Of a stretch of DNA of 64,000 nucleotides, positions 1 to 64,000 are shown in pieces. Origin of the DNA: a virus; IMG/VR virus record IMGVR_UViG_3300034107_000273, positions 32,001 through 96,000 of that record; one strand, given 5' to 3'. Each line of letters begins with the position of its first letter. Positions within the stretch are counted from its first letter, which is position 1. The notes under the pieces are model-generated. The model was not told the origin of the DNA. It searched no databases and saw nothing but the letters and a program-made list of their open reading frames with translations. The translations under genes were made by a program, and so were the position numbers.

Positions 1-1
1 T

Positions 2-2266
2 GTTTATTGGAGCGGAAATTACAATGGTAGTGAGATTAATAAACCAGTATCTGGACAAGGACAATATGTAGAATTTGACTTAAGTGAATCAACTGGAAAT
101 GCATCAATTACTGCAACAGTTGAGCAGACTGGTCTTGGACAAGCAACAATATCTTGGGAGCAACAAGGATCACAAAGCTACAAAATAATTTATAGGGTTG
201 ACTCCAATGTTAGCCCTGGATATACTGATATTCCTGTAACTGGAAATGATTCAAGTACGTTTCCATCAAAAATTGTAAATGCAACAGATTCAGATGTGTC
301 TGTTAGAGCACTTTATTTATATTCTCTTCCAAATCAAGCTGGAAGAGAGTTTGGAAGTACAATAACTTTTCCACCAACAGTAACTCTTGGAGCTGGCACA
401 CAACTAGAAACAACAGCATCAGGAACCATTAATCTTATTACTGCACCAACTGCACCAACAGGACTATCTAAAATTGCAGAAAATAATGGAAGTATAACAT
501 TTTCTTGGTCTCCACCTATAAATGATGGTGGAACACCTATAACAAGATATGATGTTATGGTTATTCAAAATGGAGTTGGATCATATATTTCAAATGGATT
601 ATCAACAACATATACTGCAACTTTTAGTACTGGTAATACTGGTGTGTTTTATGTAAGAGCTGTAAATGCTTGGTCAGTAGGCCCAGCTGCTTTCACTGAA
701 AACTTATATATACCAGCAATTTTAACGGGACCAGTAGGCACATCAACTACAGCAACAACAACAAGAGCAAGCTGGACATCATACTATCAAAGTGGTTATA
801 GCCTATCTCTTCTTGGAAATTCTACATACACAGGAACAAGTGCAACACATAGAGATATATCTGGGCTATCTCCTTCAACACAATATCCTGTTGCACTTTC
901 TATTAATTCTGTAACTGGAAATACTGCAACTCAAAGTCTTTCTTATACAATAACTGGTGCTTCTACAACAGGATCTGTTGTTACATATATTACCAATAAT
1001 CAATTACGTGCAGGACAAAGAGTAGTTATAACTGGAGTTAGTCCAAGCTCATATAATATGAATGCAACTGTTGCATCGGCTACAAAAACATCTTTTACTA
1101 TTAATACGTTTGTGACTCCAGGTACTACATATTCATCTGGTGGAACAGCTTCTGCTATTATTAATACTCTTGCAGAAGTTCCAACAATTACTACCTCAAA
1201 TATTACAGCAGGTGGATTCACAGCAAATTGGTCAGCATCTGGTGCATACAAATATTATGTTGATATTTATAGATCAAGTACTGGAACTTCAATTGCTGGT
1301 TATCCAACTTATACTACTTTGACAACCTCTGGAGCACTTACAGGACTTGTTCAAGGTGCTTTATATAGTATTTCTGTAAGATCAATAAATAATATTGATC
1401 AACAATCTACTACTGCTATACAATCTGTTACAACAGGATCAGCACCTTCTGGAGGATCTGTTTCAATTTCTACAAATACTGGAAACTATAATGTTGGAAG
1501 TATAATAACTTATTCAACTACTGGTTGGTCTAACTCACCTACAAGTTATGACTTAAGGCTATACAATGGAACAAGTCCAGTATTAACATCAGATCCATTA
1601 AGAGCAAGTACTACTTCTTCAAGTGGCACATATACAATTACTTCAGCAGATCAAAGTAAGTACTTTAAAGCATTTGCTACAGCAACAAATATCTATGGAA
1701 CTTCAACAGAGGCTAGCTCATCTCAAGTAGGTCCAGTTCCAGCACCTATATTATATACGGTTACTTTTACTACAAACGGAGCAACATTTGGAGCTCCTTC
1801 AGTTAGTTCAGTAACACAAGATTCATCAGGAGCATCAGTAACTTTAGCTACTGTAGGAACAATGGGTAAGCCACCGTTTGTATTTGGTGGATGGACAATA
1901 GATGGAGTAAGTTATCCTTCTGGAGGAACTTATACTCCTACAGCAAATGTAAATGCATCTGCTATTTGGAATGCATCAGGATCTGCTCCATCTACACCAA
2001 GTGGATTAACAAACTCATATTCATCAGGACCAACTTGGACTGGATCCTGGGCAGCCTCAAGCGGTACTGCTCCTATAACATATTATTGGACACTTTATCA
2101 ATCTGCAACAGTTGGTGGAACAATAAATGCTACAGCATCAGGAAGTACAACTTCAACGTCATTTACAAAAACAATGTTATCTGCAGATGGCCTATGGGCT
2201 CAATTTACAGTATACGCTTCAAATTCAAGTGGAACTTCAGGAACAGCAACGTCAGGATGGGCATGA
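2..2266 (+). CDS. Tail/fibre-type protein with FN3/Ig-like repeats (5' truncated)
   Basis: Frame is open from position 2; S/T/G-rich beta repeats, FN3 motifs (WSPPINDGGTPITRY, YVRAVNAWSVG). Confidence 0.75.
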   Translation, partial: VYWSGNYNGSEINKPVSGQGQYVEFDLSESTGNASITATVEQTGLGQATISWEQQGSQSYKIIYRVDSNVSPGYTDIPVTGNDSSTFPSKIVNATDSDVSVRALYLYSLPNQAGREFGSTITFPPTVTLGAGTQLETTASGTINLITAPTAPTGLSKIAENNGSITFSWSPPINDGGTPITRYDVMVIQNGVGSYISNGLSTTYTATFSTGNTGVFYVRAVNAWSVGPAAFTENLYIPAILTGPVGTSTTATTTRASWTSYYQSGYSLSLLGNSTYTGTSATHRDISGLSPSTQYPVALSINSVTGNTATQSLSYTITGASTTGSVVTYITNNQLRAGQRVVITGVSPSSYNMNATVASATKTSFTINTFVTPGTTYSSGGTASAIINTLAEVPTITTSNITAGGFTANWSASGAYKYYVDIYRSSTGTSIAGYPTYTTLTTSGALTGLVQGALYSISVRSINNIDQQSTTAIQSVTTGSAPSGGSVSISTNTGNYNVGSIITYSTTGWSNSPTSYDLRLYNGTSPVLTSDPLRASTTSSSGTYTITSADQSKYFKAFATATNIYGTSTEASSSQVGPVPAPILYTVTFTTNGATFGAPSVSSVTQDSSGASVTLATVGTMGKPPFVFGGWTIDGVSYPSGGTYTPTANVNASAIWNASGSAPSTPSGLTNSYSSGPTWTGSWAASSGTAPITYYWTLYQSATVGGTINATASGSTTSTSFTKTMLSADGLWAQFTVYASNSSGTSGTATSGWA

Positions 2267-2267
2267 T

Positions 2268-2465
2268 ATGACTAATGAAGAAAAGATAATCTTGTTAAAC
2301 AATAGGATTGATAATTTTAATATACATATAGGTATATTAGAAAAAGATATCTTGGACAATCCAAATGATGATCATCCAGACAAACCTTTAAGGCAAGATG
2401 TACTAAATAATTTTTATGCTATGAGGCAGGCTATTGTTCAAGAAATAGAAGAACTAACTGCCTAA
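2268..2465 (+). CDS. Hypothetical protein
   Basis: ATG 1 nt after upstream stop; the MTNEEKI start resembles the next gene (LTNEEKI). Confidence 0.6.
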   Translation: MTNEEKIILLNNRIDNFNIHIGILEKDILDNPNDDHPDKPLRQDVLNNFYAMRQAIVQEIEELTA

Positions 2466-2501
2466 TCTATGGTATGATATAATAAGACAAGGAGGAAAAA
2501 A

Positions 2502-2717
2502 ATGGCATACGTACTAACAAATGAAGAAAAGATCGGAATTGTTGAACAACACTTAAGAAACCTAGAATATTCTAAGTTTAATGTTTCAATATCATTAATT
2601 GAAGAATCATCTATTACTCCAGTAAAGCAGGACTTAATTGATGATCTTGAAAAGCAAATATCAGATATTAATGCAAAAATTGAATCACTAGTGGCTGAAT
2701 TAGCAACACTTAACTAG
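2502..2717 (+). CDS. Hypothetical coiled-coil protein
   Basis: AGGAGG SD and upstream TATGAT -10. Confidence 0.7.
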   Translation: MAYVLTNEEKIGIVEQHLRNLEYSKFNVSISLIEESSITPVKQDLIDDLEKQISDINAKIESLVAELATLN

Positions 2718-2744
2718 CAATAACTAATTAATCAGGGGGTAATT

Positions 2745-2936
2745 ATGGATAAGGCTGAATTAATTATTACAGCTTTGCAACAACGTATTGGAGAACTAGT
2801 CTCTAATTATGAAACACAGGTAGCTATTCTTAGAGCAGAAATTACAACTTATGCTCAAGAAAAAGAAGCAGCAGAAAAAGAAGAAGCAGAAAAACAAAAT
2901 GCTTTATCTGAGTACTCATCTACTCTTGAAAAATAA
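2745..2936 (+). CDS. Hypothetical coiled-coil protein
   Basis: ORF with GGGGG SD. Confidence 0.65.
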   Translation: MDKAELIITALQQRIGELVSNYETQVAILRAEITTYAQEKEAAEKEEAEKQNALSEYSSTLEK

Positions 2937-2948
2937 ATAAAGGAAATA

Positions 2949-3140
2949 ATGTTAAATTGTAATAGATGCTCTGGACGTGTATTTGTAGATAGACAATATA
3001 GTAACTCTGATCATATAGAAACTTCTTGCATTACGTGTGGTAATAGAAAATTCTATCATCCACCTTCAGCAACTAAAGAGGGAGCATGGATACTTCAAAA
3101 GGAAAAATCCAGAGCCAAGCATACAATAACGAACCTGTAA
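2949..3140 (+). CDS. Zn-ribbon protein
   Basis: CNRC...CITC pairs. Confidence 0.65.
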   Translation: MLNCNRCSGRVFVDRQYSNSDHIETSCITCGNRKFYHPPSATKEGAWILQKEKSRAKHTITNL

Positions 3141-3628
3141 TAAAAGGTAAAGTTAAAGTATGGTTTGTAAATGGTGATCTTGTAAAGGTCTACCACAGCT
3201 CTCGTTCTACTGGAATGGTTACGTTTTATAATATAACTAAAGATCGTTTAGAGACATGCTTGCTTGCTGATTTTAAAAAAAGTCGTGAGCGTGCATATAG
3301 TGTAGCAGAAACTGCAAAACTTGTCAATAGACATAGAAAGTATATTCCAAGTTTAATTAAACGAGGAGTTATTCCTCCACCAATTGGTGCATCACTTAAT
3401 GGTGAAAGATCTTTTAAGGTAAGAGCTTATTATTCAGAATCTCATGTCAGAGAGATTCGTGCTATACTTGCAAGTATACATATTGGACAACCAAGAAAAG
3501 ACAAATTAATAACAAACAACATGACTCCTACAAGCCAAGAGTTGACACGGCGTATGGGAGACGGTATACTTACATATACGAGAACAGAAGATGGACGATT
3601 TATTCCAGTGTGGAGTGAGTCTATATAA
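3086..3628 (+). CDS. Putative HTH DNA-binding protein
   Basis: YSVAETAKLVNRHRKYIPSLIKRG resembles a MerR/excisionase-like HTH. Confidence 0.55.
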   Translation: MDTSKGKIQSQAYNNEPVIKGKVKVWFVNGDLVKVYHSSRSTGMVTFYNITKDRLETCLLADFKKSRERAYSVAETAKLVNRHRKYIPSLIKRGVIPPPIGASLNGERSFKVRAYYSESHVREIRAILASIHIGQPRKDKLITNNMTPTSQELTRRMGDGILTYTRTEDGRFIPVWSESI

Positions 3629-3647
3629 TTTAGAAATGGGTGGGGTA

Positions 3648-3854
3648 ATGGAAAACGATTCAACAAAGGTAAATGTAACACTAGGATATACACTTAATCT
3701 AGGAAATTTTCAATCACTAAGGCTTGATCTTGGAGTTGTAGATAGCAAGCGTGATGGAGAAACTACAAGCGAAGCTTTTGAGCGTGTTTATAAGTTTGTA
3801 GAAGATAAGTTAACTGATAAGATTAACGAAGCAAAGTCTGAAATCAACGAGTAA
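3648..3854 (+). CDS. Hypothetical protein
   Basis: TLNLGNFQSLRLD motif; coupled to the next gene. Confidence 0.6.
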   Translation: MENDSTKVNVTLGYTLNLGNFQSLRLDLGVVDSKRDGETTSEAFERVYKFVEDKLTDKINEAKSEINE

Positions 3855-4162
3855 TGGCTGAACGCAAAGACCGTATGGCTTTGCTTAGTAGATACTCAAA
3901 ATTGCACACAGCAAGGTATGAGCAAAAGCCATCTCTAAATTTAAATGTTGAACAATGGGCAGCAGACGGCCTAGTTGAATCATACGGAATGTCTCAGTGC
4001 TATGACTTATTAGACTATTATTTTTCTGTTGCACAAGATCCAACTTGGAATTACTTTGCTTATAATGCAGAAAAAATTCTTAATGGTAAACTAGATGTAG
4101 AACAAGATATAAAAGATAGAAAAGAACGCAGGGCTAAAGCAAAGGAGTGGCTAAGTGAATAA
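3854..4162 (+). CDS. Hypothetical protein upstream of the helicase
   Basis: Coupled ORF. Confidence 0.65.
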   Translation: MAERKDRMALLSRYSKLHTARYEQKPSLNLNVEQWAADGLVESYGMSQCYDLLDYYFSVAQDPTWNYFAYNAEKILNGKLDVEQDIKDRKERRAKAKEWLSE

Positions 4163-5378
4163 TACAGAGGCTAAAGTAATTTCAGCGGTATTACAGGATA
4201 AGCAACTTCATGTCTTATTACAGGCAAACGTAGAAACATTCCTTAGAACACACAATGACGTATGGAATTTTATTCGTCTGTATGCTGAGAATAATGGAAC
4301 TGTTCCTCCAGCATCATTGGTAGTAGAAAAGTTTAGAGACTTTGAAATTATTAAAGAGGTTGGAGCAACCAAGCACCACCTAGAAGAATTACAAACAGAA
4401 TATTTAAATGATACATTAAAAGATATTTTAAGATCAGCAGCAACTGAGGTGCAGGGTGGTCAGGGATCAATAGCACTTGAAGATCTTATCACCAAAACAT
4501 CTACCCTAAAAAAGAATACATCTTCTATCCGTGATATTGATGCTACAGATATTGATTCTGCTATTGCATACTTTGAAAATGTAAAAGAGCAAATGGCTTT
4601 AGGTCATCGTGGTATTAAAACAGGATTGCCAGGATTTGATAACTACCTACCTTCTGGAATTATGCCAGGGCAACTAGGAGTCTTTTTAGCTTATCCAGGT
4701 ATAGGAAAGTCATGGATGGCTCTATACTTCGCTGTACAGGCCTGGAAACAGGGTAAGACACCCCTTATTATCTCCCTTGAGATGAGTGAGACAGAGGTTC
4801 GTAACCGTGTCTTTACAATTATGGGTGAGGGTCTATGGTCACATAGAAAGCTTTCTAATGGTGAAGTAGAACTTGACATGATGAAGAAGTGGCATACAGA
4901 TAAAATTGATGGTCGTCCACCATTTCATATTATCTCAAATGATTCTGGTGGAGAAGTAACACCTTCTGTAATCCGTGGAAAGTTAGATCAGTATAAGCCT
5001 GACTTTGTTGTGGTTGATTATCTACAACTTATGTCTCCAAATCAAAAGGCTGATAACGAAACGGTAAAGATGAAAAACCTTTCACGTGAACTTAAACTAA
5101 TGGCTATTAGTGAAGAAGTACCTATTATTGCTATCTCATCTGCTACACCTGATGATGTTAAAGATATGTCTACTGTTCCTACACTTGCACAAACTGCTTG
5201 GTCAAGACAGATTGCCTATGATGCTGACTGGGTTTTAGCATTAGGTCGTGGACTTAATAGCGATATTATTGAGTGTGCATTTAGAAAGAACCGTAATGGT
5301 TTTATGGGAGACTTCTTAGTTCAGTGTGACTTTGACAAGGGTTACTATCGTTATAAGGATTTTGAAGATGGCAAGTAA
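4155..5378 (+). CDS. dnaB: DnaB-like replicative helicase
   Basis: Walker A AYPGIGKS, SLEMS, VVVDYLQLM. Confidence 0.92.
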   Translation: MNNTEAKVISAVLQDKQLHVLLQANVETFLRTHNDVWNFIRLYAENNGTVPPASLVVEKFRDFEIIKEVGATKHHLEELQTEYLNDTLKDILRSAATEVQGGQGSIALEDLITKTSTLKKNTSSIRDIDATDIDSAIAYFENVKEQMALGHRGIKTGLPGFDNYLPSGIMPGQLGVFLAYPGIGKSWMALYFAVQAWKQGKTPLIISLEMSETEVRNRVFTIMGEGLWSHRKLSNGEVELDMMKKWHTDKIDGRPPFHIISNDSGGEVTPSVIRGKLDQYKPDFVVVDYLQLMSPNQKADNETVKMKNLSRELKLMAISEEVPIIAISSATPDDVKDMSTVPTLAQTAWSRQIAYDADWVLALGRGLNSDIIECAFRKNRNGFMGDFLVQCDFDKGYYRYKDFEDGK

Positions 5379-6294
5379 AGAGATATATACAGAAGAACAG
5401 ATTCGTCGTGTACTTAATGGTGCAGGACTAGATATTGAAGCGGAGTTTGGTAATGACTTCATTATCTATTGCCCATACCACAACAACACTAGAACACCTG
5501 CTGGAGAAGTAGCAAAAGACAGTGGTTTGTTTTTTTGTTTTGGATGTCAAGTTACTAAGAATCTTGTTGAGTTAATCATGTTTACTTCAAACAGATCATA
5601 CTTTGAAACTGTCAGATATATTAAAGGCAAAGAGCAGCAATCTGATATCCAAACAATAGTTGGAAAAGCTTTATATGCACCACCTGATTTTGTTCAGTAT
5701 GATGAACTGCTTATTAAAAGATTAAATAAGCAAGCACTTGATACGCCAATAGCAATGAATTATTTTAATAGTCGTAGAATTAATAAGGAATCTGTAATTA
5801 AGTTTGATCTTGGTTATTCAGAAAAGCAAGGTTCTGTAACTATACCAATTCACTCACCTGATTCTATGTGTATTGGGTTTGTTGCTAGAACAATTGAAGG
5901 AAAAGAGTTTAAAAATACACCAGGACTTCCAAAGAGTAAGGTTCTTTTTAACTTGCACAGAGTAAAGAGTTCTAGTATAGTATATGTAGTGGAATCATCA
6001 TTTGATGCTATCCGCTTAGACCAAGTAGGTTTTCCAGCAGTTGCAACGCTGGGTGCTAATGTGTCTGTATCTCAGATCAGACTATTAGAAAAGTACTTCA
6101 ATAATGTTGTACTTATTGCAGATAACGATGAGGCTGGTAGCATTATGAAAGATAAACTAATTGAAAAATTAGGAAGTCTTGTAACAGTTATTAGCCTAGA
6201 TAAAAAATATAAAGACATAGGAGACATGGATGATGATGAGATTAGAAAATTGGAGTTCCAGTTTGACAATTCAATCATATCTATGCTAAAATAG
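5368..6294 (+). CDS. dnaG: DNA primase
   Basis: CPYH...CFGC Zn finger; TOPRIM VVESSFDAI and ADNDEAG. Confidence 0.9.
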   Translation: MASKEIYTEEQIRRVLNGAGLDIEAEFGNDFIIYCPYHNNTRTPAGEVAKDSGLFFCFGCQVTKNLVELIMFTSNRSYFETVRYIKGKEQQSDIQTIVGKALYAPPDFVQYDELLIKRLNKQALDTPIAMNYFNSRRINKESVIKFDLGYSEKQGSVTIPIHSPDSMCIGFVARTIEGKEFKNTPGLPKSKVLFNLHRVKSSSIVYVVESSFDAIRLDQVGFPAVATLGANVSVSQIRLLEKYFNNVVLIADNDEAGSIMKDKLIEKLGSLVTVISLDKKYKDIGDMDDDEIRKLEFQFDNSIISMLK

Positions 6295-6321
6295 AAAAAA
6301 CAAACAAGGAGAAAAACAAAA

Positions 6322-6978
6322 ATGGCAATTGTAAAAGGATTAAAAAACATTAACGCATTAGTAGATAAGCCAAAGTTTGAAGGCACAGGTACAAAGGTTC
6401 GTTGGTTTAAGATCGCTGACGGTCAAGCAGTAAAGATTCGTTTTATTGAAGAGCTTGATGAAGATTCAGCAAATTATAATGAGGCTCGTGGTCTTGCACT
6501 AGTTGTATCAGAGCACACAAATCCAAAGGACTATAAGCGTAAGGCTGTAGATACTATGGAGTCAGAAGGTCGTGACTGGGCAGAAGAAATGCACCGCAAG
6601 GATATGAAGGCTGGCTGGCGTGCACGTCTTCGTTTCTATTGCAACGTTCTTGTAGATGATGGCATTGATGCACCATATGTTGCAATTTGGAACATGGGTG
6701 TTAGCAAGCAATCTGCATTTAATACTATTCGTGAGTATGCACTTGAAACAGGTAGCATCTCAAATCTTACTTGGAAGGTAAAGCGTAACGGTCAAGGTAC
6801 TGAGACAAGTTATACACTTATTCCAAGTTCTCCAGATGCTGCTCCATTTGATTGGACAGGAATTGAACCATTCCCATTGGAGAAGGCACTAAACAAGGTT
6901 CCATACGCAGAACAAGAAGCCTTTTATCTAGGCTTTGATACTCCTTCATCTTCATCATCAGCAAACATTGACTGGTAA
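6322..6978 (+). CDS. Single-stranded DNA-binding protein (gp32-like)
   Basis: Position between primase and polymerase; KRNGQGTETSYTL motif; acidic/aromatic C-terminus IDW. Confidence 0.7.
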   Translation: MAIVKGLKNINALVDKPKFEGTGTKVRWFKIADGQAVKIRFIEELDEDSANYNEARGLALVVSEHTNPKDYKRKAVDTMESEGRDWAEEMHRKDMKAGWRARLRFYCNVLVDDGIDAPYVAIWNMGVSKQSAFNTIREYALETGSISNLTWKVKRNGQGTETSYTLIPSSPDAAPFDWTGIEPFPLEKALNKVPYAEQEAFYLGFDTPSSSSSANIDW

Positions 6979-6981
6979 TAG

Positions 6982-9900
6982 ATGAACTACGTTGGCTTAC
7001 ATGTCCATACACACTACTCCTTAATGGATGGTGTTGCTACTCCAGAAGAATACGTGAACCGTGCAGTTGCGTTAGGAATGCCAGCATTGGCTATTACTGA
7101 CCACGGTACTTTATCTGGGCATAGGGAACTGCACCGTATTGCAAAAGCAAATGGAATTAAGCCAATACTTGGTGTAGAAGGCTATATGACGACTAGTATG
7201 GCGGATAAGAGAGCAAAGGCAGATCGCCAAGATCCTCTTGACCTCAACTATCATCATATAGTCCTTCTCGCTAAGAACCAAGTTGGTCTTGAAAATCTTA
7301 ATAAGATTAATGAGATTGCATGGACAGATGGTTTCTTTAGTAAGCCAAGATTTGATTTTGAAACACTAGCAAAGTATAAAGAAGGACTAATCGTAACTTC
7401 TGGATGTTTAAGTGGATGGATTGCAAAAGCTGTTGAATTAGGTGAACTTGCAACAGCAAAGCGACACATGCAATGGTTTAAAAATGAATTTGGTGATGAT
7501 TACTATATTGAGGTAATGCCACATAACTCTGCTGAAATTAATAAAGGAATTATTGAGTTAGCAGATGCAATGAAGATTAAGATTGTTGTAACACCAGACT
7601 GTCATCATGCTGACGTAGATCAAAAAGAAGTTCAAGAACTAATGCTTCTTTTGAATACACACGCAAAGTTAGAAAAAGATGTTACATATGAGAAGTCAAA
7701 AAAGTATAATACTTTTATGGAGAGACTAGATTATCTATATGGTGCAGACCGTATGATGAGTTTTAATAAGTTTGACATTCATTTGCTTTCTTACGAACAG
7801 ATGAAGGATGCTATGCTAAAGCAGGGCATTGATCGTGAAGATATGTTTACTTCTACGATTGAGATTGCTAATAAGGTTGAAGATTATGATATTAAAGAAC
7901 ATTTAGACTTGCTTCCTGTTCAATATAAGAAGCCAATGAATGAACTTAAAAAGCTTGCTCTTGAAGGTTTATCTGAAAGAGGTTTAGAGTCTAATGAAGA
8001 ATATCTTGCAAGACTTGATGAAGAGTTAGAGATTATTGGACAAAAGAATTTTGGTCCATACTTCCTTGTTGTAAGAAATATGCTTAACTGGGCAAAGAGC
8101 GAAGGTATCATGGTTGGTCCTGGTCGTGGATCTGCAGCAGGTTCATTGCTTTGCTATGCACTTGGAATTACTGACATTGATCCAATTAAACATGGACTAC
8201 TGTTCTTCCGTTTTATTAATCCAGAACGTAATGACTTCCCTGATATTGACTCAGATATTCAAGATACTCGTCGTGATGAAGTTAAAGATTATCTAGTTAG
8301 ACAGTATCGCCATGTTGCATCTATTGCTACATTCTTACAGTTCAAGGATAAGGGTGTTGTGCGAGATGTTGCAAGATGCTTAAACATACCGTTGCCTGAT
8401 GTCAACAAGGTTCTAAAGGTTGTTGATACATGGGATGATTACTGTAACTCTAAGAATACTTTGTGGTTTAGAGAAAAGTATCCAGAGGTAGAACTGTACG
8501 GAGATCAACTTCGTGGAAGAATTCGTGGTACTGGAATTCACGCAGCAGGTGTAGTAACAAGTAAAGATCCAATCTTTAGATATGCACCAATGGAAACACG
8601 TTCAGTAACTGGACAGGATGAGCGCATCCCAGTAGTGGCAGTTGATATGGGTGAAGCAGAAAACATTGGTTTGATTAAGATTGATGCTCTTGGACTAAAG
8701 ACACTGAGCGTTCTTAAAGATTGTATTGATATTGTTAAAGAACGTGAAGGCACAAAGATTGATCTATTAAAGATTGATATGGATGATGCAAATGTTTATA
8801 ACATGCTATCTGATGGATACACCAAGGGTGTGTTCCAGTGTGAAGCAGCACCATACACAAACCTTCTAATTAAGATGCGTGTTAAAAACTTATCAGAACT
8901 TGCTGCATCAAATGCACTTGTTCGTCCTGGTGCTATGAACACAATTGGTAAATCTTATATTGCACGAAAGCATGGAAGAGAAAATATTGATTATAAGCAT
9001 CAAGTTATGAAAGCATTTACGGAGGAAACCTATGGCTGTATTCTTTACCAAGAGCAAGTTATGCAAGCATGCGTACAGCTTGGCGGTATGTCCATGTCGG
9101 AAGCAGATAAAGTTAGAAAGATCATTGGAAAGAAAAAGGATGCTAAAGAATTTGATGTTTTCAAAGATCAATTTGTTAAGGGTGCTTCACAATACCTTTC
9201 GCCAAATGATGCGTTAGATTTGTGGCATGACTTTGAGGCTCACGCAGGGTACTCATTCAATAAGTCTCACGCAGTAGCATATTCAACACTTTCATACTGG
9301 ACAGCGTGGTTAAAGTATCATTATCCTCTAGAGTTTATGTTTGCATTACTTAAGAACGAAAAAGACAAAGACGGAAGAACGGAGTATTTAATTGAAGCAA
9401 AACGTATGGGTATTACTGTTAAACTTCCGCATCTTAATGATTCGGAAATTGATTTTAAAATTGAAGGTAAAGGAATTAGATTTGGGCTTACGGGTATTAA
9501 ATATATCTCTGACAAAATTGCAGACAGATATATCGCAGGCCGTCCGTTCACATCATATAAACAAGTAGAAGAATTTACTTTTACTAAGGGTAATGGAGTT
9601 AATAGTCGTGCACTTCAAGCAATGAGATGTGTAGGAGCATTAACATTTCCAGATAATCCAGCAAATCCGCAGGAAGTTAAAGAAAATCTATATGAGTATC
9701 TTAACTTACCTGAGTTCAATACCTCTATTCCTCAACACTACTATGCATATATAAATGATGTAGAAGAATATGAAGAGACTGGATCTTTTGTATTACTTGG
9801 TATGGTTAAATCAATTAAGCGAAGCAAGGGTTGGTCACGAGTAGAGTTGCTTGATAAGACTGGCAGTGTTGGAATCTTTGATGAAGAAAATACTACAATT

Positions 9901-10257
9901 GAAGCTGGTAAAACTTATCTGCTTCTTGCTTCTGATAATAGAATTGTGTCTGCAATTCCAGCAGATGAAATCAAAGAATCAAAAGACTCTTTAATTAAGT
10001 TTTTAAATTATAAGATGCTTCCATATAAAGAAGGAGAACACTTTGTTGTTTCCTTTAAGCCAAGAGTTACAAAGGCTGGAAAGAAGATGGCTTCTCTTGT
10101 TGTTGCAGATGCAGGCAGAGAAATGCATTCAGTTGTTGTATTTCCAATGCAATTTGCAAAGGCATACATGAAGATTGAAGAAGGTAGTATATATAAGTTT
10201 GAGTTTGGAAAGACAAAAGATGGTACTATTATAATGAATGAGGTAGAAAATGTTTGA
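6982..10257 (+). CDS. dnaE: DNA polymerase III alpha subunit
   Basis: PHP domain HVHTHYSLMDG, GPGRGSAAGSL, PDIDSD, YSFNKSH. Confidence 0.97.
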   Translation: MNYVGLHVHTHYSLMDGVATPEEYVNRAVALGMPALAITDHGTLSGHRELHRIAKANGIKPILGVEGYMTTSMADKRAKADRQDPLDLNYHHIVLLAKNQVGLENLNKINEIAWTDGFFSKPRFDFETLAKYKEGLIVTSGCLSGWIAKAVELGELATAKRHMQWFKNEFGDDYYIEVMPHNSAEINKGIIELADAMKIKIVVTPDCHHADVDQKEVQELMLLLNTHAKLEKDVTYEKSKKYNTFMERLDYLYGADRMMSFNKFDIHLLSYEQMKDAMLKQGIDREDMFTSTIEIANKVEDYDIKEHLDLLPVQYKKPMNELKKLALEGLSERGLESNEEYLARLDEELEIIGQKNFGPYFLVVRNMLNWAKSEGIMVGPGRGSAAGSLLCYALGITDIDPIKHGLLFFRFINPERNDFPDIDSDIQDTRRDEVKDYLVRQYRHVASIATFLQFKDKGVVRDVARCLNIPLPDVNKVLKVVDTWDDYCNSKNTLWFREKYPEVELYGDQLRGRIRGTGIHAAGVVTSKDPIFRYAPMETRSVTGQDERIPVVAVDMGEAENIGLIKIDALGLKTLSVLKDCIDIVKEREGTKIDLLKIDMDDANVYNMLSDGYTKGVFQCEAAPYTNLLIKMRVKNLSELAASNALVRPGAMNTIGKSYIARKHGRENIDYKHQVMKAFTEETYGCILYQEQVMQACVQLGGMSMSEADKVRKIIGKKKDAKEFDVFKDQFVKGASQYLSPNDALDLWHDFEAHAGYSFNKSHAVAYSTLSYWTAWLKYHYPLEFMFALLKNEKDKDGRTEYLIEAKRMGITVKLPHLNDSEIDFKIEGKGIRFGLTGIKYISDKIADRYIAGRPFTSYKQVEEFTFTKGNGVNSRALQAMRCVGALTFPDNPANPQEVKENLYEYLNLPEFNTSIPQHYYAYINDVEEYEETGSFVLLGMVKSIKRSKGWSRVELLDKTGSVGIFDEENTTIEAGKTYLLLASDNRIVSAIPADEIKESKDSLIKFLNYKMLPYKEGEHFVVSFKPRVTKAGKKMASLVVADAGREMHSVVVFPMQFAKAYMKIEEGSIYKFEFGKTKDGTIIMNEVENV

Positions 10258-10567
10258 TAATCTAGCAGAACAAATACATACAAATGCAGTAGCAAAAGGA
10301 TTTTGGGATCGCCCAGCAGATGAAATTTTTGTAACAAAACAAATGATGATGATAGTCTCTGAGGTTGTTGAAGCAATGGAAGCATTGAGAAAAGACATGG
10401 ACCCAGATCATATGTCAGATGAGTTTGCAGATATAATCATTCGTACATTAGATCTATATGCAGGAATGGTAAAAGCAGGGTACATGACTAAATCTTTAGA
10501 CTCTGCAATCAAACAAAAGATGGACAAGAACTCTGATAGACCAAAGAAGCATGGGGTAAGATTCTAA
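10250..10567 (+). CDS. MazG-like NTP pyrophosphohydrolase
   Basis: SEVVEAMEA...DEFADIIIR motif. Confidence 0.8.
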   Translation: MFDNLAEQIHTNAVAKGFWDRPADEIFVTKQMMMIVSEVVEAMEALRKDMDPDHMSDEFADIIIRTLDLYAGMVKAGYMTKSLDSAIKQKMDKNSDRPKKHGVRF

Positions 10568-11580
10568 TGATGACAGTAGAAGAAGTATTAGCACAACTTA
10601 GTCCAAAGCTAAGAAAGACTGTTATGGCTGGAGATACTATTCCAGCAACACAATATGCATCTACTCCTAGTTTCGGTTTAAACCGTGCTCTCAATGGTGG
10701 ATTACCATATGGTCGTCAGGTACTGGTCTGGGGTTCAAAATCGTCTGCAAAGTCTTCTCTATGCCTTCAGATGATAGGTCTAGCACAGAAGGAAGGAAAG
10801 ATCTGTGCATGGATTGATGCAGAAATGTCATATGATAAAAAGTGGGCAGAAGGTCTTGGTGTAGATTCATCAAAACTTATTGTTTCTCAATGCCGTACAA
10901 TTAATGAGATGGTTGATGTTGGAACTAATCTTATGAATGCAGGAGTTGATATTATTGTTATTGACTCAATTACATCGTTATTGCCAGCAATATATTTTGA
11001 AAAGGATTCAGATGAACTTAAACAACTTGAGAATACAAAACAAATCGGTGCAGAGTCTAGAGACTTTAGTAACGCTTGGAAAATGCTTAACTATGCTAAC
11101 AATAAGGTTAAGCCTACTATGCTTGTCCTTATTAGTCAGTCTCGCAATAATATTAGCGCTATGTATACTAGCCAGCAGCCTACTGGTGGTCAAGCTACTA
11201 AGTTCTATTCTTCTACCGTTATTAAATTATTTTCATCGGAATCCGACAATCAAGCAATTAAAGGAAAGATTCATGTTGGAGATAAACTTATTGAAGAAAA
11301 GATTGGTCGCAAGATTCGTTGGGAACTCCAATTTTCTAAGACCTCTCCTGGCTTTCAGTCTGGCGAGTATGACTTTTATTTCAGGGGAGATAATGTTGGT
11401 ATTGATAGCATTGGTGATCTTGTTGATACGGCTGAAATGATGGGAATTGTTGAGCGCACAGGTGCTTGGTATGTATTGCCAGACGGTACAAAGGTACAAG
11501 GTCGTGATGGCTTTGTCAATAGGGTAAGAGAAGATTTAAACCTACAAGATACAATCAAGAATAAGATCCTAGATGTCTGA
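10567..11580 (+). CDS. recA: RecA-like recombinase
   Basis: GSKSSAKS P-loop, WIDAEMS, VIDSITSL, TGGQATKFYSS. Confidence 0.92.
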   Translation: MMTVEEVLAQLSPKLRKTVMAGDTIPATQYASTPSFGLNRALNGGLPYGRQVLVWGSKSSAKSSLCLQMIGLAQKEGKICAWIDAEMSYDKKWAEGLGVDSSKLIVSQCRTINEMVDVGTNLMNAGVDIIVIDSITSLLPAIYFEKDSDELKQLENTKQIGAESRDFSNAWKMLNYANNKVKPTMLVLISQSRNNISAMYTSQQPTGGQATKFYSSTVIKLFSSESDNQAIKGKIHVGDKLIEEKIGRKIRWELQFSKTSPGFQSGEYDFYFRGDNVGIDSIGDLVDTAEMMGIVERTGAWYVLPDGTKVQGRDGFVNRVREDLNLQDTIKNKILDV

Positions 11581-11755
11581 AAAATTTAAAGTATTTCCTG
11601 GAAAGTTTCCATGTAAGACTTGTGCAGAAGAAGTTACATCTTTAAGACTATGGAAAGAAAGTGCAGACTTGACTTGGATGTGTTCTAACAAACACCTGTC
11701 AAGGGTACCAATTATTATGACAAGGAAAGACTTTGAGCGAAAGAACGGAAAGTAA
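11573..11755 (+). CDS. Small Zn-binding protein
   Basis: CKTC...CSNKH. Confidence 0.6.
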   Translation: MSEKFKVFPGKFPCKTCAEEVTSLRLWKESADLTWMCSNKHLSRVPIIMTRKDFERKNGK

Positions 11756-12023
11756 AAGGATTGGTGCTAAGCAGCACAAAAACTCAGGTCGTAATACCCA
11801 TAAGGGAGATGCAACCTGGAAAAACTTTACGGTTGACTTTAAGGAATGCTCTAAGTCTTTTACTTTAAATAAAGATGTATGGGCTAAGGCTGTTACGGAT
11901 GCTATTAGGAATGGTAACGATCCTGCTATCTTGGTTGTACTTGGAGAAGGAAATACAAAAGTAAGATTAATGATAACTGAGTTTGAAATAATGGAGCAAT
12001 TAATAGGAGAAGAAAATGAGTGA
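11733..12023 (+). CDS. PD-(D/E)XK nuclease / resolvase-like protein
   Basis: NSGR...KGDA...VDFKE motif. Confidence 0.65.
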   Translation: MSERTESKRIGAKQHKNSGRNTHKGDATWKNFTVDFKECSKSFTLNKDVWAKAVTDAIRNGNDPAILVVLGEGNTKVRLMITEFEIMEQLIGEENE

Positions 12024-12318
12024 ACAAACAACGATAGAGATGGTAGATGGATTATCTGAAATAGCAGACTATATGAAAGATGAGGAGTTGACGGCAGCCT
12101 TAACATTTATTGCTAAGATCATTATCAAGCCTGACATTCCTCTTAATGTGGCAACTATAGAGATTGTTAGACTTCAGGCAATCGCAGCAAAAATGGCTTT
12201 CAAGGCAACTTGGATGGCCAATGTTGACAAAAATGACAGGGCAAAGAAGAATATTTATTATACGGCAGCAGAATCAATCAATAACTTGGTATCAGCACTC
12301 AAATACATTATGCGCTAA
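12016..12318 (+). CDS. Hypothetical protein
   Basis: Coupled ORF with GGAG SD. Confidence 0.65.
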   Translation: MSEQTTIEMVDGLSEIADYMKDEELTAALTFIAKIIIKPDIPLNVATIEIVRLQAIAAKMAFKATWMANVDKNDRAKKNIYYTAAESINNLVSALKYIMR

Positions 12319-12350
12319 CCTGGTATACTTATATAGACAAAGGAATAGTT

Positions 12351-13136
12351 ATGACAAAAAACTTACTAAAGCAGATAATGATTAAAGAGGTTGATACTCC
12401 AGCACAGATAGATGCACAAGAGCTTGTGAAGGCTATTGAGGCAGGATATCTTGTTGGGCGTGAACCTAAGCATACACAAAAGAAAACTTTTGGTCCATCT
12501 ACTATTGCATATGGGCATGGAGAATGTCCACGTTATTGGTACCTTGCATTTGAGGGAGCGGTATTTGAGGATAACTCTGACCCATACGCAGTAGCAAATA
12601 TGACTAATGGAACTCTTGCTCATGGAAGAATTGAGACAGCGTTTAAGAACTCTGGTATTTCAATTGATTCAGAGTTTAAGATTTTTAATGATGATCCTCC
12701 AATTTTTGGTTATGTAGATAACTTTATTAATTGGAAGGGTGAAGAGGTTGTTGTTGAAGTAAAGACAACCAATAACGAAGTGTTTGAGTATCGTAAACGT
12801 ACAGGTAAGCCTAAGATGGGTCACGTTGTACAGATACTTATTTACATGAAGATTCTTAAGAAGGCAAAGGGTGTTCTTATTTATGAAAATAAAAACAACC
12901 ATGAACTTCTTGTAATTCCAGTTGAGGTAAATGATCATTACCGAAAGTGGATTGATGAAGCTTTTGAATGGATGAGAGTTGTTCGTAAGTCTTGGGAAGT
13001 AAAAGAACTTCCAACAAAGAACTATAGATCAAACTCTAAGATTTGCAAGAATTGTCCAATTAAAAAAGCATGTGATGAAGCTGGAGCAGGTGTTGTGAAG
13101 ATAGCATCTCTGGAGGAACTGAGTGAAACTTTGTAG
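12351..13136 (+). CDS. Cas4-like PD-(D/E)XK exonuclease
   Basis: CPR, GTLAH, GYVD...VEVKT, QILIY, CKNCPIKKAC. Confidence 0.85.
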   Translation: MTKNLLKQIMIKEVDTPAQIDAQELVKAIEAGYLVGREPKHTQKKTFGPSTIAYGHGECPRYWYLAFEGAVFEDNSDPYAVANMTNGTLAHGRIETAFKNSGISIDSEFKIFNDDPPIFGYVDNFINWKGEEVVVEVKTTNNEVFEYRKRTGKPKMGHVVQILIYMKILKKAKGVLIYENKNNHELLVIPVEVNDHYRKWIDEAFEWMRVVRKSWEVKELPTKNYRSNSKICKNCPIKKACDEAGAGVVKIASLEELSETL

Positions 13137-13413
13137 CAGATGTGACAACAGGTTTGATCCAAAGGTCAGTTATCAAATTTACTGCAGCCTTGAATGTCGT
13201 GACCTTGCTACAAAAGATAAGATTAAAGAAAGATATCAAGTAACTCGTAGACAAAAGAGGAAGGGGAAGGATCGCAGATGTTTAGGCGGATGCAATACTT
13301 CTCTTTCCATCTACAACGATTCTGGATTTTGTGCAAACTGTAATGTAAGCAAAAAGTCTGTTGATAAAATGTTAAAAGATCTGAAAGGTTTTTTTGATTA
13401 TGAGCAAGAATAA
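13123..13413 (+). CDS. Cys-rich Zn-finger protein
   Basis: Multiple CxxC/CxxxC motifs. Confidence 0.65.
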   Translation: MKLCSRCDNRFDPKVSYQIYCSLECRDLATKDKIKERYQVTRRQKRKGKDRRCLGGCNTSLSIYNDSGFCANCNVSKKSVDKMLKDLKGFFDYEQE

Positions 13414-13996
13414 GTGGGGTATGGAAGTTACCCCAAAAAGAATATGTGCTATTGATGCTAGTACTAATAGTCTTGCTTTTGCTATTTTTGATACCTTCAC
13501 AAAAGATCTTATAAGTGTTGGAAAGATTAACTTTGAAGGTAAAGACACCTATGAAAAAGTAATGGATGCTGGTAAAAAGGTAAAAGCTTTTCTAGATATA
13601 TACGGTGGGTTTGAGGCAATTGTTATTGAGCACACTGTATTTATGAATAGTCCTAAGACTGCAGCAGATTTAGCCTTGGTTCAAGGAGCTATCCTTGGAT
13701 CAGCTGGTCAGTCAGGAACTACAAAGATTGGAAAAGTATCACCAATAACTTGGCAAAATTTTATTGGAAACAAAAAGATTTCAAAGGACGAGCAACTTTT
13801 TATTCGTGCACAAAATCCTGGTAAATCAGTATCTTGGTATAAGACTTATGAAAGAAACCTTAGAAAAGAAAGAACTATAAAGTTTATTAATATTAATTAT
13901 GATAGAACCATAACAGATAATGATGTAGCAGATGCCTGTGGAATTGGTCACTGGGCACTAAAGAACTGGGATAAGGCGGTTGGAAGTAATGAGTGA
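13400..13996 (+). CDS. RuvC-like Holliday junction resolvase
   Basis: AIDAS, VIEH, DNDVADACGIG. Confidence 0.8.
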   Translation: MSKNKWGMEVTPKRICAIDASTNSLAFAIFDTFTKDLISVGKINFEGKDTYEKVMDAGKKVKAFLDIYGGFEAIVIEHTVFMNSPKTAADLALVQGAILGSAGQSGTTKIGKVSPITWQNFIGNKKISKDEQLFIRAQNPGKSVSWYKTYERNLRKERTIKFININYDRTITDNDVADACGIGHWALKNWDKAVGSNE

Positions 13997-14164
13997 AAGA
14001 AAAGCCAAAACATTTAAGGAAGAAAATGCTGACGTTATACTAACAGTTAGAACTCTTGCCCCAACAAAATGGTTGCTCATGGATCGTGAAACTGGTCAAA
14101 TGTATCAGGGTAATGCAAGTGGTTACTGGGATAAACTAAAAACAGTAGAAAGAGATAATAAATA

Positions 14165-14809
14165 ATGCCAGAGTTAAATGCAAACATACCACCTATTGAA
14201 TGCTATGTACGTGGTAATTTCTTAAGAGATCAATTAGATAGTCATGATAAGTATTTTCCATGTGTAATTTTTGGAGTGTCAAGCATTAAGGCTAGAAGCC
14301 CTTTGTTCCATTTTATGATGGAAGATGGTGGTATTTGGTGGCGTATGCCGATAAATGCTTTTTGTGCTAAGCCAGGAGTTCCAGAAGAACCAATCCATAA
14401 TCTTGTTTTATGGAATTCTTTTAGTTCACATATTTCTGTTACAAAGTTTCAAGCATTAAGCAATATGAGAATGTCTTATCTTGATAGAAGCAAAAACACT
14501 ATCCCTGGAACATATCTGTTTACTTTAGATTGGCATAGCCCAGAAACCAATATACTAGATGACGGGTATTCTGAAAACCCAGGGCAGCATAAGTGTGGTC
14601 ACGTTATTCAAAGAGATGACGGAAATTTTGCGGTACAGCCAAATAATAGGGTAAGAATTAAAGAGCCGTCATTTGTCACCAAGAAAGACCTAGTGATAAA
14701 TAGATTAATTAACACAAATAAATGGGATGTTGAAAGTTACGATAAGTGGATACTTGAAGACTCCAATGCCTATAATTATGATGTTATTGATACCGAAGTT
14801 GACAAATAA
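14165..14809 (+). CDS. Conserved phage hypothetical protein
   Basis: LNANIP, YLFTLDW, QPNNR motifs. Confidence 0.7.
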   Translation: MPELNANIPPIECYVRGNFLRDQLDSHDKYFPCVIFGVSSIKARSPLFHFMMEDGGIWWRMPINAFCAKPGVPEEPIHNLVLWNSFSSHISVTKFQALSNMRMSYLDRSKNTIPGTYLFTLDWHSPETNILDDGYSENPGQHKCGHVIQRDDGNFAVQPNNRVRIKEPSFVTKKDLVINRLINTNKWDVESYDKWILEDSNAYNYDVIDTEVDK

Positions 14810-14813
14810 CGCT

Positions 14814-14969
14814 ATGGCTGGTAAACTATATACATCAGAAGTTTGGTTAAAGAAAAGATTTCTTATTGATAAGAAGTCACCAGAAGAGATTGCAAAAGAG
14901 TGTGGGGCAAGCGTAGAGACTGTCTATGTTTACCTTGCTAAATTCGGACTAAGGAAGTCAAGGCGATGA
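14814..14969 (+). CDS. Small HTH protein
   Basis: SPEEIAKECGASVETVYVYL. Confidence 0.65.
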   Translation: MAGKLYTSEVWLKKRFLIDKKSPEEIAKECGASVETVYVYLAKFGLRKSRR

Positions 14970-15100
14970 ATAAATTACAAAAAGTTATTATTGGTCTAGG
15001 AGTTGCTGGTGCAGTAGGATTAACCTATGTCATTACAGCTCTAAAGGGTATGCCAGAAGCATTCACGTGGGAAAATGATGAGGAAGAAGAGTATGAGTGA
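14966..15100 (+). CDS. Small membrane protein (not in ORF track)
   Basis: MNKLQKVIIGLGVAGAVGLTYVITALKG...; overlaps both neighbours. Confidence 0.55.
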   Translation: MNKLQKVIIGLGVAGAVGLTYVITALKGMPEAFTWENDEEEEYE

Positions 15101-15335
15101 TAATCTAACTATTACGGTAGATCAGGTTAATCACCCACGACATTACACTACAGATCCTTCTGGCGTTGAGTGCATAGAGATTACACGTCATCGTAACTTT
15201 AATATTGGTAACGCATTTAAGTATCTATGGCGTGCAGGACTTAAAGATGAGTCAAAAACTATACAGGATCTTGAGAAAGCAATTTTTTATATTAAAGATG
15301 AAATTAATAGGTTAGAGGGCAAATATGTCAACTGA
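15093..15335 (+). CDS. DUF3310 family protein
   Basis: DQVNHPRHY, ECIE, GNAFKYLWRAG, DLEKA. Confidence 0.85.
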   Translation: MSDNLTITVDQVNHPRHYTTDPSGVECIEITRHRNFNIGNAFKYLWRAGLKDESKTIQDLEKAIFYIKDEINRLEGKYVN

Positions 15336-15867
15336 AGAAGAACTAGTAAAGCATCTTGATATAATGAATGATGTTGTAGGAGAATACCTCAAGGGTAGCG
15401 ATCCAACAACAATTTCTAAAGAATTAACAATTCCACGTACTCGTGTTGTTGCATACATTGATGAATGGAAAGAAAAGACTTCTAACAACATAGCCATTCG
15501 TGCTCGTGCCAAAGATGCTTTAGCAGGAGCAGATGCACATTACAGCAAGCTTATACTAAAGTCATACGAAGTTATTGATGAAGCATCAATGACCAATAAT
15601 CTTAGTGCAAAGACTGCTGCTATTAAACTTGTTATGGACATTGAGTCTAAGCGTATTGATATGTTGCAAAAAGCTGGACTCTTAGAAAATAAAGAGATTG
15701 CAGAAGAAATGGTTGAGATTGAGCGTCGTCAAGAAGTATTGGTTGGTATTCTTAGAGACATTGCATCAACACACCCAGAAGTTAGAGATATTATTCTTGA
15801 GAGACTATCAGCAATTGCAAAACAAGGAGAAGTATTAACAGTTATTTCTGTGAGTACAAATGAATAA
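15325..15867 (+). CDS. Probable terminase small subunit
   Basis: N-terminal HTH plus helical body upstream of the large subunit (synteny inference). Confidence 0.5.
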   Translation: MSTEEELVKHLDIMNDVVGEYLKGSDPTTISKELTIPRTRVVAYIDEWKEKTSNNIAIRARAKDALAGADAHYSKLILKSYEVIDEASMTNNLSAKTAAIKLVMDIESKRIDMLQKAGLLENKEIAEEMVEIERRQEVLVGILRDIASTHPEVRDIILERLSAIAKQGEVLTVISVSTNE

Positions 15868-16393
15868 TTTACAAAAAATATCTATAATAAATATTGAAGG
15901 TATATCTTTAGATGATGTCTTATCTCACTGTGATAATAAAAATTGGACAGATGGAGAAGTTGCAAAATCTAGGTATTCTTCAGACACTGGATCAGGAACA
16001 AATAAAACAATCAGAGATGTTAATGTATCTGAAATGGATGCTGAGATTCATGTTGTTTTAAATAATTTAATTCAACCACACGTAGACAAGTATGCTAAAG
16101 ATAATAACATTAAAATATACGCTAATACATTTTATACAATAGCAAAATATTCTAAGGGTCAGTTTTTTACTGAGCACACAGATTCAACACCAGAGTTTCC
16201 TAGAGCAATATCTGCAATATTATATTTAAATGATGACTATGAAGGTGGAACTTTAACTTTTGGTAAAATTGGAAAAACCTTTAAGCCAAAAGCAAATACT
16301 CTTTTTATATTTCCATCTAGTGATGATTTTAGCCACTCAGCAGACCCAGTTATAGATGGTGTAAAGTATGTAATAGTTGGGTTTTGGTCATGA
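15860..16393 (+). CDS. 2OG-Fe(II) oxygenase (prolyl-4-hydroxylase-like)
   Basis: HTD, LYLNDDYEGG, FPS...H...V..G.K. Confidence 0.85.
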   Translation: MNNLQKISIINIEGISLDDVLSHCDNKNWTDGEVAKSRYSSDTGSGTNKTIRDVNVSEMDAEIHVVLNNLIQPHVDKYAKDNNIKIYANTFYTIAKYSKGQFFTEHTDSTPEFPRAISAILYLNDDYEGGTLTFGKIGKTFKPKANTLFIFPSSDDFSHSADPVIDGVKYVIVGFWS

Positions 16394-18165
16394 TATTTGA
16401 TGAATTTTTAGAGGTTTTAAAAGAAAATCATTTTATTGAGAGGCCTGTTGACGCAAAGACATTTGTTGAGTCTCCAGAGTATCTTGGTCAACCACCTTTA
16501 TCTGAAATTCAGTATACAATTGTTGAAGCAATGAGCCAGATTTACCGCAAAGAAGATGTGATAGATATTCTTGGTGATAAAGGTGAGGAATACTACAAAA
16601 AATATACAAAGAATGAACTCATTCTACAACTTGGCAAGGGATCTGGAAAAGACTTCGTATCAACAGTAGCATGTGCATATGTAGTATATAAGATGCTATG
16701 CCTTAAAGATCCTGCTGTTTATTATGGAAAGCCTGCAGGAGATGCTATTGATATTATAAACGTTGCTGTTAACGCTCAGCAGGCTAAGAATGTTTTCTTT
16801 AAAGGTTTTAAATCAAAGATTGAAAGATCTCCTTGGTTTGCTGGAAAGTATAATCCAAAGGCAGACTCAATTGAGTTTGATAAATCAATTACTGTTTACT
16901 CTGGTCACTCAGAGCGTGAATCACATGAGGGTTTAAACCTATTCATGGCTGTACTTGATGAGATTTCTGGTTTTGCATCAGAGGTAGCAACAGGAAATGA
17001 ACAAGGAAAAACTGCTGATAATATTTATAAAGCTTTCCGTGGTACTGTAGATTCTCGTTTTCCTGATCTTGGAAAGGTTGTGCTTCTTTCATTTCCCCGC
17101 TATCAAGGTGACTTTATTTCTCAACGGTATGACTCAGTAATTGCTGATAAAGAGGTAGTAGAAAAAACACACAAGTTCATCATTAATGAAGAGTTGCCAC
17201 ATGACAACCCAGACAATACGTTTGAAATATCCTGGGATGAAGATCATATACTTTCATACAAAATACCTAAGATATTTGCACTGAAGCGTCCAACATGGGA
17301 TGTTAATCCTACAAGAAAGATTGATGACTTTAAGATTGCATTCTTAACAGACTTAGGCGATGCTATGATGCGTTTTCTGTGCACACCAACATATTCATCA
17401 GATGCTTTCTTTAAGCAAAAAGATAAACTTATTAATTGCATGACCTTAACAAATCCTGTAGATAGTTTTAGAAGGTTCTCAGAAAACTTTAAACCAGATC
17501 CAGATAAGATTTATTATGTTCATGCTGACCTTGCACAAAAACACGATAAGTGTGCGGTTGCTATTGCTCACGTAGAAAAGTGGGTAAATATTCAGGTAAT
17601 TAAAGATTATGAACAAGTAGCACCAATTGTAGTAGTAGATGCAGTAGCATGGTGGGAGCCAAGATCAGAAGGACCAGTTGATCTTTCTCAGGTTAAACAG
17701 TGGATTCAAAACCTAAGAAGACAAGGGTTTAACATAGGATTAGTATCATTTGACCGTTGGCAGTCATTTGATATACAGCAAGAACTTAAAGGTGTTGGTA
17801 TAAGAACTGATACTGTTTCTGTTGCAAAAAAACACTACGAAGATTTAGCAATGATGATCTATGAAGAGCGTGTTGCTATGCCCATGATCCCATTACTTCT
17901 GGAAGAAATGTCAGAATTAAAAATCATGAAGGGTAATCGTGTAGATCACCCTAGAAAAAAATCTAAAGACCTAGCAGATGCTGTTTGTGGGGCAGTATTT
18001 GGAGCTATATCCCATACTCCAAAAGAAATGAATGTTGAGATAGAGATTCATACTTGGGGTACCTCAGACAAACTTGCACGCAGGCAAGAGTCTATGGTAG
18101 AATTGGAAGACAGGCAAATGCCAGAAGATGTCAAGAGTTTTCTTGATAATCTAAAACTAATATAA
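16390..18165 (+). CDS. Terminase large subunit
   Basis: GKGSGKD Walker A, VLDE Walker B, nuclease HADLA, SFDRW, DHP...KDLADA. Confidence 0.88.
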   Translation: MIFDEFLEVLKENHFIERPVDAKTFVESPEYLGQPPLSEIQYTIVEAMSQIYRKEDVIDILGDKGEEYYKKYTKNELILQLGKGSGKDFVSTVACAYVVYKMLCLKDPAVYYGKPAGDAIDIINVAVNAQQAKNVFFKGFKSKIERSPWFAGKYNPKADSIEFDKSITVYSGHSERESHEGLNLFMAVLDEISGFASEVATGNEQGKTADNIYKAFRGTVDSRFPDLGKVVLLSFPRYQGDFISQRYDSVIADKEVVEKTHKFIINEELPHDNPDNTFEISWDEDHILSYKIPKIFALKRPTWDVNPTRKIDDFKIAFLTDLGDAMMRFLCTPTYSSDAFFKQKDKLINCMTLTNPVDSFRRFSENFKPDPDKIYYVHADLAQKHDKCAVAIAHVEKWVNIQVIKDYEQVAPIVVVDAVAWWEPRSEGPVDLSQVKQWIQNLRRQGFNIGLVSFDRWQSFDIQQELKGVGIRTDTVSVAKKHYEDLAMMIYEERVAMPMIPLLLEEMSELKIMKGNRVDHPRKKSKDLADAVCGAVFGAISHTPKEMNVEIEIHTWGTSDKLARRQESMVELEDRQMPEDVKSFLDNLKLI

Positions 18166-18180
18166 CAAGGAGAAAAAAGA

Positions 18181-19230
18181 ATGAATTCATTCAAGAAGAT
18201 CGCTATTGTCGTTGCTGCAGCATTGACATTTGCAGGTATTTCAACAGTTGCACAGGCTGCACCGTTGGTAGTAACAGTTGCTTCAGCAACTAATGCTACA
18301 ACAACAGCAAACCCTGTAACAGTTGCAGTTCCTTCAACAAACGTAATTGATGCAGGTCGCACAATTGCAATTGCAGCAACAGCAGACAATGGAACAGTTG
18401 TTTCTTTCGCAGCATCATCAACAGTTAAGTTGGTATCTGCACTTAATACATCAGATGCTCCAAAGACAGTAGCATCAGGAGTTTCAGCACTTTCAGTAAC
18501 TTCAGCAGGTACAGCAGTTACAGTATATGCATACACAACATCAACAACAGTTGGTTCAGTTACCGTTACAAATGGTGCATACTCAACAATTATTTACATT
18601 AAGGGTACAGCAGGACCTGCTTATAACCTAGCCGTTACAGTTCCTACAGCAGCAGCAGTTGGAACAGTTCCAGCAATTTCAGTTACAACAACTGACGTTT
18701 TTGGTAACGCATCTTCAGATACAGTAACAGCAACAATCGTTGGTTCAACATTTGCTGATGGCTCATCAGTCAAGTCAGTAACTCCAGATGTTGCATCATA
18801 TTCACTTGCTACAGGTGTAGCAGGAGAAGTTACAGTTATTGTAACTGGTCTAACATTGGTTACTCCAGTATCTGGATTCCCAGCACCAGTAAAGGCAGCA
18901 ATTGCTAAGTTTACAGTGTCTGATCTTGCAGCAGTAATTAATGCACTAAAGGTGGAACTTGCTGTAGCACAAGCAGAACTTGCTAAGGCAAAGTCAGATG
19001 CTTCATTGGCAGCAGCCAAGTCAGCTTCAGATGCAGCACTTGCTAAGGCAGCAGCAGATAAGGCTTTGGCAGATGCCAAGGCTGTATCAGATGCAGCAGC
19101 ACTATCTGCAAAGGTAGCAGCAGATCTAGCAACTGCAACAGCAGCAGCAAAATACAAGGCAGAGTACAACGCTCTTGCTACAAAGTGGAACAAGAAGTTC
19201 CCTAAGCTAAAGGTAGCACTAAAGAAGTAA
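18181..19230 (+). CDS. Secreted Ala/Thr/Val-rich surface-type protein
   Basis: Signal peptide ending AQA, beta-rich body, Ala-rich coil, basic tail; strong GCA/ACA/GTT codon bias. Confidence 0.7.
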   Translation: MNSFKKIAIVVAAALTFAGISTVAQAAPLVVTVASATNATTTANPVTVAVPSTNVIDAGRTIAIAATADNGTVVSFAASSTVKLVSALNTSDAPKTVASGVSALSVTSAGTAVTVYAYTTSTTVGSVTVTNGAYSTIIYIKGTAGPAYNLAVTVPTAAAVGTVPAISVTTTDVFGNASSDTVTATIVGSTFADGSSVKSVTPDVASYSLATGVAGEVTVIVTGLTLVTPVSGFPAPVKAAIAKFTVSDLAAVINALKVELAVAQAELAKAKSDASLAAAKSASDAALAKAAADKALADAKAVSDAAALSAKVAADLATATAAAKYKAEYNALATKWNKKFPKLKVALKK

Positions 19231-19244
19231 TATTCTTTAAAGTT

Positions 19245-19279
19245 AGAGGACTAGTCAAGCGCTAGTCCTCTTTCTTTTT
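19245..19279 (+). terminator. Intrinsic terminator
   Basis: AGAGGACTAG/CTAGTCCTCT stem followed by a T-rich tract. Confidence 0.8.
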
Positions 19280-19341
19280 GCAATAAAATGATATAATAGC
19301 TTTATTAGTCATATCACCACTAGGACTATAAGGAGAGATCT

Positions 19342-21423
19342 ATTAAGAAATTAACAAGGGTATTAATTGTTATATCTTTAATACTAACACCACTACTTTT
19401 AATCATAGACAAAGCTCATGCAGCAGAAGGCTTGACTGCTCAAGTCTATAATGTGCTGGGACAAAATGCTTCTCCTTACATACCCCAGGGAGCCTCTCCA
19501 GTAGTGACTACAAATGTACCCAATATTGACTTCCAGTGGGGTTCTGGCAGTGTCTTAGGTGGCCCTTCAGAGGATGTTATTGTACGATTTACTGGGTCAA
19601 TTAGAAGCGATTCTACTCAAGACATATCATTTTTAGCAACAGCAGATGACGGAACAAAACTGTATGTTGATGGCATACTTGTAGCAAGTGACTGGGTAGA
19701 CAAAGGTGGTGGAGGAACTACAACTGCCCCAATAGCCTTTACAGCAGGAGTCCCTAAAACAATAGAATTAATGTACTATGAAAATGGTGGTGGAGCAAAC
19801 GTATTTTTAAACTGGGATCAATCTGGATCAATGCAGATTATTCCAGCATCAGCATTTACTTCACAAGCAGCACCAGTAGTAAAAACAATAGGACCTCCAA
19901 GAAATTTAACTATAGCCAGTAGCGATACATCAACAGTGTTATCTTGGGAAGCACCAGACACTGGTAACACTCAACCAGAAAGATATGCAATAAGTTTTAA
20001 TTGTTCTGGATGCAATGGTTGGGGAATTGCAACTGGAAATGTTGGCGGACCAAATTCTTTAAACACAACAATAACAATTGATCATTCCTTGTTAGACGGC
20101 CTTCGTCCTGCAGGAACAGTATGGTCATTTCATATTAGATCAGATAACGACACATTTGCCCTTTACTCTGCAAATTCAAACGTTGTTACTGGGTCTACAT
20201 ATGTAGCACCAACACCAACACCTACGCCTACTCCTACACCAGAGCCAACGCCTACACCAGAAACAACAACTGTTACAACACCAACCCCAGAACCAGGACC
20301 AGTTACAGTAGAGCCAACTGGACCAACTGAGGCAGAAATTGCAGCACAAGTAGCAGCCCAGCTAGCTGCACAACAAGCGGAAGCAGCAAGAATACAGGCA
20401 GAGACAGCAGCACTGATTGCAGCACAAGCAGCAGCAGCCCAAGCAGAAGCAAATAGAATTGCTGCAGAAGAAGCAGCCAGAGAAGCAGCAAGAATTCAAG
20501 CAGAAGCGGAACTAAAAGAAAAGGCTGACCGTGAAGCAGCAGAGATTGAAGCAGCAAGAATTAAAGCAGAAATAGAAGCCAAAGAAGAAGCAGATCGTAT
20601 TGCAGCAGAAGTTAAAGCAGCAGAAGAAAAAGCAGAAGCAGAGGCTAAGGCAGAGGCTGATCGTATAGAAGCAGAGCGTATAGCGGAAGAAAAAAGAATT
20701 GCTGAAGAAGCAGAAGCAGAGGCAGAGCGTATAGCAGCAGAAGAAGAAGCCATTGCAGAAGCAGTTGCCAAGGCCGAAGCACTTGCAGAAGAAGAAAGAA
20801 TTGCTGCAGAAGAAGAGGCTAGAGCGCAAGCCGAAGAAGATGCCAAAGCGGAGGCAGAAAAGGCTGAGGCTGATAAAATAGCAGCAGAAGAAGCTGCTAA
20901 AAAAGCAGAAGAAGAAAGATTAGCAAAAATTGCTAAAGATGCCCAGGATGGAAAAGAACTATCTAAAGAAGAAGTTGCACTAGTCGTAACAGCATTAGTT
21001 GCTAACTTAAGTCCAGGTGAATCAATCTCAGCAGCAGAAGTACAATCTTCTGGAGTTTCATATTCAGATCTTCCACCACAAACACCAATTGAAATTAGAA
21101 CATCAGAGTCTGGTGAAGTTCTTGTTATTACCGCAGAAGTGGCAGCAAATGTTGAATTAGTTCAAGATCCAGGCGCATTGCTAGAAGCAGTATTTACAGA
21201 TCCAGGTGCAGCCATTGCTGCTCTTGGAAGTATTGGAGCAGATATGACTCCAGGAGAAAGAGAAGAAGCAACAGAGATGGTTGTTGCAACAGTTGTTGCT
21301 GCAGGTGCAGCAATTAATGCAGCAGCCGTTGCAGCAGGTGGAAGCACAGGAGGAGGAAATTCTGGTGGAGGTGGCGCATCAGGCTCCAATTCACCAGCTT
21401 CAAGAGGAGGTAGAAAATGGTAA
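19342..21423 (+). CDS. Secreted PA14 + FN3 + PT-linker + Ala/Glu coiled-coil protein; probable ATT start
   Basis: PA14 motifs ADDGTKLYVDG and YYENGGGA; in-frame signal peptide begins at ATT 19342 after AAGGAG. Confidence 0.75.
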   Translation: MKKLTRVLIVISLILTPLLLIIDKAHAAEGLTAQVYNVLGQNASPYIPQGASPVVTTNVPNIDFQWGSGSVLGGPSEDVIVRFTGSIRSDSTQDISFLATADDGTKLYVDGILVASDWVDKGGGGTTTAPIAFTAGVPKTIELMYYENGGGANVFLNWDQSGSMQIIPASAFTSQAAPVVKTIGPPRNLTIASSDTSTVLSWEAPDTGNTQPERYAISFNCSGCNGWGIATGNVGGPNSLNTTITIDHSLLDGLRPAGTVWSFHIRSDNDTFALYSANSNVVTGSTYVAPTPTPTPTPTPEPTPTPETTTVTTPTPEPGPVTVEPTGPTEAEIAAQVAAQLAAQQAEAARIQAETAALIAAQAAAAQAEANRIAAEEAAREAARIQAEAELKEKADREAAEIEAARIKAEIEAKEEADRIAAEVKAAEEKAEAEAKAEADRIEAERIAEEKRIAEEAEAEAERIAAEEEAIAEAVAKAEALAEEERIAAEEEARAQAEEDAKAEAEKAEADKIAAEEAAKKAEEERLAKIAKDAQDGKELSKEEVALVVTALVANLSPGESISAAEVQSSGVSYSDLPPQTPIEIRTSESGEVLVITAEVAANVELVQDPGALLEAVFTDPGAAIAALGSIGADMTPGEREEATEMVVATVVAAGAAINAAAVAAGGSTGGGNSGGGGASGSNSPASRGGRKW

Positions 21424-21599
21424 GAATAGTAAAAAATATAATCAAAGACCTAATTGATCAGGCATGGACCCTTCTTGGAATGTTTATAGCCTGGGTGGTT
21501 TTAGATGGAAGTGCAAAAACAGTAGTTGGATATGGAATTATAGCAACTACAACACTTTGGATTGTAACTAGTCCAATTAGAAATAGAGAGGAAGAATAA
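21417..21599 (+). CDS. Small two-TM membrane protein
   Basis: Hydrophobic segments; overlaps upstream gene. Confidence 0.7.
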   Translation: MVRIVKNIIKDLIDQAWTLLGMFIAWVVLDGSAKTVVGYGIIATTTLWIVTSPIRNREEE

Positions 21600-21601
21600 A
21601 A

Positions 21602-21886
21602 ATGGCAACTAAAAAAATAGTGGAACCACCAAAGAAAGAGCACCCACAAAAAGCAATAACAAATATCTTAATGAGAATTCTTGCGGTATTTGCAGCATCA
21701 GGACTATCAGTCCTAGGAGCAGGAGCAGTAGTAGGAATTGATACTATGCAGGCAGTATTCTTAGCAGGACTATTAGGCGTAGCAACAGTCATAGAAAGAC
21801 TGGCTAGGGCTTTTTTGGACGATGGAAAACTCACATTGGCAGAGATCAATGATGCGTTTAAGACGGTAGACAAAAAGGCTAATTAG
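21602..21886 (+). CDS. Membrane protein (holin-like)
   Basis: Two TM segments and a charged C-terminus. Confidence 0.55.
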   Translation: MATKKIVEPPKKEHPQKAITNILMRILAVFAASGLSVLGAGAVVGIDTMQAVFLAGLLGVATVIERLARAFLDDGKLTLAEINDAFKTVDKKAN

Positions 21887-21902
21887 TCATTATTGACGGT
21901 AG

Positions 21903-21933
21903 TTGACAGCCCTCTCTGGGCAATGGTATACTT
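21903..21933 (+). promoter_or_regulatory. SigA-type promoter overlapping an inverted repeat
   Basis: TTGACA-18-TATACT; AGCCCTCTC...GAGAGGGCT repeat. Confidence 0.65.
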
Positions 21934-21963
21934 GAGTATAACCTATCTGGAGAGGGCTTTGTC

Positions 21964-22482
21964 ATGACCTGCATTGCTGGAATAATGAAAGAAGGCAAAG
22001 TATATCTTGCTGGAGAACGAGGAGCCTCTGAAGGCACCTACATAGTACCTATTGACAAACCAAAAATATGGAAATCTGGTCCTTATGTCTTTGGATTTGC
22101 TGGAACCTTTGATGGTCAAATTATTCAATATAACTTTATTCCACCTGCCTTAGAGGGTAATGTTGATAAATTTATGCATGGTAAGTTTTTAAAATCACTT
22201 AAAGCATTTTATAGTGAATGGGATATTGGTGGTAAAGATAGCGAGTTATCATTATTAATTGGAGTAAAAGGAAAGCTCTATGAGCATGATGCAGATGGAC
22301 TAACTCTGATGTCCTATGACAGAGATTATTGTGCAATAGGTTCAGGTGCAGATTTTGCTATGGGATCACTTTTTGCCACACAAACACATAAAGATCCAAA
22401 ACGTCGCCTTACATTAGCATTAAATGCAGCAGTTGCCTTTAGCACTTCTTGTATTGGCCCAGTTGACATAATTCAAGGTTAG
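21964..22482 (+). CDS. Ntn-hydrolase (HslV/proteasome beta-like) peptidase
   Basis: N-terminal MTCIAG, AIGSGADFAMG. Confidence 0.75.
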   Translation: MTCIAGIMKEGKVYLAGERGASEGTYIVPIDKPKIWKSGPYVFGFAGTFDGQIIQYNFIPPALEGNVDKFMHGKFLKSLKAFYSEWDIGGKDSELSLLIGVKGKLYEHDADGLTLMSYDRDYCAIGSGADFAMGSLFATQTHKDPKRRLTLALNAAVAFSTSCIGPVDIIQG

Positions 22483-22497
22483 GGGTATACTTATATT

Positions 22498-22716
22498 ATG
22501 GATGAAGAATTTCAAGAAATATTAAAAAATATTCAAGATTCAGAATCAGACTATAAAGAGTTTGAAATATGGATTAAAAATGGGATTGAACGTGGATGGA
22601 TAACAGAACCATTTTGTAATACACATGATGGAGATCCATACATGAGTGAAGAAGAGTTAGAAGAGTGGGACCAAGGTGGCGACCCATGTCAGGTAGTAAT
22701 TAGAATAAAGCTATAG
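22498..22716 (+). CDS. Hypothetical protein (leaderless)
   Basis: TATACT 6 nt before ATG; CNTHDG motif. Confidence 0.65.
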   Translation: MDEEFQEILKNIQDSESDYKEFEIWIKNGIERGWITEPFCNTHDGDPYMSEEELEEWDQGGDPCQVVIRIKL

Positions 22717-22782
22717 TCTGATATAATATATATGTACTGCCTGCGGGGGTACATTAACTTATTCGCTTGAAAGGGGAATAAA

Positions 22783-23205
22783 ATGGTAAGTGTAATAAAA
22801 CATCCAATGGATCTATTAAATGATCCTTTTTTTATTGGCTTCAACAGAGAGTTGAATCGCCTAAATAGTGCACATAAAACAAACTCACAATCATATCCTC
22901 CATATGATCTTCTTAAACTAGATGAAGATACATATAAGATCTCATTGGCTATTGCTGGATTTTCTAGGGAAGATATTGATGTCTCCGTAGATAATAGAAC
23001 TCTTATTATCAAGGGTGAGATTGTAGAAGTAATAGATGCAGAGGTAGTTCATAAAGGTATCGCAGGAAGAAAGTTCGTAAGATCTTTTGCTCTTGGAGAA
23101 TATATGGAAGTAAGCTCTGCAGAACTAAGGGATGGCATGCTACATATTAACGTAGTCCGCACTGTCCCTGAAGAAAAGAAACCTAAGACAATTAAGATAA
23201 AGTAA
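22783..23205 (+). CDS. Small heat-shock protein (Hsp20/IbpA-like)
   Basis: YPPYD, AIAGFS, FVRSFAL, AELRDGML. Confidence 0.92.
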   Translation: MVSVIKHPMDLLNDPFFIGFNRELNRLNSAHKTNSQSYPPYDLLKLDEDTYKISLAIAGFSREDIDVSVDNRTLIIKGEIVEVIDAEVVHKGIAGRKFVRSFALGEYMEVSSAELRDGMLHINVVRTVPEEKKPKTIKIK

Positions 23206-23210
23206 TTAAA

Positions 23211-23238
23211 ACACCTGAGCATGTGTATAAACTGCTCA
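23211..23238 (+). ncRNA. Compact H-type pseudoknot motif, copy A
   Basis: ACAC-C-TGAGCA-T-GTGT-ATAAAC-TGCTCA immediately after the Hsp20 stop. Confidence 0.65.
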
Positions 23239-23240
23239 AT

Positions 23241-23273
23241 ATTCACTTGGATTTAATCATAAGTTTACCAATT
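23241..23273 (+). promoter_or_regulatory. Putative PHO box (three 11-nt units)
   Basis: ATTCACTTGGA TTTAATCATAA GTTTACCAATT upstream of the pstS -10. Confidence 0.4.
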
Positions 23274-23312
23274 ATAACAAAAGTATATAGTTTTACACTA
23301 TATACTATAAGT

Positions 23313-24356
23313 ATGAAATTTAAATTCATTACTTTACCAGTAGCATTAGCCATTTTTGCTAATGCTTTTTTTATTACTACTTCACATGCTGATAACCTAC
23401 AAGGTGCTGGATCCACATTTGCTGCTAACTTTATAGACAGATGTAGGGTTGAATTTATTAAATCAACAGGAGATTCTGTTGTATATGGAGCATCTGGATC
23501 GGGTGCTGGTAAAAATATGTTTTCAAATGGTGTAACAGATTTTGCTATGTCAGATGTTCCTTATTCTGGATCAGAACTAAAACCATCAAAAGAATTTACA
23601 TATGTTCCATTAGTCGCAGGACCAATTGGAATTATATACAATCTTGATGGATATAAAATTACTATTAAGATGAGTAAGGATACTCTTGCTAAAGTTTTTG
23701 CGGGACAAATAACAATGTGGAATGATCCACAGATATTAAAAGAAAATATGATAGGAACAAGACTGCCAAAGATACCATCAACAAAGATCAGAGTTGTTTA
23801 CCGTATTGATGGATCTGGAACTTCAGAAGTATTTACGTCATACCTTAACGCAATTGCTCCAAATATATGGACAAAGCCAGGTAATAAAAATTTTATATCT
23901 GCATTTCCTGGTGATATATCTAAGCAATATATGAATAGTGCTTCTGGTTCACATGGCATTGCAATGGTACAGAGTACTACAAATGGATCTATTGGATACA
24001 ACGAGATATCTTATGCAAGAGGACTTAAAACTATTTCTGTTGAGAATGAATCTGGAAGGTTTATGCAACCAACAGTTAGTGCAGCATCTGTATTTCTTGG
24101 AGATTTTGTTCCAGATAAAAGTGGGGCAGTTAAAATAAATTATAAAAATCCTAATAAACTATCCTATAACATATCTACATTCACCTACGGTATAGCATAC
24201 AAAGAAAAGAACTCAAAGAATGATTCTGTAAAGAAGTTCTTTAATTTTATGTTGGATACATGCGGTAAAAAAGCAGAAGATCTTGGATACTCACCAATAA
24301 GAGGAGCTATGCTTAAGTTTGCAAAGTCAAAGGTAGCAGAAGTAAGTTCAAAGTAG
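23313..24356 (+). CDS. pstS: Phosphate-binding protein PstS
   Basis: GAGSTF, SGSGAG, DFAMSD, RIDGSGTSEVFT; signal peptide; leaderless start. Confidence 0.93.
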   Translation: MKFKFITLPVALAIFANAFFITTSHADNLQGAGSTFAANFIDRCRVEFIKSTGDSVVYGASGSGAGKNMFSNGVTDFAMSDVPYSGSELKPSKEFTYVPLVAGPIGIIYNLDGYKITIKMSKDTLAKVFAGQITMWNDPQILKENMIGTRLPKIPSTKIRVVYRIDGSGTSEVFTSYLNAIAPNIWTKPGNKNFISAFPGDISKQYMNSASGSHGIAMVQSTTNGSIGYNEISYARGLKTISVENESGRFMQPTVSAASVFLGDFVPDKSGAVKINYKNPNKLSYNISTFTYGIAYKEKNSKNDSVKKFFNFMLDTCGKKAEDLGYSPIRGAMLKFAKSKVAEVSSK

Positions 24357-24371
24357 TAGTACAATATAAAT

Positions 24372-24456
24372 GTCCCCACACAGGACCTTAGTGATGGATT
24401 AGTTACCCATTGGATAGAGACCGTGGCGCAAGTCAGGTGAATTGCCTGTGTGGGGC
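24372..24456 (+). ncRNA. Candidate structured small RNA
   Basis: TACAAT -10 at 24360; 11-bp closing stem CCCCACACAGG/CCTGTGTGGGG. Confidence 0.45.
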
Positions 24457-24485
24457 TTTAATATTTGTTGATATAATTAAAGCCT

Positions 24486-24761
24486 ATGACTGACAAAGAG
24501 TTAGTGCATTATAATAAGCAGCAGTTTAAAAAAAGACTGTCAGAGATTAAAGAAGCGTCTGGCTGCACAGACTGTGGAGTTACCAATCCAATAGTATTAG
24601 ACTTTGATCATCTCAAAGATAAAAAATATAATATCTCAAGAATGATTCATGATGGATTTTCTTGGGCAGCTATTAAAAAAGAAATTGCAAAGTGTGAGGT
24701 AGTATGTGCAAACTGTCATAGAATAAGAACTCATTATCGTTTGACACACAAAGCCTCCTAA
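24486..24761 (+). CDS. HNH endonuclease-like protein
   Basis: CTDC, LDFDH, CANCHRIRT. Confidence 0.8.
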   Translation: MTDKELVHYNKQQFKKRLSEIKEASGCTDCGVTNPIVLDFDHLKDKKYNISRMIHDGFSWAAIKKEIAKCEVVCANCHRIRTHYRLTHKAS

Positions 24762-24795
24762 TGCTATAATAGATAGATACCTATAGGAGGGTAAT

Positions 24796-25440
24796 ATGTC
24801 AGTTAAAGGATCAGTAGAAGCAATCATTGAAATTGCTAAAAAAGAACTAGGAACTATTGAAGGACCAAAAGATAATGAAACAAAGTACGGTGCATGGATT
24901 AAGGTTAATTTTCAACCATGGTGTCAATCATTTGTTTCGTGGTGTGCATTTACAGCGGGAGTTAAATCATTCCCAAAGTCTGCTTCAACAGTAGCAGCAT
25001 CAGATCAGTTCAAGAAAGAAGGACGTTGGTCAGATGCACGTAATGATGACCCAATGCCAGGAGACTGGATCTATTTTGATTTTCCAGAAGATGGAGTAAA
25101 TCGTATTTCACATGTTGGTATTTGTATTAAAAATAATGGTGATGGAACTATTCAAGTTATTGAAGGAAACACTTCAGGAACTGCAAAGGGAGATCAGAGA
25201 AACGGCGGAATGTGCGTTGAGAAGACTCGTGGATACGTCAAGAACAATAAGAAGAAGTTAGTAAATGCTGTTGTTGGTTGGGGTCGTCCAGTATATACTG
25301 GTGAAGAGAATGCTCCACTGCTAAATAAGTTGGCAGCAACACCAGTTACGTCTACATCTCCAGATGCTGCTAAGAAAGATGCAAAGGCTGCTGCTAAGAA
25401 ATCTTCTGGTGGCGGAGGAAAAGGTAAGGTAGCACTATAA
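24796..25440 (+). CDS. CHAP-domain endolysin
   Basis: PWCQSFVSW, SHVGI, IEGNT. Confidence 0.85.
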   Translation: MSVKGSVEAIIEIAKKELGTIEGPKDNETKYGAWIKVNFQPWCQSFVSWCAFTAGVKSFPKSASTVAASDQFKKEGRWSDARNDDPMPGDWIYFDFPEDGVNRISHVGICIKNNGDGTIQVIEGNTSGTAKGDQRNGGMCVEKTRGYVKNNKKKLVNAVVGWGRPVYTGEENAPLLNKLAATPVTSTSPDAAKKDAKAAAKKSSGGGGKGKVAL

Positions 25441-25658
25441 TGGATTCTAGAAGAAAGTCATTACTAAAAACCATAAGCTGGCCCTTTGTACATTTTACTT
25501 TTGTTGCTGGAATAATTTATTCTTTGCTTAAGCATTTTACTGGGGAAGCAGAATGGGAATATGTTGGTCTATACGGACTAATGTACCTTACATTAGAAAT
25601 GACTTTCTTCTTTATTCATGAGCGAGTTTGGTCTAAATTTGGTAAAAAGGTAAAGTAA
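25440..25658 (+). CDS. DUF2061-like membrane protein
   Basis: SLLKTISW...HERVW. Confidence 0.7.
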   Translation: MDSRRKSLLKTISWPFVHFTFVAGIIYSLLKHFTGEAEWEYVGLYGLMYLTLEMTFFFIHERVWSKFGKKVK

Positions 25659-26239
25659 TGAAAGTTCTAGGGGATAAAATTTTTATTATAGAAAATTTTA
25701 TATCTGTTGATACTGCAAACTTTTTAGTAGATTCATTTACTGAGAATATACAGCCAACAGTTCACCCTGGAATATACAGCGGACCAGGCCAAGGAGACAA
25801 TGAAGCCTATAAAATCAGTGGTCAACACAAGATCAAGCAATATGATTCAAAAAATAACATTGCTATTGATATAATGACAAGTCTTTGTCCAAGTATGGAA
25901 AAGGTTATGTCTAATGTATTCAATAAAAACCTACAATTAAAGTCTATTTCTTATGTTCATATGAAATCAGGTGGAAAAAATGATCTTCACTATGATAACT
26001 ATAGTGAAGAATACAAGGATGATTACTCAGGTATTTTATATTTAACAGATAAATACTTAGGTGGCGCTTTAAATTTTCCTAACAATGACATAAAAATAGA
26101 GCCTAAAATAGGAGATTTTATATGTTTTGTTGGTGACAACGAACTAGAGCATGAGGTTCAAGAAGTAATTCAAGGAGATCGTGTTAATCTAGTATGTTTT
26201 TTTAATGAAAAAGGAAAAGATATATATGCCAATCTATGA
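25658..26239 (+). CDS. 2OG-Fe(II) oxygenase
   Basis: HYD, LYLTDKYLGG, HEVQEVIQGDR. Confidence 0.85.
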   Translation: MKVLGDKIFIIENFISVDTANFLVDSFTENIQPTVHPGIYSGPGQGDNEAYKISGQHKIKQYDSKNNIAIDIMTSLCPSMEKVMSNVFNKNLQLKSISYVHMKSGGKNDLHYDNYSEEYKDDYSGILYLTDKYLGGALNFPNNDIKIEPKIGDFICFVGDNELEHEVQEVIQGDRVNLVCFFNEKGKDIYANL

Positions 26240-26411
26240 ATATAAATGTTTAAATGAATGTAATGGAATAGTAAACAAACAAAGATCTATAACTGAATCA
26301 GATCCAGGATATCTCTGTGAGACTTGCAATGTTCAACTAGAACGTGTATACTCTAATATAGGAGCAGTATTCAACGGTAGTGGATTTTATTCCACTGATA
26401 ATAGAAAGTAG
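26226..26411 (+). CDS. FmdB-family Zn-ribbon protein
   Basis: MPIYEYKC...FNGSGFYSTD. Confidence 0.85.
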   Translation: MPIYEYKCLNECNGIVNKQRSITESDPGYLCETCNVQLERVYSNIGAVFNGSGFYSTDNRK

Positions 26412-26429
26412 GAGTATACTATTAACACA

Positions 26430-26678
26430 ATGATTACAGAACAAGAAGATAAAAAAGACTGGGTATTAAAGGCTACAGATCGTTGCGATTCTTGTGCAGC
26501 AGAAGCCCTTGTTCAGGTTACTGGAATTGAAGGTGTTTTAACATTTTGTGGGCATCACTATAATAAAATTATGAACAATCCAGATGGATACAAGAAGATG
26601 ATGTCTTTTGCAATAAGTATTATTGATGAAAGAGATAAGCTTATTCAGAACAAGTTAAAGGATGAAGATTATGTATGA
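26430..26678 (+). CDS. Actinobacterial-type Zn-binding hypothetical protein
   Basis: DRCDSC...FCGHH...DER. Confidence 0.65.
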   Translation: MITEQEDKKDWVLKATDRCDSCAAEALVQVTGIEGVLTFCGHHYNKIMNNPDGYKKMMSFAISIIDERDKLIQNKLKDEDYV

Positions 26679-27078
26679 GTACTATGTTCGTAAAGTAGAG
26701 AATGTCGTAGATGGAGATACCATTGATGTTCTTATTGATTTAGGGTTTGATATTTTATTTCAATCACGTGTTAGATTAGCTGGCATTGATACCCCTGAGT
26801 CTCGCACAAAGGATCTTAAAGAGAAGGCTTTGGGGCTTGAGTCTAAAGAATATCTAAAGAAGCATTTAAAGGATGCTAAGTCTGTTGTCATTAAGACTGA
26901 AAAAATGGATTCCTCTGAAAAGTATGGTCGCATTCTTGGCTGGGTATATATTAATGGTGACACAGAATCTCTTAATGATAAGATGATTAATGATGGATAT
27001 GCTTGGGGATATATGGGTGATACTAAAGTTAAAGACTTTGATGCTCTTGAAAAAGCAAGAAAGAAGTCTGGTAAATGA
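26671..27078 (+). CDS. SNase-like nuclease
   Basis: VVDGDTID, RLAGIDTPES, KYGRILG. Confidence 0.9.
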   Translation: MYEYYVRKVENVVDGDTIDVLIDLGFDILFQSRVRLAGIDTPESRTKDLKEKALGLESKEYLKKHLKDAKSVVIKTEKMDSSEKYGRILGWVYINGDTESLNDKMINDGYAWGYMGDTKVKDFDALEKARKKSGK

Positions 27079-27326
27079 CACACGTACTTTACTTCACCGC
27101 TGACTGGTGTAATCCTTGTCAACGCACTAGACCAATTACAGATGAGCTTAAGCGTGAAGGAATAATTGATTTTTTATATGTTGATGTAGATACAGAGATA
27201 GAGTTATCAGAAGAGTTTGGCATTAAATCTATACCAACCTACATATTAATTGAAGATGGCATAGAGGTTAAAAGAATGAATGGTGCAAAAACTCGTCAAG
27301 AATTCTTGGACTTCATGGATGTTTGA
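27075..27326 (+). CDS. Thioredoxin
   Basis: FTADWCNPC, SIPT. Confidence 0.88.
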   Translation: MTHVLYFTADWCNPCQRTRPITDELKREGIIDFLYVDVDTEIELSEEFGIKSIPTYILIEDGIEVKRMNGAKTRQEFLDFMDV

Positions 27327-27663
27327 TGATGATGCCATAAGTCAGATAATAGATGACTTAATTCTTGAGGGTGGATTAGAGGTTGCAGGTATTGATCCTG
27401 ATAGTGGAGAAATGTTATATTCTTTTACTCCAAAGGTTAAAGAACTAATGCCTGAACTATATGAAGATCACTTAAATTTTGTTAATGCTGAACTTATGGT
27501 CCTGTGGGAAAAAGGGTATGTTAATATAGACTTCTTTAAAGAAGACCCATTAATCTCACTAACAAATAAGGCTCATGATCCAGACGAGGTAGCCAAGCTT
27601 TCAAAGCAGGAGAAATGGTCTCTTCAGGAGCTAAAAAGAGTTGTAAAGTCTCAAGAATTCTGA
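27319..27663 (+). CDS. Hypothetical protein
   Basis: Coupled ORF. Confidence 0.6.
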   Translation: MFDDDAISQIIDDLILEGGLEVAGIDPDSGEMLYSFTPKVKELMPELYEDHLNFVNAELMVLWEKGYVNIDFFKEDPLISLTNKAHDPDEVAKLSKQEKWSLQELKRVVKSQEF

Positions 27664-27675
27664 TATAATCATTGT

Positions 27676-28734
27676 ATGCCATATCGTGTAGGTGCTAAAG
27701 GAAGTTACGGTTGCTCAGGATACCCTGCGTTAAAAGAGGGTACCAATGAAGTAATGGGCTGTCATACCTCTAGATCAGAAGCAGCAGCACAAATATATGC
27801 AATTAATCGTAGCGAAGGAAACATAGGTAAGAGTATGCCAAATCTAAAAGAAGGCGATTACGCCATGACAGCACACGGATCTGATGAAGAGGTCCACATT
27901 GGTCAAGTAATTCATGTTATGCGTGAAGGCATGCTTGGTGTTCCTGGAGGAGAGTACTCATTAGAAGCATCCGCAGAAAACCCAGCGGTACTAATTCAGT
28001 TATTTGAACAAGATGAAAATGGTTTATGGGAAGCAACCAACCTATATACAGGATGCATGATGTCGCTCATGGTTGCAATTGATCCACTACCACAAGAACC
28101 AACTGAAGAAGAAGTTGCAATGGGTATGTACGATGCATCAATTGGAAAATCAGAATGTTGCCCAGAAGATATTTCTAAGCAAGCACCTTGTTGGGATGGT
28201 TATGTACAACGTGGAATGAAGCCAGGAAAAGATGGCAAGAAAGTTCCTAACTGTGTACCTGCTGCAAAGGCAGATGATTTATTTGAAGATGATGACACAG
28301 TTGAATATGAGACTGATACAGTTTCTAAGGCTGAAGGCTACTCGCCACCAGCAGGAGCAAGATCTGCTGCTCGCAGAGCAATTAAGTTTAAAGAAGATGG
28401 TAAGGCAACTGGTGCAGGAACTGCAGTTGGTTGGACTCGTGCAGGCCAGTTAGCAAGAGGAGAAACTATTTCTCTCAGCACTGTTAAGAGAATGTACTCA
28501 TACTTCTCACGCCATGAGGTAGACAAAAAGGGCAAGGACTGGGGTAACTCAGCAAATCCTTCTAATGGATATATCATGTGGTTAGCATGGGGTGGAGATG
28601 CAGGATTCTCTTGGTCAAGAGGAATTGTTAATCGTGAAAAAGATAAGGCTTTGTTTGCTGACTTTGGTAAAGACTACACAACATCTCAGTCATTGACGCA
28701 TATATTTAAGCCAAAAGAAAATGGTAATCAATAA
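27676..28734 (+). CDS. Modular hypothetical protein
   Basis: Leaderless start; GCH...AAAQ, PCWDGY...VPNCVP and WLAWGGDAG modules. Confidence 0.7.
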   Translation: MPYRVGAKGSYGCSGYPALKEGTNEVMGCHTSRSEAAAQIYAINRSEGNIGKSMPNLKEGDYAMTAHGSDEEVHIGQVIHVMREGMLGVPGGEYSLEASAENPAVLIQLFEQDENGLWEATNLYTGCMMSLMVAIDPLPQEPTEEEVAMGMYDASIGKSECCPEDISKQAPCWDGYVQRGMKPGKDGKKVPNCVPAAKADDLFEDDDTVEYETDTVSKAEGYSPPAGARSAARRAIKFKEDGKATGAGTAVGWTRAGQLARGETISLSTVKRMYSYFSRHEVDKKGKDWGNSANPSNGYIMWLAWGGDAGFSWSRGIVNREKDKALFADFGKDYTTSQSLTHIFKPKENGNQ

Positions 28735-28884
28735 TGCCAAAAAAGAAGGCTGGATCATTTAATGCAACACAAATTAAAGATGGAAAGGTTGTTCGTTTAA
28801 ATAAAAACGGTACAATTAAATCTATTATTAGTGACTATATTGTAAAACATCCTAAGAAAGATTAATCTATTTAACGGGGAGAGC

Positions 28885-29304
28885 ATGACATATATATTAG
28901 CCATTGGCTTGACATTGCTGTCTATATCCTCTATAATTATAATAGCAGTAAAAAGAAGTAAAAAGTATTTTACTAAAGTTGTATATACACAAAGTGATAT
29001 ACATCAAATAGTAAAAAACTTTATTCCAAAAGATCTTTTTGAAATGCCAAAACCGCTTTCTCAAGCAAGAAAGCATATACGTAATAATACAGTAAAGGTT
29101 TTGATAATAGAAGATCAGGCATATTGGGTACATAACAATATGTTTTATGTGGCTGATACAGTTGAAGGACTAGTAAGTCCAGAAACAGTCAGGCCAGTTG
29201 ATACAAACAATATGTCAAAGCGAGATATTGATAAGATGCTATTCATTTTGGATAGCTTAAAGAATGGGAATTCTGATGATAGTAGCAGTACATGGAACAA
29301 CTGA
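28885..29304 (+). CDS. Membrane-anchored hypothetical protein
   Basis: N-terminal TM segment. Confidence 0.65.
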   Translation: MTYILAIGLTLLSISSIIIIAVKRSKKYFTKVVYTQSDIHQIVKNFIPKDLFEMPKPLSQARKHIRNNTVKVLIIEDQAYWVHNNMFYVADTVEGLVSPETVRPVDTNNMSKRDIDKMLFILDSLKNGNSDDSSSTWNN

Positions 29305-29626
29305 CTTTGATGATTATCAAGTCTTTCTTCGTGCTATGGGTGTTGCTCTTTCTGGAATGCAAGACGGAGAAAAAGAGTTTATAGTTTATTCAGCAGGTCC
29401 AGCATCTGTTAATTCTTTCGTATCTGAATTCTGTAACCTTTCTGAAAGAGGAATGAAATCTCGTGGCCGTAAGATTAAATTTATGCAGGTACCTACATGG
29501 TACATTGAAGAAAACATTAATAGTGTAAATTATCTTGTATTTCTTAGCAAGCCTAAGCAGCCTGTATCAAAACTTGTTACAACTGCTGAACAAAATAACA
29601 TTGAAGTTGGAATTTTCCGATACTAA
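29276..29626 (+). CDS. Hypothetical protein (SLOG-like)
   Basis: IVAVHGTTDFDDY start. Confidence 0.5.
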   Translation: MIVAVHGTTDFDDYQVFLRAMGVALSGMQDGEKEFIVYSAGPASVNSFVSEFCNLSERGMKSRGRKIKFMQVPTWYIEENINSVNYLVFLSKPKQPVSKLVTTAEQNNIEVGIFRY

Positions 29627-29636
29627 AGGGGTAAAA

Positions 29637-29846
29637 ATGATAGTAAATAATTTAGAAACAATGGAAAAGATTGTGTCAAAGAACTACAATCTTCATTGGG
29701 ATGGTTGGACAGTAGTAGAAACAAAACAGTCTGATATGGCAAAGACTGCAATTAATGGAATTTATCGTAAAGGTAAGTGGTTCTTAGCAAAGAATTTTGT
29801 ACCTGATCGTAAAGGCTGGGATATTCCAAACAGATATAAGGTATAA
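29637..29846 (+). CDS. Hypothetical protein
   Basis: ORF with GGGG SD. Confidence 0.6.
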   Translation: MIVNNLETMEKIVSKNYNLHWDGWTVVETKQSDMAKTAINGIYRKGKWFLAKNFVPDRKGWDIPNRYKV

Positions 29847-29848
29847 AT

Positions 29849-30136
29849 ATGAAGCAACACTTATGGAAAGATGAAGGTGCTTGCTTTGATATGGACACAA
29901 ATTTATTTTTTGATAAATATGAAGACGATGAATTGATTAGACCAATAATAGATAATCTTTGTCAATCATGTCCAGTTCAAAGAATATGTTTTGCCAATGG
30001 TGTATCTGGTAAAGAGTGGGGAATTTGGGGCGGTATTTACCTAGAAAATGGTGAAATATCTAGAGAGTTTAGTAAACATAGAACAAAAGAAAAGTGGGGT
30101 GAAGTATGGAAATCTCTAACAATGGAGAAGAATTAA
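29849..30136 (+). CDS. whiB: WhiB-family Fe-S transcription factor
   Basis: C...FF...CQSCPVQRIC and GIWGG turn. Confidence 0.9.
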   Translation: MKQHLWKDEGACFDMDTNLFFDKYEDDELIRPIIDNLCQSCPVQRICFANGVSGKEWGIWGGIYLENGEISREFSKHRTKEKWGEVWKSLTMEKN

Positions 30137-30408
30137 CAAGCTTTGAAGCAATGTCTTCTATACTTGGTGAGCTTTGGATGGACTATAAGTCTGACAAATA
30201 CTTCAAAGACTTTATTGAGTATAATGATATTGGATTACCAATTGCATTTTTAGTTGATAATGAACTTGTAGAACCAACACAATTAGCTAAGCAATATGTT
30301 TATGAAACTTGGAATATATTTTTAGCAGCATTAGAAATTACAGAAGATCTTGGCTGGGAATCTCTTGAAGAGATTTTTAATTTTGTAGAAAAGAAAAATC
30401 AAAAATAA
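30106..30408 (+). CDS. Hypothetical protein
   Basis: FIEYNDIGLPIA motif. Confidence 0.6.
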   Translation: MEISNNGEELTSFEAMSSILGELWMDYKSDKYFKDFIEYNDIGLPIAFLVDNELVEPTQLAKQYVYETWNIFLAALEITEDLGWESLEEIFNFVEKKNQK

Positions 30409-30638
30409 TGTATACAGATACTATGCGTAGAGCAGTTCGTTCTATTACTTCTCCTAAAAATTTTGGAGTAGAGATTATTGATAATGAACATTTTTTAACT
30501 ATTAAATTAAACGAATATGACTTTATTACAATGAATCATGATGAAAAAATCCAAGCATTACAGTATGTTGTACAACTTAAAAGTGCATTAGAGATGGAAG
30601 GTGCTATAGTGTTAGTTACAAGGGAGCCTATAAAATAA
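30408..30638 (+). CDS. Hypothetical protein
   Basis: Coupled ORF. Confidence 0.6.
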   Translation: MYTDTMRRAVRSITSPKNFGVEIIDNEHFLTIKLNEYDFITMNHDEKIQALQYVVQLKSALEMEGAIVLVTREPIK

Positions 30639-31048
30639 TGACAACTGTAGAAATAATCTTAAGTATACTATCTGTATTTTTGTTTATTGTATCTATTAGA
30701 TTAACCTTCAGAGTATATAATCTAATAAATAGAATAAGTATATTGTCTGTGGCTTATGCTAAAATTGAATCATTAACTTCTTTAAAAGACAATAATGATA
30801 TGAATAATGATGTTCATAAAGAGAACTTTATTAAATTCTTATCAGATTCTCGTGATTGGGCATATCAATATATCAAAGATGTTCAAGACAGTTTAGAAAA
30901 GTTTGTAAACGAAGTTGAGCCAGAGATTGCATATTTTGATGAGTACGGACTTGTTGGTGATGCATACCCACATTATCACTCAATGAAAAAAATATCATCA
31001 GAGTATAAAGAATTAAAGAAGTTGTTACCAAGTGAGGAAACAAAATGA
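30638..31048 (+). CDS. Membrane-anchored hypothetical protein
   Basis: N-terminal TM segment. Confidence 0.6.
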   Translation: MTTVEIILSILSVFLFIVSIRLTFRVYNLINRISILSVAYAKIESLTSLKDNNDMNNDVHKENFIKFLSDSRDWAYQYIKDVQDSLEKFVNEVEPEIAYFDEYGLVGDAYPHYHSMKKISSEYKELKKLLPSEETK

Positions 31049-31203
31049 AAGATATTTTATTATCAACATTAACAGGTTTTGGATGTGGTGTCGTGTTTGC
31101 TGCATTCAAATTACCAGTCCCAGCTCCACCAGTTTTTGCGGGAGTCGCAGGAATTATTGGACTATGGATTGGTTTTACAATACTAACACGAATTATATCC
31201 TAG
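31045..31203 (+). CDS. XapX/DUF1427-like membrane protein (not in ORF track)
   Basis: MKDILLSTLTGFGCGVVFAAFKLPVPAPPVFAGVAGIIGLWIG. Confidence 0.7.
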   Translation: MKDILLSTLTGFGCGVVFAAFKLPVPAPPVFAGVAGIIGLWIGFTILTRIIS

Positions 31204-31211
31204 GAGGAAAA

Positions 31212-31514
31212 ATGAATACAACACAACTAAAGGCACTACTTGCATCATATGGACGATCAGTTCTTGCTTCAGGTCTTGCCCTATATATGGCAGGCGTTAC
31301 AGATCCAAAGGATCTATGGACAGCACTAGTTGCTGCACTAGCACCAGTTGCAATTAGAGCAATCAACCCTAACGACAAGGCTTTTGGTATCTTGCCAGAT
31401 GCTAGCGCCGTAGAAGAGGCTCTGAAGGCTGCTAAGGCACCTGCAAAGGCACCTGCAAAGAAGACTGCTAACCCAAAGGTTGCAACAAGAGCAGATAAGA
31501 AAGCTCCAAAGTAA
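31212..31514 (+). CDS. Holin-like membrane protein
   Basis: AGGAGG SD; two TMs, INPNDKAFG, Lys/Ala tail. Confidence 0.6.
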   Translation: MNTTQLKALLASYGRSVLASGLALYMAGVTDPKDLWTALVAALAPVAIRAINPNDKAFGILPDASAVEEALKAAKAPAKAPAKKTANPKVATRADKKAPK

Positions 31515-31528
31515 TTAATAAAAAATAG

Positions 31529-31560
31529 AGGGGCCAGTCTAGAAATAGGCTGGCCCTTTT
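31529..31560 (+). terminator. Intrinsic terminator
   Basis: GGGCCAGTCTA/TAGGCTGGCCC stem followed by Ts. Confidence 0.75.
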
Positions 31561-31579
31561 ACTGCTATAATTAAAACAT

Positions 31580-32266
31580 ATGTCAAAAACAGCTCTCATA
31601 ATGTGTACTTATATAAGGTTTGAAAACCTTAAAATGACTTTAGGATGCCTACAAAGGCAAACTAATCAAGACTTTGATTTTTATATAGTTGATAATTCTA
31701 ATAGACATGATAAACTATTAGGGTATATTAAAAAATTTGGCAACGGAATTGATGTAACTGTACATAACTACCAGAATGACTTTAAACAATTTGCTAGGTT
31801 CTTGTTAGCAAGAGAACTGGCTGAACAAGGATATGAAAAGATAATCTTTATTGATGATGATGAGATTATTCCAGATACTTTTATACAAGAGTGTCATGAT
31901 CAGTATGAAGAAAATTCTGTTAAAACATTTTGGGCTCATTTTGTAGATAGTATATACAATAAAAAAATAAAATTAGAACATAACGAAATAGGAAACTATG
32001 CAGGAACAGGTGGTTTGATATGTCACTCAAGTTTATTTCTTAATGATGATTTTTTTGATTGCCCAGAGGATTACTGGATCATTGATGATCTTTGGTTATC
32101 TTTTTACATATTAAAACATACAAACCTTAAGATTAAAGAGCTTAAAACAAACATACATTTTATAAAAGACAACAAAGCAACATTTATGACTCTTGGTAAC
32201 TTAAAGCAAAAATTTTCTGAAGAATTTATTATTCCAGTATCTAAGTCTTTAGGGCTAAAGATTTAA
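31580..32266 (+). CDS. Glycosyltransferase, GT2-like
   Basis: IMCTY, IVDN, FIDDD, DDLWLS. Confidence 0.8.
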   Translation: MSKTALIMCTYIRFENLKMTLGCLQRQTNQDFDFYIVDNSNRHDKLLGYIKKFGNGIDVTVHNYQNDFKQFARFLLARELAEQGYEKIIFIDDDEIIPDTFIQECHDQYEENSVKTFWAHFVDSIYNKKIKLEHNEIGNYAGTGGLICHSSLFLNDDFFDCPEDYWIIDDLWLSFYILKHTNLKIKELKTNIHFIKDNKATFMTLGNLKQKFSEEFIIPVSKSLGLKI

Positions 32267-33289
32267 TAAGTCTTGATATTTTTGATATAAAACTTCATTA
32301 GAAAAATTATTAAATCCTATATCAAAAGCCTTAGATTTAGCGGTAGAGATATCACTATCATAGTAATGATCAATTAAACTAGCAAGCATCTTAGCATCAC
32401 CCTCATATACATCAAGCATTGTACGAGTCATTAGCCTATCAGTCTTTACAGAATCTACAAGCCATTCTTTTGGAAGTATACTGTTGTTGGGAGATACATT
32501 GGTCATAAAAACGGGTAGAGAGGCCAATAGAGCTTCGTTCATAGGCAAACACAACCCTGCATATCTTCTAGGCAAGATCATAGCGTCATAGCCCTCATAT
32601 AGGCTTTCTCGTGAGTCTGGACTAGAGGTATCAATAGTCAGTCTTGGATCATCGCAGGGTATGTCCAAAGGTGTCTGACTCTTAATAACAAGTTCATAAT
32701 CAGCATTAGAATATTTAAGCATTTCAACTACTGTATTTGTACCATTTCTGTCCTTTACCGCAGCCTTTCCACCAATATGTAGTATTTTTTTATGTGTCTT
32801 AGATGTGTTAATCTTATTTGCATTAGCAAACAATTCTACTCTTGTTGGAGGGGGAAGATGAACAACCATTGATCTATCGCTAAATTTTGTTACAACATCT
32901 TCAAAGTTCCAGAGACTAGGGGAAACTAAAATATCTGGTAGTTCAACATCTGGGTTTACTAAATAATCTAAAAACTCATAGTTATATTGAAGAATAGTTT
33001 TAACTTTTCTTTTCTTAGCCATATTGACAAAAGAGCTATGATAAAAGATTTCACAACTAATTACTACATCTAAATCATCTAAGAATTCATATACTTCTTC
33101 TCTAGAAGCCATGCCACGCTTAGTAGTTGTAACATTATATCCTGAGTACCATTCTGGATGTTGTTTATTTCCATTGAAGTGTGATGAATCAATAAGAAGG
33201 ATCTTACTAGGATTAAGCATCTTAACTAATTCCATAGTTTGATTACCTAAACCAGTGTTATCAGATCTTGCGATGATTCCTAATCTCAT
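32255..33289 (-). CDS. Glycosyltransferase, GT4-like
   Basis: PRRYAGLCLPMNEALLASLPV. Confidence 0.8.
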   Translation of the reverse strand: MRLGIIARSDNTGLGNQTMELVKMLNPSKILLIDSSHFNGNKQHPEWYSGYNVTTTKRGMASREEVYEFLDDLDVVISCEIFYHSSFVNMAKKRKVKTILQYNYEFLDYLVNPDVELPDILVSPSLWNFEDVVTKFSDRSMVVHLPPPTRVELFANANKINTSKTHKKILHIGGKAAVKDRNGTNTVVEMLKYSNADYELVIKSQTPLDIPCDDPRLTIDTSSPDSRESLYEGYDAMILPRRYAGLCLPMNEALLASLPVFMTNVSPNNSILPKEWLVDSVKTDRLMTRTMLDVYEGDAKMLASLIDHYYDSDISTAKSKAFDIGFNNFSNEVLYQKYQDLLNL

Positions 33290-33951
33290 AAGTCCATCTC
33301 TCTATAAAGCTGTCTTAATCCTTTTAGTGTTCCAATATCCATATATTTACCTCCAGGCTTTACTGCCATTATATTTCTACCGTCTAATATCCAGTCCTTG
33401 ATTTGTTTTCCAGGATGCTCTAGTGTTGGATCTAAATATCTAATCATGTTTTTTCTAAACATCATAGTGCCCCACATGTCTGGATAATCACAATCTTCTA
33501 CTTTATCTTCAGAGCCAATTACTTTATCTCCAGAAACTAAAACCTGTCCAACACGACCTTTTATATCATTACTGCACTCCCAAACACCTAGAACTAAATC
33601 AGCATTTGTTTCTTTCATCATTGCTTTATAAATATTTACTGGTGAATTCAAGATATAAGTATCTGGCATACCAACAAGAACGGTATCATTTTGCTCACCA
33701 ACCATAAACTTTACGGCATCTGACATTGTTGACGGTTCACGAACAATTAACTTAACATTCATATCCATGTTTTGTATAATAGGAACCCATTCAGCCCTAG
33801 TTGATATACGAACTTCATCACATACTTCTAACATTTGTTCTACATGCCATTGAAGCAAAGATCTTTCATCAGATATAGGCAAACAAAACTTTGGTATACC
33901 GCCAATTCTAGATGCTTTTCCAGATGCTGGTAAAATTCCTATTGTTTGCAT
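33286..33951 (-). CDS. Sugar-phosphate nucleotidyltransferase-like protein
   Basis: GILPASGKASR, PKFCLP, YMDIGT. Confidence 0.8.
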   Translation of the reverse strand: MQTIGILPASGKASRIGGIPKFCLPISDERSLLQWHVEQMLEVCDEVRISTRAEWVPIIQNMDMNVKLIVREPSTMSDAVKFMVGEQNDTVLVGMPDTYILNSPVNIYKAMMKETNADLVLGVWECSNDIKGRVGQVLVSGDKVIGSEDKVEDCDYPDMWGTMMFRKNMIRYLDPTLEHPGKQIKDWILDGRNIMAVKPGGKYMDIGTLKGLRQLYREMDL

Positions 33952-34739
33952 TAGATTAACCCATAGTTTTTCTTTAAAGTTTCTATACTATTTACTGGCC
34001 AATAATCTAAAGATTTTGTAGGATCATTGAATGGATACTTATATTCGCCCCATCCTTCTCTTGTTCTATCTCCGCCCCACTTAGACTTAAAGTAATCATG
34101 AAGAGGTTCAATATTAATTCTTAGTCCGTCTATTGTTGCACCGCCGTCTATTTGACATGTTACATCAACTTCTGCAGCAGGGGCGTTTATTCTCATTACA
34201 TAACTTATAGGTGTGTTAGAATGTACAAACTGACTACGCCAAGAAACTTCAACATCCGAATTAGGATTGCTCATAACTTGTTCTTCAAGTATTCTGCACC
34301 TTTGATCCCAGTCACAATCATCAAAATTGTAAGGATAAAAGTTTTCATCAAAGTATCCAATTGCTGCAACCAGCTTTTTATTTATTCCAGCTAAATGCCA
34401 TCCATGCTGTGTCCTAAACATTAGACCATTAAATCCATCAAGCATATCAACTATATGAGAAAAAGGTTTATTAAATAACATTGAAGACGAAACAAAAAAG
34501 GTCCAGTCATGGTTCTTTTTTAATCCTATGTTCCATGCTCTTGCCAAACCAATATTCTCTGATTGATACTCTACTTGAAAGCCATATTTTTTTTCAAATA
34601 CTTCACACTCTCTATTACCGCTATTATCTATAAGTAAAACATTTTTATCTCGTATAGATTCCATGCAGTTGTATATTCTTTCTGTTACTCTATAAATAGG
34701 TATACAAATTAAGTAGTCAATCTTAGTATCTGTTTCCAT
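33951..34739 (-). CDS. Glycosyltransferase, GT2-like
   Basis: LIDNS, NIGLARAWNIG, GYFDENFYP. Confidence 0.75.
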   Translation of the reverse strand: METDTKIDYLICIPIYRVTERIYNCMESIRDKNVLLIDNSGNRECEVFEKKYGFQVEYQSENIGLARAWNIGLKKNHDWTFFVSSSMLFNKPFSHIVDMLDGFNGLMFRTQHGWHLAGINKKLVAAIGYFDENFYPYNFDDCDWDQRCRILEEQVMSNPNSDVEVSWRSQFVHSNTPISYVMRINAPAAEVDVTCQIDGGATIDGLRINIEPLHDYFKSKWGGDRTREGWGEYKYPFNDPTKSLDYWPVNSIETLKKNYGLI

Positions 34740-35421
34740 AAATATAACCTCCTCGTTCTGGGCTGCCTAAAATTTCTAATCCAAATTGCTTAGATAGCTT
34801 TTCAACCATAATTCCAAATCTGCCGTCAAAAGATTTATCAAACTCAAGCGTAATATATTTAATCTTTGCAAGTGTTTCAGGTGGCGTATTAATGATAAGA
34901 TCAAACTCAGCACCTTCAATGTCTATTTTTACAACATCTATTTCATCAATACCATATAGGTCAATAAAGTCTTGAATGGTTATTGCTAAAACTTCTACAG
35001 ATTCATCATTTGTTTCATTAATAATGCTGCTATTTCCGCCTTTATTGGTAATAAGAACAGTCTTTTGTTCATGCCAGATAGCATTATTTATAACTGTAAT
35101 ATTTTCTGTTGGATTGTTTTTAATATTTTCTTTTAGTAATAAAAGATTGTTAGGCTCTGGTTCAACAGAGTAAACCTTTATTTTGTTATATTCATCTCTA
35201 ACTTTGTTAAAGTTATCTACATATAAGCTAACGGACCCAATATTTGCTCCAATATCAAGAAAAACTGCATTGTCTTTAAATTGATACTCATGTATTCTAT
35301 AAACATTTTCATTCCATGTTTCATCAATTACCTTATAGTCTAAGTTATGATCATTGCTTGGATCATCAAGAAAACTTCTAATTTCAAATGAGTAGTTTTC
35401 ATTTATTGTTTTATAATTCAT
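34723..35421 (-). CDS. FkbM-family methyltransferase
   Basis: LDIGANIG, VEP, KIDIEGAE. Confidence 0.9.
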   Translation of the reverse strand: MNYKTINENYSFEIRSFLDDPSNDHNLDYKVIDETWNENVYRIHEYQFKDNAVFLDIGANIGSVSLYVDNFNKVRDEYNKIKVYSVEPEPNNLLLLKENIKNNPTENITVINNAIWHEQKTVLITNKGGNSSIINETNDESVEVLAITIQDFIDLYGIDEIDVVKIDIEGAEFDLIINTPPETLAKIKYITLEFDKSFDGRFGIMVEKLSKQFGLEILGSPERGGYIYGNRY

Positions 35422-36359
35422 ATTCCTAGATCCTCTAGTATTTTTTGCCATCTATGTTTATAAGTATAATTACTCTTAACCAAACTATGCCCTGCTAATC
35501 TAATCTTTTCACGTTCATCATCATTCTCAATGTAGTAATCAATTAATTGTTGAAGTTGTTCAAAATTATTATATTCATAAAAAACAACATGCTCTCTATC
35601 AGTAAATTCTTTTTCAAGTCCAGGTACGTATGGGTGTATTAAGAATCCTCCGCGACCAAGAGTTTCATAAATTCTATCTGACCAATAGTCAGGGTAATTA
35701 AAATCAATACATAAAGTATCACCAACCACTACCTTGGTAGACCAATAAAGTTTATTTAGATCTAGCCCTCTTATTGATCTAACTCCACCATTTCCATAAT
35801 GCTCAAATCTATTTCCATATGTTTTGTCTAGCCAATCAATTAATTTTGGACGGTAAGGCCATTCAGAATGATACTTTTTACTACCAACAAATAGAACATC
35901 ATGCTTTTTGGTAACATCCCTAATAGTACATTCAGGACCAAATACACCAGCAGGCAAGTAGTGGCCTTTAACTTCAGTCTTTTCGTTAAACCAGTTTGCC
36001 ATCTGACTATCAACAGTAAAGAAATGATCAATCATTTTGTATACAGGAAATGACTCAAGATCTTTTTGTCTTTGAAGCCCAAACCATAAATCAAGATGGT
36101 ATGTCATGCTTGGAATAGATAAAGTTTTTAATGTTTGAAGAAGTTTTTCCATGCTGATCTTGCCTTGTGTTTCCCAGCCATGTGTGTGTATCCAAATAAA
36201 CAGATCGCTACTTACGCATGCAGCTAAAATATCTTCTGATCTAGCCTCAGACTCTTGCATTCTTATTACATTATGTCCAAGTTCCTCTAAAGATTTTGCA
36301 TGGTGAGATTCGCTTGTGTAGTCAACACGAAAGTTACCTAAAAAAACTATATTTGACAA
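35418..36359 (-). CDS. Glycosyltransferase (CgeB-like GT-B)
   Basis: SDRIYETLGRGGFL, REKIRLAG; probable TTG start after GGGGAA. Confidence 0.8.
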   Translation of the reverse strand: MSNIVFLGNFRVDYTSESHHAKSLEELGHNVIRMQESEARSEDILAACVSSDLFIWIHTHGWETQGKISMEKLLQTLKTLSIPSMTYHLDLWFGLQRQKDLESFPVYKMIDHFFTVDSQMANWFNEKTEVKGHYLPAGVFGPECTIRDVTKKHDVLFVGSKKYHSEWPYRPKLIDWLDKTYGNRFEHYGNGGVRSIRGLDLNKLYWSTKVVVGDTLCIDFNYPDYWSDRIYETLGRGGFLIHPYVPGLEKEFTDREHVVFYEYNNFEQLQQLIDYYIENDDEREKIRLAGHSLVKSNYTYKHRWQKILEDLGI

Positions 36360-36401
36360 CGATTCCCCCATTTTATTATAAAACAATTGTATCATGCTTT
36401 G

Positions 36402-36474
36402 TACCCCTGGCAGGAATTGAACCTGCGACACCAGGCTTAGAAGTCCTGTGTTCTATCCACTGAACTACAGAGGT
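36402..36474 (-). tRNA. tRNA-Arg(TCT)
   Basis: Cloverleaf; anticodon loop CTTCTAA; GTTCAAT T-loop. Confidence 0.9.
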
Positions 36475-36475
36475 T

Positions 36476-36551
36476 TGGAGCGAAAGACGAGATTTGAACT
36501 CGCAACATCTACCTTGGCAAGGTAGTACTCTACCAATTGAGTTACTTCCGC
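36476..36551 (-). tRNA. tRNA-Gly(GCC)
   Basis: Cloverleaf; loop TTGCCAA; encoded CCA. Confidence 0.92.
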
Positions 36552-36555
36552 ATTG

Positions 36556-36628
36556 CTGGTCTGACAGGCTACGATCCTGTGACATCCGAATTAACAGTTC
36601 GGCGCTCTACCAACTGAGCTACAGACCA
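36556..36628 (-). tRNA. tRNA-Asn(GTT)
   Basis: Cloverleaf; loop CTGTTAA; atypical T-loop GATCGTAG. Confidence 0.85.
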
Positions 36629-36632
36629 CTAG

Positions 36633-36706
36633 TGCACCAGGTAGGACTTGAACCTACGACGACCAAATTATGAGTTTGGGGCTCTAACCAACTGAGCTAC
36701 TGGAGC
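36633..36706 (-). tRNA. tRNA-CAT (Ile2 or elongator Met)
   Basis: Cloverleaf; loop CTCATAA; one acceptor-stem mismatch. Confidence 0.85.
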
Positions 36707-36816
36707 TAATACCATTTATTCTTTATCTTGTTTAATACCAATAGTCATTACAAGATATGATAGTCCATACCCTGAAAAGAATGCTATTAATCCAAATACA
36801 AGTGCTTCTGCTGTAT

Positions 36817-37050
36817 TCATTTGTTTTCCTTTTCTAATTCTATTTCATCTCTACGCCAATGTAAAAATGATTTAATATAAACTATGGCATAAGCAATTGC
36901 AGAAAAAATAAAACCATATTGTTTTGTAATTACTGCATAAGTTATCCAAAGAATTTCATTAAAGCAAAGTACAACCCATCCCCATATAGTCTTGCGACCT
37001 ACAAAGTAAATTCCTGCTACGCCTATTACTGCTAATACCCAAGACCACAT
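36817..37050 (-). CDS. PnuC-like small membrane protein
   Basis: Three TMs, GRKTIWGW, QYGF. Confidence 0.6.
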   Translation of the reverse strand: MWSWVLAVIGVAGIYFVGRKTIWGWVVLCFNEILWITYAVITKQYGFIFSAIAYAIVYIKSFLHWRRDEIELEKENK

Positions 37051-37171
37051 TTATGCACCAATGGTTGGCATTATTTTATCACATGGGCACATGATAGATT
37101 CAGCTAAATCACCCTTAGCTTCAATAGTAATCTTTGTCCCGCACTCTGGATCTTCACATACATATATACGC

Positions 37172-37408
37172 TTATTCATTATTTTCCCTTACTTTTTCGT
37201 TTTGTCCTCTTGCAATTGCTGCACACACTTTAAATGCAGCCTTAGTTCTACGACTTTTCATAAAGCCTAAACCGTCCCATACTGGTACAGTAGCCTCAAT
37301 ATCAAGAGCAATCTGCTCTCTAATCTCTTTAACAGTTGTAATGATAAGATCCATTACATAAGCTTTTTGTTCATCATCTAAGTCTTTAGTCCATCCATTT
37401 GTTTCCAT
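37172..37408 (-). CDS. Hypothetical protein
   Basis: Leaderless-type ORF. Confidence 0.55.
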   Translation of the reverse strand: METNGWTKDLDDEQKAYVMDLIITTVKEIREQIALDIEATVPVWDGLGFMKSRRTKAAFKVCAAIARGQNEKVRENNE

Positions 37409-37461
37409 ATGTTAATCATACCAGAAACTCAGCGGTATTGCAAGTGTGGTATGATTATATT

Positions 37462-37626
37462 ATGTATGAATGCGATCACTGGTTAATACCAATAGTATAC
37501 GGATATATGTATGGGGAAATCATTGATAAGGTAGATAACAATGAGGTTGTTTATGGTGGTGCTAGAAAAATTGCAGGCTCACCTGAATGGTTTTGCAATA
37601 GATGCTTGGAAGATATTGATCTTTAA
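37462..37626 (+). CDS. Small Cys-containing protein
   Basis: IPIVYG...WFCNRC; TATGAT upstream. Confidence 0.5.
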   Translation: MYECDHWLIPIVYGYMYGEIIDKVDNNEVVYGGARKIAGSPEWFCNRCLEDIDL

Positions 37627-37824
37627 TTATTGTCTATGCCTTTTCTTATTTCCAAATTTAGCTTTAACCTCAGCCTTAGCCTGATTTACAATTGCGTTCG
37701 TAATGTCTTCAACATTAAACTCTTTCTCATTATCCATTAGTCAATCCTATCTAAATCTTCAAAGCTATTAACACCATACAGATTAATTATTTCTTCAACA
37801 GTAAATTCTAGGTCAAATTGTTTT

Positions 37825-38031
37825 TCAGTATCCATTTAGGCACTCATTTCTCGTGTGATACAGTCTAATCTTTGTCATAATTTTGCGGGATGGGGCAGAG
37901 ATATCCTCTTTACAAGTTAAACATCTATAAGACCATTCACCAGTAAAGAAATCATGTATGTATCCTTTGGCATTGGCATACTTCTTGAATACAAAGGTTT
38001 GAAAAGGATCTGGGATTTCTAGGTTAATCAT
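37825..38031 (-). CDS. Hypothetical Zn-binding protein
   Basis: CLTC...H...C. Confidence 0.55.
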   Translation of the reverse strand: MINLEIPDPFQTFVFKKYANAKGYIHDFFTGEWSYRCLTCKEDISAPSRKIMTKIRLYHTRNECLNGY

Positions 38032-38578
38032 AGTTTTCTTACAAGATCAGCAGCCATTTTAAGACCTTTAACTACACCATCATGATAGTCTTGATTCTTA
38101 ATTATTCTAGCCCTATCCCATACATCATAAGACTCTTGATCTAGTCTATCTGCTATTTCTATTTTTAACATCATTTCATCTAAGCTCATCTTGATCCCAT
38201 TTCTCTGTATTAATTGTATAGTATGTTCCCCACTTTTCATAGGGTTTATTAAGATACTTCCACATTTTTGCATGGTACTTATAAGCCAAACCATTCTTGC
38301 CATCTTCATCATAATCAAAACATTTAACTAAATGATTACCAGCATATCCTCCAAGAAAGTTGCCAAGCCATCTAAGAGGAAGTATCTTTGTTCTGTTTAT
38401 CTTCTGTGACATTCTGAGGAACCCATCTGAGTTTTCCATCTTTATACTCTCTTTCATATCCTAAAGCTTTCCAGTCCATCTGCATAATACGTGGTTCTTT
38501 CATATATTAAGTATACTAAAACAATATAGATATGTCAAGCCTGAAAATACATCTCTATAGATGCTGGAAGTGCCCCAA

Positions 38579-39244
38579 CTACAGCCACTCTTGTTCTCTT
38601 CTTACATCTATATTCCATAAACCGTCTATAGCAAAGTCTTGTGATTTTTTAAGATCATAATATTTTTTATTTTTATGAAAGGTTTCAGCATATCTATTAA
38701 GCAATTCTGAATCACTTTGAATGGTTTGTGATGGTCCAGATGGGGCAACAACTTCAACTGCACGATTATGAAATGTTAATACTTGAGGGTTATCTTGTTT
38801 TGCTATGCGAAAAAATCTTTCTTGATAGTCATCATCTTCACCTGTATATGGGTAAAAATGCTCATCAAATAAGCCAACTTTTCTAACTATATTTTCTCCA
38901 ATAGAAAAACAACTAAATCCTTCACTTGAACCTATTATATTTGATTCACCGCTAACTTCATAAAACTTTTCTAAAGATCCTGGTAGCCAATGTGTATCCG
39001 CAGAAGAAAATAGCCAGTATTTTTCATGAGGATAAAGCTTAATAGTTAAGTTCCACGATCCAGACATTCCTAAATTAGATGGAAGGTTAAGTACCCTAAC
39101 ATTTAAATCTTTTCTCTTAGGTTCGTAATCTTCTTTTCCATTATTGATAATCAATATTTCTTTAATTGGAAAGTCTATTAGGTTTAAATTTTCATCTAAT
39201 AGGTCATATCTGTTTAAAACTGGTATTGATAAAACTGGTATCAT
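38579..39244 (-). CDS. Glycosyltransferase, GT2-like
   Basis: IINNG, NLGMSGSWN, GLFDEHFYP.EDDDY. Confidence 0.75.
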   Translation of the reverse strand: MIPVLSIPVLNRYDLLDENLNLIDFPIKEILIINNGKEDYEPKRKDLNVRVLNLPSNLGMSGSWNLTIKLYPHEKYWLFSSADTHWLPGSLEKFYEVSGESNIIGSSEGFSCFSIGENIVRKVGLFDEHFYPYTGEDDDYQERFFRIAKQDNPQVLTFHNRAVEVVAPSGPSQTIQSDSELLNRYAETFHKNKKYYDLKKSQDFAIDGLWNIDVRREQEWL

Positions 39245-40320
39245 TATGAGGATAAGCCCATTTTTAAATGATGGTCGCATACGTCTGCAATGATATACTC
39301 TTCGTTATCTAGTATTACATCAAAGTACTTGGCATCTTTCTCGCAGTACACGCATTTTCCTGATTTCATATATCTATCATATCATATCTGGTTTTAAGTT
39401 CGGCGACGATATAGAGGTATCAAACCTTACATGCTCCAAAGGAGCACTATTGGTTAGCATCCACATCTTTGTCCCATATTATTAAACACTTTGTACAGGT
39501 AATACCTGCATCCCTCATATACCAAGTATGCTTACACATTCCTGTATTTCCAATTTAGCAGGGTATATATGAATTCACCGTACCACTTATGAGAACAACG
39601 CTTAATCCCATTCATACCATAATGATCCATCATAAATAAAGTTAGCTTTGTTTTGCTTTTGGTTCTAATGAACTTACCACAATCAATACATGCCTGAAAA
39701 ATGTGCATAGGAAGTGGCTTATCGTAATCTACTTTCACATTAACTCCTTTTCAATAGCCCTAATAGTTGGACAAGGATATGACCATTCATCGCATTCCAT
39801 ACAATTTGTTCCCCATGAACCGTCAGGTAAAGTTATTTCCTGTGGCTTATGTAATTCTAGGACAGAACGTATAACTATATATGGATGGTTTAGGGTTCTA
39901 CTATTCATATAGGTTTGGCTTTTTGTAGCCTCTAATAATTCATCATGTGTCATTTAGTACACCAGATCCTTCCATCACTCATGGTTTGATGAGTCTCCCA
40001 AAATAGGGGATCTTTATGGCTCATCTCACATTTTTGACATTCGTTTTTCTTCATAAAACAAGCATACCCTATTTTGGAGGGGAAGTCAAATTAAGGATAT
40101 CCACCATTCCAGATGACATCCCAAGAGATTGTATTATAATATAGAGCATCTACTGGAGTGCCATTTGCGTCATAGAAACCACCATCAACATAGGTAAATG
40201 GCTCAATATATGTATTATCATATACTTGGATAGGAGCAATCTTAGCTTTCACAATGACAACATGTGGATCAAAGTAAGATTCTATATTTGGTTTTTGTTG
40301 CTTAGATATTATTGTGAGCA

Positions 40321-41232
40321 TTATACTGCTCCAGATACATCATCCGTTACGTTTAACATTCCTGTTAGAACTGTATACACTTTATCTGGTGTTTCGCTTT
40401 GAGTTAAAAATATTGGAGTTCCACCTGTTGCTGGGTTTCTCCATGTAGAAAAAGTATATCCTGATCTTGTAACTATAGGAGCTGTATGTAAAAGACCAAT
40501 GTCCTTGGTTGTTGAAGTTCCTCCTGTGCCACCATTTGCATCCCAAGTAACCCTGTATTGTCCAGCTGGGATAGGTGTTGGTGCATCTGCAGCAGCAACT
40601 GCTGAAGTAGCCGAAGAGGTAGCAGTAGCATTGTCTCCAACACCATTACTTGCTGTAATAACAACTGTAATAGCCTTAGTTAAATCTCCTGAGACAATGG
40701 TGTATGTAGGAGAGTTAGTTCCAACGTTACTTCCAGCAGCTTTCCATTGATAAGATAGGGTTGGTGTTGGAGAACCAGTAAGTCCAGTTGTACCAGCTGT
40801 CAATACTTGTCCTACTTTAGCTGTTCCAGTAATTGTTGCTGTTGAGATTGCAGGAGCGATGTCAGGTAGAACATCAGCTGTTCCTCCTGTTGCTAGAGGT
40901 ACAGCATTCCATTGAGCATAAAATGTTATATTCTTATCTGGAGTATAGGTGGTTCCAGAATCTATTATTTGAACATCATAAAAATAATTACCAGCTGATA
41001 AATTTCTTCCAATGTTAGATGGAATTTTGCAAGATATACTAGACAAACCTACCTTTTGAGCAGTTCCTGTATATTGGGTAGCACCTGCTCCTCTGAAGTT
41101 AGCAATCTTAAATGTGTAGGTTTCAAACCCAGAAAGATCAAAGTCACTTCCATCTTGGTTCTTTACATCAATGCTGAATTCAAATGTATCTCCACGGTAG
41201 TACTCAAGGTTGTGAGTTTTTGGGAATGCCAT
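40321..41232 (-). CDS. BppU-like structural protein with inserted Ig-like domain
   Basis: YRGDTF...YFYDVQI...LTGMLNV domain interrupted by about 185 aa. Confidence 0.6.
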   Translation of the reverse strand: MAFPKTHNLEYYRGDTFEFSIDVKNQDGSDFDLSGFETYTFKIANFRGAGATQYTGTAQKVGLSSISCKIPSNIGRNLSAGNYFYDVQIIDSGTTYTPDKNITFYAQWNAVPLATGGTADVLPDIAPAISTATITGTAKVGQVLTAGTTGLTGSPTPTLSYQWKAAGSNVGTNSPTYTIVSGDLTKAITVVITASNGVGDNATATSSATSAVAAADAPTPIPAGQYRVTWDANGGTGGTSTTKDIGLLHTAPIVTRSGYTFSTWRNPATGGTPIFLTQSETPDKVYTVLTGMLNVTDDVSGAV

Positions 41233-41458
41233 AGTATGTGCCTCTTTTCTTAATTTATTATATCATGGTTTAAGTATTTGAAAATTTCGGGGAATATAAA
41301 TTGATCCTCATAATCCCTATAGTAAATACACTATATCCCCATATGCCCAATAGCCAAAGAGACGTACCGTTTTTTATAGATCGTAGCCTTTTATATACTC
41401 ACATTTGTCACATTTTGAGATAATAAAGCTACCCTTGATATAAAGGTTTATAGAGTGA

Positions 41459-42343
41459 GGTTTGTTATCTAAGCACATATATATATGATAGCATACTGGT
41501 TTTACTGGGCTATATATAGGGTTTGAAGGCTTATTTGATACTAGATATGGGGTTTGAAATGAGAAATAAATCTTACTGACATTTTTTAGATATGGTTTGG
41601 GTGGAGGAAAGTGGAGGATAGTGGGTTATTGGGCGCTTATACAGATGGCGTCGTAATGTCCACGGCTTTAAAACCTCCTATCATAAAACCTTTCCTTTGT
41701 CAAACCTTCTCTTTCTGGCATGGAGTATATCATCCAAACCTCTATTTGTCAAACCTTTATAGCTTAAAAGCCCTATAAAAAACCTATACAAAACCAGCCG
41801 AAATGTCCAATAATATAATAGAAAGGTTTGATAATATTTAAAAAGATATCCAAAACCAGGAGAAAAGGTTTGTTATTCTATAGGGAGTAAAAGGTATGTG
41901 GTTTGTCTTATATCCCCCGTCAAAAACGGGGACGCTAAAGCGTTGATCGTAATGTCTGATAGGATTATTAGCGCCTTCTGGCACGGGACTTAAAGAGATA
42001 TAAGAACTATACCTATAGTAACCAATAGAGTAATAAACCCTGTAGCTATAAATATAAACAAATCATAGTCTGGTTTGATATCATGTGGATCTTCATGAGA
42101 GTGGGTATGCTGAGAAAAACCATCATTAATAAAATATGGTCCACCGTGTTTTGAAAAATGATTTCTACCCATAAAACCATTATAACATGGTTTGACAAGG
42201 ATGGTTTGATATGATATAAGCTATGAATCTGGAAAAATATTTGAAGCTTCGTAATGTCCATGAATCTGGAAAAAATTTTGAATGCTCGTAATGTCTGAAA
42301 ATGGGAAAAATTTGGACATATCGTAATAAGGTTTGAAGGTTTG
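41459..42343. repeat. Cluster of GGTTTG/CAAACC and TCGTAATGTC motifs plus a 37-bp tandem duplication
   Basis: About 15 GGTTTG; 4 TCGTAATGTC; duplication 42223-42259 / 42260-42296. Confidence 0.7.
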
Positions 42344-42402
42344 GATCGGGACCCCTCGGGCACAACGGCAGGCTTTTGTCAAGCCCACCGCTGGCATCAC
42401 TA

Positions 42403-42615
42403 TTAGAATAGTTTGTATTGGTTGTAGTTATTGTACCGCTCTTGCATTGTGTGTTCCGCTGAGTCTGCAATAGTAATTAAACGATTGTAGATTACATTTG
42501 GTGATGACTCTGCAAGATACTGCCCTATCAAATCAAGGTCTAACCTTAAGTCTGATAGAACATTAGATAGTTGGATTGCTACCTTTTCTTCCTTTGTTAC
42601 CAGTTTTCGTCTCAT
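42403..42615 (-). CDS. Hypothetical protein
   Basis: GAAGGAG SD. Confidence 0.6.
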   Translation of the reverse strand: MRRKLVTKEEKVAIQLSNVLSDLRLDLDLIGQYLAESSPNVIYNRLITIADSAEHTMQERYNNYNQYKLF

Positions 42616-42697
42616 GGTTCTCCTTCATTTCATTGTACCAAAAATAAGGGGGGAGCGCAACCCACCACAAATCGCACTCCCCCGTTGCAGCGTTTGT

Positions 42698-43066
42698 TTA
42701 TACCACTGCGTGCTCAGGCAAATATGCTTGGATAAACTTATCCCATTTGACAGGAACATTATCAGTTACTGTCTTGTTAACAAAATCAATGACGACTGTC
42801 TGGTCTCCTAAATCATAGTTAGTACCATTAATCGCATAGATTCCAAATCCATGCTCATCTAAAATATTATGCTGAATGAGATAACTAATTATCATACGTG
42901 TGCCATATGAAGCATCATTCCAACGTGGCTTGGCATGCTCTAGCGCTTGTGCAATATCAGTCTCCCATCCAGTCTGGCCCCAGTGACTGTATAGAACAAC
43001 AGATACGGAGGGCTCTCCTACTGCAGGATCTGAATCTTTAAAAACAAAGTTAATTCTTGCTCCCAT
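42698..43066 (-). CDS. Conserved phage hypothetical protein
   Basis: LYSHWG, PRWND.SY. Confidence 0.65.
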   Translation of the reverse strand: MGARINFVFKDSDPAVGEPSVSVVLYSHWGQTGWETDIAQALEHAKPRWNDASYGTRMIISYLIQHNILDEHGFGIYAINGTNYDLGDQTVVIDFVNKTVTDNVPVKWDKFIQAYLPEHAVV

Positions 43067-43311
43067 TATTCTTGCTCCTCAATCTCTGTAACTTGTAGTG
43101 GAAACCAATCGTATGCATAATCTTCAACATCTTCAGTTAATTCAATACGATTAATCTCAGCAATTGCAGAGGCTTCATCTTCTGACTCAATCTCAAACTC
43201 ATAGTAAGTTTCTCTAGTGGCAGTTATTTTGTATAGTGGCATTTTCTTCCTTTTCTGTAGTAGTTACTTCAATTGTACCAAAATCTAGGGGCAGTGTCAA
43301 TTCTTCCCACA

Positions 43312-44001
43312 TTAATTGCTCCTGTCGTCATAGGCCTTTTGGTGTGCCTCACACATGTCACTGCTCCAGCCACAGTGTGGGCATGGATAGTCTGAACAGT
43401 CATCACAGTCAATGATTTGGCTATCCTCATAGGTACCGTCACAATCATTGCATTGGTTGTCATACATTGACTCACTAATTATCTTACCACGCAAGAGTTC
43501 ACACTCTCCACCCCAGCCAGTCTCTTCTTCGTATGACAAAGTAAATAATAAATCAGGGTACTGTTCAGAAAGATTAAGTAGAGCAGGCATTGGACGAGAC
43601 CATGCTGTATTAAAGTTATAGTGAACAACGTGGTTCTCACCATTGACTGTATCTTCAACGGTAGTATCAGGGTATTCATTATCTGAAGATACCGCTACAT
43701 CCCACTTAGTACCCCAGTTACGAACATTCCAGTTATACCAATCATCACCCTCAAAGGTAATTGGTAGTTCTGGTGTATGTACAGGCTGACTGTCATAGGT
43801 ATCTAGATTAGTAGGCTTAACAATGTTCCAGAATGCAAAGACAGGGTTTGGATACGTTACCTGTTGTTTTTCCATTTGATGTGTCTCAGTGCTCCAGTTG
43901 TCATGAACACGAACGAATGGTTGATTAAGTTGGTCCATCATTTTCTTGACAGACTCTGGATTGCCTTCTACAGTTAATCCGTTAAATACCCAGTTTGGCA
44001 T
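43312..44001 (-). CDS. Api92/YubB ferredoxin-like domain protein
   Basis: MPNW, WYNWNVRNWGTKWD, FNTAWSRP. Confidence 0.8.
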   Translation of the reverse strand: MPNWVFNGLTVEGNPESVKKMMDQLNQPFVRVHDNWSTETHQMEKQQVTYPNPVFAFWNIVKPTNLDTYDSQPVHTPELPITFEGDDWYNWNVRNWGTKWDVAVSSDNEYPDTTVEDTVNGENHVVHYNFNTAWSRPMPALLNLSEQYPDLLFTLSYEEETGWGGECELLRGKIISESMYDNQCNDCDGTYEDSQIIDCDDCSDYPCPHCGWSSDMCEAHQKAYDDRSN

Positions 44002-44233
44002 GGTGGTTCTCCTTTATTTGTTGGCGGTCTATACTTAAATTATACGTCAAGCAGTATAGGTCTGTCAAGCAGTCTTTGTACCCCTCTGCCCACTGTTTAT
44101 CTTCAAACTCTTTATCTTGCATTTCATTCATCATATTCTTTAACTCGCCGTGCAGGATATCAATTAGAGGAATGCTAAGATCTTCCATAGCACGTTCTAA
44201 GTGCTTGGGTAGGAATGGATACTTATCACTCAT
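43982..44233 (-). CDS. Hypothetical protein
   Basis: GGAG SD. Confidence 0.55.
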   Translation of the reverse strand: MSDKYPFLPKHLERAMEDLSIPLIDILHGELKNMMNEMQDKEFEDKQWAEGYKDCLTDLYCLTYNLSIDRQQIKENHHAKLGI

Positions 44234-44405
44234 TAATTAACTCCAATACATAGTCGTATGCGTCAAGGGCACCCATATAGAAATCATCTGACTCCCAATG
44301 GTATCCCTCTCCAGGGTCAGCACCTTCTTGTGCTTCTTCCATGTCTTGCTCAACGCTGATTCTGTGAATTTTTAAGTACTCTCTTAATGTGTTTATGTCC
44401 ATATA

Positions 44406-44621
44406 TTAATTATAAGGGTTGCTGTTGATTTTGACAAGTTTTGGTGGTGTGATGTTAGTCACAGGCTCCAGGGTAGGTCCCTTAGCATCTGACTCTTCTA
44501 ATAGGATAACTATACCCTCACCGTCACAGATGCAGGAAGGCTCTCTAACAAGATCTGAACAGGCAGTGATTTCAATCAGGGCATCGCAATCAATGCATAG
44601 ATAATCATACTTAGTCCACAT
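44406..44621 (-). CDS. Zn-ribbon protein
   Basis: YDYLCIDC...CIC. Confidence 0.55.
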   Translation of the reverse strand: MWTKYDYLCIDCDALIEITACSDLVREPSCICDGEGIVILLEESDAKGPTLEPVTNITPPKLVKINSNPYN

Positions 44622-44929
44622 AATCAGTCCTTACATATATCGCATAGGGATTCAATACAACAAATAGATTCAACTGAGCACCAATCGCACCAGTCTTTAT
44701 TAAGATTACAATTCATTAGTCAAAGTACCCTTCTGCCCATAAGCCCTGGAGGAAAGAATAGGTTTTAGCCAAACCTTCTCGTAATTGTTCATTAGATGAA
44801 CTATCATGAGCAAGCCCTACAAAATGGCTCATCTCATCTAAATCTGTTTTAGTATAACCTAACATTATTCCTCACATTCACATTTATAGTTTGGGTTTTG
44901 GACGGGTATTCTACAAAAAGGATGACATT

Positions 44930-45142
44930 TCATAGTAGGAAATCATCTCCCTCTATGTATCCATAGTATTCGTTATACTGTTGTTTTAGTTCAGGTGAGG
45001 CATATTGCATAAACATATTTTCTGCATAGTCTTCCCCTTGTTCTAAGTTGTTATTAGACCATTGGTCAAACAACTCTTCTGCAATTTCCTGTATCATTGC
45101 TCCTGTGATGTGTTCTGCTAGTGTGTCTATGAATTGTTCCAT
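44930..45142 (-). CDS. Acidic hypothetical protein
   Basis: AGGAG SD; promoter TTGCTT-17-TAAAAT. Confidence 0.6.
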   Translation of the reverse strand: MEQFIDTLAEHITGAMIQEIAEELFDQWSNNNLEQGEDYAENMFMQYASPELKQQYNEYYGYIEGDDFLL

Positions 45143-45263
45143 TTTTTCTCCTATGGTAGTTATGATATTAATTTTACAGGAAAACTGGGAAAAAAGCAAC
45201 TCCTACGTAATAAAGTTTTTAATGAATGTTTATATTATGTAAAGTGCCCCCGAGCCGTTTTCC

Positions 45264-45340
45264 TGGCGATCCGTACGAGACTTGAACTCGTGACCTCTAC
45301 CGTGACAGGGTAGCGCTCTAACCAACTGAGCTAACGGACC
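45264..45340 (-). tRNA. tRNA-Asp(GTC)
   Basis: Cloverleaf; loop CTGTCAC; encoded CCA. Confidence 0.92.
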
Positions 45341-45383
45341 AATAAGGTGAGCAGTTTTAAATCTTGCTCAGGATTTTTTTTAG

Positions 45384-46400
45384 TTATGCAATCTGCATTA
45401 CGTTTTGCACAACTTTTAGCAAACGATTTTTTTCTGCGTTAATTGCAGGGTCAAAACCACTTGCACTAGCAAGAATACTTTCGTTATTCCCACCACGTGC
45501 AGAACGATACCAGTCAAGGCGTTCTGTTAGTGCATTGAAAGCACCCCATGCGTTACCAGCAATCATGCCGTTAAACTCGCCTGTATAAATGTCGTTAATA
45601 ACATCTACCTTGTTTTCCCATTTCTTGAAAGCACCCTTTGAGTCCTTTTCAGGCTTAGGGTATGCAGAAAGGATAATGTCATTGAAAGACTTAGCATTGA
45701 CTTCTTTTTCAATCATTGCCTTAGCCATGATGTCAAATTCATCCATGTAAGCATTAGCAAGACCAAGAGTCTGTCGTGCAATAGCAACCTTACCGCTTGC
45801 TGTCTGTGTGTGACGTATCTTGAAAGATTGCTTGATACCATTCTTACGCTTTTTCTGATTAAGTGCAAGATTGAGAGTGTTAGCGCACACAACACGAACA
45901 GGTGTAATGCTTGCTTGAATAGCGATAGAGCCGTCATGTGATGTGTTGATAAGTAAATAAGTCTTTACCTTATCTGCAACACCGCTAGGGTCTAGAACAG
46001 TTTCACGCTCTAGTGCTAGTGCGCCAAATACTACACGACCGCCCTTGATTGAGCCAGCAGTTTCCCAACGACCTCCGCCGTCTAGAATGTTATCACCAAA
46101 TGAGAACAAGTCCTCATTCTGCATAACGTGGTAACGCTCACCAACGACACCAAGAATGTCTGTCTGAGAGTTGTCAGTAGGATTGGTACGCAATACATAC
46201 TGATAGTTTTTATCGCTTGTTAAGTGTGATGGAGTTTGCAAATCCTCTAGACGAACATTCCACCCATTGAGGTTAGCAAGAGCCAACATCTCTGATGTGT
46301 TTTTTTCCTCTGTAAAGACTGTACCCAATCCATGCCATGCAGGCTCTCTAAATGAAGCAAAAGAGGTCTTGCCGTTTTGTATTTCTAGGTCATGTGCCAT
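45384..46400 (-). CDS. DUF932 (TIGR03299-like) phage/plasmid protein
   Basis: PAWHGLG, WETAGSIKGG, SHDGS, PVRVVCANTL. Confidence 0.88.
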   Translation of the reverse strand: MAHDLEIQNGKTSFASFREPAWHGLGTVFTEEKNTSEMLALANLNGWNVRLEDLQTPSHLTSDKNYQYVLRTNPTDNSQTDILGVVGERYHVMQNEDLFSFGDNILDGGGRWETAGSIKGGRVVFGALALERETVLDPSGVADKVKTYLLINTSHDGSIAIQASITPVRVVCANTLNLALNQKKRKNGIKQSFKIRHTQTASGKVAIARQTLGLANAYMDEFDIMAKAMIEKEVNAKSFNDIILSAYPKPEKDSKGAFKKWENKVDVINDIYTGEFNGMIAGNAWGAFNALTERLDWYRSARGGNNESILASASGFDPAINAEKNRLLKVVQNVMQIA

Positions 46401-46625
46401 GAGTTTATTTTCCTTTTCTTTTTGTAGTTATTTTAAGTATAGCAGGATAGGCTGACAAATGCAAAGCGGGATAGTTAAAAATGGGAAAAAATGGGGATTA
46501 TTTTAATGTGTCGTAAATCACAGTGTGAGCTTGATCACGCCCCCCGAGCCGCTTTTTTATGCAACGGCATAAATAAAAATAAGGAGCAGTTTTAAAACAT
46601 GCTCAGGTTTATTAGTAGCCCCCTA

Positions 46626-47057
46626 CTAAATACTTACTCTCTCAATGGAAGAGGATAGGTATTGAACTGAGTCTGAACTATAATCAACAGTATCAAAATC
46701 AATTTCATGAATTAAGTTTTGTGCCTCTTCTTCATTACGTGCATTAACTGTAATTGAATACTGAACTTCAACTTCTAGTTCAAATTCTTTTGTTAATTCA
46801 AAACCGCAAATGTCTGCAATTTCTTGTGCTTCTGACTCATTAAGCGTACCTGCTTCAATGGCTTCAAAGGTCCATTCTTGCATTGCTTCTACCATACGAT
46901 TATGCTCTGCTGCTAAGCCGTATGAACGTTGTGTTACTACGCTGATGTGCTTTTCTAGTTCATCTATGCGTGTTTTGTTTGATGCTAACTGTGACTCAAG
47001 GAATTCTCTTGTCAAGTACATTGGCTTTTCTGTTGTTTCTGTGATTGGTTGGTCCAT
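46626..47057 (-). CDS. Hypothetical protein
   Basis: Own promoter; VNARNEEEA domain. Confidence 0.65.
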   Translation of the reverse strand: MDQPITETTEKPMYLTREFLESQLASNKTRIDELEKHISVVTQRSYGLAAEHNRMVEAMQEWTFEAIEAGTLNESEAQEIADICGFELTKEFELEVEVQYSITVNARNEEEAQNLIHEIDFDTVDYSSDSVQYLSSSIERVSI

Positions 47058-47121
47058 AAGGGCTACCTCTTTCTGTTAGTTGTTTAGTTTAATTGTACTG
47101 CAGGGCACTGACAAATGTCAA

Positions 47122-47619
47122 TTACCAAGATGATGCATAAGAAAATGACAACTTATCAATTTCTGGTAGGGCAAATAGGCGTTCTAATTGACGGATAGTA
47201 TTCTTGATATCATTCCAATACCATTCATCAATATCTGTACCACCAAAGAAAAATCCTGCTTGTGGTGGAAATAGGCTAGGGTCTTTAGTTTCTAGCGCAT
47301 GCTTACACAGTGCAAGCAATTCTATTAGTTTATCTTGTGAGACATAGTAGTCTCCACAGTCATCAATACCATTCTGAACATTCTTGACAAACCAAGCATG
47401 TATCTGATTAGCCTTGCGCCAATAAGCACAGGTAACTTCTACACTTGCTCCATAGATATCTGTTGCAACATCTGTGAGTTGTGTCAATGCCATTAGGTCA
47501 TTGAACTTAGGATATACGGCTTCAGGTGATGAATAAGATAATTCATCATTTGCTTGGAGCGCTTTCCAATTAATTTTTTCTAAATGCTTCTTAGCACTAA
47601 GGTACATGTCTAATCCCAT
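47122..47619 (-). CDS. Conserved phage hypothetical protein
   Basis: MGLDMYL, YWRKANQIHAWF, GFFFGG. Confidence 0.75.
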   Translation of the reverse strand: MGLDMYLSAKKHLEKINWKALQANDELSYSSPEAVYPKFNDLMALTQLTDVATDIYGASVEVTCAYWRKANQIHAWFVKNVQNGIDDCGDYYVSQDKLIELLALCKHALETKDPSLFPPQAGFFFGGTDIDEWYWNDIKNTIRQLERLFALPEIDKLSFSYASSW

Positions 47620-47887
47620 GGGGGCTTCCTTCTTTCTGTTGTTCTGATATTAATATAATTCTAGCAGGTTGGACTGACAAATGCCAATCGTAAATCCTGG
47701 GATCTTAAATAGTGGTACGTAAAGGGTGTGATTAAATTCACATGAGCTCGGGGGCAAAAAGTGAACAGTTTTAATTCATGTTCAGGAATGCACCGCCTCG
47801 CTATAGCACTGGCAGTAACTTTGTTGAGCAGTTTTGCAACCTACTCAGGTTGTTTGGGTTCAGGACTTTAATTGCCTCCCAAATTAT

Positions 47888-48310
47888 TTAGAGATAACGA
47901 GCAACCGCATTGTAAGTGCTTGTGCTAACTACTTCCTCATCTGTCATCTTTAGGATACGAATAGCATTAGAGATTTCCTCTTTCTGCTCACGATAGTTAT
48001 AAACAGAGATTGACTCAAAATCCCTCTCAGGCTCTTTAGGTAAATCCTTGTCTGATACTGTTAGGTCGTAGTCAATGTTGAGAGTGTTGTTCCAGTTGCG
48101 ATAGTTAGTGCGAAAGTTTTCAGCCTTCTTGATGTTAGCAACCGCATAGTCGCTAATCTCTTTCTGCCAAGCCTTACGCAACTTTTCATACTTTGCTTCG
48201 TTTGCTTCTTGTGATGCGTAGTCTGCTTCTAGTTTAGCAAGTGCTACTTCTAGTGCCTTGATTACCTTTGGTGTTGCTATCTTTACTGAGATTGCTTTTT
48301 GACGTGCCAT
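47888..48310 (-). CDS. Hypothetical protein
   Basis: Own promoter. Confidence 0.65.
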   Translation of the reverse strand: MARQKAISVKIATPKVIKALEVALAKLEADYASQEANEAKYEKLRKAWQKEISDYAVANIKKAENFRTNYRNWNNTLNIDYDLTVSDKDLPKEPERDFESISVYNYREQKEEISNAIRILKMTDEEVVSTSTYNAVARYL

Positions 48311-48416
48311 GTGTTTTTCTCTTTTCTTTGGTGGGTTATTTATAGTATAGGGGTTGGGTGTGACATTTTTAGTGTGAGCAGTTTTAATTCATACTCAGGA
48401 ATAAGCAATTAACTAG

Positions 48417-48584
48417 TTACGCTTGGGCTTTCCATGTTGTCCAGCGTGTGTTGCCATTAACGTCTAACTTAACACGAACTGTATCCTTTGATGTTGGTGC
48501 GATTTCAAGGATTGTTCCTGTTACCTTTGACTTTTGTGATGTGTAGAGGTCGCCTACCTTGTATGTGTTTGTTGCTACTGTCAT
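48417..48584 (-). CDS. Small SH3/KOW-like protein
   Basis: YKVGD...TGTILEI; AGGAG SD. Confidence 0.55.
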   Translation of the reverse strand: MTVATNTYKVGDLYTSQKSKVTGTILEIAPTSKDTVRVKLDVNGNTRWTTWKAQA

Positions 48585-48771
48585 TTTATTTCTCCTTTTT
48601 AGTTTGTTGTATGTATTAAGTATAACATTTCCCACTGACATTTTTCAACTCCATTTCTGTTATTTCTCACTATTTGAGACGCTTGCGGGTGTGATGTAGG
48701 TCACTATTGGTAAATCAGGAACACTAATAGGGCTATTATGAATAGCGGAATTATGCTTTCCATTTATCTCC

Positions 48772-49494
48772 TTACTTTTTACTTGATGAGAATACAACGT
48801 CACTCTTTGAGTATACACAAAGTGAGCAAGAAACGCAAGCGGAGCCTTGTTGAGAGATTAGGGGAATGGCTTTTTTATTCTCAGGACACTTTGCCCCTAC
48901 CTTGCCAATCATCTCTTTCATGTCTGCTTGTCCTACTTGAAAGTTTTTTGCGAGGTATGCAAGACGAATACCATGATCTGTTTTAAGACCAATACCTATA
49001 GCCTTGTTTTCGCTATCTGTAGAATAGTATAAAGATAGATTAGGAATATCTTTAAGCATTACCGCTGCACTCTTCACTCTTGTATAAACCCAGAATTGAA
49101 TTTCAGGATTATTAAGGATGACATGCTTCCATGCGAATGTATAAGTATCATTAAAGAAGTCGCCGTCCCAATGAATACGGAATAGCATAGGGGCTTCACG
49201 CTTTACACAATCAGCCTTGAAGTCTGCAATCATCTCTTCAAGCAATGCTTCAATAGTATCATGATCAGCGTCTTTAACTAATTCCCAATTATGTAATAGG
49301 TTTTTCTTTACTGTTGGGAATACCTTTTCCAATTTGCCTGCATAGCAAACACTCTCGCAGACACTCGTTGCGCCAGGACATGAATAGTTTTTTCCTGCAG
49401 GTAGTCCAAAGGTGTTGGCGATACTTGCTTGTTTTCCATTAGGGGTGACGGCATTAGCGACCTTTCTGTCTTTGCTTCTGAGTAGTTTAGTCAT
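48772..49494 (-). CDS. Gp88-like Fe-S (radical-SAM-like) phage protein
   Basis: FGLPAG..SCPGA..CESVCYA, FRIHWDGDF, WVYTR. Confidence 0.7.
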   Translation of the reverse strand: MTKLLRSKDRKVANAVTPNGKQASIANTFGLPAGKNYSCPGATSVCESVCYAGKLEKVFPTVKKNLLHNWELVKDADHDTIEALLEEMIADFKADCVKREAPMLFRIHWDGDFFNDTYTFAWKHVILNNPEIQFWVYTRVKSAAVMLKDIPNLSLYYSTDSENKAIGIGLKTDHGIRLAYLAKNFQVGQADMKEMIGKVGAKCPENKKAIPLISQQGSACVSCSLCVYSKSDVVFSSSKK

Positions 49495-49723
49495 GGTGGG
49501 TTACTCGCTTTCTTTCTTTAATTTTAGCATTTGGGACTGACATTTTTTTCTATTGTATTTCTTTTTATTTGGAACAGCTGAGGCTGCATTAGAACGGCGA
49601 AGTTCCATTAACCTTCTTAATTCCTCAGAATTTTTCTTCATAACTTAATCTTATCAGAAATGGGAAAAAATATCAAATCTCTTAAATGTGATCAATCTCA
49701 CAGGGCCCCCTCGGGCCGTTTTT

Positions 49724-49957
49724 TCAATCTAAATAAACGTACCAATCAACTTCATCATCAAATGCAAACTGAACAATTTCTGATTCACCAAAATCATTTG
49801 TTATTTGAATGTCATAGTTATCTCCTGTTGAATCACTTTCAATAAAAGTAATTTCAACAATCTCATCACCATAACCAATTAGATCCCCAATCTGTAGTGC
49901 ATCTACAGTTAGCGAATCTGCTTTGACTAGTTCCATGTCAATCATTGTAGCACTCAT
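49724..49957 (-). CDS. Acidic hypothetical protein
   Basis: LQIGDLI; GGAG SD. Confidence 0.55.
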   Translation of the reverse strand: MSATMIDMELVKADSLTVDALQIGDLIGYGDEIVEITFIESDSTGDNYDIQITNDFGESEIVQFAFDDEVDWYVYLD

Positions 49958-50098
49958 TTAGATAAACTCCGCTAAATCTCTATCCATTATTTCATTCATG
50001 TCCACTCCTTGAGTTTCTGCTATGGCTTCCCATAGGTCTGATTCTGTATAGTTTCCATCAGGATACCATTCTGCTAAAAGTGAGTATAAGTCTGTCAT

Positions 50099-50422
50099 TT
50101 ATTCTAATCCCAATCCTAATTCATAGCCTGCATCTTCTTCCCAATAGTCTGCCTCATCTTGTGGCAACCATGGGTCTAAGTGGTGTTGTTCAATAATTGC
50201 AAACGCTGGAGCGTGGCTCATTCCCTTATAGAATACTCCGTCTGGCATCGCAATCTGGCGCATGGCATCATTTTCATGGTATGCGTCAATAGCATCTATG
50301 CAAGGCTGAACCATGCTTAGTGGTACTGGTGGATAGTGATTACCTTGTAAGTGATAACCAATAGCCTGTTCAAGTGTTATGTCTAGGTTTTCTGCTAAGT
50401 CCATCGCTGTATTGTATCCCAT
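50099..50422 (-). CDS. Hypothetical protein
   Basis: HLQGNHYPPVP. Confidence 0.65.
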   Translation of the reverse strand: MGYNTAMDLAENLDITLEQAIGYHLQGNHYPPVPLSMVQPCIDAIDAYHENDAMRQIAMPDGVFYKGMSHAPAFAIIEQHHLDPWLPQDEADYWEEDAGYELGLGLE

Positions 50423-50640
50423 TATCGTGTTACCACCATTCCTGTTTTGTAGAAAGTTTTTGTGTGCATTTTGCCTGAAGGTTCAGACAAGTTAATTGTT
50501 GAGTATTCATTAGCAAGTCCATGGTCAATAAACTTTTGATAAACTTCAACGGCAGATAGGCAATCGCTATAACGACCAACCCAAGTAGTAGTAGGGTCTG
50601 AGTCATAGGTACAAGTGACTGAGTATAGGTATTCGTTCAT
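50422..50640 (-). CDS. Hypothetical protein
   Basis: Coupled ORF. Confidence 0.6.
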   Translation of the reverse strand: MNEYLYSVTCTYDSDPTTTWVGRYSDCLSAVEVYQKFIDHGLANEYSTINLSEPSGKMHTKTFYKTGMVVTR

Positions 50641-50831
50641 TAGTTATTCTCCTTATAGTTTTCGTTCATTATACTTTCAGCATACCATGCACAGTATTCA
50701 TTTTCAAGCGACACGCCCTTGTTGCAATCGCAAAATTCTGAGTCGTATTCCTCGCCACCATTACCAAAAAAGAGGACACCCTCATCATGGCAATCAACGC
50801 AATCAACCAAAAAGTCTAGTAAGTTTCCCAT
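50640..50831 (-). CDS. Small Cys-rich protein
   Basis: CVDC...CDC. Confidence 0.6.
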   Translation of the reverse strand: MGNLLDFLVDCVDCHDEGVLFFGNGGEEYDSEFCDCNKGVSLENEYCAWYAESIMNENYKENN

Positions 50832-50835
50832 TTAT

Positions 50836-51045
50836 TTATTCTCCAATCTTTACGGCTACTGTAGCCCAAAAGTCTTTTATGCCACGTGTTGGCGATACCT
50901 GAATTGCATACGCCTCAAAGTCTGAGCCGTACCAAACTGAGTCACGCTTTTCAGCATGAACAACAACACCCTCATCATGGCGAGAGTGTGAGCGATAGTA
51001 TTTTCCTACTAGTAGGCTTTCTATTGTATAAGGTTTTGCTGACAT
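50836..51045 (-). CDS. Hypothetical protein
   Basis: First gene after the promoter at 51090. Confidence 0.6.
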   Translation of the reverse strand: MSAKPYTIESLLVGKYYRSHSRHDEGVVVHAEKRDSVWYGSDFEAYAIQVSPTRGIKDFWATVAVKIGE

Positions 51046-51273
51046 TAGCAACCTGCTTTCTTTTTGTTTATTTAACTTATTACTCTGTAATCCTATCATG
51101 CGAGGCAGACAAAAAACTAATTACTAGCGAGTAATCTTAAATAGTGAGACGCTCAGAAAATGTGAGAAAAATCACAACCACGTAAAGTTATCCACAAGAG
51201 CCTGTGGAAAACCCCCCGAGCTTTTTTATTTGAAAAGATCAAGCAGTTTTAAAACTTGCTTAGGTTTTTTATT

Positions 51274-51480
51274 TTATTTTAGTAAAGCGTGTAATTCTGG
51301 CAGTTGGCAAATTTCTTTTGTGCAAGCATCATAGAATTTATTTTCATCAAATCTAGGATTGTCTGCACTGAACCATTCACTGAATTCAAAAATTAAATCT
51401 TGAAAAGTTTTTAATTCAATTTCATTTGCAAACTGATTTAGAATTTTTGCAGTTTCAACGTAGTCTTTACGTGTCATCAT
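51274..51480 (-). CDS. Hypothetical protein
   Basis: MTRKDY...DNPRFD. Confidence 0.65.
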   Translation of the reverse strand: MMTRKDYVETAKILNQFANEIELKTFQDLIFEFSEWFSADNPRFDENKFYDACTKEICQLPELHALLK

Positions 51481-51640
51481 TATAGGCTCACCAATTTTTC
51501 TACATAGTGTGAAATTTGATTGTATGCATTAGCGCATTGATAACAATAAGTCTCAGTAGGAATTCCACCAAGCATTAGCGCATCAATTCCTGAATAAACC
51601 AACTCTGTTGAGTTGCAATTAATTACTTGACACTCTTTCA

Positions 51641-51844
51641 TTATTCTGCCACCTTTAGAATTGCGTATGAGCCATTTTTATTTATTTCATCAAGAATAGG
51701 TTGCAAGCGTGAGCCAACCAATTCCTTTAGCATTTCTTCAAGCATTTGGACTTGCTCTTGCTTAGGAAGTGCAGCCATTGCCAGTGTGATAGGGTGTCCT
51801 GATTTGAATTCTGTTACGAATTTTAGATTATGTTCAACGTTCAT
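51641..51844 (-). CDS. Hypothetical protein
   Basis: ORF in operon context. Confidence 0.55.
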   Translation of the reverse strand: MNVEHNLKFVTEFKSGHPITLAMAALPKQEQVQMLEEMLKELVGSRLQPILDEINKNGSYAILKVAE

Positions 51845-51863
51845 TTATTTTATTTCCTATTCT

Positions 51864-52061
51864 TTAGTTTGAGTTAGTAAGTGTGCGAGTGCCACGTAGT
51901 GTTCCTGTAACACCTAGGGCATCACAAGATAGTTTTACAGATACGCCAACAGGTAATTGTGTTGGGTATTGTGAGATGAATTGAGCAACAGCACCTTGTG
52001 AGGCGAAGTTGATTTTTTTTGTTGAACCTGAAAAGGTTTCTAGTGTTACAGTGTAAGTCAT
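51864..52061 (-). CDS. Hypothetical protein
   Basis: GGGAG SD; own promoter. Confidence 0.6.
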   Translation of the reverse strand: MTYTVTLETFSGSTKKINFASQGAVAQFISQYPTQLPVGVSVKLSCDALGVTGTLRGTRTLTNSN

Positions 52062-53896
52062 TAAGTGACTCCCTTTCGTTTGTTTGATAAGACTATCTTA
52101 CCATTTGGGGCTGACAAATTAGGGCATTTATTTGCTAGGCTCATTGTGATTTGCATCACACTTATTTGCTAGGCTCACTGCCTTATTTATCTTTATTTAA
52201 TTGTTATACCTACAAGGGTACCAGATAAGTTTCAGGAAGTCAAAACGACACGCCGTAAAATGGGAAAAAATTTGTGTGACCTTAAACACATAAGTTATAC
52301 ACAGCCTGTGGAAAACGCCTCGGGCCGTTTTTTATGCATGGATCTGAATTTTTATAAATTAGATTTCCAATAAATAAAACCAAACACAATCATTGCAATC
52401 ATTACAACCAACATTTTTTATTCTCTTTCTAATTCTGTGTAATCAACAACAACAAAATCAAGTCGTTCCAATGGAATAACTTTTAACCAAGATAGTGCAG
52501 ACTCAAAGTTATCATCCTCAATGGTGACGGATAAATCAAAATTAAAAACTGGCATTATTTATTCTCCTTATAAAGAAAGTCCCACGCCTTACGGCATAAC
52601 ACAATTGAATTGCAATTGTCACAACAGATAACACCATGCTCATTTAATTCTAAATCATACATGTCAATCATGGCAGTTACTGCACCACATACAGATTTTA
52701 CAGGCACATAGGTACTCATTATTTCTCACACTCACATTCTAAAGCAGATAGGTCAAAGTCGCAATGCTTGCAACCTTGAAACAAAAAGTGTTCATTGCAA
52801 TAAATTGCAGTTTGCATTTCCTCGCAACACAAGAATTGTTTTGTGCCACGCAAAAAGACATTTGTTAAAGACATAGGGAAAAGGACAAGTGTAGGGGTAC
52901 TCATTAGTTACTCACATACCAATCTGTCCATGTAGGGAATTGTTCAGGGTCACTATCATAGTAGTAACGCTCAATGTTATTTTCACAATCCATGCAGAAA
53001 GTAAATTGTTCATCTCCAATTTCAGAGATAGCGGAAAGCATAGGTTTATGCTCATGTGTTTTTGTTAATGTAGTCATTTTATGACCACCTTTCTTTAGCG
53101 GATTTCTTTACCACTTTTATTTTCTTATACTGCAAGTATAGCCTATAAGTCTGACATTTATCAACCTACTAGCCAGTAATTCCAGATAGTGAGACGCTCA
53201 AGTAATGTGATAAAGGACACACTTACTTAAAGTTATCCACAGAAGTTATCCACAGGCGCCCCGAGCAAAAAATCGCAGCTTTTTATTTCTGCGATCTTTT
53301 TTTATTTATAAATTACTTTGCGAATAAATAAAACCAAAAACAATAAATGCAATCATCACAACTAACAATTTATTTCTCCTCAATTTCATCTAGTAGATCC
53401 CATAGTGCAGTTTCTAATTCTTTAGAAACTAAATCTAATTTTTCTTGTAGTGTTTTCATTCTGCATTCTCCAATTCATTTATGTCTGCGACATAGACATT
53501 GTTTTTATTTATTCCATAGTTTAATTGGAATTCAAATACAGTGATAGCCTCATCATAGGAATCAGCCTCAACGTTTATGAAAGTATTAAATTCAAATGTA
53601 GCCATTCTTTATTCTCCCTTTATAGTGTTTTTCCGCAGTGGTTACAAGGTTTTCCTTGGTGGTCTATGCTAAGGGCATCATAGTTTGTGCCCTTCCAACA
53701 ATGGTGGCATACGATTACAAAGTCCATTATTCTGTTACCGCCTTATCTGTTATCATTTTAAGAATTAACTGTAACTGTTCTGTAGTTAGTAGTGCTTGAG
53801 CGCAACCCCAAGCAAATGAAAGCGCAAGCGCACTATCTCCATAGTGCTCATTAGCAAGAGTGTTTATCTCTTGCGTTATCTCAAAATTAGTTTTCA

Positions 53897-53992
53897 TTAT
53901 TTATTTTCTTCTTTCTTTAGTAGTGATAGGGCAAGGGCAAGACTTTGCTTGCGCTGGGCTTCTACGTGAGCCTTGTATTCTTCAAGTGTCAT
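53897..53992 (-). CDS. 31-aa microprotein, copy 1
   Basis: MTLEEYKAHVEAQRKQSLALALSLLKKEENK; GAAAGG SD. Confidence 0.7.
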   Translation of the reverse strand: MTLEEYKAHVEAQRKQSLALALSLLKKEENK

Positions 53993-54243
53993 TTATCTGA
54001 CCTTTCTTTTTCTTTATACTGTAATTGTAGCATGGGGGTCTGACAAATTGGGGGATATCCATGGGCGTGTCGTAGAATTATTTTTGTGATGTTGGTCACA
54101 AACGGCCCGAGCAAAATTTGCAGCTGTTACACTGCAAATCTTTTTTTACTTATTGCCAAACATGTTAAATATTTCATCAACCTGTTCATCAGTTAAGTGA
54201 TCTAACTGAATTGCTTTTTCAAATTCAAAGAAATCTTTTTCCA

Positions 54244-54438
54244 TTATTCTGTTTCCTCGTTTTCTTCTAGTGCATCTTGAAAGTCATAGAGTGCCTCATT
54301 GTATGCGATTGGGTCGCACTCTTTTAGTATTTGCGAAGGGTAAAAAGTTAATTGTCCTATAGTTACAACAGGATAAGAATCATCTAGCATTTCATCAAAT
54401 AATTCTTTACTAGCGAAAGCCATTTCAAAATCTAACAT
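54244..54438 (-). CDS. Acidic phage hypothetical protein
   Basis: FDEMLD...PSQILKECDPIAY. Confidence 0.65.
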   Translation of the reverse strand: MLDFEMAFASKELFDEMLDDSYPVVTIGQLTFYPSQILKECDPIAYNEALYDFQDALEENEETE

Positions 54439-54584
54439 TAGTTTTCTTCTTTCTGTAGTAGGTAAGTATTAGTTAGGGAACGATTATTATTTGAGAACAT
54501 AGACTCTATAACCGCTTTATCTTTTAGTGATTGAGCAATTCTTTTATCTTGTTGCTCTTTTAGAATTCTATCAAATGTGCTCAT
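54438..54584 (-). CDS. 48-aa protein, copy 1
   Basis: MSTFDRILKEQ...SMFSN...YLLQKEEN; paralog at 55414. Confidence 0.7.
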   Translation of the reverse strand: MSTFDRILKEQQDKRIAQSLKDKAVIESMFSNNNRSLTNTYLLQKEEN

Positions 54585-54676
54585 TTGTCTGAGCCTTTCT
54601 TTAGTAGGGACATGGCTTGCAAGGTGCTTGCCTTGCGTTGCGCCTCAACGTGCGCCTTGTATTCTTCTAGTGTCAT
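54581..54676 (-). CDS. 31-aa microprotein, copy 2
   Basis: MTLEEYKAHVEAQRKASTLQAMSLLKKGSDK. Confidence 0.7.
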   Translation of the reverse strand: MTLEEYKAHVEAQRKASTLQAMSLLKKGSDK

Positions 54677-55413
54677 TTATTTAACGACCTTTCTTGTTGT
54701 TTATACTAGCAATTCTAGCATGGGGGTCTGACAAATTAGCCTATTTGTTAGGGTGTGTCGTGTGTGACCTTAGTCACGCCACAGGAATGGATTACCTGTA
54801 GCCTCATAGCCGTCACGCCATGAACAGCGAGGATAGACAGTGTGACTAGAAACATAGCCACACTCTGGGCAGATAACGTTTGCTAGTCGTGAGCGCATGG
54901 TTTCATAGCCCTCTGCATTTCTATTTTCAAACAGTGAGTTCATTTGGAACTCCTTTCTTTATTTTCTTTATACTAGTATTCTAGCACCTACCACTGACAA
55001 ATTTGGAGATTTTTTGGGCGTGTCGTAGAACTATTTTTGTGATCCTCATCACATGGCCCCCGAGGCGTGTGAGCGACATCACATGCGACACGCCGTGTTT
55101 AGATTTGCTTTTGTCAGTCCTAACTGTTATACTTGCAGTATTAGATAGTTAAAGTATAACTACTAAACGAAAGGTCACTAACATGAACCCATTTACAGCA
55201 CTACAAGATTTCCTAGATGAGAATGTCGCTTACGGACTAATTGGAGCCTTCATAGGCGTAGCAGTAGCCGTTATCCTATGCCTTACGCTTGGAGCGTGAC
55301 ACACATCACACAACGCCAACGGCGTGTCGCCTTGACTTTTCAGGGTATGTATGATACCCTTACAGGTATAACAATTAAATAAGATTAACTAACTAACAAG
55401 AAAGGTGTTCAGA

Positions 55414-55560
55414 ATGAATACACTAGAAAGAATACAGAAAGAGCAAGCAGAAAAGCGTGCTATACAATCTATCAAGGACAAGGCTATTGTTGCCTCAATG
55501 TTTTCTAATACAAATCGTCCATTAAACAATCAGTACCTACTAGGTAAAGAGGAAAACTAA
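55414..55560 (+). CDS. 48-aa protein, copy 2
   Basis: MNTLERIQKEQ...SMFSN...YLLGKEEN; GAAAGG SD. Confidence 0.7.
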   Translation: MNTLERIQKEQAEKRAIQSIKDKAIVASMFSNTNRPLNNQYLLGKEEN

Positions 55561-55677
55561 GTGTTTATTATTGACATGATTACAAATTTTATTGAAGAGT
55601 ACGCTATGGTTATAGTTATCTCATCAGTATGCATTATCCCTACTATTATCTACTACATCAACAATTAAGGAAAACTA

Positions 55678-55872
55678 ATGTCACTATCACTAATAAACAA
55701 AATCAATGTTGGAAAACTGTTTATCTCCAACGACCATATGTATCTTGTTAAAGAGGTATTAGAGGTAAATGATGAACACGAATCAGTAACTGCAACACTT
55801 ACTAACTATAAAGGTGAGGAAGTGTTTTTTTGTGGTGGGTTTTCTCAATGGTTTGAAGGGTTGGTTAAATAA
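55678..55872 (+). CDS. Hypothetical protein
   Basis: AAGGA SD. Confidence 0.55.
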   Translation: MSLSLINKINVGKLFISNDHMYLVKEVLEVNDEHESVTATLTNYKGEEVFFCGGFSQWFEGLVK

Positions 55873-56331
55873 ATGAGTGCCATGTACGCACACACATGCG
55901 AGGCGTGTGGGGATACAGGTATTATTATTTTTGATGAGGGCACCACACGCATAGACCCTTGCAAGTGCTAAAAGGGTACTAGTACTAATTAAAAAGCTGG
56001 TACTAGATGGATCTAAGTGGTGGGCATACATATGGTGTGCTCACTATTTTTTTCTATTTATTTTTTCATATACATGTATCATACACAAATAGAAAATATT
56101 CAGATTTTCTCAAAACCAAAATTATTCAGATTTTCAGAAAATGCGGTATACTAAATACATGGCCATACTAGATAACGTAGATAACGATACATATCCACTA
56201 TTTGAAACAGAACCGTCTTCCCTGAGTGTAAAGATATTTTCAGAAACGGTTTGTAAAGATTGTGAACATTCACCTATGTCAAATACTGACAATATGGGTA
56301 GAGAAAAATTTTGGGAATATTCACAAACCCC

Positions 56332-56517
56332 TTAAGCGATAAAACCTTCTTCTTTCATTCTATCGTAAAGGTTTGACATCAATAAGCCAAGGCTTGGCTG
56401 ACTCATTTGAATAGAAGACTCTGCATCTTCCTTAGACATTCCTGAACGCTCACATAGTTCACGATTATCGTTATTAACGCTATTGATCATAAATGCTATT
56501 ACTTCTTGTTGATTCAT
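56332..56517 (-). CDS. Hypothetical protein
   Basis: ORF in operon context. Confidence 0.55.
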   Translation of the reverse strand: MNQQEVIAFMINSVNNDNRELCERSGMSKEDAESSIQMSQPSLGLLMSNLYDRMKEEGFIA

Positions 56518-56521
56518 TTTT

Positions 56522-56719
56522 TCACCATTTCTCTATAGGACATTTTGCTTTTTCTAATTTAGTTTTTAGCTTCATAAAGCAACCACACTTCTTGCAAGTC
56601 TGATTTCCTTTACGAAAGAATTCACATGTTCTGCATATTGCCAAACGGTATTCTTCAAGTTCTTCTGGACTTCTAGGAGATCCATTAATAAGATCCCAAG
56701 GCTTTACATCATCACTCAC
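56522..56719 (-). CDS. DUF6171-like Cys-rich protein
   Basis: RLAICRTC...CKKCGCFM...CPIEKW. Confidence 0.7.
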   Translation of the reverse strand: MSDDVKPWDLINGSPRSPEELEEYRLAICRTCEFFRKGNQTCKKCGCFMKLKTKLEKAKCPIEKW

Positions 56720-57345
56720 AATATCTCCAATTTGGACGGTATATCAATGATATCACAAGAGACTGTAGTCCATAACTGATGAGACATAGTAGGACGTATA
56801 GTAGCAGACATACCTGGTATCTCCATTACATATTTGTAGCCTTTTCCATGCTTAGATTCTTTTCTTGACCAATGCTCAAAACCATAATCTAATTTGGATG
56901 CTTCAAATACAAATAGATAATACGTCTTAGTCTCAATTTTGGACGGTATATGAGACCAATCCTGGTCTGCTTTGGCTAAACACACATACCAATCAGCATG
57001 TGTAGATGAAACACTCTCAACCATTTTCTCTAATGTTTCGTGTTTGCCTAGCCTAGATCCAGATATAACCAATGTAGCCTTCTCTGGGTCATATCTTCCT
57101 GACTTGACGGATATACTCTCTCCTGACTCCAAAGTCATGTCTATACTGACGCTATGGCTTCTATCAGGCTTCCAGTCATTTGGCATACCGTTTTCATTTA
57201 GGGTATCTGAGACTAGCTCTTCTAAATACTCACTTGTACAAGGTAATCTATATACCGAATGATGGATTGCCAGCTTTTCTAGCAAACCACCAATTAGAAT
57301 ATTTTTGAGTTTATCACGCATAATAGAATCCATTGTATCAGACAT
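56716..57345 (-). CDS. Putative restriction-endonuclease-fold protein
   Basis: EE...D-x9-SVKS arrangement resembling a PD-(D/E)XK core. Confidence 0.4.
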   Translation of the reverse strand: MSDTMDSIMRDKLKNILIGGLLEKLAIHHSVYRLPCTSEYLEELVSDTLNENGMPNDWKPDRSHSVSIDMTLESGESISVKSGRYDPEKATLVISGSRLGKHETLEKMVESVSSTHADWYVCLAKADQDWSHIPSKIETKTYYLFVFEASKLDYGFEHWSRKESKHGKGYKYVMEIPGMSATIRPTMSHQLWTTVSCDIIDIPSKLEIL

Positions 57346-57471
57346 GCTTGGATGGTGTCAATCCATATGTGTCTAAGGGATGGTTTGTATAACCTCTATT
57401 TCGGCGACGATTTAAGTGCCCCGCCCGAACTTAAAAGATAATTTAGTTTAGAATAATGGTATAATCTTTGC

Positions 57472-57753
57472 ATGACATTACATTCCCTAACCACACTAAG
57501 CAGCTCAACTGCTACACTTCTAACTCCAAACGGAACTCACAGCGGATTGGACATTACTGTTCAAAATGTTGATGCATCAGCATATGTATATGTTGGTGGA
57601 GAAGGTGTTACTTCAACTAATTATGGATATCGCTTAGCACCAGCTGCAGCACTTTCTATTGAGCTGCCAGGAAAAGATGCACTCTATGCAATAACAAGTG
57701 TTAATGGTTCCAAGATTGCAGTACTTAAGACAAACCTAGAGTCAGGTAATTAA
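57472..57753 (+). CDS. Small beta-rich virion-type protein
   Basis: ITVQN...VYVGG.GVT...GY.L; leaderless. Confidence 0.6.
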   Translation: MTLHSLTTLSSSTATLLTPNGTHSGLDITVQNVDASAYVYVGGEGVTSTNYGYRLAPAAALSIELPGKDALYAITSVNGSKIAVLKTNLESGN

Positions 57754-57755
57754 TA

Positions 57756-58340
57756 ATGGCACGTTTTACACAGATCGGCGAGCCTGGACCACAGGGGCCA
57801 GAGGGTCCTTCAGGTGCTGGATTTAGCACATACTTAGTTCGCAATAATACTGGATCAACAATTTTAAAAGGAACTTTAGTTTCTGCTGTAGATGCAGAGC
57901 CAAGCGGTAGAATTGATGTTGAACCATTTGCTGCTGTCGGAGGTTTAGATTCAGAGTTACGTGTAATGGGTATAGTTATGGATAACCTTTCAACAGGAAT
58001 TAACGGAACTGTCATGAGTCTGGGAACACTAACTGGATTAGATACTAGAGGAACATCTGCTAGCGGATTGTCAGTAGGAGATGAAACCTGGGCAGAAGGA
58101 GATATACTTTTTGCACATCCTGCAGTTGCAGGAAAACTTACTAAGGTAAGACCACAACATGATTTGCCAGTTGCTTTTATTACAATTCGCCATGCATCTT
58201 CAGGACAAATTGCAATTAGAATTGTTCCAGGAAATCATCATTTAGAGTGGCTACATGATGTTCAAATAACAAATCCTCAAAATGGTGATGTTTTAAAATT
58301 TAATAGTTCTTTGGGACTTTGGACTAATGTTGCAGAATAA
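57756..58340 (+). CDS. Fibre/decoration-type protein
   Basis: Short collagen run, VRNNTGSTILKG, LHDVQITNPQNGDVL. Confidence 0.6.
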   Translation: MARFTQIGEPGPQGPEGPSGAGFSTYLVRNNTGSTILKGTLVSAVDAEPSGRIDVEPFAAVGGLDSELRVMGIVMDNLSTGINGTVMSLGTLTGLDTRGTSASGLSVGDETWAEGDILFAHPAVAGKLTKVRPQHDLPVAFITIRHASSGQIAIRIVPGNHHLEWLHDVQITNPQNGDVLKFNSSLGLWTNVAE

Positions 58341-58377
58341 ATTAATTAGTCTTAAATAATGATATAATAATCTTATT

Positions 58378-58644
58378 ATGACAATTCAAGACTGGGCTTC
58401 GTTAATTGTAGCAATTCTTACAATTGTCTCATCATTTGGTTTAGCTGTTAGATGGCTTGTAAAACATTACCTAAGCGAACTTAAACCAAATTCTGGATCA
58501 AGCTTAAGAGACCAGGTTAATAGACTTGAACATTCTTTAGACGAACAAAGAATTGACTCTATTGAATCTAGAAATCGTCAAGAGTCAAAGCTTGATGAGA
58601 TGTATAAAATATTAATTGAGCATATTGCTAAAACTGACAAGTAA
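58378..58644 (+). CDS. Membrane protein (holin-like)
   Basis: TM segment plus LKPNSGSSLRD. Confidence 0.55.
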   Translation: MTIQDWASLIVAILTIVSSFGLAVRWLVKHYLSELKPNSGSSLRDQVNRLEHSLDEQRIDSIESRNRQESKLDEMYKILIEHIAKTDK

Positions 58645-58958
58645 CCTAATTTTCCTATTTTCCTTATATATAATATATTAACTATCTTTTAAAAACCTAT
58701 ATTAGATATACTTCTTTTCTTTATATATTTTAAGTATACACTACCGTTTTGAGTTATTCAACTTGAAGTTCAAAAAAAGTTTATAACAATTCTGTAACAA
58801 TTCCAAATACCCTGGCCTTATAACTTTTTGTTATACTATATGTCCACTTTGTCTATATTTATATAAACAATGTTATAATTTAAGTCTGCTAGTACTCAGG
58901 TTCTAACCCACCCCACTGCGCCTGAGTACTAGCTTTATTTTATGGTATAATCAATGAT

Positions 58959-59375
58959 ATGTGTACACCAACAATGGAAAAATTTGGAGCAACCCCAGCA
59001 AATATTCAGTGGGCCGTTGTCCGTGGAGATTATGCTTCTTTTACTGTTTCTTTTCTTGAAAATGATGAAGTTACAGAGTTTGATACAGACGGATGGCAAT
59101 TTTCTGCTACCGCATATGATCCAACAACAGATGTACTTGACGAACTAGATGTTTTAGTTGATGGTTCAGTAATTACTGTAAGCGCTCCAGCACTTATAAC
59201 TGAAAATTGGGGAATAAAGTACAGGTCGGTAGTAGCAGAATTGCTATTTGACCTACAGGCATTAATACCAGATGGCAATTCTACAATTACTTGGACTCCA
59301 GTAATAGGCACAATTTGTGTACTTGGAGATGTTTCTCCAGGCACTGCAAGAAGTACTATTGGTGGTTTATCTTAA
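58959..59375 (+). CDS. BppU-like structural protein
   Basis: VRGD...FDLQ...GTICVLGDV. Confidence 0.55.
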   Translation: MCTPTMEKFGATPANIQWAVVRGDYASFTVSFLENDEVTEFDTDGWQFSATAYDPTTDVLDELDVLVDGSVITVSAPALITENWGIKYRSVVAELLFDLQALIPDGNSTITWTPVIGTICVLGDVSPGTARSTIGGLS

Positions 59376-59462
59376 ATGATAATTAAAATTAAGGACACCA
59401 ATCCAAAACTTCCACCATTGATAAAAGTTAATGGGACTGTTTTCAAAGTAAAGAAATAACCA

Positions 59463-60200
59463 ATGGCCATATCAAAAAATATGGATGCTCCAAAAACCAG
59501 ATATTCTGAAGCAGTAAAATCAACCAAAAGCATAGAGGCTAACAATACTGAGTATATAGCCGTGCCAGGAATACAGGGAGAAAAAGGTGAGGTAGGCCCC
59601 GCAGGACCACAAGGACCTCAAGGCCCAAGAGGAGAGCGTGGTATTCCTGGAAAAGATGGTAAAGAAGGACCAAAAGGCCCTAAAGGTGATCCTGGTAAGG
59701 GCGGTGGAGAGGGTTACGAAAGTTCATCAGGTCAATATCCAGGATGGGCATATTATCAAAACAAAAATAAAAAACCATTATTTTTAGGCCCTGATAGAGG
59801 TCATGATGGTTGGGTAAATATTTTTATGGATGATGATGCAGATAATAATATTTTAAGATTTCTTCCAAAAGGCTCAGTTTCACTTTGGAATTCAGTGACA
59901 CAAAGAATCAACCTAAAGGGTTTAAAAGCAGGATCTATTATAACAATTCGTTATGATATTACTTTAAGCACATTTAACAATAATACAGAGGTTTGGTTTA
60001 GGACAGTTACCCCAGACCTTTCATATGGGCCTACGACTTTGGTTGGCAACTTAAAATATCAGTTTGAATACGACCTATCCCTAGAACATACATTTTTTGT
60101 AGAAAATGAAAAAATGAAAAACCTAGGTGCATACTCACAGGTCCTTACTGATAATGAGTCTTCAATGATCGTTAAGTCTATGTATATAAATATTCTTTAA
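59463..60200 (+). CDS. Collagen-repeat protein
   Basis: About 14 G-X-Y triplets and a globular C-domain. Confidence 0.8.
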
Positions 60201-60270
60201 AATAAAAATGTAAAATTAATATAATTGTCTGTATGTTTAAAATGTGTTATTTTGTGGTATACTTATGAAC

Positions 60271-61350
60271 ATGAGCGCCCAGAAACCTAATTCCATTGAT
60301 TCTTCAACAAAGTCAGCGCCACTTGCACCTACAATAGGAACAGCAACAAATGTTGGAACTGGTCGTGCCTATAATAATGGTTCTGCAACAATTACATTTA
60401 CTGCACCTACATTTGATGGAAAACTACCAATCACTTCTTATACTGTAACATCTAGCACTGGTGGATTTACAGCATCTGGTGCTTCATCTCCATTAACTGT
60501 AACAGGTCTTGCTTCTGGTACAGCATATACATTTACAGTAACTGCTACTAATGCAGTTGGCACAAGTCCTGCTTCTGCAGCATCCAATAGCATTACTGCA
60601 ACTACTGTTCCACAGGCTCCAACTATTGGAACTCCAACAGTTGCTACTGGTCAGGCTTATAGTGGATCTGCTTCTGTATCTGTTCCATTTACCACTAACG
60701 CAACTGGTGGTTCTACTATTACTAGTTATACAGTTACATCTTCATCAGGAAATACTGCTTCTGGTTCATCTTCTCCTATTTTAGTATCTGATACTGTAGG
60801 AACTGCTCGTACTTATACAGTTACCGCCACAAATGCAAATGGAACATCTACTGCCTCTTCTGCTAGTTCTTCTGTTACACCTTCTTCTGTTCCACAGGCT
60901 CCTACAATTGGTACCGCTACTGGTGGCGCAAGTGGTGTTGTGTCAGTACCTTTTACAGCTAACGCAACTGGTGGTTCTTCAGTTACTGGATTTACTGCGA
61001 CATCTTCTTCTGGACGTACTGCTTCAGGAGCTTCTTCTCCAATTCCGTTTACAGAAATTTCTGCTGGAACTTATACTTATACAGTTAGAGCAACAAATGC
61101 AAATGGTAACTCTGCAGCATCTGCTGCAAGTAATTCTGTAGTGTCAACATTTGGTCCGTTCTTCCCACCGTTCTTCCCATTCTTCCCACCATTCTTTCCA
61201 CCTTTCTTTCCATTTTTCCCATTCTTCCCACCGTTCTTCCCACCGTTCTTCCCAACATTTGGTCCATTCTTCCCACCTACATTTGGTCCATTCTTCCCAC
61301 CGTTCTTCCCATTCTTCCCTCCAAGATTTGGTGGCGGTGGAGCAGTCTAA
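60271..61350 (+). CDS. Triple-FN3 protein with (Pro-Phe-Phe)n C-terminal tail
   Basis: Three VPQAPTIG...YTVTATNANG repeats; 13 PFF units. Confidence 0.8.
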   Translation: MSAQKPNSIDSSTKSAPLAPTIGTATNVGTGRAYNNGSATITFTAPTFDGKLPITSYTVTSSTGGFTASGASSPLTVTGLASGTAYTFTVTATNAVGTSPASAASNSITATTVPQAPTIGTPTVATGQAYSGSASVSVPFTTNATGGSTITSYTVTSSSGNTASGSSSPILVSDTVGTARTYTVTATNANGTSTASSASSSVTPSSVPQAPTIGTATGGASGVVSVPFTANATGGSSVTGFTATSSSGRTASGASSPIPFTEISAGTYTYTVRATNANGNSAASAASNSVVSTFGPFFPPFFPFFPPFFPPFFPFFPFFPPFFPPFFPTFGPFFPPTFGPFFPPFFPFFPPRFGGGGAV

Positions 61351-61415
61351 ACGGTATCCTGAATAATACAAATATATTCCATATGATATACTTGTTTTAA
61401 ACAGGGGGTAACAAA

Positions 61416-62129
61416 ATGAACTCTTATGACGAAAATTCAAACGAGTGGTTTACAAAAGATCGTTCAGAGACATCATCCAATAGATCTAGTATCAGAGAGA
61501 TAAACTACAATATCTCAGTAGAAAATCCAGCTCTTGGATTAAATATTTATAAAAATACATTCTCTGCTACAGATGCAAATAGGTATATAGACATTCTTGA
61601 GTCTAACCTATCAGGAGATAAAAAATATAAATGGTCAGAAGCACAAGTTACCAACTCTACAGTTCCGATTAAAAAAGCACGAGACTGTGTAGACTTTAAA
61701 TATAAACAAGAAAACCTGGGTGCGAGAGATGAAAACAATTCTGAACTCTTAGATCTTCATCAAGAAATATATGAAAAGCTAAAGTTTTGTATAGACGATT
61801 ATGCAAGGTACTGGGGAATTAATGTTGTATATTACGAAGCCTTTAACTTTGTAAAGTATGAAGGAGAAGGAACCCACTTTAATATTCATGCAGACCACGG
61901 ACCAGCATATAACTGTACAGTGTCTGCTGTTATCTATATTAACGATGATTACGAGGGTGGCGAGATTAAGTTCCCAAGACTTGACAACTATGTTCATAAA
62001 CCAAGAGTAGGAGATATAGCGGTTTTCCCATCTAACTATATATATGAGCATGCATCACTTCCTATGAAGTCTGGAACAAAGTATTGTGTTGTTGTTATGA
62101 CAGATATCAATGAATTGGGACACAAGTAA
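61416..62129 (+). CDS. 2OG-Fe(II) oxygenase (P4H-like)
   Basis: HAD, YINDDYEGG, FPSNYIYEH, GTKY. Confidence 0.88.
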   Translation: MNSYDENSNEWFTKDRSETSSNRSSIREINYNISVENPALGLNIYKNTFSATDANRYIDILESNLSGDKKYKWSEAQVTNSTVPIKKARDCVDFKYKQENLGARDENNSELLDLHQEIYEKLKFCIDDYARYWGINVVYYEAFNFVKYEGEGTHFNIHADHGPAYNCTVSAVIYINDDYEGGEIKFPRLDNYVHKPRVGDIAVFPSNYIYEHASLPMKSGTKYCVVVMTDINELGHK

Positions 62130-62899
62130 TGTCTTTAGTTGCTATATTTAGATCCTTTAGGCCATGGATTAACAAAGATAGCAAGTCTACTCCTACATCA
62201 ACTCAAAATGAAATACCTCAATGGTATAAGGATGCTGATAGATTTGCAAAAAATGAATTAACTGGTGAGTACTATAAAGCACCAAAAGAGGTTTGCCCAT
62301 TTCCAAAAGAAGGAACACAGGATGACTATGGAAAGATTCCAACATGGAAAGCGTGTCCAGCAATCATGGATGCATTTTTAACTGGATATGTATTAAAGAC
62401 TCCTTGTGATCTTATATTTTTTAAAAATGAAAATGGATCAATAGATGTTAGAATTGATGATGAAAAACATTTAGATTTTTGTAGCAAAAGATTTGCAATG
62501 CCACAATTTGAACATCCAAAAGGTTTTTATAAAGATCACTTTGCATGGTATCCAGACTGGGGATTAGAGTTGCCAGAAGGATATAGCGCAATCTATATGA
62601 CTCCAATGAATAGATTTGATTTACCATTTATGAATACAACTGGAATTATTGATAATGATAGTGTTCATCTTTTAGGGACAATACCCTTTTTTATTCCAGA
62701 GGGATGGGAAGGAACTATTCCAGCAGGAACTCCTTATGTACAAATAATTCCATTTAAGAGAGAAAACTGGTATCATGAACTAGAATATTTAAATCATAAA
62801 GATATGTATGATAGAATGATATCAAATGCAAGTTTTTACCGTCAGCCTGATGGCGGTGTATATAAGAATAAGGTTTGGACTAGAAGAGAATATAAATAG
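62129..62899 (+). CDS. DUF6065-like hypothetical protein
   Basis: TWKACPAIMDAFLTGY, GTPYVQIIPFKRE. Confidence 0.6.
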   Translation: MSLVAIFRSFRPWINKDSKSTPTSTQNEIPQWYKDADRFAKNELTGEYYKAPKEVCPFPKEGTQDDYGKIPTWKACPAIMDAFLTGYVLKTPCDLIFFKNENGSIDVRIDDEKHLDFCSKRFAMPQFEHPKGFYKDHFAWYPDWGLELPEGYSAIYMTPMNRFDLPFMNTTGIIDNDSVHLLGTIPFFIPEGWEGTIPAGTPYVQIIPFKRENWYHELEYLNHKDMYDRMISNASFYRQPDGGVYKNKVWTRREYK

Positions 62900-62907
62900 G
62901 GGGAAAT

Positions 62908-63564
62908 ATGAATACTTGGACAGAGAAGGTAAATTTTGGTAATGGAATTGTTTGTTATCGTAATGTAATTAATTCTGATATCAAAGTTATAGAAAGACTT
63001 GAGGCTAACTTAAAGCCAGAAGGAGACAAAACGGGCTACAGCTGGTTGCCAGCGTATGTAGGCTATGGTGATTTAATGCCAGAATACAGAGATTGCAATG
63101 ACTTTAAGTTTAAAAAAACAGACCTTCAATATGATAAAAGTGAAACATCTGTAAATCTTCAAAGCCTATGGCAAGATGTTTATGATGTTCAGTTCCCAGC
63201 AGTTGAAGACTATAGAAGAGACTATAACATTATGGATCTTAGATACTGGGAGGCTTTTAACTTTATCAAGTATGGCCCAGGACAACATTTTCAAGAACAT
63301 CATGATCACGGGTTCTCATACAACTGTACTGTGTCACTTGTAGCATATCCAAATGATGACTATGAGGGTGGAGAACTATACTTTAGATTACAAGATTTAA
63401 AGATTAAGCCACAAGCTGGAGACCTATACATATTTCCATCTAATTTTATGTATCCTCATAAAGCTATGCCAGTTTTATCTGGAACAAAGTATTCAATAGT
63501 TACAATGCTTGATTACAACAAAAAGTTCCATACTCCAGAAATGTATGAGCCAGACAAAGAATAA
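62908..63564 (+). CDS. 2OG-Fe(II) oxygenase (P4H-like)
   Basis: HHD, YPNDDYEGG, FPSNFMYPH; paralog of 61416. Confidence 0.88.
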   Translation: MNTWTEKVNFGNGIVCYRNVINSDIKVIERLEANLKPEGDKTGYSWLPAYVGYGDLMPEYRDCNDFKFKKTDLQYDKSETSVNLQSLWQDVYDVQFPAVEDYRRDYNIMDLRYWEAFNFIKYGPGQHFQEHHDHGFSYNCTVSLVAYPNDDYEGGELYFRLQDLKIKPQAGDLYIFPSNFMYPHKAMPVLSGTKYSIVTMLDYNKKFHTPEMYEPDKE

Positions 63565-64000
63565 TGATAAACATAATTGCTGAAAAAGTAAAAGGATCTC
63601 ATATAAACGTTACACCAATGTCTATAAAAAGAGATTGGATGGATGAAACTCCAGAAAAGCACGCATATAGGTGTTTTCCAGTAACACAAGCAAATATGAT
63701 AGGTTGGACGCTATCTTGTGATATTGACATTAAGTTTATTTGGAATGGAGTAAATGATACATCCTCAGAAAATGTAAAAATTTTAGAAGGTGGTGACATT
63801 GTTTACACTGGTAGAGGTCAGTCTAGTGTAAGCTTTACAACTGGTCTGGTTTTTAAATCACCAGAAAACATAAGCCTTCTTGCTATTAATCCATCCAACT
63901 ACTTTAATAAAGACTTTGAAACCATATCTTCTCTAATCAGTACTTCTTGGTATGATAATGATTTTCCATTAGCAATAAAAGCACTCACTCCAAATAAAGA
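63564..64000 (+). CDS. DUF6065-like protein (3' truncated)
   Basis: RDWMD...HAYRCFPVTQANMIGW. Confidence 0.65.
   Translation, partial: MINIIAEKVKGSHINVTPMSIKRDWMDETPEKHAYRCFPVTQANMIGWTLSCDIDIKFIWNGVNDTSSENVKILEGGDIVYTGRGQSSVSFTTGLVFKSPENISLLAINPSNYFNKDFETISSLISTSWYDNDFPLAIKALTPNK

Follow-up and report, generated by a model that had tools for sequence, protein, structure and literature searches.

The window analysed here, a 64,000-nucleotide stretch of a 107,956-bp phage genome, carries seven copies of a short pseudoknot, all of them on the sense strand relative to the upstream gene and 3′ of its stop codon. A mismatch-tolerant scan of the whole genome found exactly seven, every one inside the window, and a covariance-model search of the window returned the same seven and no others, so that the copies listed in the initial annotation are borne out by both searches. 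As an exact palindrome, TGAGCA-N9-13-TGCTCA is present twice where 0.02 occurrences would be expected. One copy lies on the plus strand and six on the minus strand; the spans given below run from the first pair of P1 through the last base of P2b.

Copy 1 (ACAC-C-TGAGCA-T-GTGT-ATAAAC-TGCTCA; 23211..23238, +, 50.3 bits) has its L1 C at 23215 and follows the gene for a 140-aa Hsp20-family small heat-shock protein (22783..23205, +; Pfam HSP20, 4.8e-18). Copy 2 (AAATC-C-TGAGCA-A-GATTT-AAAAC-TGCTCA; 45348..45376, -, 52.8 bits) lies between the gene for a 338-aa DUF932 protein (45384..46400, -; Pfam DUF932, 2.3e-46) and tRNA-Asp(GTC) (45264..45340, -), which starts 7 nt past it. Copy 3 (AAAC-C-TGAGCA-T-GTTT-TAAAAC-TGCTCC; 46583..46610, -, 46.0 bits) follows a 143-aa ORF (46626-47057, -). 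A 140-aa ORF (47888-48310, -) is followed by a tandem pair, copy 4 (CAAC-C-TGAGTA-G-GTTG-CAAAAC-TGCTCA; 47825..47852, -, 40.4 bits) and, 63 nt downstream of it, copy 5 (ATTC-C-TGAACA-T-GAAT-TAAAAC-TGTTCA; 47762..47789, -, 39.8 bits). Copy 6 (ATTC-C-TGAGTA-T-GAAT-TAAAAC-TGCTCA; 48375..48402, -, 43.7 bits) comes after a 74-aa ORF (48417-48641, -), and copy 7 (AAAAC-C-TAAGCA-A-GTTTT-AAAAC-TGCTTG; 51240..51268, -, 38.1 bits) after a 68-aa ORF (51274-51480, -). The genes that flank the window copies are thus DUF932, Hsp20 and small unknowns. The tandem pair and the copy adjoining tRNA-Asp had been pointed out initially and are confirmed. The further claim that the copies lie shortly after stop codons holds for copies 1, 2, 3, 4, 6 and 7, in which L1 comes 9, 12, 19, 39, 18 and 10 nt after the stop codon, respectively, but not for copy 5, which is 102 nt past the stop.

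A covarying pseudoknot family

The element is a 28-29-nt H-type pseudoknot consisting of P1, an L1 that is a C, P2 (UGAGCA/UGCUCA), one junction base and an A-rich loop ending in AAAC. P1 has 3-5 bp of free sequence and a C-G closing pair. It is stacked on the 6-bp P2, which is crossed by the single invariant C, and the AAAC-ending loop, which comes after P1b, could lie along P1. As proposed initially, P1 differs in nearly every window copy and is paired in all of them. The pairing of P2 that had been described stands in part: the window contains two compensated changes, TGAACA/TGTTCA and TAAGCA/TGCTTG (the latter, in copy 7, being one compensated change plus one U.G pair), and the G.U variant TGAGTA/TGCTCA in copies 4 and 6, for which pairing is possible on the sense strand only, but the last P2 pair is sometimes unformed, as with TGCTCC at 46583.

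Covariation of both stems extends to a non-redundant set of about 300 copies, drawn from viral contigs and from the genomes of bacteria in many phyla, where the compensated P2 variants are TAAGCA/TGCTTA, TGAACA/TGTTCA, TGGACA/TGTCCA, TGGGTA/TACCCA and CGGGCA/TGCCCG. In 124 copies the P1 pairs 6-19 and 7-18 are formed without exception, by 3-4 pair types, the observed covariation is reached in 0 of 500 shuffles, and the closing pair, a position left free in the search pattern, is C-G in 122. Across 294 copies, the only mutual information lies within P1, within P2, and between a P1 pair and one base of the loop. A scan that tolerated a mismatch at L1 found C there in 192 of 192 matches. The core is 24 nt long in 120 of 133 copies, AAAC-U is invariant or almost so, the distance from S1 to the C is 6 nt, the base after the U is a G that is paired in P2, and the base W after the loop A is T in 151 copies, A in 109, C in 28 and G in 6. 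The carriers are hundreds of unrelated phages plus many bacteria, and such sequence conservation across phyla fits a self-contained tertiary fold that acts on universal machinery.

The initial annotation made a match in Rfam the test of novelty, and none was found among the 4227 families of Rfam 15, which include preQ1, pistol, hammerhead, twister, RAGATH and UPD-PK: tRNAs alone reach the gathering threshold, and a relaxed search of 45200-48500 with E up to 10 gave nothing at the copies there. All seven belong to a widespread family of presumably cis-acting RNA pseudoknots without an entry in Rfam 15, and the initial reading of them as RNA-level, sense-strand, covarying H-type pseudoknots tied to gene 3′ ends is upheld.

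Position relative to genes

On the same strand, the end of the stop codon is 9 nt or more ahead of L1, a sharp lower limit, with a mode of 9-10 nt; measured to the first P1 pair, the spacer is cut off as sharply at 4-6 nt. The fold lies just beyond the stretch that a ribosome covers while terminating on the upstream gene. Many copies are 20-130 nt from a stop. In long spacers, 90 of 104 copies are nearer the upstream stop. The element keeps company with particular upstream genes: it lies within 120 nt after 24 of 27 DUF932 homologues at other loci and follows 11 of 12 Hsp20 homologues in other phage loci, while the neighbouring window genes without a pseudoknot never carry one elsewhere (0 of 13-18). 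Upstream genes include ArdA, SSB and DUF932, which are typical of early-entering regions, and copies also occur at ordinary chromosomal loci with unrelated neighbours. In a conserved family of 20-26-aa ORFs and in a Saccharibacteria leader ORF the stop codon is inside or at the knot; in the chromosomal small-ORF class it is inside, so that the ribosome must unfold the knot.

On the downstream side, a tRNA follows 23 of 303 copies at a gap of 3-13 nt, and no copy comes after a tRNA; several copies abut the 5′ end of DUF2800 RNA, others stand at boundaries ahead of ribosome-binding sites, and in 57 of 300 the nearest downstream ORF is on the opposite strand. The six bases after P2b are G-poor (2-9% versus about 22%), hairpins starting 0-2 nt after P2b are found in 9.5% of 294 copies versus 16-24% at shifted control positions, and the 30 nt downstream of P2b fold more weakly than controls.

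These positions speak against a termination signal, one of the functions suggested initially. No terminator-like site was found at any window copy, TTTT occurs within 12 nt downstream in 17% of copies, and the tRNAs that begin so soon after 23 copies must be co-transcribed with them. We therefore rejected an intrinsic terminator, for which the U-tract is mostly absent.

A signal in DNA, either folded single-stranded DNA or a duplex serving as promoter, priming site or protein operator, would be in keeping with the fixed length of the core, with the two conserved boxes, with the tRNA, DUF2800 RNA and 5′ UTRs that begin just past the element, and with the early-entering character of its upstream genes. 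However, the G.U-type variants pair on the sense strand only, a duplex site leaves the covariation of two interleaved stems unexplained, the sharp stop-codon spacing points to translation, and the element is spread over phyla and over phages with different polymerases, a T7-like phage included. We regard this as the least probable of the readings considered here.

The boundary position before tRNAs, DUF2800 RNA and ribosome-binding sites could also mark a recognition or processing site, that is, a substrate of a conserved RNase (RNase P/Z, E or Y), a site bound by a conserved protein, or a tiny self-cleaving ribozyme by which upstream mRNA and downstream RNA are parted. The invariance of L1, P2 and AAAC across phyla agrees with this, as do the tandem copies, which phage ribozymes also show, and the 10-12-bp stack of P1 and P2, which has the length of a tRNA acceptor/T arm. 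Yet a T-loop equivalent is absent, CCA past P2b is not enriched (22 seen where column frequencies predict 17), the diverse neighbours yielded no protein that co-occurs with the element, Rfam gives neither a ribozyme nor another family as a match with E raised to 10, and we know of no natural ribozyme of 28 nt. A mimic of the tRNA acceptor arm, as a substrate of RNase P or the CCA enzyme, was rejected for want of an enriched discriminator plus CCA after the helix. The processing signal named in the initial annotation is possible, with no specific support, and a processing or recognition site in general appears improbable.

Much the same topology, an H-type knot with an A-rich loop, is found in type III antitoxin pseudoknots, which the element was initially suggested to mimic, and in preQ1-I riboswitches, whose 30-34 nt or so comprise a hairpin and an A-rich tail with a 3′ strand pairing with the loop. 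An anti-defence decoy of the first kind would suit the early-gene regions next to ArdA/DUF932-type genes and the several copies per genome seen here. The mimicry is nevertheless not sustained, since tandem 36-nt arrays are lacking and the element occurs in many phyla and at ordinary chromosomal loci with unrelated neighbours. A ToxI-like array, which would stand upstream of a ToxN-type toxin gene, was likewise rejected: the copies are dispersed, each past a different gene, the sole tandem pair is 63 nt apart, and no toxin gene is evident among the flanking DUF932, Hsp20 and small unknown genes. As for a small-molecule riboswitch, neither a metabolic theme nor a link to queuosine genes unites the gene contexts, an expression platform is missing, the Rfam preQ1 families do not match, and no room for a preQ1-I-like ligand pocket is apparent because L1 and the junction are 1 nt each. 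Decoy and riboswitch taken together are very unlikely.

Discussion

Of the functions put forward initially, an exonuclease block is the one best backed by comparison, because the element resembles the coremin motif (xrRNA-C), and in that precedent the enzyme blocked is a 5′ to 3′ exonuclease (Dilweg et al. 2019, PMC6546385; 2023, PMC10520033; 2023, PMC10321173). Coremin occurs in RNA viruses of plants and fungi, beny-, cucumo- and many others, with a Watson-Crick variant termed xrRNA-WCC; it brings Xrn1 to a stall, stops scanning ribosomes and promotes -1 frameshifting, for which it was screened in E. coli (PMC6546385, PMC10520033, PMC10321173). Its S1 closing pair must be C-G and its first loop base a pyrimidine, the loop being YGAD, YGNNAD or a longer loop starting with CG; A16, A17, C18, U19 and A20 of the spacer are essential and its length is fixed, and a second hairpin of at least 4 bp directly past the spacer is needed for Xrn1 resistance (PMC6546385, PMC10520033, PMC10321173).

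The phage and bacterial element shares with coremin an equal size and a modelled H-type fold, an S1 of 3-5 bp (GUC/GAC consensus) with a sequence-specific closing C-G, a one-pyrimidine L1 (here C), a loop ending in A-D, a penultimate loop A that pairs with the U after AAAC, and a 6-nt loop of equal length that ends in AAA. Of the coremin spacer, AAAC-U recurs here invariant or almost so. The last loop base, which faces the C of AAAC, is rarely C here (about 10%), and coremin excludes C at this place. The two also share their usual site, in 3′ UTRs or around stop codons, and sometimes a tandem arrangement. The differences are substantial, however. The loop here is C-U-G-A-G-C-A-W, 8 nt long, with U before G so that G is third and not second; S2 has 6 Watson-Crick pairs against 0-3 in coremin; the base past AAACU is a P2-paired G where coremin has A; the obligatory second hairpin is absent; and the carriers are DNA phages and bacteria, which have no Xrn1. 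In coremin a loop with G third, CCGAAA, does not stall Xrn1 (PMC6546385, PMC10520033, PMC10321173).

A likeness is also seen to the class 3 xrRNAs of plant viruses, in that an apical loop pairs with adjoining 3′ sequence, a knot that in class 3 halts a 5′ to 3′ exonuclease. These RNAs, reportedly described by Steckelberg et al. in 2018 as of dianthovirus and polerovirus type, are about 44 nt long with an internal loop and other conserved bases, and we saw no sequence resemblance to the phage element.

Our analysis leads us to favour, tentatively and at well short of an even chance, the view that the gene ends carry a compact roadblock RNA, the counterpart in bacteria and phages of coremin-type exonuclease-resistant RNA. 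The fold would form a mechanical obstacle to enzymes travelling along the transcript, and these would most likely arrive from the 5′ side, as a 5′ to 3′ exonuclease of the RNase J type, a scanning RNase E, or ribosomes that are stray or past termination. The gene end would mark the limit for decay or traffic on the upstream gene, from which the downstream cistron, tRNA, DUF2800 RNA or short 3′ fragment would thereby be uncoupled. The resemblance to coremin, the conservation across phyla, the covarying stems, sense-only G.U variants, stop-anchored placement, tRNA or DUF2800 RNA downstream and coremin-like tandem pair count in favour of a roadblock. Against it count the depletion of hairpins where coremin needs its second one, the U-before-G loop arrangement that failed in coremin, the element's staying with the upstream family and not the downstream gene, the absence of RNase J from 2 of 5 motif-bearing genomes tested, and the small ORFs whose stop is inside the knot. 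A stronger proposition, which we hold to be possible though doubtful, is that exonuclease-resistant RNA exists as a true class in bacteria and their DNA phages, in the form of a 28-nt knot related to coremin by descent or convergence, which halts 5′ to 3′ decay of the RNase J type (and ribosomes) at gene ends and leaves stable RNAs downstream. In that case xrRNAs would embody a universal principle, not a trick of eukaryotic viruses against Xrn1.

The opposite-strand downstream ORFs, which resemble the end of a transcription unit, suit a role at the 3′ end of the upstream mRNA at least equally well. The element could stabilise the upstream mRNA as a barrier to 3′ to 5′ exonucleases (PNPase, RNase II/R), in the manner of intercistronic stabiliser hairpins, with the guarded 3′ end made by RNase P at the following tRNA or by an endonuclease in the G-poor tail; given the short distance to the tRNA, RNase P would leave a very short tail. 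Anchoring to the upstream stop codon and conservation with DUF932 and Hsp20 also agree with such a barrier. Known stabilisers at gene ends or between cistrons include REP hairpins, T7 RNase III sites and the Mu-gpT downstream element. They too lie directly past a gene, within operons, and probably set segmental mRNA stability, but they are plain hairpins with family-specific sequence, and to our knowledge none is a pseudoknot conserved across phyla. A plain obstacle would not need that conservation, and P2, whose 6 bp include three G-C pairs, offers little resistance to unzipping from the 3′ side. Conservation falls on the positions that coremin needs for its 5′ to 3′ block, and copies of the small-ORF class already have a terminator hairpin after them. 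We consider a 3′ to 5′ barrier rather unlikely.

Roadblock and barrier aside, the element could be directed at the ribosome itself, a universal partner. With the stop codon in the A site, the knot would stand at the mRNA entry channel and block read-through or sliding post-termination ribosomes, insulating the translation of neighbouring units, and where the stop is inside the knot, translation of the small ORF would be coupled to its unfolding. The minimum stop-to-P1 spacer has the geometry of a frameshift stimulator, the small ORFs place their stop inside or at the knot, and coremin itself acts on ribosomes. But the many copies far from a stop do not fit, and no useful recoding product is apparent, the past-stop extension having a median of 9, 6 and 3 codons in the 0, -1 and +1 frames. 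These short extensions, in 109 cases, led us to reject a stimulator of programmed -1 frameshifting or read-through, and a ribosome-directed element as a whole seems distinctly unlikely. Luteovirus-type knots are compact: within their 28 nt, L1 contains a C, a single base forms the junction, and the A-rich loop occupies the minor groove of S1. Such frameshift pseudoknots, that of beet western yellows virus among them, are not resistant to Xrn1 (PMC10321173). Their S2 has 3 bp against 6 here, and in the phage element the A-site codon is a stop with no slippery site or extended frame; what the two have in common is this compact H-type build, with its L1, junction and loop, and a distance of 5-8 nt from the A-site codon.

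Seven pseudoknots in the phage genome

The source phage genome is 107,956 bp long, of which the window covers bases 32001-96000 at a G+C content of 36.5%. Near and distant DNA searches of the phage collection returned no close relative of this phage; its DnaE-type polymerase shares about 55% identity with that of Streptomyces phages. All seven H-type pseudoknots reported in the initial annotation were recovered where it had placed them, and the count also stood, as a mismatch-tolerant scan of the whole genome yielded these seven and no other. A covariance model scored the seven copies at 38-53 bits and found nothing further in the window. The order on the sense strand is P1a, a single C (L1), UGAGCA (P2a), a junction, P1b, one or two variable bases, AAAC and UGCUCA (P2b), where P1 and P2 are the stems and a and b their 5′ and 3′ strands. 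Across the seven copies P1a is 4-5 nt long and ends in C, P1b begins with G, and the junction is A, U or G. As had been proposed, P1 differs in sequence in nearly every copy with its pairing kept in every one. P2 carries two compensated changes (UGAACA/UGUUCA and UAAGCA/UGCUUG), and the two P2 G.U variants in the window pair on the sense strand only. Nested folding of the copies gives P2 alone, with energies from -3.8 to -9.2 kcal/mol and z-scores between -1.8 and -4.0, and leaves P1 inside the loop, as is expected for a knot. The placement shortly after stop codons holds for six copies, which lie 9-39 nt past a stop codon, the seventh being the second of a tandem pair, and the tRNA-Asp noted behind one copy begins 7 nt beyond it.

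Extent and covariation of the family

A generic scan for any P1/P2 arrangement produced chance matches in the hundreds, so topology alone is no evidence and only the sequence-anchored motif is considered here. An exact-pattern scan of viral contigs gave at least 119 loci, and species-representative bacterial genomes gave at least 119 further loci, with many phyla, many Saccharibacteria and few beta- or gamma-proteobacteria among the matches listed. About 15% of the bacterial genome matches have no P1 pairing and are probably due to chance. In 124 ungapped copies the inner three P1 pairs are essentially never unpaired and take up to four pair types, and 122 have a C-G closing pair, which the search pattern had left free. 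The covariation observed in these 124 copies was reached by no shuffle and was destroyed when the partners were slid. Since this set had been obtained via an exact P2, variants of that stem were sought separately by a mismatch-tolerant scan that did not reward pairing, together with the small-ORF loci described below. The compensated change of UAAGCA with UGCUUA/G/U was found at 9 or more loci, alongside the compensated pairs UGAACA/UGUUCA, UGGACA/UGUCCA, UGGGUA/UACCCA, UGAGUA/UACUCA and CGGGCA/UGCCCG. L1 is C in 192 of 192 matches with mismatches permitted there, and 120 of 133 copies have a 24-nt core. There is also a recurrent subtype in which AAAAGGCUCA replaces AAACUGCUCA and the A6-U18 pair is lost. 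This subtype is present in L006, L025, L035, L043, L080, L082, L109, L110, L115 and others (L-numbers are our handles for pseudoknot-bearing loci collected outside the window), often beside canonical copies within one phage.

Mutual information over 294 non-redundant copies links only P1, P2, and the base before AAAC with P1 pair -3:10, and no additional helix was detected by it over -40 to +94. In about 300 aligned copies, position 13 (counting the L1 C as 0) covaries with pair -3:10, the third of P1: with A-U or U-A it is A, with C-G it is U, and with G-C either U or A. A minor-groove base triple may lie behind this, or the relatedness of the copies.

No family in Rfam 15 reaches its gathering score on the motif, and none matched the copies at 45200-48500 even at E = 10. 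Literature searches with sequence words found no mention of it, nor does the mycobacteriophage Patience paper contain one. We conclude that the RNA motif is real and widespread and has apparently not been described before. Among cultured phages, one copy each is carried by Mycobacterium phage Labelle (a Patience-type phage, with the copy after gp85 and a tRNA-Gln downstream), cyanophage S-RIM4 (past a Kyano_Gp96 gene) and the T7-like Paracoccus phage ParKuw1; these carriers and other Patience-type phages make the motif directly testable. Other assignments were considered and rejected. The architecture is unlike that of Pistol or HDV-like ribozymes, for which Rfam likewise gave no match, and a sigma-70, sigma-54 or phage-polymerase promoter misfits in box spacing and would leave the covariation unexplained.

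Placement at gene ends

The end of a same-strand ORF lies within 150 nt upstream of 118 of 133 copies. Gaps between stop codon and L1 are cut off sharply at a minimum of 9 nt, with the mode at 9-10, which puts the first P1 pair 4-6 nt from the stop. Ribosome footprints place a structure about this close to the A-site codon at the nearest without unwinding it, and frameshift signals use the same spacing. Recoding was rejected because none of the three phases offers more than a short frame past the stop. Where the spacer exceeds 120 nt, 90 of 104 copies are nearer the upstream stop, and in only 9 is the next start 40 nt or less away. For about one copy in three, the next gene begins 19-38 nt past the knot, behind a ribosome-binding site, and the nearest downstream ORF is on the opposite strand in 57 of 300. 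A tRNA (Asp, Arg, Leu, Val, Met or Gln) follows at 3-13 nt in 23 of 303 copies, and none of the 303 is located after a tRNA. A termination signal, one of the functions initially suggested, is not upheld, as no U-tract rule holds and tRNAs lie directly downstream; a T-run follows only 17% of copies. The six bases past P2b are strongly G-poor. A tRNA acceptor mimic with CCA was discarded because CCA is not enriched, and a BoxA-like antitermination site, with which the motif shares the UGCUC of rrn boxA, because the bases past UGCUC are unconserved. A cluster of four tRNAs (Arg-TCT, Gly-GCC, Asn-GTT, Met-CAT) at window 36401-36706 (-), spaced by 1-3 nt, has no preceding pseudoknot.

The knot is faithful to particular upstream genes, being present in 24 of 27 loci with DUF932 upstream and in 11 of 12 with Hsp20; further upstream families are DUF3768, ArdA, SSB and DUF2958. 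Neighbour genes without a knot in this phage have one beside 0 of 13-18 homologues elsewhere. At several loci (L019:261-445, L208:888-1071, L149:5408-5592, L168, L211 and L231) the knot runs directly up to the start of the Rfam DUF2800 RNA (RF02960, 121-160 bits), of which it may be an unrecognised 5′ module.

Comparison with coremin and possible function

Coremin or xrRNA-C, the Xrn1-stalling motif of RNA viruses, has the sequence GUC[CGAA]GAC-GUUAAACUAC followed by a second hairpin, and requires the closing C-G pair, a pyrimidine as first loop base, A-D at the loop end and spacer bases A16-A20; spacer length matters, and 6-8-nt loops with a CG start also work (PMC6546385, PMC10520033, PMC10321173). 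It has been modelled as an H-type knot with an S1 hairpin, an L1 of one base, an S2 in which loop bases 6-8 pair with 18-20, and an A-rich loop occupying the minor groove of S1, and Watson-Crick variants were validated via compensatory mutation. The same studies place it in 3′ UTRs, in intergenic regions and around stop codons, at times in tandem, and report that it blocks scanning ribosomes and drives -1 frameshifting, with variants selected in an E. coli frameshifting screen. The phage consensus, GUC-C-UGAGCA-U-GAC-UUAAAAC-UGCUCA, shares with coremin S1, the closing pair, L1, the 6-nt loop length, the A pairing with U after AAAC, and the last loop base facing C. In contrast to coremin, the phage knot has an 8-nt loop, a U before G and an S2 of six Watson-Crick pairs, and it lacks the second hairpin on which coremin depends for Xrn1 resistance; hairpins are in fact depleted at that place. 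As two defining features of coremin fail, we regard the phage knot as a coremin variant and not as a member, which by analogy may work like a coremin-type knot.

The motif is an RNA pseudoknot of the sense strand; its junction core is conserved, and it is anchored to gene ends at a distance that clears the terminating ribosome. We infer that it could serve as a roadblock on the transcript. By analogy with coremin, we favour a block to 5′-to-3′ travellers, which would be RNase J, scanning RNase E or ribosomes. Two observations support this possibility: the conserved positions match those required for Xrn1 stalling by coremin, and what begins directly past the knot is so often a tRNA, a ribosome-binding site or a non-coding RNA. 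Three of the five knot-bearing genomes checked for RNase J have it and the other two, both proteobacterial bins, lack it, a split that speaks neither for nor against dependence on the enzyme. A 3′-to-5′ barrier guarding the upstream mRNA is nearly as good an explanation, accounting for the fidelity to upstream gene families and for the convergent-end cases. Ribosome-directed, processing-site, ribozyme, DNA-level, decoy and riboswitch readings rank lower. If it is a roadblock, no smaller natural module that stops a nuclease or a ribosome would be known, and the motif would be the first xrRNA-type element from bacteria and DNA phages, linking a plant-virus RNA element to a motif found across many bacterial phyla. 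It would also explain how adjacent cistrons, tRNAs and non-coding RNAs have uncoupled stability in compact phage operons without terminators, and would offer a 28-nt part for RNA stability control in engineered bacteria.

Chromosomal contexts

In many bacteria of many phyla the knot accompanies a free-standing ORF of 20-26 codons that begins MKRFxVPRxAHCSEGC (L183:1149-1208 (+), L194:1639-1698 (+), L222:5301-5360 (+), L249, L253, L257 and about 40 more). Its stop is found in three registers, as the UGA of P2a, as a UGA at the junction or as a stop overlapping P1a. A terminator hairpin often lies downstream, and in a few members a plain hairpin takes the place of the knot. The peptide matched no family in Pfam or NCBIfam, and the loci, flanked by unrelated housekeeping genes, show no partner protein. 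In Saccharibacteria, a -10-like TACAAT is followed by a promoter-proximal 14-codon ORF (MSSDREQWAGPEHD) whose TAA is inside the A-rich loop of the knot, and 21 nt beyond the end of this ORF come a ribosome-binding site and a 138-aa ORF (L142:3690-3835 (+), and likewise L121, L152, L174 and L221), which looks like a leader-peptide arrangement. With the stop inside or at the knot in both contexts, the ribosome must unfold it, which makes the link between knot and terminating ribosome a recurring theme with a geometry unlike that of the phage copies.

Gene region around the copies

Six of the seven pseudoknots fall within window 44000-53000 (-), where DUF932, a protein of the GP88 family and unknowns stand among many small minus-strand ORFs; the stretch resembles an early or anti-defence gene region. 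In related loci, genes for ArdA, SSB, DUF3768 and DUF2958 lie ahead of the pseudoknot. A second repeat, GCTCGGGGG, occurs four times against 0.03 expected, usually with an A-run ahead, at window 45247-45255 (-), 46541-46549 (-), 47746-47754 (+) and 51213-51221 (-). Each copy is 8-35 nt past a pseudoknot or just past tRNA-Asp, and one of them is inverted. Downstream come CTTTACG-like sequences and extended -10 promoter-like ones (TGnTAnAAT), and the repeat may be a regulator site or part of early-promoter regions.

Follow-up and report, generated by a model that had tools for sequence, protein, structure and literature searches.

Junction words in the early region

The window analyzed here, a 64,000-nucleotide stretch of the genome of an uncultured lake phage (positions 32,001 to 96,000 of IMG/VR record IMGVR_UViG_3300034107_000273), contains an early region of minus-strand transcription units whose borders carry one copy each of the hexamer CCCGAG or its reverse complement CTCGGG, so that n units are bounded by n + 1 words. 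A motif count found ten matches in the window, six on the plus strand and four on the minus strand. All are intergenic, between minus-strand genes on the gene map, and lie at the positions that an earlier note on this DNA had listed.

55059..55064, plus strand, junction word CCCGAG, common to two divergent early promoter modules
54106..54111, plus strand, junction word CCCGAG
53260..53265, plus strand, junction word CCCGAG
52319..52324, minus strand, junction word CCCGAG
51215..51220, plus strand, junction word CCCGAG
49710..49715, minus strand, junction word CCCGAG, the sole copy in a clear hairpin (GGCCC/GGGCC)
47747..47752, minus strand, junction word CCCGAG
46543..46548, plus strand, junction word CCCGAG, upstream of a DUF932 gene
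45249..45254, plus strand, junction word CCCGAG, about 10 nt beyond the tRNA-Asp 3′ end
42355..42360, minus strand, junction word CCCGAG, final copy, closing the early array

The expectation for CCCGAG/CTCGGG from dinucleotide shuffling is 4.2 ± 2.0 copies, and none of 100 shuffles reached ten. Counted over the whole 107,956-bp virus record, the hexamer is confined to the same ten sites, which extends to the entire genome the earlier observation that no copy lies elsewhere. CCCGAG and the overlapping CCGAGC rank as the two most spatially clustered among all 6-mers with at least six copies genome-wide, and by our arithmetic the chance that ten random points fall within 11.8% of a circle is about 4e-8. 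The palindromes CCCGGG and CTCGAG, said never to occur, indeed both have a count of 0 in this genome. All ten copies match CYCGRG, an AvaI-type degenerate palindrome, in agreement with the resemblance to a restriction site that had been pointed out. Information at the junctions is limited to the 6 bp and about two flanking positions, and both orientations are present. The core had been described as flipping while its flanks do not; extra G/C lies 5′ of the motif (in motif orientation) in both orientation classes, so it is a unit of about 9 to 10 bp that flips. RNA folds of ±16 nt around the ten sites gave no shared hairpin, the only clean stem being that at 49710, and a hairpin or terminator role of the word was rejected because no structure is common to the ten sites.

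Architecture of the early promoter modules

Read along the minus strand, a junction opens with the terminus of the upstream operon, which is either a hairpin resembling a terminator or a run of A/T. The word comes next, then boxes of the CRP or DnaA type, the first of them 3 to 7 bp downstream of the word, and finally a promoter and the genes. The earlier note had placed each word between a regulatory header and the 3′ end of the next unit; the arrangement is better described on the minus strand. Each early promoter module has a single word on its upstream side or shares one with a divergent neighbor. The latter is the case at 55059, where a single copy serves both modules at the divergence point, as had been recognized. 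The following features accompany the words.

55068..55083, no strand, CRP-type palindrome, 3 bp from the word at 55059, rightward divergent module
55038..55053, no strand, CRP-type palindrome TGTGA-N6-TCACA, 5 bp from the word at 55059, leftward module, read from the sequence
54978..54999, minus strand, early promoter TGTCAGTGG-N-TAGAAT, PafBC/RecA-NDp-like form, 59 nt after the word
54024..54045, minus strand, early promoter, PafBC/RecA-NDp-like type
53233..53254, minus strand, two DnaA-box-like nonamers TGTGGATAA, beginning 5 bp after the word
53135..53156, minus strand, early promoter, PafBC/RecA-NDp-like type
47658..47679, minus strand, early promoter, PafBC/RecA-NDp-like type
46436..46457, minus strand, early promoter, PafBC/RecA-NDp-like type
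45264..45340, minus strand, tRNA-Asp, terminating one unit, followed by the word in all lineages looked at

The earlier view that the hexamer partitions the early region into self-contained units is supported. Most units have their own TGTCAG..TAnnnT promoter, and the tRNA-Asp is the only member of a known RNA family between 41.5 and 56.5 kb. The word was rejected as a fixed promoter element, since anything between 75 and 220 nt separates it from the −10 box and two words lack a nearby promoter of the TGTCAG..TAnnnT type. The headers also differ between junctions (CRP type or DnaA type), and the word alone is common to all. That only the word is shared, while headers and −10 distance vary, argues for selection on the word itself.

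Junction words in related phages

With the DUF932 gene as an anchor, we assembled a comparison set of 384 related lake-phage contigs; no near-identical DNA was found among cultured phages. Orthologous junctions in these relatives have near-identical flanks and different words, namely, other short GC-flanked and mostly CpG-centered palindromes, including CCGG, TCGA, CACGTG, GACGTC, CCTAGG, and GCCCGAC. Each lineage's word is uniform per genome, lies within the early region of about 11 kb, and is rare or absent elsewhere. One relative (G008) has nine CCCGAG inside 11 kb of 106 kb, and three more (G010, G011, and G015) have 8 to 9 word copies each. Others carry seven GTCGGGC in both orientations (G001-3), eight CACGTG each (G007 and G012), GACGTC-type words within one 12-kb arc only (G005), or nine and eight CCGG, all inside one 12-kb arc (G016 and G017); the conserved core in the CCGG-word lineages is only 4 bp. 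The GCCCGAC lineage has this word at 7/7 junctions, and a relative that is also TCGA free (L041) has CCCGGG at six. Uniformity is not absolute, as some junctions of L010 and L017 carry CCGAGG or CCCGAC instead, and the L038 contig contains two word types, GCCGGC and CCCGAG.

The word is conserved between genomes with only about 75% DNA identity. Word types are scattered on the anchor-gene tree and differ even between very close relatives, CCGA-type words are concentrated in TCGA-free lineages, and contig names indicate that the same lake samples contain different word types. The content of the early units is highly mosaic among relatives. The earlier note had asked whether synteny breakpoints fall at the words; homology breakpoints accumulate at many gene borders and not at the words alone. 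Cassette-skipping joints in the lake-metagenome runs, which are assembled contigs, lie in promoter/5′UTR sequence, off the word. An example joining 51099 to 53151 was seen in four runs. Short sides and low likeness make these joints weak.

Missing tetramers and a restriction-endonuclease-like protein

The tetramers CCGG (0 versus 35 expected) and TCGA (0 versus 67 expected) are entirely missing from this genome. Their absence makes CCCGGG and CTCGAG impossible, and the word is therefore never palindromic. A degenerate CYCGRG site would also account for the random 6:4 orientation of the word. The CYCGRG reading was kept because CTCGAG is absent from every genome tested (0 in 7/7). It had at first been doubted, as CCCGAG lineages that contain TCGA are also without CTCGAG. 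Genome-wide, a lineage is more strongly depleted in the 4-mer at the core of its own word; observed/expected ratios are 0.32 to 0.37 for ACGT in ACGT-word genomes versus 0.5 to 0.7 in most others, and 0.63 for CTAG versus about 0.9 elsewhere. AGCT is likewise missing from the AGCT-free genomes (0 versus 300 to 370 expected), and CpG has an observed/expected ratio of 0.42 to 0.49, with an excess of TG/CA.

The TCGA ban coincides with one gene of the phage:

56716..57345, minus strand, P0001, 209 aa, restriction-endonuclease-like (PD-(D/E)XK) fold, tracking TCGA absence

Invariant residues of P0001 are E42/E43, D69, and S79-x-K81, and its structural model (pLDDT 83) matches SwaI, ThaI, EcoRV, SfiI, BglI, and NaeI with Z scores of 7.4 to 5.3. 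The protein is present in 8/8 TCGA-free long genomes and in 0/10 TCGA-containing ones, and all 80 of the 80 P0001-bearing loci are TCGA free (TCGA 0 versus 844 expected). Its presence tracks TCGA and not the junction word. No methyltransferase of the families PF00145 and PF01555 (C5 and N4/N6) was found in the genome. Together with the modeled endonuclease fold, the perfect match of the gene to the ban and the lack of a methyltransferase among those families imply a putative self-immunity by site erasure. Neither the ThaI Pfam model nor the P0001 profile had a match in the TCGA-containing relatives. The ORFs at the P0001 locus of G005 and G006 belong to no Pfam or NCBIfam family, and the nearest language-model neighbors of the G005 ORF are not restriction enzymes. 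A gene for the AGCT ban was also sought, and the only ones that distinguish AGCT-free genomes from those with AGCT are genes of the tail module and a 106-aa ORF; these candidates were rejected, the 106-aa ORF being absent from two AGCT-free genomes.

Search for a reader or a recombinase

Clustering of 3,930 ORFs from 80 loci revealed none within ±10 kb that co-varies with the word for the CCCGAG group, and no allele among 152 G000 ORFs compared over 17 long relatives tracks CCCGAG, both tests being of a kind that would miss changes of a few residues. The phage encodes RecA, a Cas4-family exonuclease, a staphylococcal-type nuclease, DnaB, and DnaG. An allele of the Cas4-family exonuclease, with 82 to 99% identity in five CCCGAG genomes, was rejected as a co-varying gene, as it fails in G010, which carries the CCCGAG word and whose exonuclease is only 59 to 63% identical. 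The genome contains no integrase, and searches of the complete genome for tyrosine and serine recombinases (PF00589 and PF00239) gave no match, with positive controls.

A proposed boundary mark and its alternatives

We tentatively favor the explanation that the whole family uses junction words, each a short, GC-flanked, mostly CpG-centered palindrome or half-palindrome, and that CCCGAG is the one used by this lineage, read as a boundary mark by a restriction-enzyme-type reader. Judged from sequence, the word is most likely the recognition site of such a DNA reader, which would act on the double-stranded word regardless of its orientation. The reader may be a symmetric protein that recognizes a short palindrome, in effect CYCGRG, of which the CCGG and TCGA bans would leave the asymmetric CCCGAG and CTCGGG as the sole available forms. 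The involvement of an enzyme recognizing CYCGRG, for which the earlier note had named decoys as one option, survives here in modified form. Bound at the word, the reader would label every early transcription unit and keep it separate from its neighbors, working as an insulator or roadblock to stop read-through and the spread of supercoiling. Stray copies within genes would be harmful and hence purged, and the specificity of the reader, or the reader used, would change fast between lineages, as restriction specificities do. The pattern suggests that early genes are fenced off by a means not described before. We rank binding above cutting, given what it would cost to make double-strand cuts in every infection, although the 4-bp core in CCGG-word lineages is short for a roadblock protein and is a better fit to a nuclease. 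Counted against the proposed reader are that the phage ORFs yielded no apparent candidate, the tracking of TCGA and not of the word by P0001, the two words of L038, and the deviant junctions of L010 and L017.

An unlikely alternative is that the words are programmed break sites, at which a phage or host restriction-type nuclease cuts or nicks the genome and nowhere else. Cutting would release intact promoter-to-terminator units, the word being upstream of the whole header, and could provide recombinogenic ends for recombination-dependent replication or let early cassettes pass by cut-and-join from one co-infecting relative to another. The words resemble Type II sites, their removal from the rest of the genome is what would be expected of nuclease targets, and the phage has a restriction-endonuclease-like protein with no C5 or N4/N6 methyltransferase found, together with RecA, the two nucleases, DnaB, and DnaG, and highly mosaic early units. 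However, no nuclease allele tracks the word, ten double-strand cuts per genome copy would be costly, the lake-contig joints fall in promoter/5′UTR homology instead of at words, and known phage nick systems are one-stranded (PMC3517423), whereas the words occur in both orientations. A related layout of "self-restriction," in which orphan endonucleases have their own sites erased genome-wide and one site type is kept at the borders of early units, seems to us rather improbable. Much the same holds for the absence of any dedicated reader, with the words a by-product of promoter-terminator modules evolving in concert by gene conversion. The bans would leave few GC-rich sequences accessible by transition, and the junctions would drift to one word. 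A single C-to-T change on either strand turns CCCGGG into CCCGAG or CTCGGG, and precisely these two forms are seen here, randomly oriented; TCGA-free L041 retains CCCGGG, CCGA-type words are concentrated in TCGA-free lineages, and the small early genes are separated by a terminator and an early promoter, an architecture like that of promoter-early stem-loops, or PeSLs (PMC2839356, PMC4122927). This leaves the initial uniformity of the ancestor unexplained. Moreover, only outer positions change (CCTGGG and CCCAGG are never seen), GCCCGAC occupies 7/7 junctions in its own lineage, the headers around the word are not homogenized, and the word is kept between genomes that are only about 75% identical in DNA.

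It is quite improbable that the words are host restriction-modification sites, recognized by a methyltransferase or endonuclease of the present host strain, kept at promoters to serve as an epigenetic mark or decoy, and purged elsewhere by restriction. Their scatter over the anchor-gene tree and differences among very close relatives do resemble host-strain repertoires. The different word types in the same lake samples, the lack of a phage methyltransferase (PF00145, PF01555), and the CpG deficit with TG/CA excess would fit. Ten host sites would nevertheless impose a large cost whenever the host changes, for no obvious benefit, the TCGA ban goes with a phage gene and needs no host enzyme, and no host genome was identified that would link a word to an enzyme. 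The crossover sites of an integron-like cassette exchange system, proposed in the earlier note, we regard as very improbable indeed. One word per unit border, n + 1 words for n units, and variable unit content are what such a system would give. An integron, however, has the tyrosine recombinase IntI beside its array, an imperfect inverted repeat (attC) in each cassette, and mostly promoterless cassettes behind one common promoter; here there is no tyrosine or serine recombinase match (PF00589 included), the 6-bp site has no attC-like folded structure or shared hairpin, most units have their own promoter, and breakpoints are not word specific.

Comparison with known systems

Multi-copy intergenic operators, of a type about 17 bp long, are found in actinophage phiC31. 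The stoperators of Cluster A mycobacteriophages resemble the words in their many lineage-specific intergenic copies and in a consensus that varies among relatives (PMC6550527, PMC9283540). Stoperators are 13 bp, asymmetric, genome-wide, and mostly in one orientation relative to transcription, and they are read by the identified immunity repressor of a temperate phage (PMC6550527, PMC9283540); in contrast, the site here is 4 to 7 bp, occurs in both orientations and in the early region only, and is accompanied by no integrase and no repressor that we found. The PeSLs of T4-type phages are, as here, terminator/early-promoter modules that lie among small, variable early genes where the genome is plastic (PMC2839356, PMC4122927), and the early region of this phage has the same terminator-like hairpins, promoters, and mosaic content, with unit content that differs among close relatives in both cases. 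PeSLs act via their own sequence homology, with exchange by homologous recombination inside the repeated module, and without a 6-bp word that is genome unique, orientation independent, swapped between lineages, and purged elsewhere.

The nick sites of T5, phiKMV, and phage tf are a short sequence repeated 4 to 14 times, with unknown function, and the T5 consensus is R/GCGCRGG (PMC3517423, PMC10644984). A short, specific, repeated sequence with a CG-rich core is common to those sites and the words. All known localized nick sites lie on one strand (PMC3517423), while the words are split 6:4 between strands and relatives use true palindromes; the T5-type nick signal suggested in the earlier note fails this rule, and its staged-injection variant is without support.

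Restriction-site avoidance is a familiar phenomenon, and some viruses, such as the chloroviruses, encode restriction enzymes. The complete loss of short palindromes and a virus-encoded, putatively Type II-like endonuclease are features that this phage would share with them. It differs in that no cognate methyltransferase was found, so that protection is apparently by site loss alone, and in that one site type is kept at about ten regulatory junctions.

Implications

We know of no described counterpart for the layout of the word, the tetramer loss, or the coincidence of P0001 with the ban. In hundreds of contigs from a single family of uncultured phages, one restriction-site-like word marks each early-module edge and occurs nowhere else, is exchanged for another between close relatives, and is found in genomes with an absolute loss of several 4-bp palindromes, e.g., AGCT and TCGA. 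If the self-restriction layout were true, each unit would amount to a natural restriction fragment, cuts at its borders would initiate recombination-dependent replication or enable co-infecting relatives to trade anti-defense cassettes by cut-and-join, and word switching would create incompatibility groups. If the words are cut, they would form a natural restriction-fragment cassette system that bears on why some phages carry site-specific breaks. If they are read by a fast-evolving DNA reader, they would provide, in compact form, a natural set of insulators or operators that are orthogonal to one another.

Placement of the junction hexamer

Exhaustive matching found ten copies of the junction hexamer CCCGAG/CTCGGG in the window (six on the plus strand and four on the minus strand), exactly where the earlier note had placed them (42355, 45249, 46543, 47747, 49710, 51215, 52319, 53260, 54106, and 55059). 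The count was 4.2 ± 2.0 in 100 dinucleotide shuffles, none of which reached ten. The note's remark that no copy lies elsewhere extends to the whole 107,956-bp record, which holds only these ten and of which the window covers bases 32001-96000. Of the hexamers that occur six or more times in the genome, the two most tightly clustered in position are CCCGAG and CCGAGC, a word that overlaps with it; by our own arithmetic the probability that ten random points all fall inside 11.8% of a circular genome is about 4e-8. All ten copies are intergenic, as had been observed, in a region (42 to 56 kb) densely packed with minus-strand genes. The palindromic forms CCCGGG and CTCGAG are absent from the genome. 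The description of a core that flips between fixed flanks has to be revised: when read in motif orientation, both orientation classes carry the extra G/C on the 5′ side, and the flipping unit is therefore about 9 to 10 bp rather than the six-base core alone.

On the transcribed strand, the junctions run in the order of preceding operon end, GC island with the word, header (the CRP- or DnaA-type boxes), promoter, ribosome-binding site, and genes. The preceding operon ends in a terminator-like hairpin with a T run, in an A run, or in a tRNA-Asp gene. The word sits inside a GC island of 8 to 12 bp, and 3 to 7 bp past it lies the first header box, which is either a CRP-type TGTGA-N6-TCACA palindrome or a DnaA-box-like TGTGGATAA nonamer. 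Headers also hold GACACGCC-type and T-rich motifs, and GACAC resembles the WhiA motif. The early promoters have the form TGTCAG-N10-13-TAnnnT.

Features of the junction regions (window coordinates)
44400-55300: headers, in which the CRP-type palindromes are perfect, the DnaA-box nonamers stand alone, in tandem, or inverted, and GACACGCC motifs recur
46436-54999, minus strand: early promoters TGTCAG(T/A)..-N-TAnnnT
46560-46600, 51240-51270 (minus strand), among many loci: recurrent ~27-nt element CCTGAGCA-N-AAACTGCTC directly after stop codons, hairpin-like in appearance ahead of T runs

The spacing between the word and the -10 element spans 75 to 220 nt, and a promoter of this form is missing near two of the words, which makes the word an element of the upstream edge rather than a positioned promoter element. 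The single copy at 55059, correctly noted as lying at the point of transcriptional divergence, separates two headers that point away from each other; the CRP-type box on one side is 3 bp from it and that on the other 5 bp. No conserved hairpin containing the word was found across the sites, and no Rfam family matches it.

Different words at the junctions of relatives

A search with the DUF932 protein encoded beside site 46543 (the anchor gene) returned 384 related IMG/VR stretches, all metagenomic contigs and mostly from lakes; the sequencing runs holding the studied stretch are also lake-water metagenomes. Among 80 fetched loci, about one-quarter carry 5 to 10 copies of CCCGAG and about half carry none. 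Those lacking it have different short GC-rich words at the orthologous junctions, and where contigs are long or complete, each word keeps to a single arc of about 9 to 12 kb.

Junction words of relatives (G-numbers are long or complete genomes)
CCCGAG: G008, 9 copies; G010, G011, and G015, 8-9 each
GTCGGGC: G001-G003, 7 copies, both orientations
CACGTG: G007 and G012, 8 each
CCTAGG
GACGTC, often in the form GGGACGTCCC: G005, GACGTC 8 and ACGTCC 13
ACGTCCC: G013, 7 copies
CGGACCG
TCGA followed by an A run
plain CCGG with variable flanks: G016 and G017, 9 and 8 copies, none elsewhere in 63-64 kb

Near-identical junction flanks can hold different words (locus L009 versus L012, and L071 versus L043). 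On the anchor-gene tree the word types, set by k-mer heuristics that left about a third of the loci without an assigned word, are scattered, and close relatives differ, which indicates fast switching, mosaicism, or both. Uniformity within a genome has exceptions: L038 is mosaic, changing from GCCGGC on one side to CCCGAG on the other, and some of the junctions in L010 and L017 carry CCGAGG or CCCGAC.

Site bans and a putative restriction enzyme

Several tetramers are missing or nearly so from the studied genome (observed versus expected: CCGG, 0 versus 35; TCGA, 0 versus 67; CGCG, 2 versus 29). In relatives, CCGG is absent except in lineages whose junction word it is, almost every genome has next to no CGCG, and either TCGA or AGCT is absent by lineage, AGCT being found 0 times against 300 to 370 expected in five genomes. 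None of the seven genomes tested contains CTCGAG, and TGCGCA is close to zero; CpG stands at 0.42 to 0.49 of expectation, with an excess of TG/CA. The core tetramer of a word is more depleted in the lineage that uses it (ACGT, 0.32 to 0.37 versus 0.5 to 0.7 in most others; CTAG, 0.63 versus about 0.9). These bans make DNA hypermodification less likely. Because CCCGGG contains CCGG and CTCGAG contains TCGA, they permit only CCCGAG and its complement CTCGGG among the four CYCGRG forms, which explains why the word is never palindromic. The 6:4 orientation is what one expects of a symmetric site, or of separate C-to-T changes that struck one strand or the other of an ancestral CCCGGG. CCGA-type words are concentrated in TCGA-free lineages, and L041, also TCGA-free, keeps CCCGGG at six junctions.

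A search for genes tracking sequence features found one protein that all eight long genomes without TCGA encode and the ten with TCGA all lack.

56716-57345, minus strand: P0001, a 209-aa orphan protein with a restriction-endonuclease-like fold

P0001 matches nothing in Pfam, PHROG, or NCBIfam, and its 631 homologues are unnamed metagenome proteins; the invariant residues include E42/E43, D69, and S79-x-K81. Its AlphaFold model (pLDDT 83) gave no clear match in Foldseek. In an exhaustive structural comparison the best matches were almost all type II restriction endonucleases, with Z values (SwaI, 7.4; ThaI, 7.3; EcoRV, 6.5; SfiI, 6.5; BglI, 5.9) that are moderate and, by the tool's own note, can below 8 mean a common arrangement only; MutH, NaeI, Sau3AI, NlaIV, NhoI, DpnI, and HinP1I ranked lower. 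The weight for a putative restriction-type protein lies in the consistency of this list rather than in single values. A viral cluster among its language-model neighbours has the ThaI family in 15% of members. Across 80 further loci encoding relatives of P0001 (1.09 Mb), not one TCGA is found where 844 would be expected, while only 17 of 80 anchor-gene loci are TCGA free. No C5 or N4/N6 methyltransferase was found in the genome. We think it probable that P0001 cuts TCGA and that the phage is protected from it by TCGA loss. Tail modules also distinguish the TCGA-free from the AGCT-free group, which makes host association a possible confounder, loosened by 28 P0001-bearing loci that are also AGCT free.

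AGCT-free and AGCT-containing lineages (G004-G008, G012, and G018 versus G009-G011 and the studied genome G000) have different tail/baseplate modules and probably use different hosts; early and replication genes recombine across this divide. A 106-aa open reading frame (L100:2835-3155; G005 102835-103155, plus strand) occurs in 8 of the 10 relatives without AGCT and is missing from every genome that has the tetramer; its product, which by eye looks like a small domain of the GIY-YIG/T5orf172 type, is a candidate second site-ban enzyme.

Possible functions of the word

Integron-like cassette exchange, listed first in the earlier note, fails on every testable feature, with neither an attC-like hairpin nor a tyrosine or serine recombinase found. 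Homology breakpoints against relatives do cluster at several of the words, but they do so just as much at other borders between genes, and so are not word specific. In lake contigs, joints that skip cassettes fall in promoter/5′UTR sequence, for example from 51099 to 53151 (four runs), a pattern that may reflect homologous exchange like that at the promoter-early stem-loops (PeSL) of T4-type phages (PMC2839356, PMC4122927). Joints at 49545/53436 and 54024/52245, also seen in several runs, have the same kind of borders; the joined contigs appear to be population variants in which entire early units are skipped or rearranged.

One word stands at each promoter-module edge, one copy serves two divergent modules, and there is no orientation dependence. 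The word is conserved while flanks and headers vary, relatives substitute other restriction-site-like palindromes, and the words are purged elsewhere in the genome. A symmetric, sequence-specific reader acting at the DNA level fits best. Such a reader would recognize the word in restriction-enzyme-like fashion, and its binding might set a boundary or insulator for the early units, a role that we rank first, tentatively. Programmed cutting or nicking at the words, ranked second, seems unlikely; known phage nick systems have all sites on one strand (PMC3517423), whereas here both strands carry the word. The nearest regulatory analogue is the Cluster A stoperators, which are also lineage specific, multicopy, and intergenic; those are 13 bp, one-oriented, and genome-wide, with a known temperate-phage repressor as reader (PMC6550527), whereas the studied genome lacks an integrase.

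Evidence against any phage-encoded reader is that neither the open reading frames around the array nor, genome-wide, any allele followed the presence of CCCGAG; specificity changes of a few residues would escape this search. The Cas4-family exonuclease allele was rejected as a CCCGAG-associated gene when the association failed in G010. The word might instead be a by-product of promoter cassettes in concerted evolution, under bans that leave one transition-accessible sequence. This would account for the orientation and the CCGA words but not for a uniform ancestor, the exclusive outer-position changes, or the seven of seven GCCCGAC heptamers, and we give it little credence. We find it more doubtful still that the words are host restriction-modification sites retained deliberately.

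Other genes and the likely host

RecA and a Cas4-family PD-(D/E)XK exonuclease lie together (10567-13136 and 13394-13996), beside a 200-aa open reading frame whose N terminus looks RuvC-like by eye; with DnaB, DnaG, and DnaE, this group is a full kit for recombination-dependent replication. A family-2 glycosyltransferase (31580-32266, plus strand), near several 2OG-Fe(II) oxygenases, has a sub-threshold match to TET-associated glycosyltransferases (23.9 bits versus a cut-off of 27.5). Auxiliary genes are as follows.

22783-23205, plus strand: Hsp20
23223-24356, plus strand: PstS-like phosphate-binding protein
26662-27078, plus strand: staphylococcal-nuclease homologue

The DnaE-type polymerase is only about 55% identical to the enzymes of cultured Streptomyces phages, and the phage encodes GP88 and DUF932 proteins, which are typical of actinophages. 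By sequence, the putative TGTCAG..TAnnnT early promoters fit the pattern of actinobacterial DNA-damage promoters of the PafBC/RecA-NDp type. Collectively, these features make an actinobacterial host likely. Early promoters of the PafBC/RecA-NDp type, if real, would tie early expression to a host damage regulator.

Follow-up and report, generated by a model that had tools for sequence, protein, structure and literature searches.

Helically phased Crp/GlxR-type boxes upstream of early promoters in a lake actinobacterial phage

Boxes and promoters of the early region

The IMG/VR record IMGVR_UViG_3300034107_000273 is the 108-kb genome (36% GC) of a lake actinobacterial phage, of which positions 32,001 to 96,000 were analysed here as one window of 64,000 nt; coordinates are those of the window. 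An earlier note on this DNA, made from the letters alone, had listed eight perfect TGTGA-N6-TCACA boxes and seven boxes with one mismatch between 44448 and 55310, and all of them were found where it had placed them (Table 1). Perfect boxes are expected 0.12 times and none of 100 shuffles reached eight; within the whole 108-kb genome, all eight perfect boxes fall in this 11-kb stretch, the early region. Two boxes run into the final codons of small ORFs; the remaining 13 lie between genes. One extra one-mismatch match lies outside the interval, at 34301.

A promoter-like element is located downstream of every box (15/15). Ten of the boxes precede PafBC-type promoters, which carry a -26 element and follow the pattern TGTC[AT]G-N10-TAnnnT, and the remaining five are each followed by a sigma-A-type -35/-10 promoter, two of these promoters driving leaderless genes. 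The proposal that the boxes combine with a PafBC-like element thus holds for the former and fails for the latter. The PafBC-type phage promoters have no canonical -35, and the leaderless class has TTGACA and an extended -10. Several box promoters are near consensus in this sense (-35 plus extended -10) and would therefore not need an activator, which counts against a role for a host Crp.

Table 1. Boxes and associated promoters in the early region (window coordinates; offsets in bp).
Feature	Coordinates	Strand	Remarks
Perfect box TGTGATGTTAGTCACA	44448..44463	.	offset 39 to -10, centre ~-53.5; overlaps 3' end of 71-aa ORF
Sigma-A-type promoter TTGTCA-N17-TATAAT	44409..44437	-	ATG 44402, 6 nt past -10; gene leaderless
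One-mismatch box	46507..46522	.	offset 71; nearly abuts 46524 box (starts 17 bp apart)
One-mismatch box	46524..46539	.	offset 88, out of phase; perfect copy often here in relatives
PafBC-type promoter TGTCAG-N10-TATACT	46436..46457	-	upstream of 338-aa gene
Perfect box	47727..47742	.	offset 69
PafBC-type promoter TGTCAG-N10-TAGAAT	47658..47679	-	
One-mismatch box	48690..48705	.	offset 71
PafBC-type promoter TGTCAGTGG-N7-TATACT	48619..48640	-	
Perfect box	49687..49702	.	offset 39
Promoter TTGATA-N17-(TG)ATAAGAT	49648..49676	-	ATG 49641, 6 nt past -10; gene leaderless
Perfect box	51161..51176	.	offset 71; DnaA-box-like word just upstream
Variant PafBC-type promoter TGTCTG-N10-TAGGAT	51090..51111	-	
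Perfect box	52145..52160	.	offset 50
PafBC-type promoter TGTCAG-N10-TAAGAT	52095..52116	-	
One-mismatch box	52275..52290	.	offset 60 to TTGACT-N17-TACCCT
Sigma-A-type promoter TTGACT-N17-(TGg)TACCCT	52215..52243	-	same module as 55332-55360, box spacer 10 bp longer
One-mismatch box	53206..53221	.	offset 71; pair of DnaA-box-like words upstream
PafBC-type promoter	53135..53156	-	
Perfect box	54085..54100	.	offset 61
PafBC-type promoter	54024..54045	-	
One-mismatch box	54763..54778	.	offset 51; overlaps stop region of 57-aa ORF
PafBC-type promoter	54712..54733	-	
Perfect box	55038..55053	.	offset 60 to minus-strand promoter 54978, 80 to plus-strand promoter 55112
Perfect box	55068..55083	.	offset 50 to plus-strand promoter, 90 to minus-strand promoter
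PafBC-type promoter TGTCAGTGG-N7-TAGAAT	54978..54999	-	
Divergent PafBC-type promoter	55112..55133	+	drives small + strand unit
One-mismatch box	55295..55310	.	offset 50 to + strand promoter 55332-55360
Sigma-A-type promoter TTGACT-N17-TACCCT	55332..55360	+	

Across 626 unique sites of the family, the logo of the box is TGTGA-t-n-T-A-n-a-TCACA, with G2, G4, C13, and C15 conserved at 98-100%. In the symmetrised logo, T accounts for 57% at position 6 and 55% at position 8; in the unsymmetrised table, A accounts for 53% at position 9. The boxes are therefore 16-bp palindromes with the conserved G/C contacts and the spacer preferences (T6, TA at 8-9) of a Crp/GlxR-type site, and their conservation follows the CRP contact pattern, in which G2 and G4 are invariant and the central six bases are free. 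The logo fits the consensus of E. coli CRP and of GlxR (PMC4254451, PMC4117774), the latter being TGTGANNTANNTCACA (PMC4254451), so the earlier identification of the motif was borne out, down to the central TA preference.

Helical phasing of the boxes

The offset of a box was defined as the distance from its 3' edge to the 3' edge of the -10 hexamer. The 14 offsets of the earlier note were reproduced exactly (39, 39, 50, 50, 50, 51, 60, 60, 61, 69, 71, 71, 71, and 71 bp), and the fifteenth box, at 46524, gave 88. Two of the offset-50 boxes (55068 and 55295) serve + strand promoters, which belong to a small divergent unit. The offsets of this genome are periodic by a Rayleigh test (period 10 bp, R=0.85, p about 1e-5), and the two module copies at 52215-52243 and 55332-55360 have box spacers that differ by exactly 10 bp. 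When the offsets were computed in related genomes, a check that had been suggested with the original observation, the one-turn steps held across ~200 related IMG/VR loci, with 1124 unique promoters giving peaks at 40, 50, 60, 70-71, and 81. Among 80 dissimilar spacer clusters, 60 were in phase (R=0.67, period 10.0-10.25 bp), which none of 3000 random sets matched, and the phasing was also seen on loci fetched by protein similarity alone. Control words had no periodic pattern, DnaA-like boxes being scattered and CGACACGCC occurring at one fixed position. The phasing and the association with promoters argue against a pure decoy role, in agreement with the earlier note.

Other aspects of the arrangement are less regular and count against binding by a host Crp. 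A minor class of offsets is present at 55-56 among the relatives, and boxes often abut in pairs with a spacing of 16-17 bp. These pairs dominate at short range, where box-to-box spacing, taken as an independent test of phase, yielded no clean periodicity. Upstream of one gene, 17 of 55 orthologous cassettes are without a box, and the perfect boxes that occur at this locus are often found at 85-89, out of phase. The cassettes were aligned by their -10 anchor in place of a MAFFT phylogenetic footprint, which gave no information further upstream than about -70 owing to module swapping among relatives. These cassettes have a mosaic make-up, and boxes have been gained and lost among close relatives.

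Boxes in unrelated actinophages

Unrelated WhiB-encoding actinophages of ~40 kb carry three to five clustered perfect boxes upstream of a TTGACA -35, with a gap of 10 nt between box and TTGACA in 76 of 112 matches. No hallmark genes common to these phages and the 108-kb phage were found, nor was a CRP gene found in the ~40-kb phages. The few proteins common to both lineages include WhiB, a CHAP lysin, a zinc ribbon, and small ORFs of unknown function, and a Pfam scan of seven shared proteins found no HTH. Inheritance of the boxes from Streptomyces phage kin was considered and rejected, as Wakanda is unenriched (two sites versus two for a control word). A limited literature search turned up no earlier description of Crp sites at promoters of actinophages.

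Candidate hosts and their Crp

The host of the phage is taken to be an actinobacterium, as the earlier note had supposed, and both the WhiB encoded by the phage and its PafBC-type promoters bear this out. The nearest relatives of its DnaE are from Streptomyces phages, and megablast of the phage against cultured phages gave no match. A non-actinobacterial host, the first idea from the 36% GC, was ruled out by WhiB, the PafBC-type promoters, and the DnaE kinship. Candidate hosts were assigned from metagenome binning, WhiB, and promoter type only, which counts against a reading that depends on their Crp. Their genomes are 1.0-2.2 Mb in size, with a GC content of ~46% in the one host locus measured; from these values and the habitat, our guess is that they are acI/Nanopelagicales-like. 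The motif TTGTCRGTG extends 12 of 25 PafBC-motif matches in the host, which points to use of the motif by a host PafBC.

No HTH_Crp_2, cNMP-binding, or WYL genes were found in the phage, nor was a DNA-binding domain found in the 46 early and 61 other ORFs scanned, and a phage-encoded CRP, cNMP-binding, WYL, or HTH protein was rejected on these grounds. Crp orthologues are present in the candidate host MAGs and in 36 of 41 genomes of their family (E=1e-78 versus M. tuberculosis Crp). The recognition helix GASRETVNKALADF is unchanged in the six Crp copies read, namely that of a MAG and five orthologues; the MAG helix matches that of M. tuberculosis Crp (3d0s, 3mzh) residue for residue and has the R-E-x-x-x-K/R form expected of a cognate Crp, provided that the hosts are as we infer. 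Perfect boxes are essentially absent from host-family chromosomes, and near-consensus boxes (≤1 mismatch) on candidate host chromosomes are unenriched (72 versus 72 for a control word). At this stringency, a Crp regulon of the host itself is therefore not apparent, which again argues against binding by a host Crp.

The earlier note had further suggested that the phage reads the energy state of its host through cAMP. This suggestion is unsupported, because searches for adenylate cyclases of class I and class III found none in the candidate host family (PF00211 in 0 of 41 genomes, PF01295 in 0 of 41), with control genomes positive; PF01928, a class IV-type CYTH domain, was found in one of the 41, and PF00211 was not found in the phage. 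The cNMP pocket of the candidate host Crp is conserved. In M. tuberculosis, cAMP has little influence on DNA binding by Crp (PMC2844151).

Register relative to the start site

With the start site anchored on the leaderless genes, the box centres fall near -53.5, -64.5, -74.5, -85.5, and -95.5. No centre is thus closer to the start than -53.5, the boxes leave the -35 region free, and their positions recur with the helical repeat, as at class I promoters. Class I CRP sites of E. coli are centred at -61.5, -71.5, -81.5/-82.5, and -91.5/-92.5, and the phage boxes are 2-3 bp off the register of -61.5, -71.5, -82.5, and -92.5. The earlier assignment to class I activation accordingly agrees with the helical phasing and with a site upstream of the -35, not with the register, and we use the term as an analogy only. 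At M. tuberculosis whiB1, Crp activates from CRP1 at -58.5 and represses from CRP2 at -37.5 (PMC2844151); the phage register is 5 bp from the activating site, a further point against a host Crp.

Interpretation

Judging from sequence, we consider the boxes to be predicted high-affinity sites for the host Crp/GlxR, placed upstream of the cores of phage early promoters and modulating initiation, and assign this reading a probability of about 0.6. Host RNA polymerase with sigma-A would read the early promoters (ten PafBC-type and five with an ordinary -35/-10), and a Crp dimer bound at any of these positions would meet the polymerase on the same side of the helix. Bound Crp could then modulate initiation, most likely by activation, either by touching RNA polymerase in a face-dependent manner or by bending the DNA in phase. 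Because unrelated actinophages share the arrangement, these phages probably link expression of their early genes to a global regulator of the host.

A rather unlikely alternative is that a dimeric protein with CRP-like specificity, encoded by the phage or delivered by the virion, uses the boxes as operators. Such a protein could be a regulator of the early-to-middle switch and would act from phased sites by RNA polymerase contact or looping. Many small early ORFs of the phage are of unknown function, and the binder may be a small phage protein with an unrecognised DNA-binding fold. Box gain and loss among close relatives, abutting double boxes that resemble multi-operator arrangements, and boxes far better than any site on a candidate host chromosome would all fit such a protein. 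However, the scan of 107 ORFs recovered no CRP-family, HTH, or other DNA-binding domain, the motif agrees exactly, central TA included, with the one read by actinobacterial Crp/GlxR, and the same box recurs at the same promoter-relative position in the ~40-kb actinophages, which have no hallmark gene in common with this phage.

It is also unlikely that host Crp binds mainly to repress or time the early promoters, or is titrated by the boxes as a sponge, rather than activating. Upstream sites in M. tuberculosis are associated with activation (PMC4117774), although CRP2 of whiB1 is a precedent for a negative upstream Crp site (PMC2844151). Many box-bearing promoters are already close to consensus, all perfect sites in the infected cell are those of the phage, and abutting or out-of-phase second boxes at 88 exist; against this, the boxes stand off the core promoter, with centres at -53.5 or further upstream, and a sponge needs neither strict one-turn phasing nor fixed promoter distances. 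That the boxes are recombination junctions or structural words of shuffling cassettes, their apparent phasing arising from shared module ancestry, is very improbable: the cassettes are mosaic with modules swapped among relatives and many offsets come from duplicated modules, but the phasing is kept when the 80 dissimilar spacer clusters are compared and recurs in phage lineages that are unrelated, the control words lack it, and the conservation of the boxes fits CRP contacts (G2 and G4 invariant, the central six bases free).

Should host Crp indeed bind the boxes, the early programme of phages that are among the most abundant in lake actinobacteria would depend on a global regulator of the host, and the sites involved would be stronger than any that the host chromosome carries. 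A more speculative extension, which we regard as only a tentative one, is that abundant freshwater actinophages of several unrelated lineages employ consensus-strength host Crp sites as a general, helix-phase-locked element upstream of their promoters, Crp being a ligand-independent (or non-cAMP) platform with which the phages out-compete host promoters. The candidate hosts are genome-streamlined, with chromosomes almost without perfect sites and no adenylate cyclase found, and if this extension were true the 108-kb lineage would combine Crp with PafBC sigma adaptation in a two-input gate. The findings further prompt one to ask which signal Crp responds to in such hosts, given that no adenylate cyclase was found in them. 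The result would be a promoter grammar for organisms difficult to grow in the laboratory, consisting of a box at -53.5 plus whole turns and a sigma-A or PafBC-type core; given the recognition helix shared with M. tuberculosis Crp, and since the Crp/GlxR proteins of M. smegmatis and C. glutamicum are closely related and read the same consensus, this grammar is testable in those species.

Comparison with known systems

Class I promoters of E. coli share with the phage promoters a 16-bp palindrome that is upstream and clear of the -35 and is displaced in one-turn steps, from ~-53 to ~-95 in the phage. The phage differs in its register, shifted by 2-3 bp, in a very common extra position at -53.5/-54.5, in partner promoters that are mostly PafBC-type with a -26 element, and in phage-borne sites of perfect consensus for which cAMP dependence is doubtful.

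Among actinobacterial systems, M. tuberculosis Crp (Rv3676) is close to the candidate host Crp, with the E-value and identical recognition helix given above, and likewise has tandem sites and an upstream site that activates, at whiB1 (PMC2844151). In its ChIP-seq regulon, sites with fewer mismatches are more highly occupied (PMC4117774), but its chromosomal sites are mostly imperfect, and phage promoters are not described in PMC2844151 and PMC4117774. The GlxR regulon of C. glutamicum has a consensus identical to the phage logo, including the central TA preference (PMC4254451), whereas GlxR is strongly cAMP-dependent and adenylate cyclase is present in that species, in contrast to the candidate host family, where none was found.

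PafBC-dependent (RecA-NDp) promoters have the motif tGTCgg-N10-tA-N3-T, which is read by sigma adaptation (PMC8635444). An upstream Crp co-site, as found in the phage, is not described for them in PMC8635444, and several phage copies differ in keeping a -35-like TTGaca 18 nt from the -10. The ten phage partner promoters nonetheless fit the motif in its 22-nt geometry, and two WYL-domain proteins that together resemble PafBC are encoded in tandem in the candidate hosts.

Distribution of CRP-type boxes and their promoters

The phage record (107,956 bp, GC ~36%), of which the window covers bases 32001-96000, was searched for the CRP/GlxR-type box TGTGA-N6-TCACA. The window holds eight perfect copies against 0.12 expected, a number that no shuffle reached, and these eight are the only perfect boxes in the whole genome. 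Seven one-mismatch boxes lie with them within the early region (44448-55310), a block of small minus-strand genes, and one further one-mismatch match was found at 34301. The early-region boxes listed in an earlier note on this DNA, eight perfect and seven with one mismatch, were all reproduced at the same coordinates. Of the 15, 13 lie between genes, and the remaining two overlap the 3′-terminal codons of small ORFs. GC-rich CCCGAG/CTCGGG or bidirectional terminator-like hairpins stand just upstream of many boxes, giving each cassette the apparent order terminator, box, promoter. DnaA-box-like words (TGTGGATAA / TTATCCACA, single or paired) lie directly upstream of boxes 53206, 51161, and 52275. 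The early block also contains a tRNA-Asp gene, and a four-tRNA cluster (Arg, Gly, Asn, Met) is located near it.

In the minus-strand direction, TGTCAG-N10-TAnnnT stands downstream of most boxes; the geometry of this 22-nt element is exactly that of the PafBC motif tGTCgg(N10)tA(N3)T, which includes a -26 element (PMC8635444). The combination of CRP boxes with a PafBC-like element, which the earlier note had proposed, holds for 10 of the 15 boxes (one promoter being a TGTCTG variant) and fails for the other five, which pair with sigma-A-type -35/-10 promoters. Because a -35-like TTGaca lies 18 nt upstream of the -10 at several TGTCAG promoters, these may be hybrids, readable by sigma-A whether PafBC is present or not.

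The offset from the 3′ edge of the box to the 3′ edge of the -10 is 39, 39, 50, 50, 50, 51, 60, 60, 61, 69, 71, 71, 71, or 71 bp for 14 boxes, a list identical to the one computed before, and 88 bp for the fifteenth. Boxes 55038 and 55068 are shared by divergent promoters, with offsets of 60 and 90 bp on one side and 80 and 50 bp on the other. The TTGACT/TACCCT module is present twice, and the spacer between module and box is exactly 10 bp longer in one copy than in the other. The divergent unit within the minus-strand block has two promoters and encodes small ORFs, one of 38 amino acids. For two early genes the ATG stands 6 nt past the -10, a leaderless arrangement of the kind typical of Actinobacteria. 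These ATGs place the start site 7 nt downstream of the -10; with this anchor the box centres fall at -53.5, -64.5, -74.5/-75.5, and -83.5/-85.5.

Coordinates of features in and near the early region
Feature	Position	Strand
PafBC-type promoter (one of ten)	55112-55133	+
Sigma-A-type promoter TTGTCA-17-TATAAT	44409-44437	
Sigma-A-type promoter TTGATA-17-TAAGAT	49648-49676	
Sigma-A-type promoter TTGACT-17-TACCCT	52215-52243	
Sigma-A-type promoter TTGACT-17-TACCCT	55332-55360	+
TGTCAG promoter with -35-like TTGaca	46436-46465	
TGTCAG promoter with -35-like TTGaca	47092-47121	
TGTCAG promoter with -35-like TTGaca	47658-47687	
TGTCAG promoter with -35-like TTGaca	48619-48648	
TGTCAG promoter with -35-like TTGaca	53135-53164	
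Leaderless ATG	44402	-
Leaderless ATG	49641	-
Abutting box pair	46507-46539	
DnaA-box-like words	~51177-51215	
DnaA-box-like words	~52291-52316	
DnaA-box-like words	~53225-53262	
CGACAC(G/A)CC	~54063-54071	
CGACAC(G/A)CC	~55017-55025	
Hairpin upstream of a box	49704-49717	
Hairpin upstream of a box	54116-54139	
Divergent unit	55112-55560	+
38-aa ORF of divergent unit	55184-55298	+
Second small ORF of divergent unit	from ~55405	+
tRNA-Asp gene	45264-45340	
Four-tRNA cluster	36401-36706	-

Helical phasing across related phages

The 338-aa early protein has 384 relatives in IMG/VR, and a composite box and promoter pattern search matched at least 120 further stretches. The related loci analysed, about 200, contain 1124 unique TGTCAG promoters, 642 of which have a box upstream. 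Their offsets cluster sharply at 40, 50, 60, 70-71, and 81 bp, and smaller classes lie at 55-56 and 62 bp. When the box-to-promoter spacers were clustered at ≤40% edit distance, 60 of the resulting 80 dissimilar families fell within ~1 bp of 39.5 + 10.25k (Rayleigh R = 0.67, period 10.0-10.25 bp), a value of R reached by none of 3000 random sets. A subset free of any choice based on spacing, consisting of 85 loci found by protein similarity and the phage's own genome (86 sequences), gave 30 clusters with an R of 0.68, reached by none of 2000 random sets. The one-turn stepping holds in related genomes, where the earlier note had suggested computing it. Another recurrent word, CGACACGCC, occupies one fixed place in the cassettes with no periodic pattern, and DnaA-like boxes are scattered relative to the promoter across the family. 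In many cassettes CGACAC(G/A)CC keeps a constant distance of 39-40 nt to the -10 edge, and ATGTCCG recurs family-wide at 38/39, 48/49, and 55/56; both are possibly sites for further factors.

A second, leaderless promoter class (box, ~10 nt, TTGACA, 17/18 nt, TGnTAAGAT, 6 nt, ATG) is widespread in the relatives, with an offset of 38-40 bp in 61 of 75 cases. The phasing is real but not absolute. Cassettes preceding the 338-aa gene often carry a perfect box at 85-89 bp beside a decayed box at ~71 bp, and 17 of the 55 unique orthologous cassettes have no box at ≤1 mismatch. Across the phage family, boxes frequently stand in abutting pairs (16-17 bp from start to start), usually with one member in phase and the other out of phase. 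Given the box-less cassettes, the perfect boxes at 85-89 bp, and the abutting pairs, the boxes look like a modulatory element with turnover rather than an obligatory part of the promoter.

Unrelated actinophages and the candidate host Crp

The pattern box-N7-12-TTGACA-N18-TAnnnT was found in at least 115 stretches; in 76 of 112 matches, exactly 10 nt separate the box from TTGACA. Approximately 25 of the matched loci (GC 0.44-0.53) have almost no protein similarity to the 108-kb phage and contain 2-5 perfect boxes each; WhiB is encoded on 12 of 21 of these dissimilar contigs. Two complete phage genomes, G048 (41.5 kb) and G050 (40.1 kb), each have three clustered perfect boxes against none for the control word, and neither encodes a CRP-family gene. 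They have no hallmark genes in common with the 108-kb phage; the proteins that are in common include a CHAP lysin, WhiB, a small zinc ribbon, and small ORFs of no assigned function. A host factor is the best explanation for finding this site, identically placed relative to the promoter, in actinophages that are not related. In the ~40-kb WhiB-encoding phages (G048, G050, and loci L303, L274, L333, and L290), the clustered perfect boxes stand 10 nt upstream of TTGACA and are often TGTGAC-N4-GTCACA, and a GTCTTAAGAC palindrome recurs near them. No box enrichment is seen in Wakanda, a Streptomyces phage that is the closest relative in culture by DnaE (55% identity).

The phage encodes a WhiB, a hallmark of actinophages, and no HTH_Crp_2, cNMP-binding, or WYL protein. 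Pfam and PHROGs scans of 46 early ORFs identified no DNA-binding domain, nor is there one among the 25 Pfam families listed for 61 other ORFs. Related phage contigs were binned in five metagenome-assembled genomes (MAGs), two of them Actinomycetota, and binning, WhiB, promoter type, and habitat make the latter the candidate host. One Actinomycetota MAG (1.7 Mb) encodes a 227-aa Crp adjoining nth, as well as a tandem WYL-domain protein pair resembling PafBC. This Crp matches structures of M. tuberculosis Crp (E=1e-78); the recognition helix is identical and the nucleotide pocket conserved. Among 41 genomes of this family, 36 encode the Crp, with the recognition helix unchanged in the six copies read, and the family uses TTGTCRGTG-type promoters.

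All seven perfect boxes in the candidate host MAG are on the phage contig. Forty genomes of the candidate host family (~57 Mb) contain two perfect boxes versus 12 for the control word, and perfect sites may be avoided on host chromosomes; at ≤1 mismatch, five complete genomes have 72 boxes versus 72 for the control word, with no depletion. As ChIP enrichment of M. tuberculosis Crp is higher with fewer mismatches (PMC4117774), the phage boxes would be the best predicted Crp sites in the infected cell.

Mode of control and comparison with known systems

The boxes and offsets are confirmed, and their interpretation as sites of co-activation by host cAMP-CRP is partly supported. The part that invoked host energy state is not supported: class I and class III cyclase domains were found in 0 of 41 candidate host family genomes (control genomes were positive), a CYTH domain of class IV type in one of 41, and no class III domain, the one searched there, in the phage. 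In the family (G001-G042), Crp is nevertheless conserved and its nucleotide pocket is intact. DNA binding by M. tuberculosis Crp depends weakly on cAMP (PMC2844151), and with cyclases not found, a reading of host energy state is speculation.

The logo of 626 unique sites, TGTGA-t-n-T-A-n-a-TCACA with G2, G4, C13, and C15 near-invariant, has the pattern of E. coli CRP sites and of the GlxR consensus TGTGANNTANNTCACA (PMC4254451). In the limited literature searched, Crp sites at promoters of actinophages are not described.

Class I activation, which the earlier note had read from the phasing, is in its strict sense not supported. Class I sites of E. coli CRP are centred at -61.5, -71.5, -81.5, and -91.5; the phage boxes are shifted from these by 2-3 bp, and their very common -53.5/-54.5 position is without an E. 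coli counterpart. The CRP1 site of M. tuberculosis whiB1, at -58.5, is 5 bp away from the phage register (PMC2844151). Several box-bearing promoters are, moreover, already near consensus. With this shifted register and these promoters, activation stays the putative, though most likely, direction of Crp control. Upstream Crp-type sites that depend on helical phase are of a known kind; what is new is their probable use by phages, largely on PafBC-type promoters.

Follow-up and report, generated by a model that had tools for sequence, protein, structure and literature searches.

Thirteen sites in the genome of an uncultured 108-kb lake phage are, judging by their sequence, rather probably promoters of the PafBC type ("sigma adaptation", RecA-NDp), with which the phage probably plugs into the DNA-damage switch of its host. 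Such PafBC-dependent (recA P1-type) promoters are known from Mycobacterium and other Actinobacteria (PMC8635444; PMC11804915). For these, the motif tGTCgg(N10)tA(N3)T was reported, in which the box spans -28 to -23 and residues R46/R50 of PafB read its GTC triplet (PMC8635444), and the consensus that an earlier note on this DNA had quoted is accurate when compared to it. The architecture of the phage sites is identical: the box reads TGTC(A/G)G with an invariant GTC, occupies positions -28 to -23 as well and is followed after 10 nt by TAnnnT.

In the window (the whole stretch of DNA analysed, 64 kb), the pattern TGTCAG-N10-TANNNT was found in 12 exact matches, whereas about one would be expected; in 100 dinucleotide shuffles there were 0.98 matches on average and 4 at most, and 0/100 reached 12. 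The whole genome (107,956 bp) contains 13 such matches, 12 of them within one 8.7-kb stretch. A pattern scan of the window recovered all 11 exact coordinates of the earlier note as well as its two variants, TGTCAC at 48344 and TGTCTG at 51090. The twelfth exact match (51023-51044), absent from that list, is probably due to chance and not a promoter, because its TGTCAG belongs to the start-codon context ATGTCAG of the gene at 51045. This leaves 13 promoter-like copies, 11 exact ones and two one-base variants (Table 1). The copies had been described as lying just upstream of genes and as changing strand at a divergence point, and both descriptions hold: downstream of each of the 13, a Shine-Dalgarno sequence precedes a start codon that lies 19-50 nt past the predicted start site, and the sole plus-strand copy (55112) is divergent from the minus-strand copies, which extend from 46436 to 54978. 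With transcription assumed to begin about 7 nt past the -10, the exact copies would have start sites near 46429, 47085, 47651, 48612, 49514, 52088, 53128, 54017, 54705 and 54971 on the minus strand and near 55140 on the plus strand. The further statement that the repeats are not plain duplications is borne out by most flanks, which cannot be aligned, and fails for three pairs with alignable flanks (51090/53135, 54024/54978 and 54024/54712), the last of which is also the only pair with an identical spacer.

Table 1. Putative promoters and other features of the window; coordinates are those of the window.
Feature	Coordinates	Strand	Sequence characteristics	Downstream gene(s) or remark
WhiB-family gene, 95 aa	29849..30136	+		Marker of an actinobacterial host
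Canonical promoters (41752, 43300, 44068)	41724..44068	-	TTGACA-N17/18-TAnnnT; without TGTCAG box	Just downstream of the box block
Box promoter 1	46436..46457	-	TGTCAG-CCTATCCTGC-TATACT; TTTGCA -35-like at 18 nt	DUF932 gene 45384-46400
Box promoter 2	47092..47113	-	Hybrid; perfect TTGACA 18 nt upstream of -10	143-aa gene 46626-47057
Box promoter 3	47658..47679	-	Hybrid with TTGGCA	165-aa gene 47122-47619
Variant box promoter	48344..48365	-	TGTCAC	140-aa gene 47888-48310
Box promoter 5	48619..48640	-	TGTCAGTGG; TTGAAA -35-like	Small gene, start 48584
Box promoter 6	49521..49542	-	Without -35	GP88-family gene 48772-49494
Exact pattern match, not counted as promoter	51023..51044	-		Overlaps start codon at 51045
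Variant box promoter	51090..51111	-	TGTCTG	Operon of about six small genes, 51045 down to 49724
Box promoter 8	52095..52116	-	Without -35	Four small genes, 52061 down to 51274
Box promoter 9	53135..53156	-	Hybrid with TTGATA	Small Cys-rich genes from 53077
Box promoter 10	54024..54045	-	Without -35	Small genes from 53992
Box promoter 11	54712..54733	-	Without -35; spacer as in 54024	Small genes from 54676; paralogous cassette
Box promoter 12	54978..54999	-	TTGTCAGTGG...TGCTAGAAT	57-aa gene 54770-54943
Divergent box promoter 13	55112..55133	+		38-aa membrane peptide, start 55183

The arrangement is conserved in related phages. When the scan was extended from the full genome to relatives, as had been proposed in the earlier note, 80 fragments of related phages yielded 572 boxes on the strand of the genes and 49 on the opposite one, compared to 9 hits of a reversed control, and in each of five complete relatives the copies were confined to one block of 8-9 kb. 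The distance between box and -10 was always exactly 10 nt. Among 26 variants of promoter 1 (46436) in orthologous positions, GTC was kept in 25, position 5 was A or G and the spacer varied freely; in 440 unique contexts from the relatives, position 5 was A in 96% and G in 4%. The flanks of the phage boxes also follow preferences, with -22 never G, C or G at -21/-20 and TG at -15/-14. No near-identical cultured phage was present in the phage collection searched, and the Streptomyces phages Wakanda and Riptide, the nearest cultured ones by DnaE, had 1 and 3 pattern matches, respectively, which is not above controls, so that the box trait was not inherited from that wider family.

In a survey anchored on the -10 element only (TGnTAnnnT, 80 related loci), TGTCAG outnumbered every other hexamer at spacing 10 by a wide margin (248/2882) and peaked at this spacing only. 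TTGACA peaked separately at spacing 17, which indicates two distinct promoter classes. The replication and structural genes of the phage have ordinary TTGACA promoters. An interpretation of TTGTCA as a misplaced -35 element was rejected, because its distance to the -10 is 11 nt and because this genome also contains genuine TTGACA-N17 promoters. The extended -10 (TGn) is strong in most box copies, and a TTGACA-like hexamer (at least 4/6 positions) 17-18 nt from the -10 accompanies 39% of the boxes of the family, compared to a background of 9.5%, and 6/13 copies in the window; the other 61% of the family copies are without it. Classical PafBC promoters have no -35 element. The match to PafBC promoters that had been claimed is therefore good for the box, the spacing and the GTC triplet and incomplete for the roughly 40% of boxes with a -35-like hexamer. 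With regard to LexA, no actinobacterial SOS box (TCGAAC-N4-GTTCGA) beyond chance was found in the window, the one match with 2 mismatches (33827; 0.73 expected) being located outside the block, and LexA control of the block was rejected since there is no SOS box at these promoters.

The WhiB gene and a DnaE closest to those of Streptomyces phages mark the phage, at the sequence level, as an actinophage. Its host would be a low-GC lake actinobacterium, likely of the order Ca. Nanopelagicales, rather than a Mycobacterium. The best matches of the phage PstS are from Ca. Planktophila and other lake Actinomycetota, at an identity of only 36-37%, and the GC content of the phage (36.5%) is about 10 points under that of the candidate hosts. 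Nanopelagicales/acI bacteria have been reported to be without CRISPR spacers (PMC10202952). Candidate hosts were to be checked for pafBC according to the earlier note, and the genes are present throughout the presumed host order, the PafC HTH being found in 61/61 Ca. Nanopelagicales genomes. In candidate hosts, the genes for PafB and PafC stand in tandem beside tatC and a gene for a helicase, an arrangement also known from mycobacteria, and the encoded proteins possess HTH_PafC, WYL and WCX domains; PafB aligns over its full length to PafB from M. smegmatis (7P5X; E 1e-38) with RMFERDK kept, and the genomes checked contain only two WYL genes, which are pafBC.

Within this order, the same box, with A at position 5 and the flanking bases of the phage copies, occurs 5' of recA, of a DEDD exonuclease gene and of a ChiZ/YneA-like gene. 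Fifteen unique recA promoters of the order showed A at position 5 in 14 cases, T or C at -22, G or C at -21/-20 and TG at -15/-14, i.e. the flank preferences of the phage copies, and box promoter 12 (54978) is the one of the phage series nearest to them in sequence. Pattern counts over whole host genomes were not above the reversed control, so only the copies 5' of recA and of the exonuclease and ChiZ-like genes are informative. Most phage copies are without a -35-like hexamer. The phage copies differ from PafBC promoters in being phage-borne and dense (13 copies in 9 kb versus a handful per 1.3-Mb host genome), in driving small genes without assigned function where the host copies drive repair genes, in their strong extended -10 and the additional -35-like hexamer of about 40% of them, and in leaders of 19-50 nt with a Shine-Dalgarno sequence; several of the host copies, by contrast, seem to be leaderless.

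In the mechanism proposed, RNA polymerase of the host, carrying its housekeeping sigma factor, would bind at the extended -10 (TGnTAnAMT). The PafB-PafC heterodimer of the host, constantly present but active only with single-stranded DNA on its WYL domains, would then slot between sigma region 4 and the DNA, where the TGTCAG box at -28 to -23 substitutes for a -35 element. The phage would borrow this factor from the host, since it encodes none itself: profiles for WYL, HTH_PafC and sigma-70 region 2 found no match among the phage proteins, tblastn of host PafB and PafC against the phage gave nothing better than E = 6, and a phage-borne copy of PafB or PafC was rejected because both searches were empty. 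Single-stranded DNA could come from the phage genome while it enters, is attacked by nucleases or replicates, and a block of about 40 small genes would be turned on or boosted upon the DNA alarm of the cell; the -35-like hexamer in about 40% of the copies probably provides a basal level independent of PafBC. Early expression and a takeover role, with which these genes had been credited, may apply to them, and the requirement of PafBC for single-stranded DNA fits poorly with genes that have to be expressed first. Since ordinary TTGACA promoters serve the replication and structural genes, the box genes could equally be a middle class that is triggered once phage replication yields single-stranded DNA. 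A wider scenario, which we offer tentatively and with some doubt, is that a lytic phage makes host PafBC essential to its own programme: entry, nuclease attack or replication might activate PafBC, the 13 promoters might fire, possibly expressing counter-defence genes, and the PafBC-polymerase might be drawn away from the host repair regulon. No lysogeny module is visible in the window.

It is also conceivable, and in our estimation unlikely, that a phage-encoded factor reads the TGTCAG box in a middle system like that of MotA/AsiA, possibly via the WhiB-like protein, with the likeness to the host being convergence or deliberate competition. In favour of this, the phage carries a gene for a WhiB protein, a type that docks on sigma region 4, and encodes dozens of small proteins of unassigned function. 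Most of its proteins altogether have no assigned function, so that a factor reading the box may be among them, and the ordinary TTGACA promoters of its replication and structural genes could make such a factor first. The position of the box, moreover, resembles that of the T4 MotA box near -30 (comparison in PMC8635444). In T4 middle promoters ("sigma appropriation" by MotA/AsiA) the box likewise replaces the -35 element and works via sigma region 4 and the host housekeeping polymerase, as predicted here. Unlike the lake phage, in which searches for WYL, HTH_PafC, PafB/PafC and sigma-70 region 2 gave no candidate factor and the box corresponds to the site of a host activator, T4 itself encodes the activator and co-activator that remodel sigma. 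Against a phage factor, 6/6 box bases, the 10-nt spacing, A/G at position 5 and the flanks are all those of host PafBC promoters, which makes chance convergence unlikely, and the searches detected no WYL, PafB/PafC-like or sigma homologue in the phage. A -26 box is not a known WhiB target either.

We consider it improbable that the sites are ordinary housekeeping-sigma promoters relying on an extended -10, with a weak -35 in some of them, and that the box is an operator for a later shut-off repressor or a spacer element that tunes promoter strength. Such promoters would account for the strong TGn in most copies, for the -35-like hexamer at 17-18 nt in 39% of them and for one relative in which a plain TTGACT -35 stands in place of the box, so that the box is not indispensable for promoter function. 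However, an asymmetric box at a fixed 10 nt that equals a known activator site is atypical for a repressor operator, about 60% of the copies lack a -35 element, and canonical promoters of the same genome work without the box. Copies combining a -35-like hexamer with a putative site for a WYL protein have a counterpart in the SiwR promoter of M. smegmatis, where a WYL activator acts at a -26 GGA triplet (PMC10693628) and this -26-region site stands alongside -35 and -10 as in the phage hybrid copies; the SiwR box differs by its GGA in a palindromic context and serves a single local operon. That the repeats are chance matches or functionless leftovers of cassette duplication, as the flanks common to three cassette pairs and the spacer common to two copies might suggest, is refuted by the enrichment (12 matches versus 0.98 expected, no shuffle at 12) and conservation tests, by flanks that are mostly unalignable, by the strand bias of 572 to 49 in relatives and by a box that stays constant while the spacer drifts, and its probability is practically nil.

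Host PafBC acting on phage promoters would be a different way of using the host's transcription machinery. Known phage routes are the takeover of sigma by own proteins or listening to LexA/RecA, and use of a host sigma-adaptation activator is not described; our literature search found no published description of PafBC-type promoters in a phage, and the earlier note likewise knew of none. Like the SOS switches of temperate phages (LexA boxes, RecA-cleaved repressors), such promoters would tie phage expression to the host DNA-damage signal; in contrast to them, which relieve repression and mostly serve prophage induction, the lake phage would be activated via another sensor. If this is true, the phage would be the first virus that exploits a "sigma adaptation" factor of its host rather than one that it encodes, PafBC would be a host factor for infection, and loss or alteration of PafBC could give resistance. 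Should the promoters depend on PafBC, the DNA-damage sensor of the host would set the timing of a whole block of genes in an abundant group of lake phages. For dissecting PafBC promoters, hundreds of natural variants, some with a -35 and others lacking it, are available in the phage family, and a match between phage box and host regulon box may aid host assignment of uncultured actinophages.

The block with the boxes comprises about 9 kb and about 40 small genes. By PHROGs and Pfam, only DUF932, GP88 and unnamed families were recognized among its products, nearly all of which are small proteins without assigned function. Also, a CRP-type palindrome centred near -64.5 was noted at box promoter 8 (52095).

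The phage promoters, in which the hexamer TGTCAG (the box) stands 10 nt ahead of a TANNNT -10 element, are identical in box, position and spacing to those read by the host WYL activator pair PafB and PafC (PafBC), whose in vivo motif is tGTCgg(N10)tA(N3)T with the 5' part at -23 to -28 and no -35 element (PMC8635444). The consensus cited in the earlier note agrees with this published motif. PafBC is located between sigma region 4 and the DNA and reads GTC through R46 and R50 of PafB (PMC8635444); it is a constitutive protein that single-stranded DNA activates (PMC11804915, PMC10693628). Judged from sequence, it is reasonably probable that the phage promoters are of the PafBC type and that host PafBC, acting with the housekeeping polymerase, would read them. 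The earlier note knew of no description of this in a phage, and a literature search likewise found no paper on PafBC-type phage promoters; PMC12848934 cites work from 2025 that deals with PafBC and mycobacteriophage resistance.

Since the phage encodes a DnaE-type polymerase 52-55% identical to Streptomyces phage counterparts (e.g., Wakanda and BillNye), a 95-residue WhiB-family protein (29849-30136) scoring above the Pfam cut-off, a protein of the mycobacteriophage family GP88 inside the box block, and a PstS-like protein whose best cellular matches, at only 36-37% identity, come from small genomes of lake Actinomycetota, a Ca. Planktophila genome among them, its host is inferred to belong to the actinobacteria, probably to the acI/Nanopelagicales of lakes. 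To our knowledge, WhiB is restricted to actinobacteria and their phages (see also PMC10202952). The Streptomyces phages, its closest cultured relatives, lack the box trait. IMG/VR contains 384 relatives of the DUF932 gene, with identities of 90-100% among the best 80, and the phage group is therefore abundant in the environment.

Each of three candidate host genomes carries two tandem WYL genes. In the Planktophila genome they are immediately followed by tatC, a lipid kinase gene and a helicase gene, in agreement with the pafBC-tatAC-helY order of mycobacteria. The first product (WYL and WCX domains) aligned over its full length with M. smegmatis PafB of the polymerase complex 7P5X (E 1e-38) and conserves the RMFERDK stretch containing R46 and R50; the second has HTH_PafC, WYL and WCX domains, and HTH_PafC occurs in 61 of 61 genomes of the order. 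Candidate hosts thus possess pafBC, as the reading in the earlier note requires. The exact box architecture was found upstream of recA in 19 of 30 sampled genomes of the order and in two of three other candidate hosts. Among 15 unique recA versions, position 5 is A in 14, -22 is T or C, -21 and -20 are G or C and -15/-14 is TG, flanking preferences shared with the phage logo, A(-31) W W TGTCAG H S S ... T G n TAnAMT T (440 unique contexts). Other host copies lie 6-7 nt ahead of DEDD exonuclease start codons (two genomes); a YneA/ChiZ-like division inhibitor gene also has a copy upstream, and with recA these look like a DNA-damage regulon. Whole-genome box counts in candidate hosts were not above controls, with a handful of sites per 1.3 Mb in contrast to 13 in 9 kb in the phage.

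Several TGTCAG-N10-TAnnnT sites in candidate host genomes (loci L188, L190, L192, L195, L200 and L210) leave just 6-7 nt to the following start codon, so the transcripts may lack a leader, whereas all phage copies have leaders of 19-50 nt with ribosome sites. At host recA (L149-L178), TCGA immediately follows the -10 TACCTT and resembles the beginning of an actinobacterial LexA box; were it one, recA of these lake bacteria would be under joint PafBC and LexA control.

Profile searches of the phage for WYL, HTH_PafC and sigma-70 region 2 gave no match, and tblastn with host PafB and PafC gave E = 6 at best; it is unlikely that a phage-encoded factor reads the same box. Recognition by sigma only, with the box as an operator or tuning element, also seems rather improbable. 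A TTGACA-like hexamer (at least four positions matching, 17-18 nt from the -10) does accompany 39% of the family's box promoters (background 9.5%), including six of the 13 here, in contrast to classical PafBC promoters, and such hybrids could give basal expression; at the SiwR promoter a WYL activator is able to act from -26 although a -35 is present (PMC10693628). When the extended -10 TGnTAnnnT served as the only, unbiased anchor in 80 related phage loci (2882 unique contexts), TGTCAG was the top hexamer 10 nt upstream (248 contexts), with no competitor, and TTGACA was the top hexamer at 17 nt, so that the box promoters stand apart as a class of their own. Ordinary TTGACA-N17/18 promoters precede replication and structural genes of the same genome, and because these exist and the distance of 11 nt between TTGTCA and the -10 is too short for sigma region 4, TTGTCA was ruled out as a misplaced -35. 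The box genes, nearly all without a known function, might be a middle class fired after replication yields single-stranded DNA, since the promoters of replication genes are of the ordinary kind; "early" and "takeover," as the earlier note labeled them, are guesses.

In an alignment of 26 distinct variants of the DUF932 promoter, GTC is retained in 25, position 5 of the box is A or G and rarely other, the 10-nt spacer is unconstrained and the -10 is TATACT or TATGAT. In one relative (L061) the box is gone and TTGACT is present instead, 17 nt from the -10, a swap between the box and TTGACA-type classes. Nearly all variants (L009-L088) share a second conserved element, AAATGTCC(G/A)ATTT, placed about 45 nt (alternatively about 75 nt) ahead of the box.

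Chance or duplication can practically be dismissed as the source of the boxes: the window holds 12 TGTCAG-N10-TANNNT matches against an average of 0.98 and never more than 4 in 100 dinucleotide shuffles (none reaching 12), and most flanks cannot be aligned, but three pairs (51090/53135, 54024/54978 and 54024/54712) are local duplicates, to which "not plain duplication" does not extend. All previously listed coordinates, both one-base variants included, were recovered on re-scanning. The twelfth match, absent from that list, is probably due to chance, as its TGTCAG falls within ATGTCAG of start codon 51045. A scan of the whole genome and relatives, proposed earlier, placed 12 of 13 matches in the 107,956-bp genome (GC content 36.5%) within one 8.7-kb stretch; the window covers bases 32001-96000 of this record. 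In the 80 related loci, the whole pattern with TGTC(A/G)G as its box had 572 gene-strand copies, 49 copies on the opposite strand and 9 matches as reversed control. In each of five complete relatives (105-114 kb) the copies are confined to one 8-9 kb block on a single strand. Placement just upstream of genes and the strand flip at the divergence point were upheld: behind each of the 13 promoter-like copies come a purine-rich ribosome site and, 19-50 nt past the predicted start point, a start codon, and 12 run leftward while 55112 runs rightward out of the same intergenic region.

Positions of promoters and other features in the window
Feature	Position	Strand	Remark
Box, exact	46436, 47092, 47658, 48619, 53135	minus	hybrid
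Box, exact	49521, 52095, 54024, 54712, 54978	minus	
Box, exact	55112	plus	hybrid
Box, TGTCAC	48344	minus	
Box, TGTCTG	51090	minus	
Twelfth exact match	51023		
TTGACA-N17/18 promoters	44068, 43300, 41752		just downstream of box block
DUF932 gene	45384-46400		
AAATGTCC(G/A)ATTT	~46490-46510		
TGTGA-N6-TCACA	44448-55083		8 exact
DnaA-box nonamers, TTATCCACA	51188-51196, 53233-53241, 53246-53254		perfect
GCTCGGGG / CCCGAG(C)	~46540, 47750, 49710, 51225, 52320, 53270, 54110, 55060		recurring
tRNA Arg-TCT, Gly-GCC, Asn-GTT, Met-CAT	36401-36706	minus	in a row
tRNA Asp-GTC	45264-45340	minus	adjoins DUF932 gene
Glycosyltransferases (GT2 + GT1-like)	32255-39280	minus	adjoin tRNA cluster

The TGTGA-N6-TCACA palindromes (CRP/GlxR-type consensus; 0.12 expected) all lie within the promoter block, centered at about -53.5, -64.5, -74.5/-75.5, -83.5/-85.5, -94.5 and -104.5 from predicted starts, that is, with roughly one helical turn per step, an arrangement that hints at a second level of control by host factors. 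The GCTCGGGG / CCCGAG(C) element sits after A/T-rich cassette ends, immediately ahead of the palindromes, and may be a terminator stem or inter-cassette junction sequence. The three DnaA-box nonamers directly follow terminator-like GC stems and precede the box promoters at 51090 and 53135; their enrichment is weak, at 3 versus 0.98 expected, a count reached by 5 of 100 shuffles. The glycosyltransferases may serve DNA or cell-surface modification.
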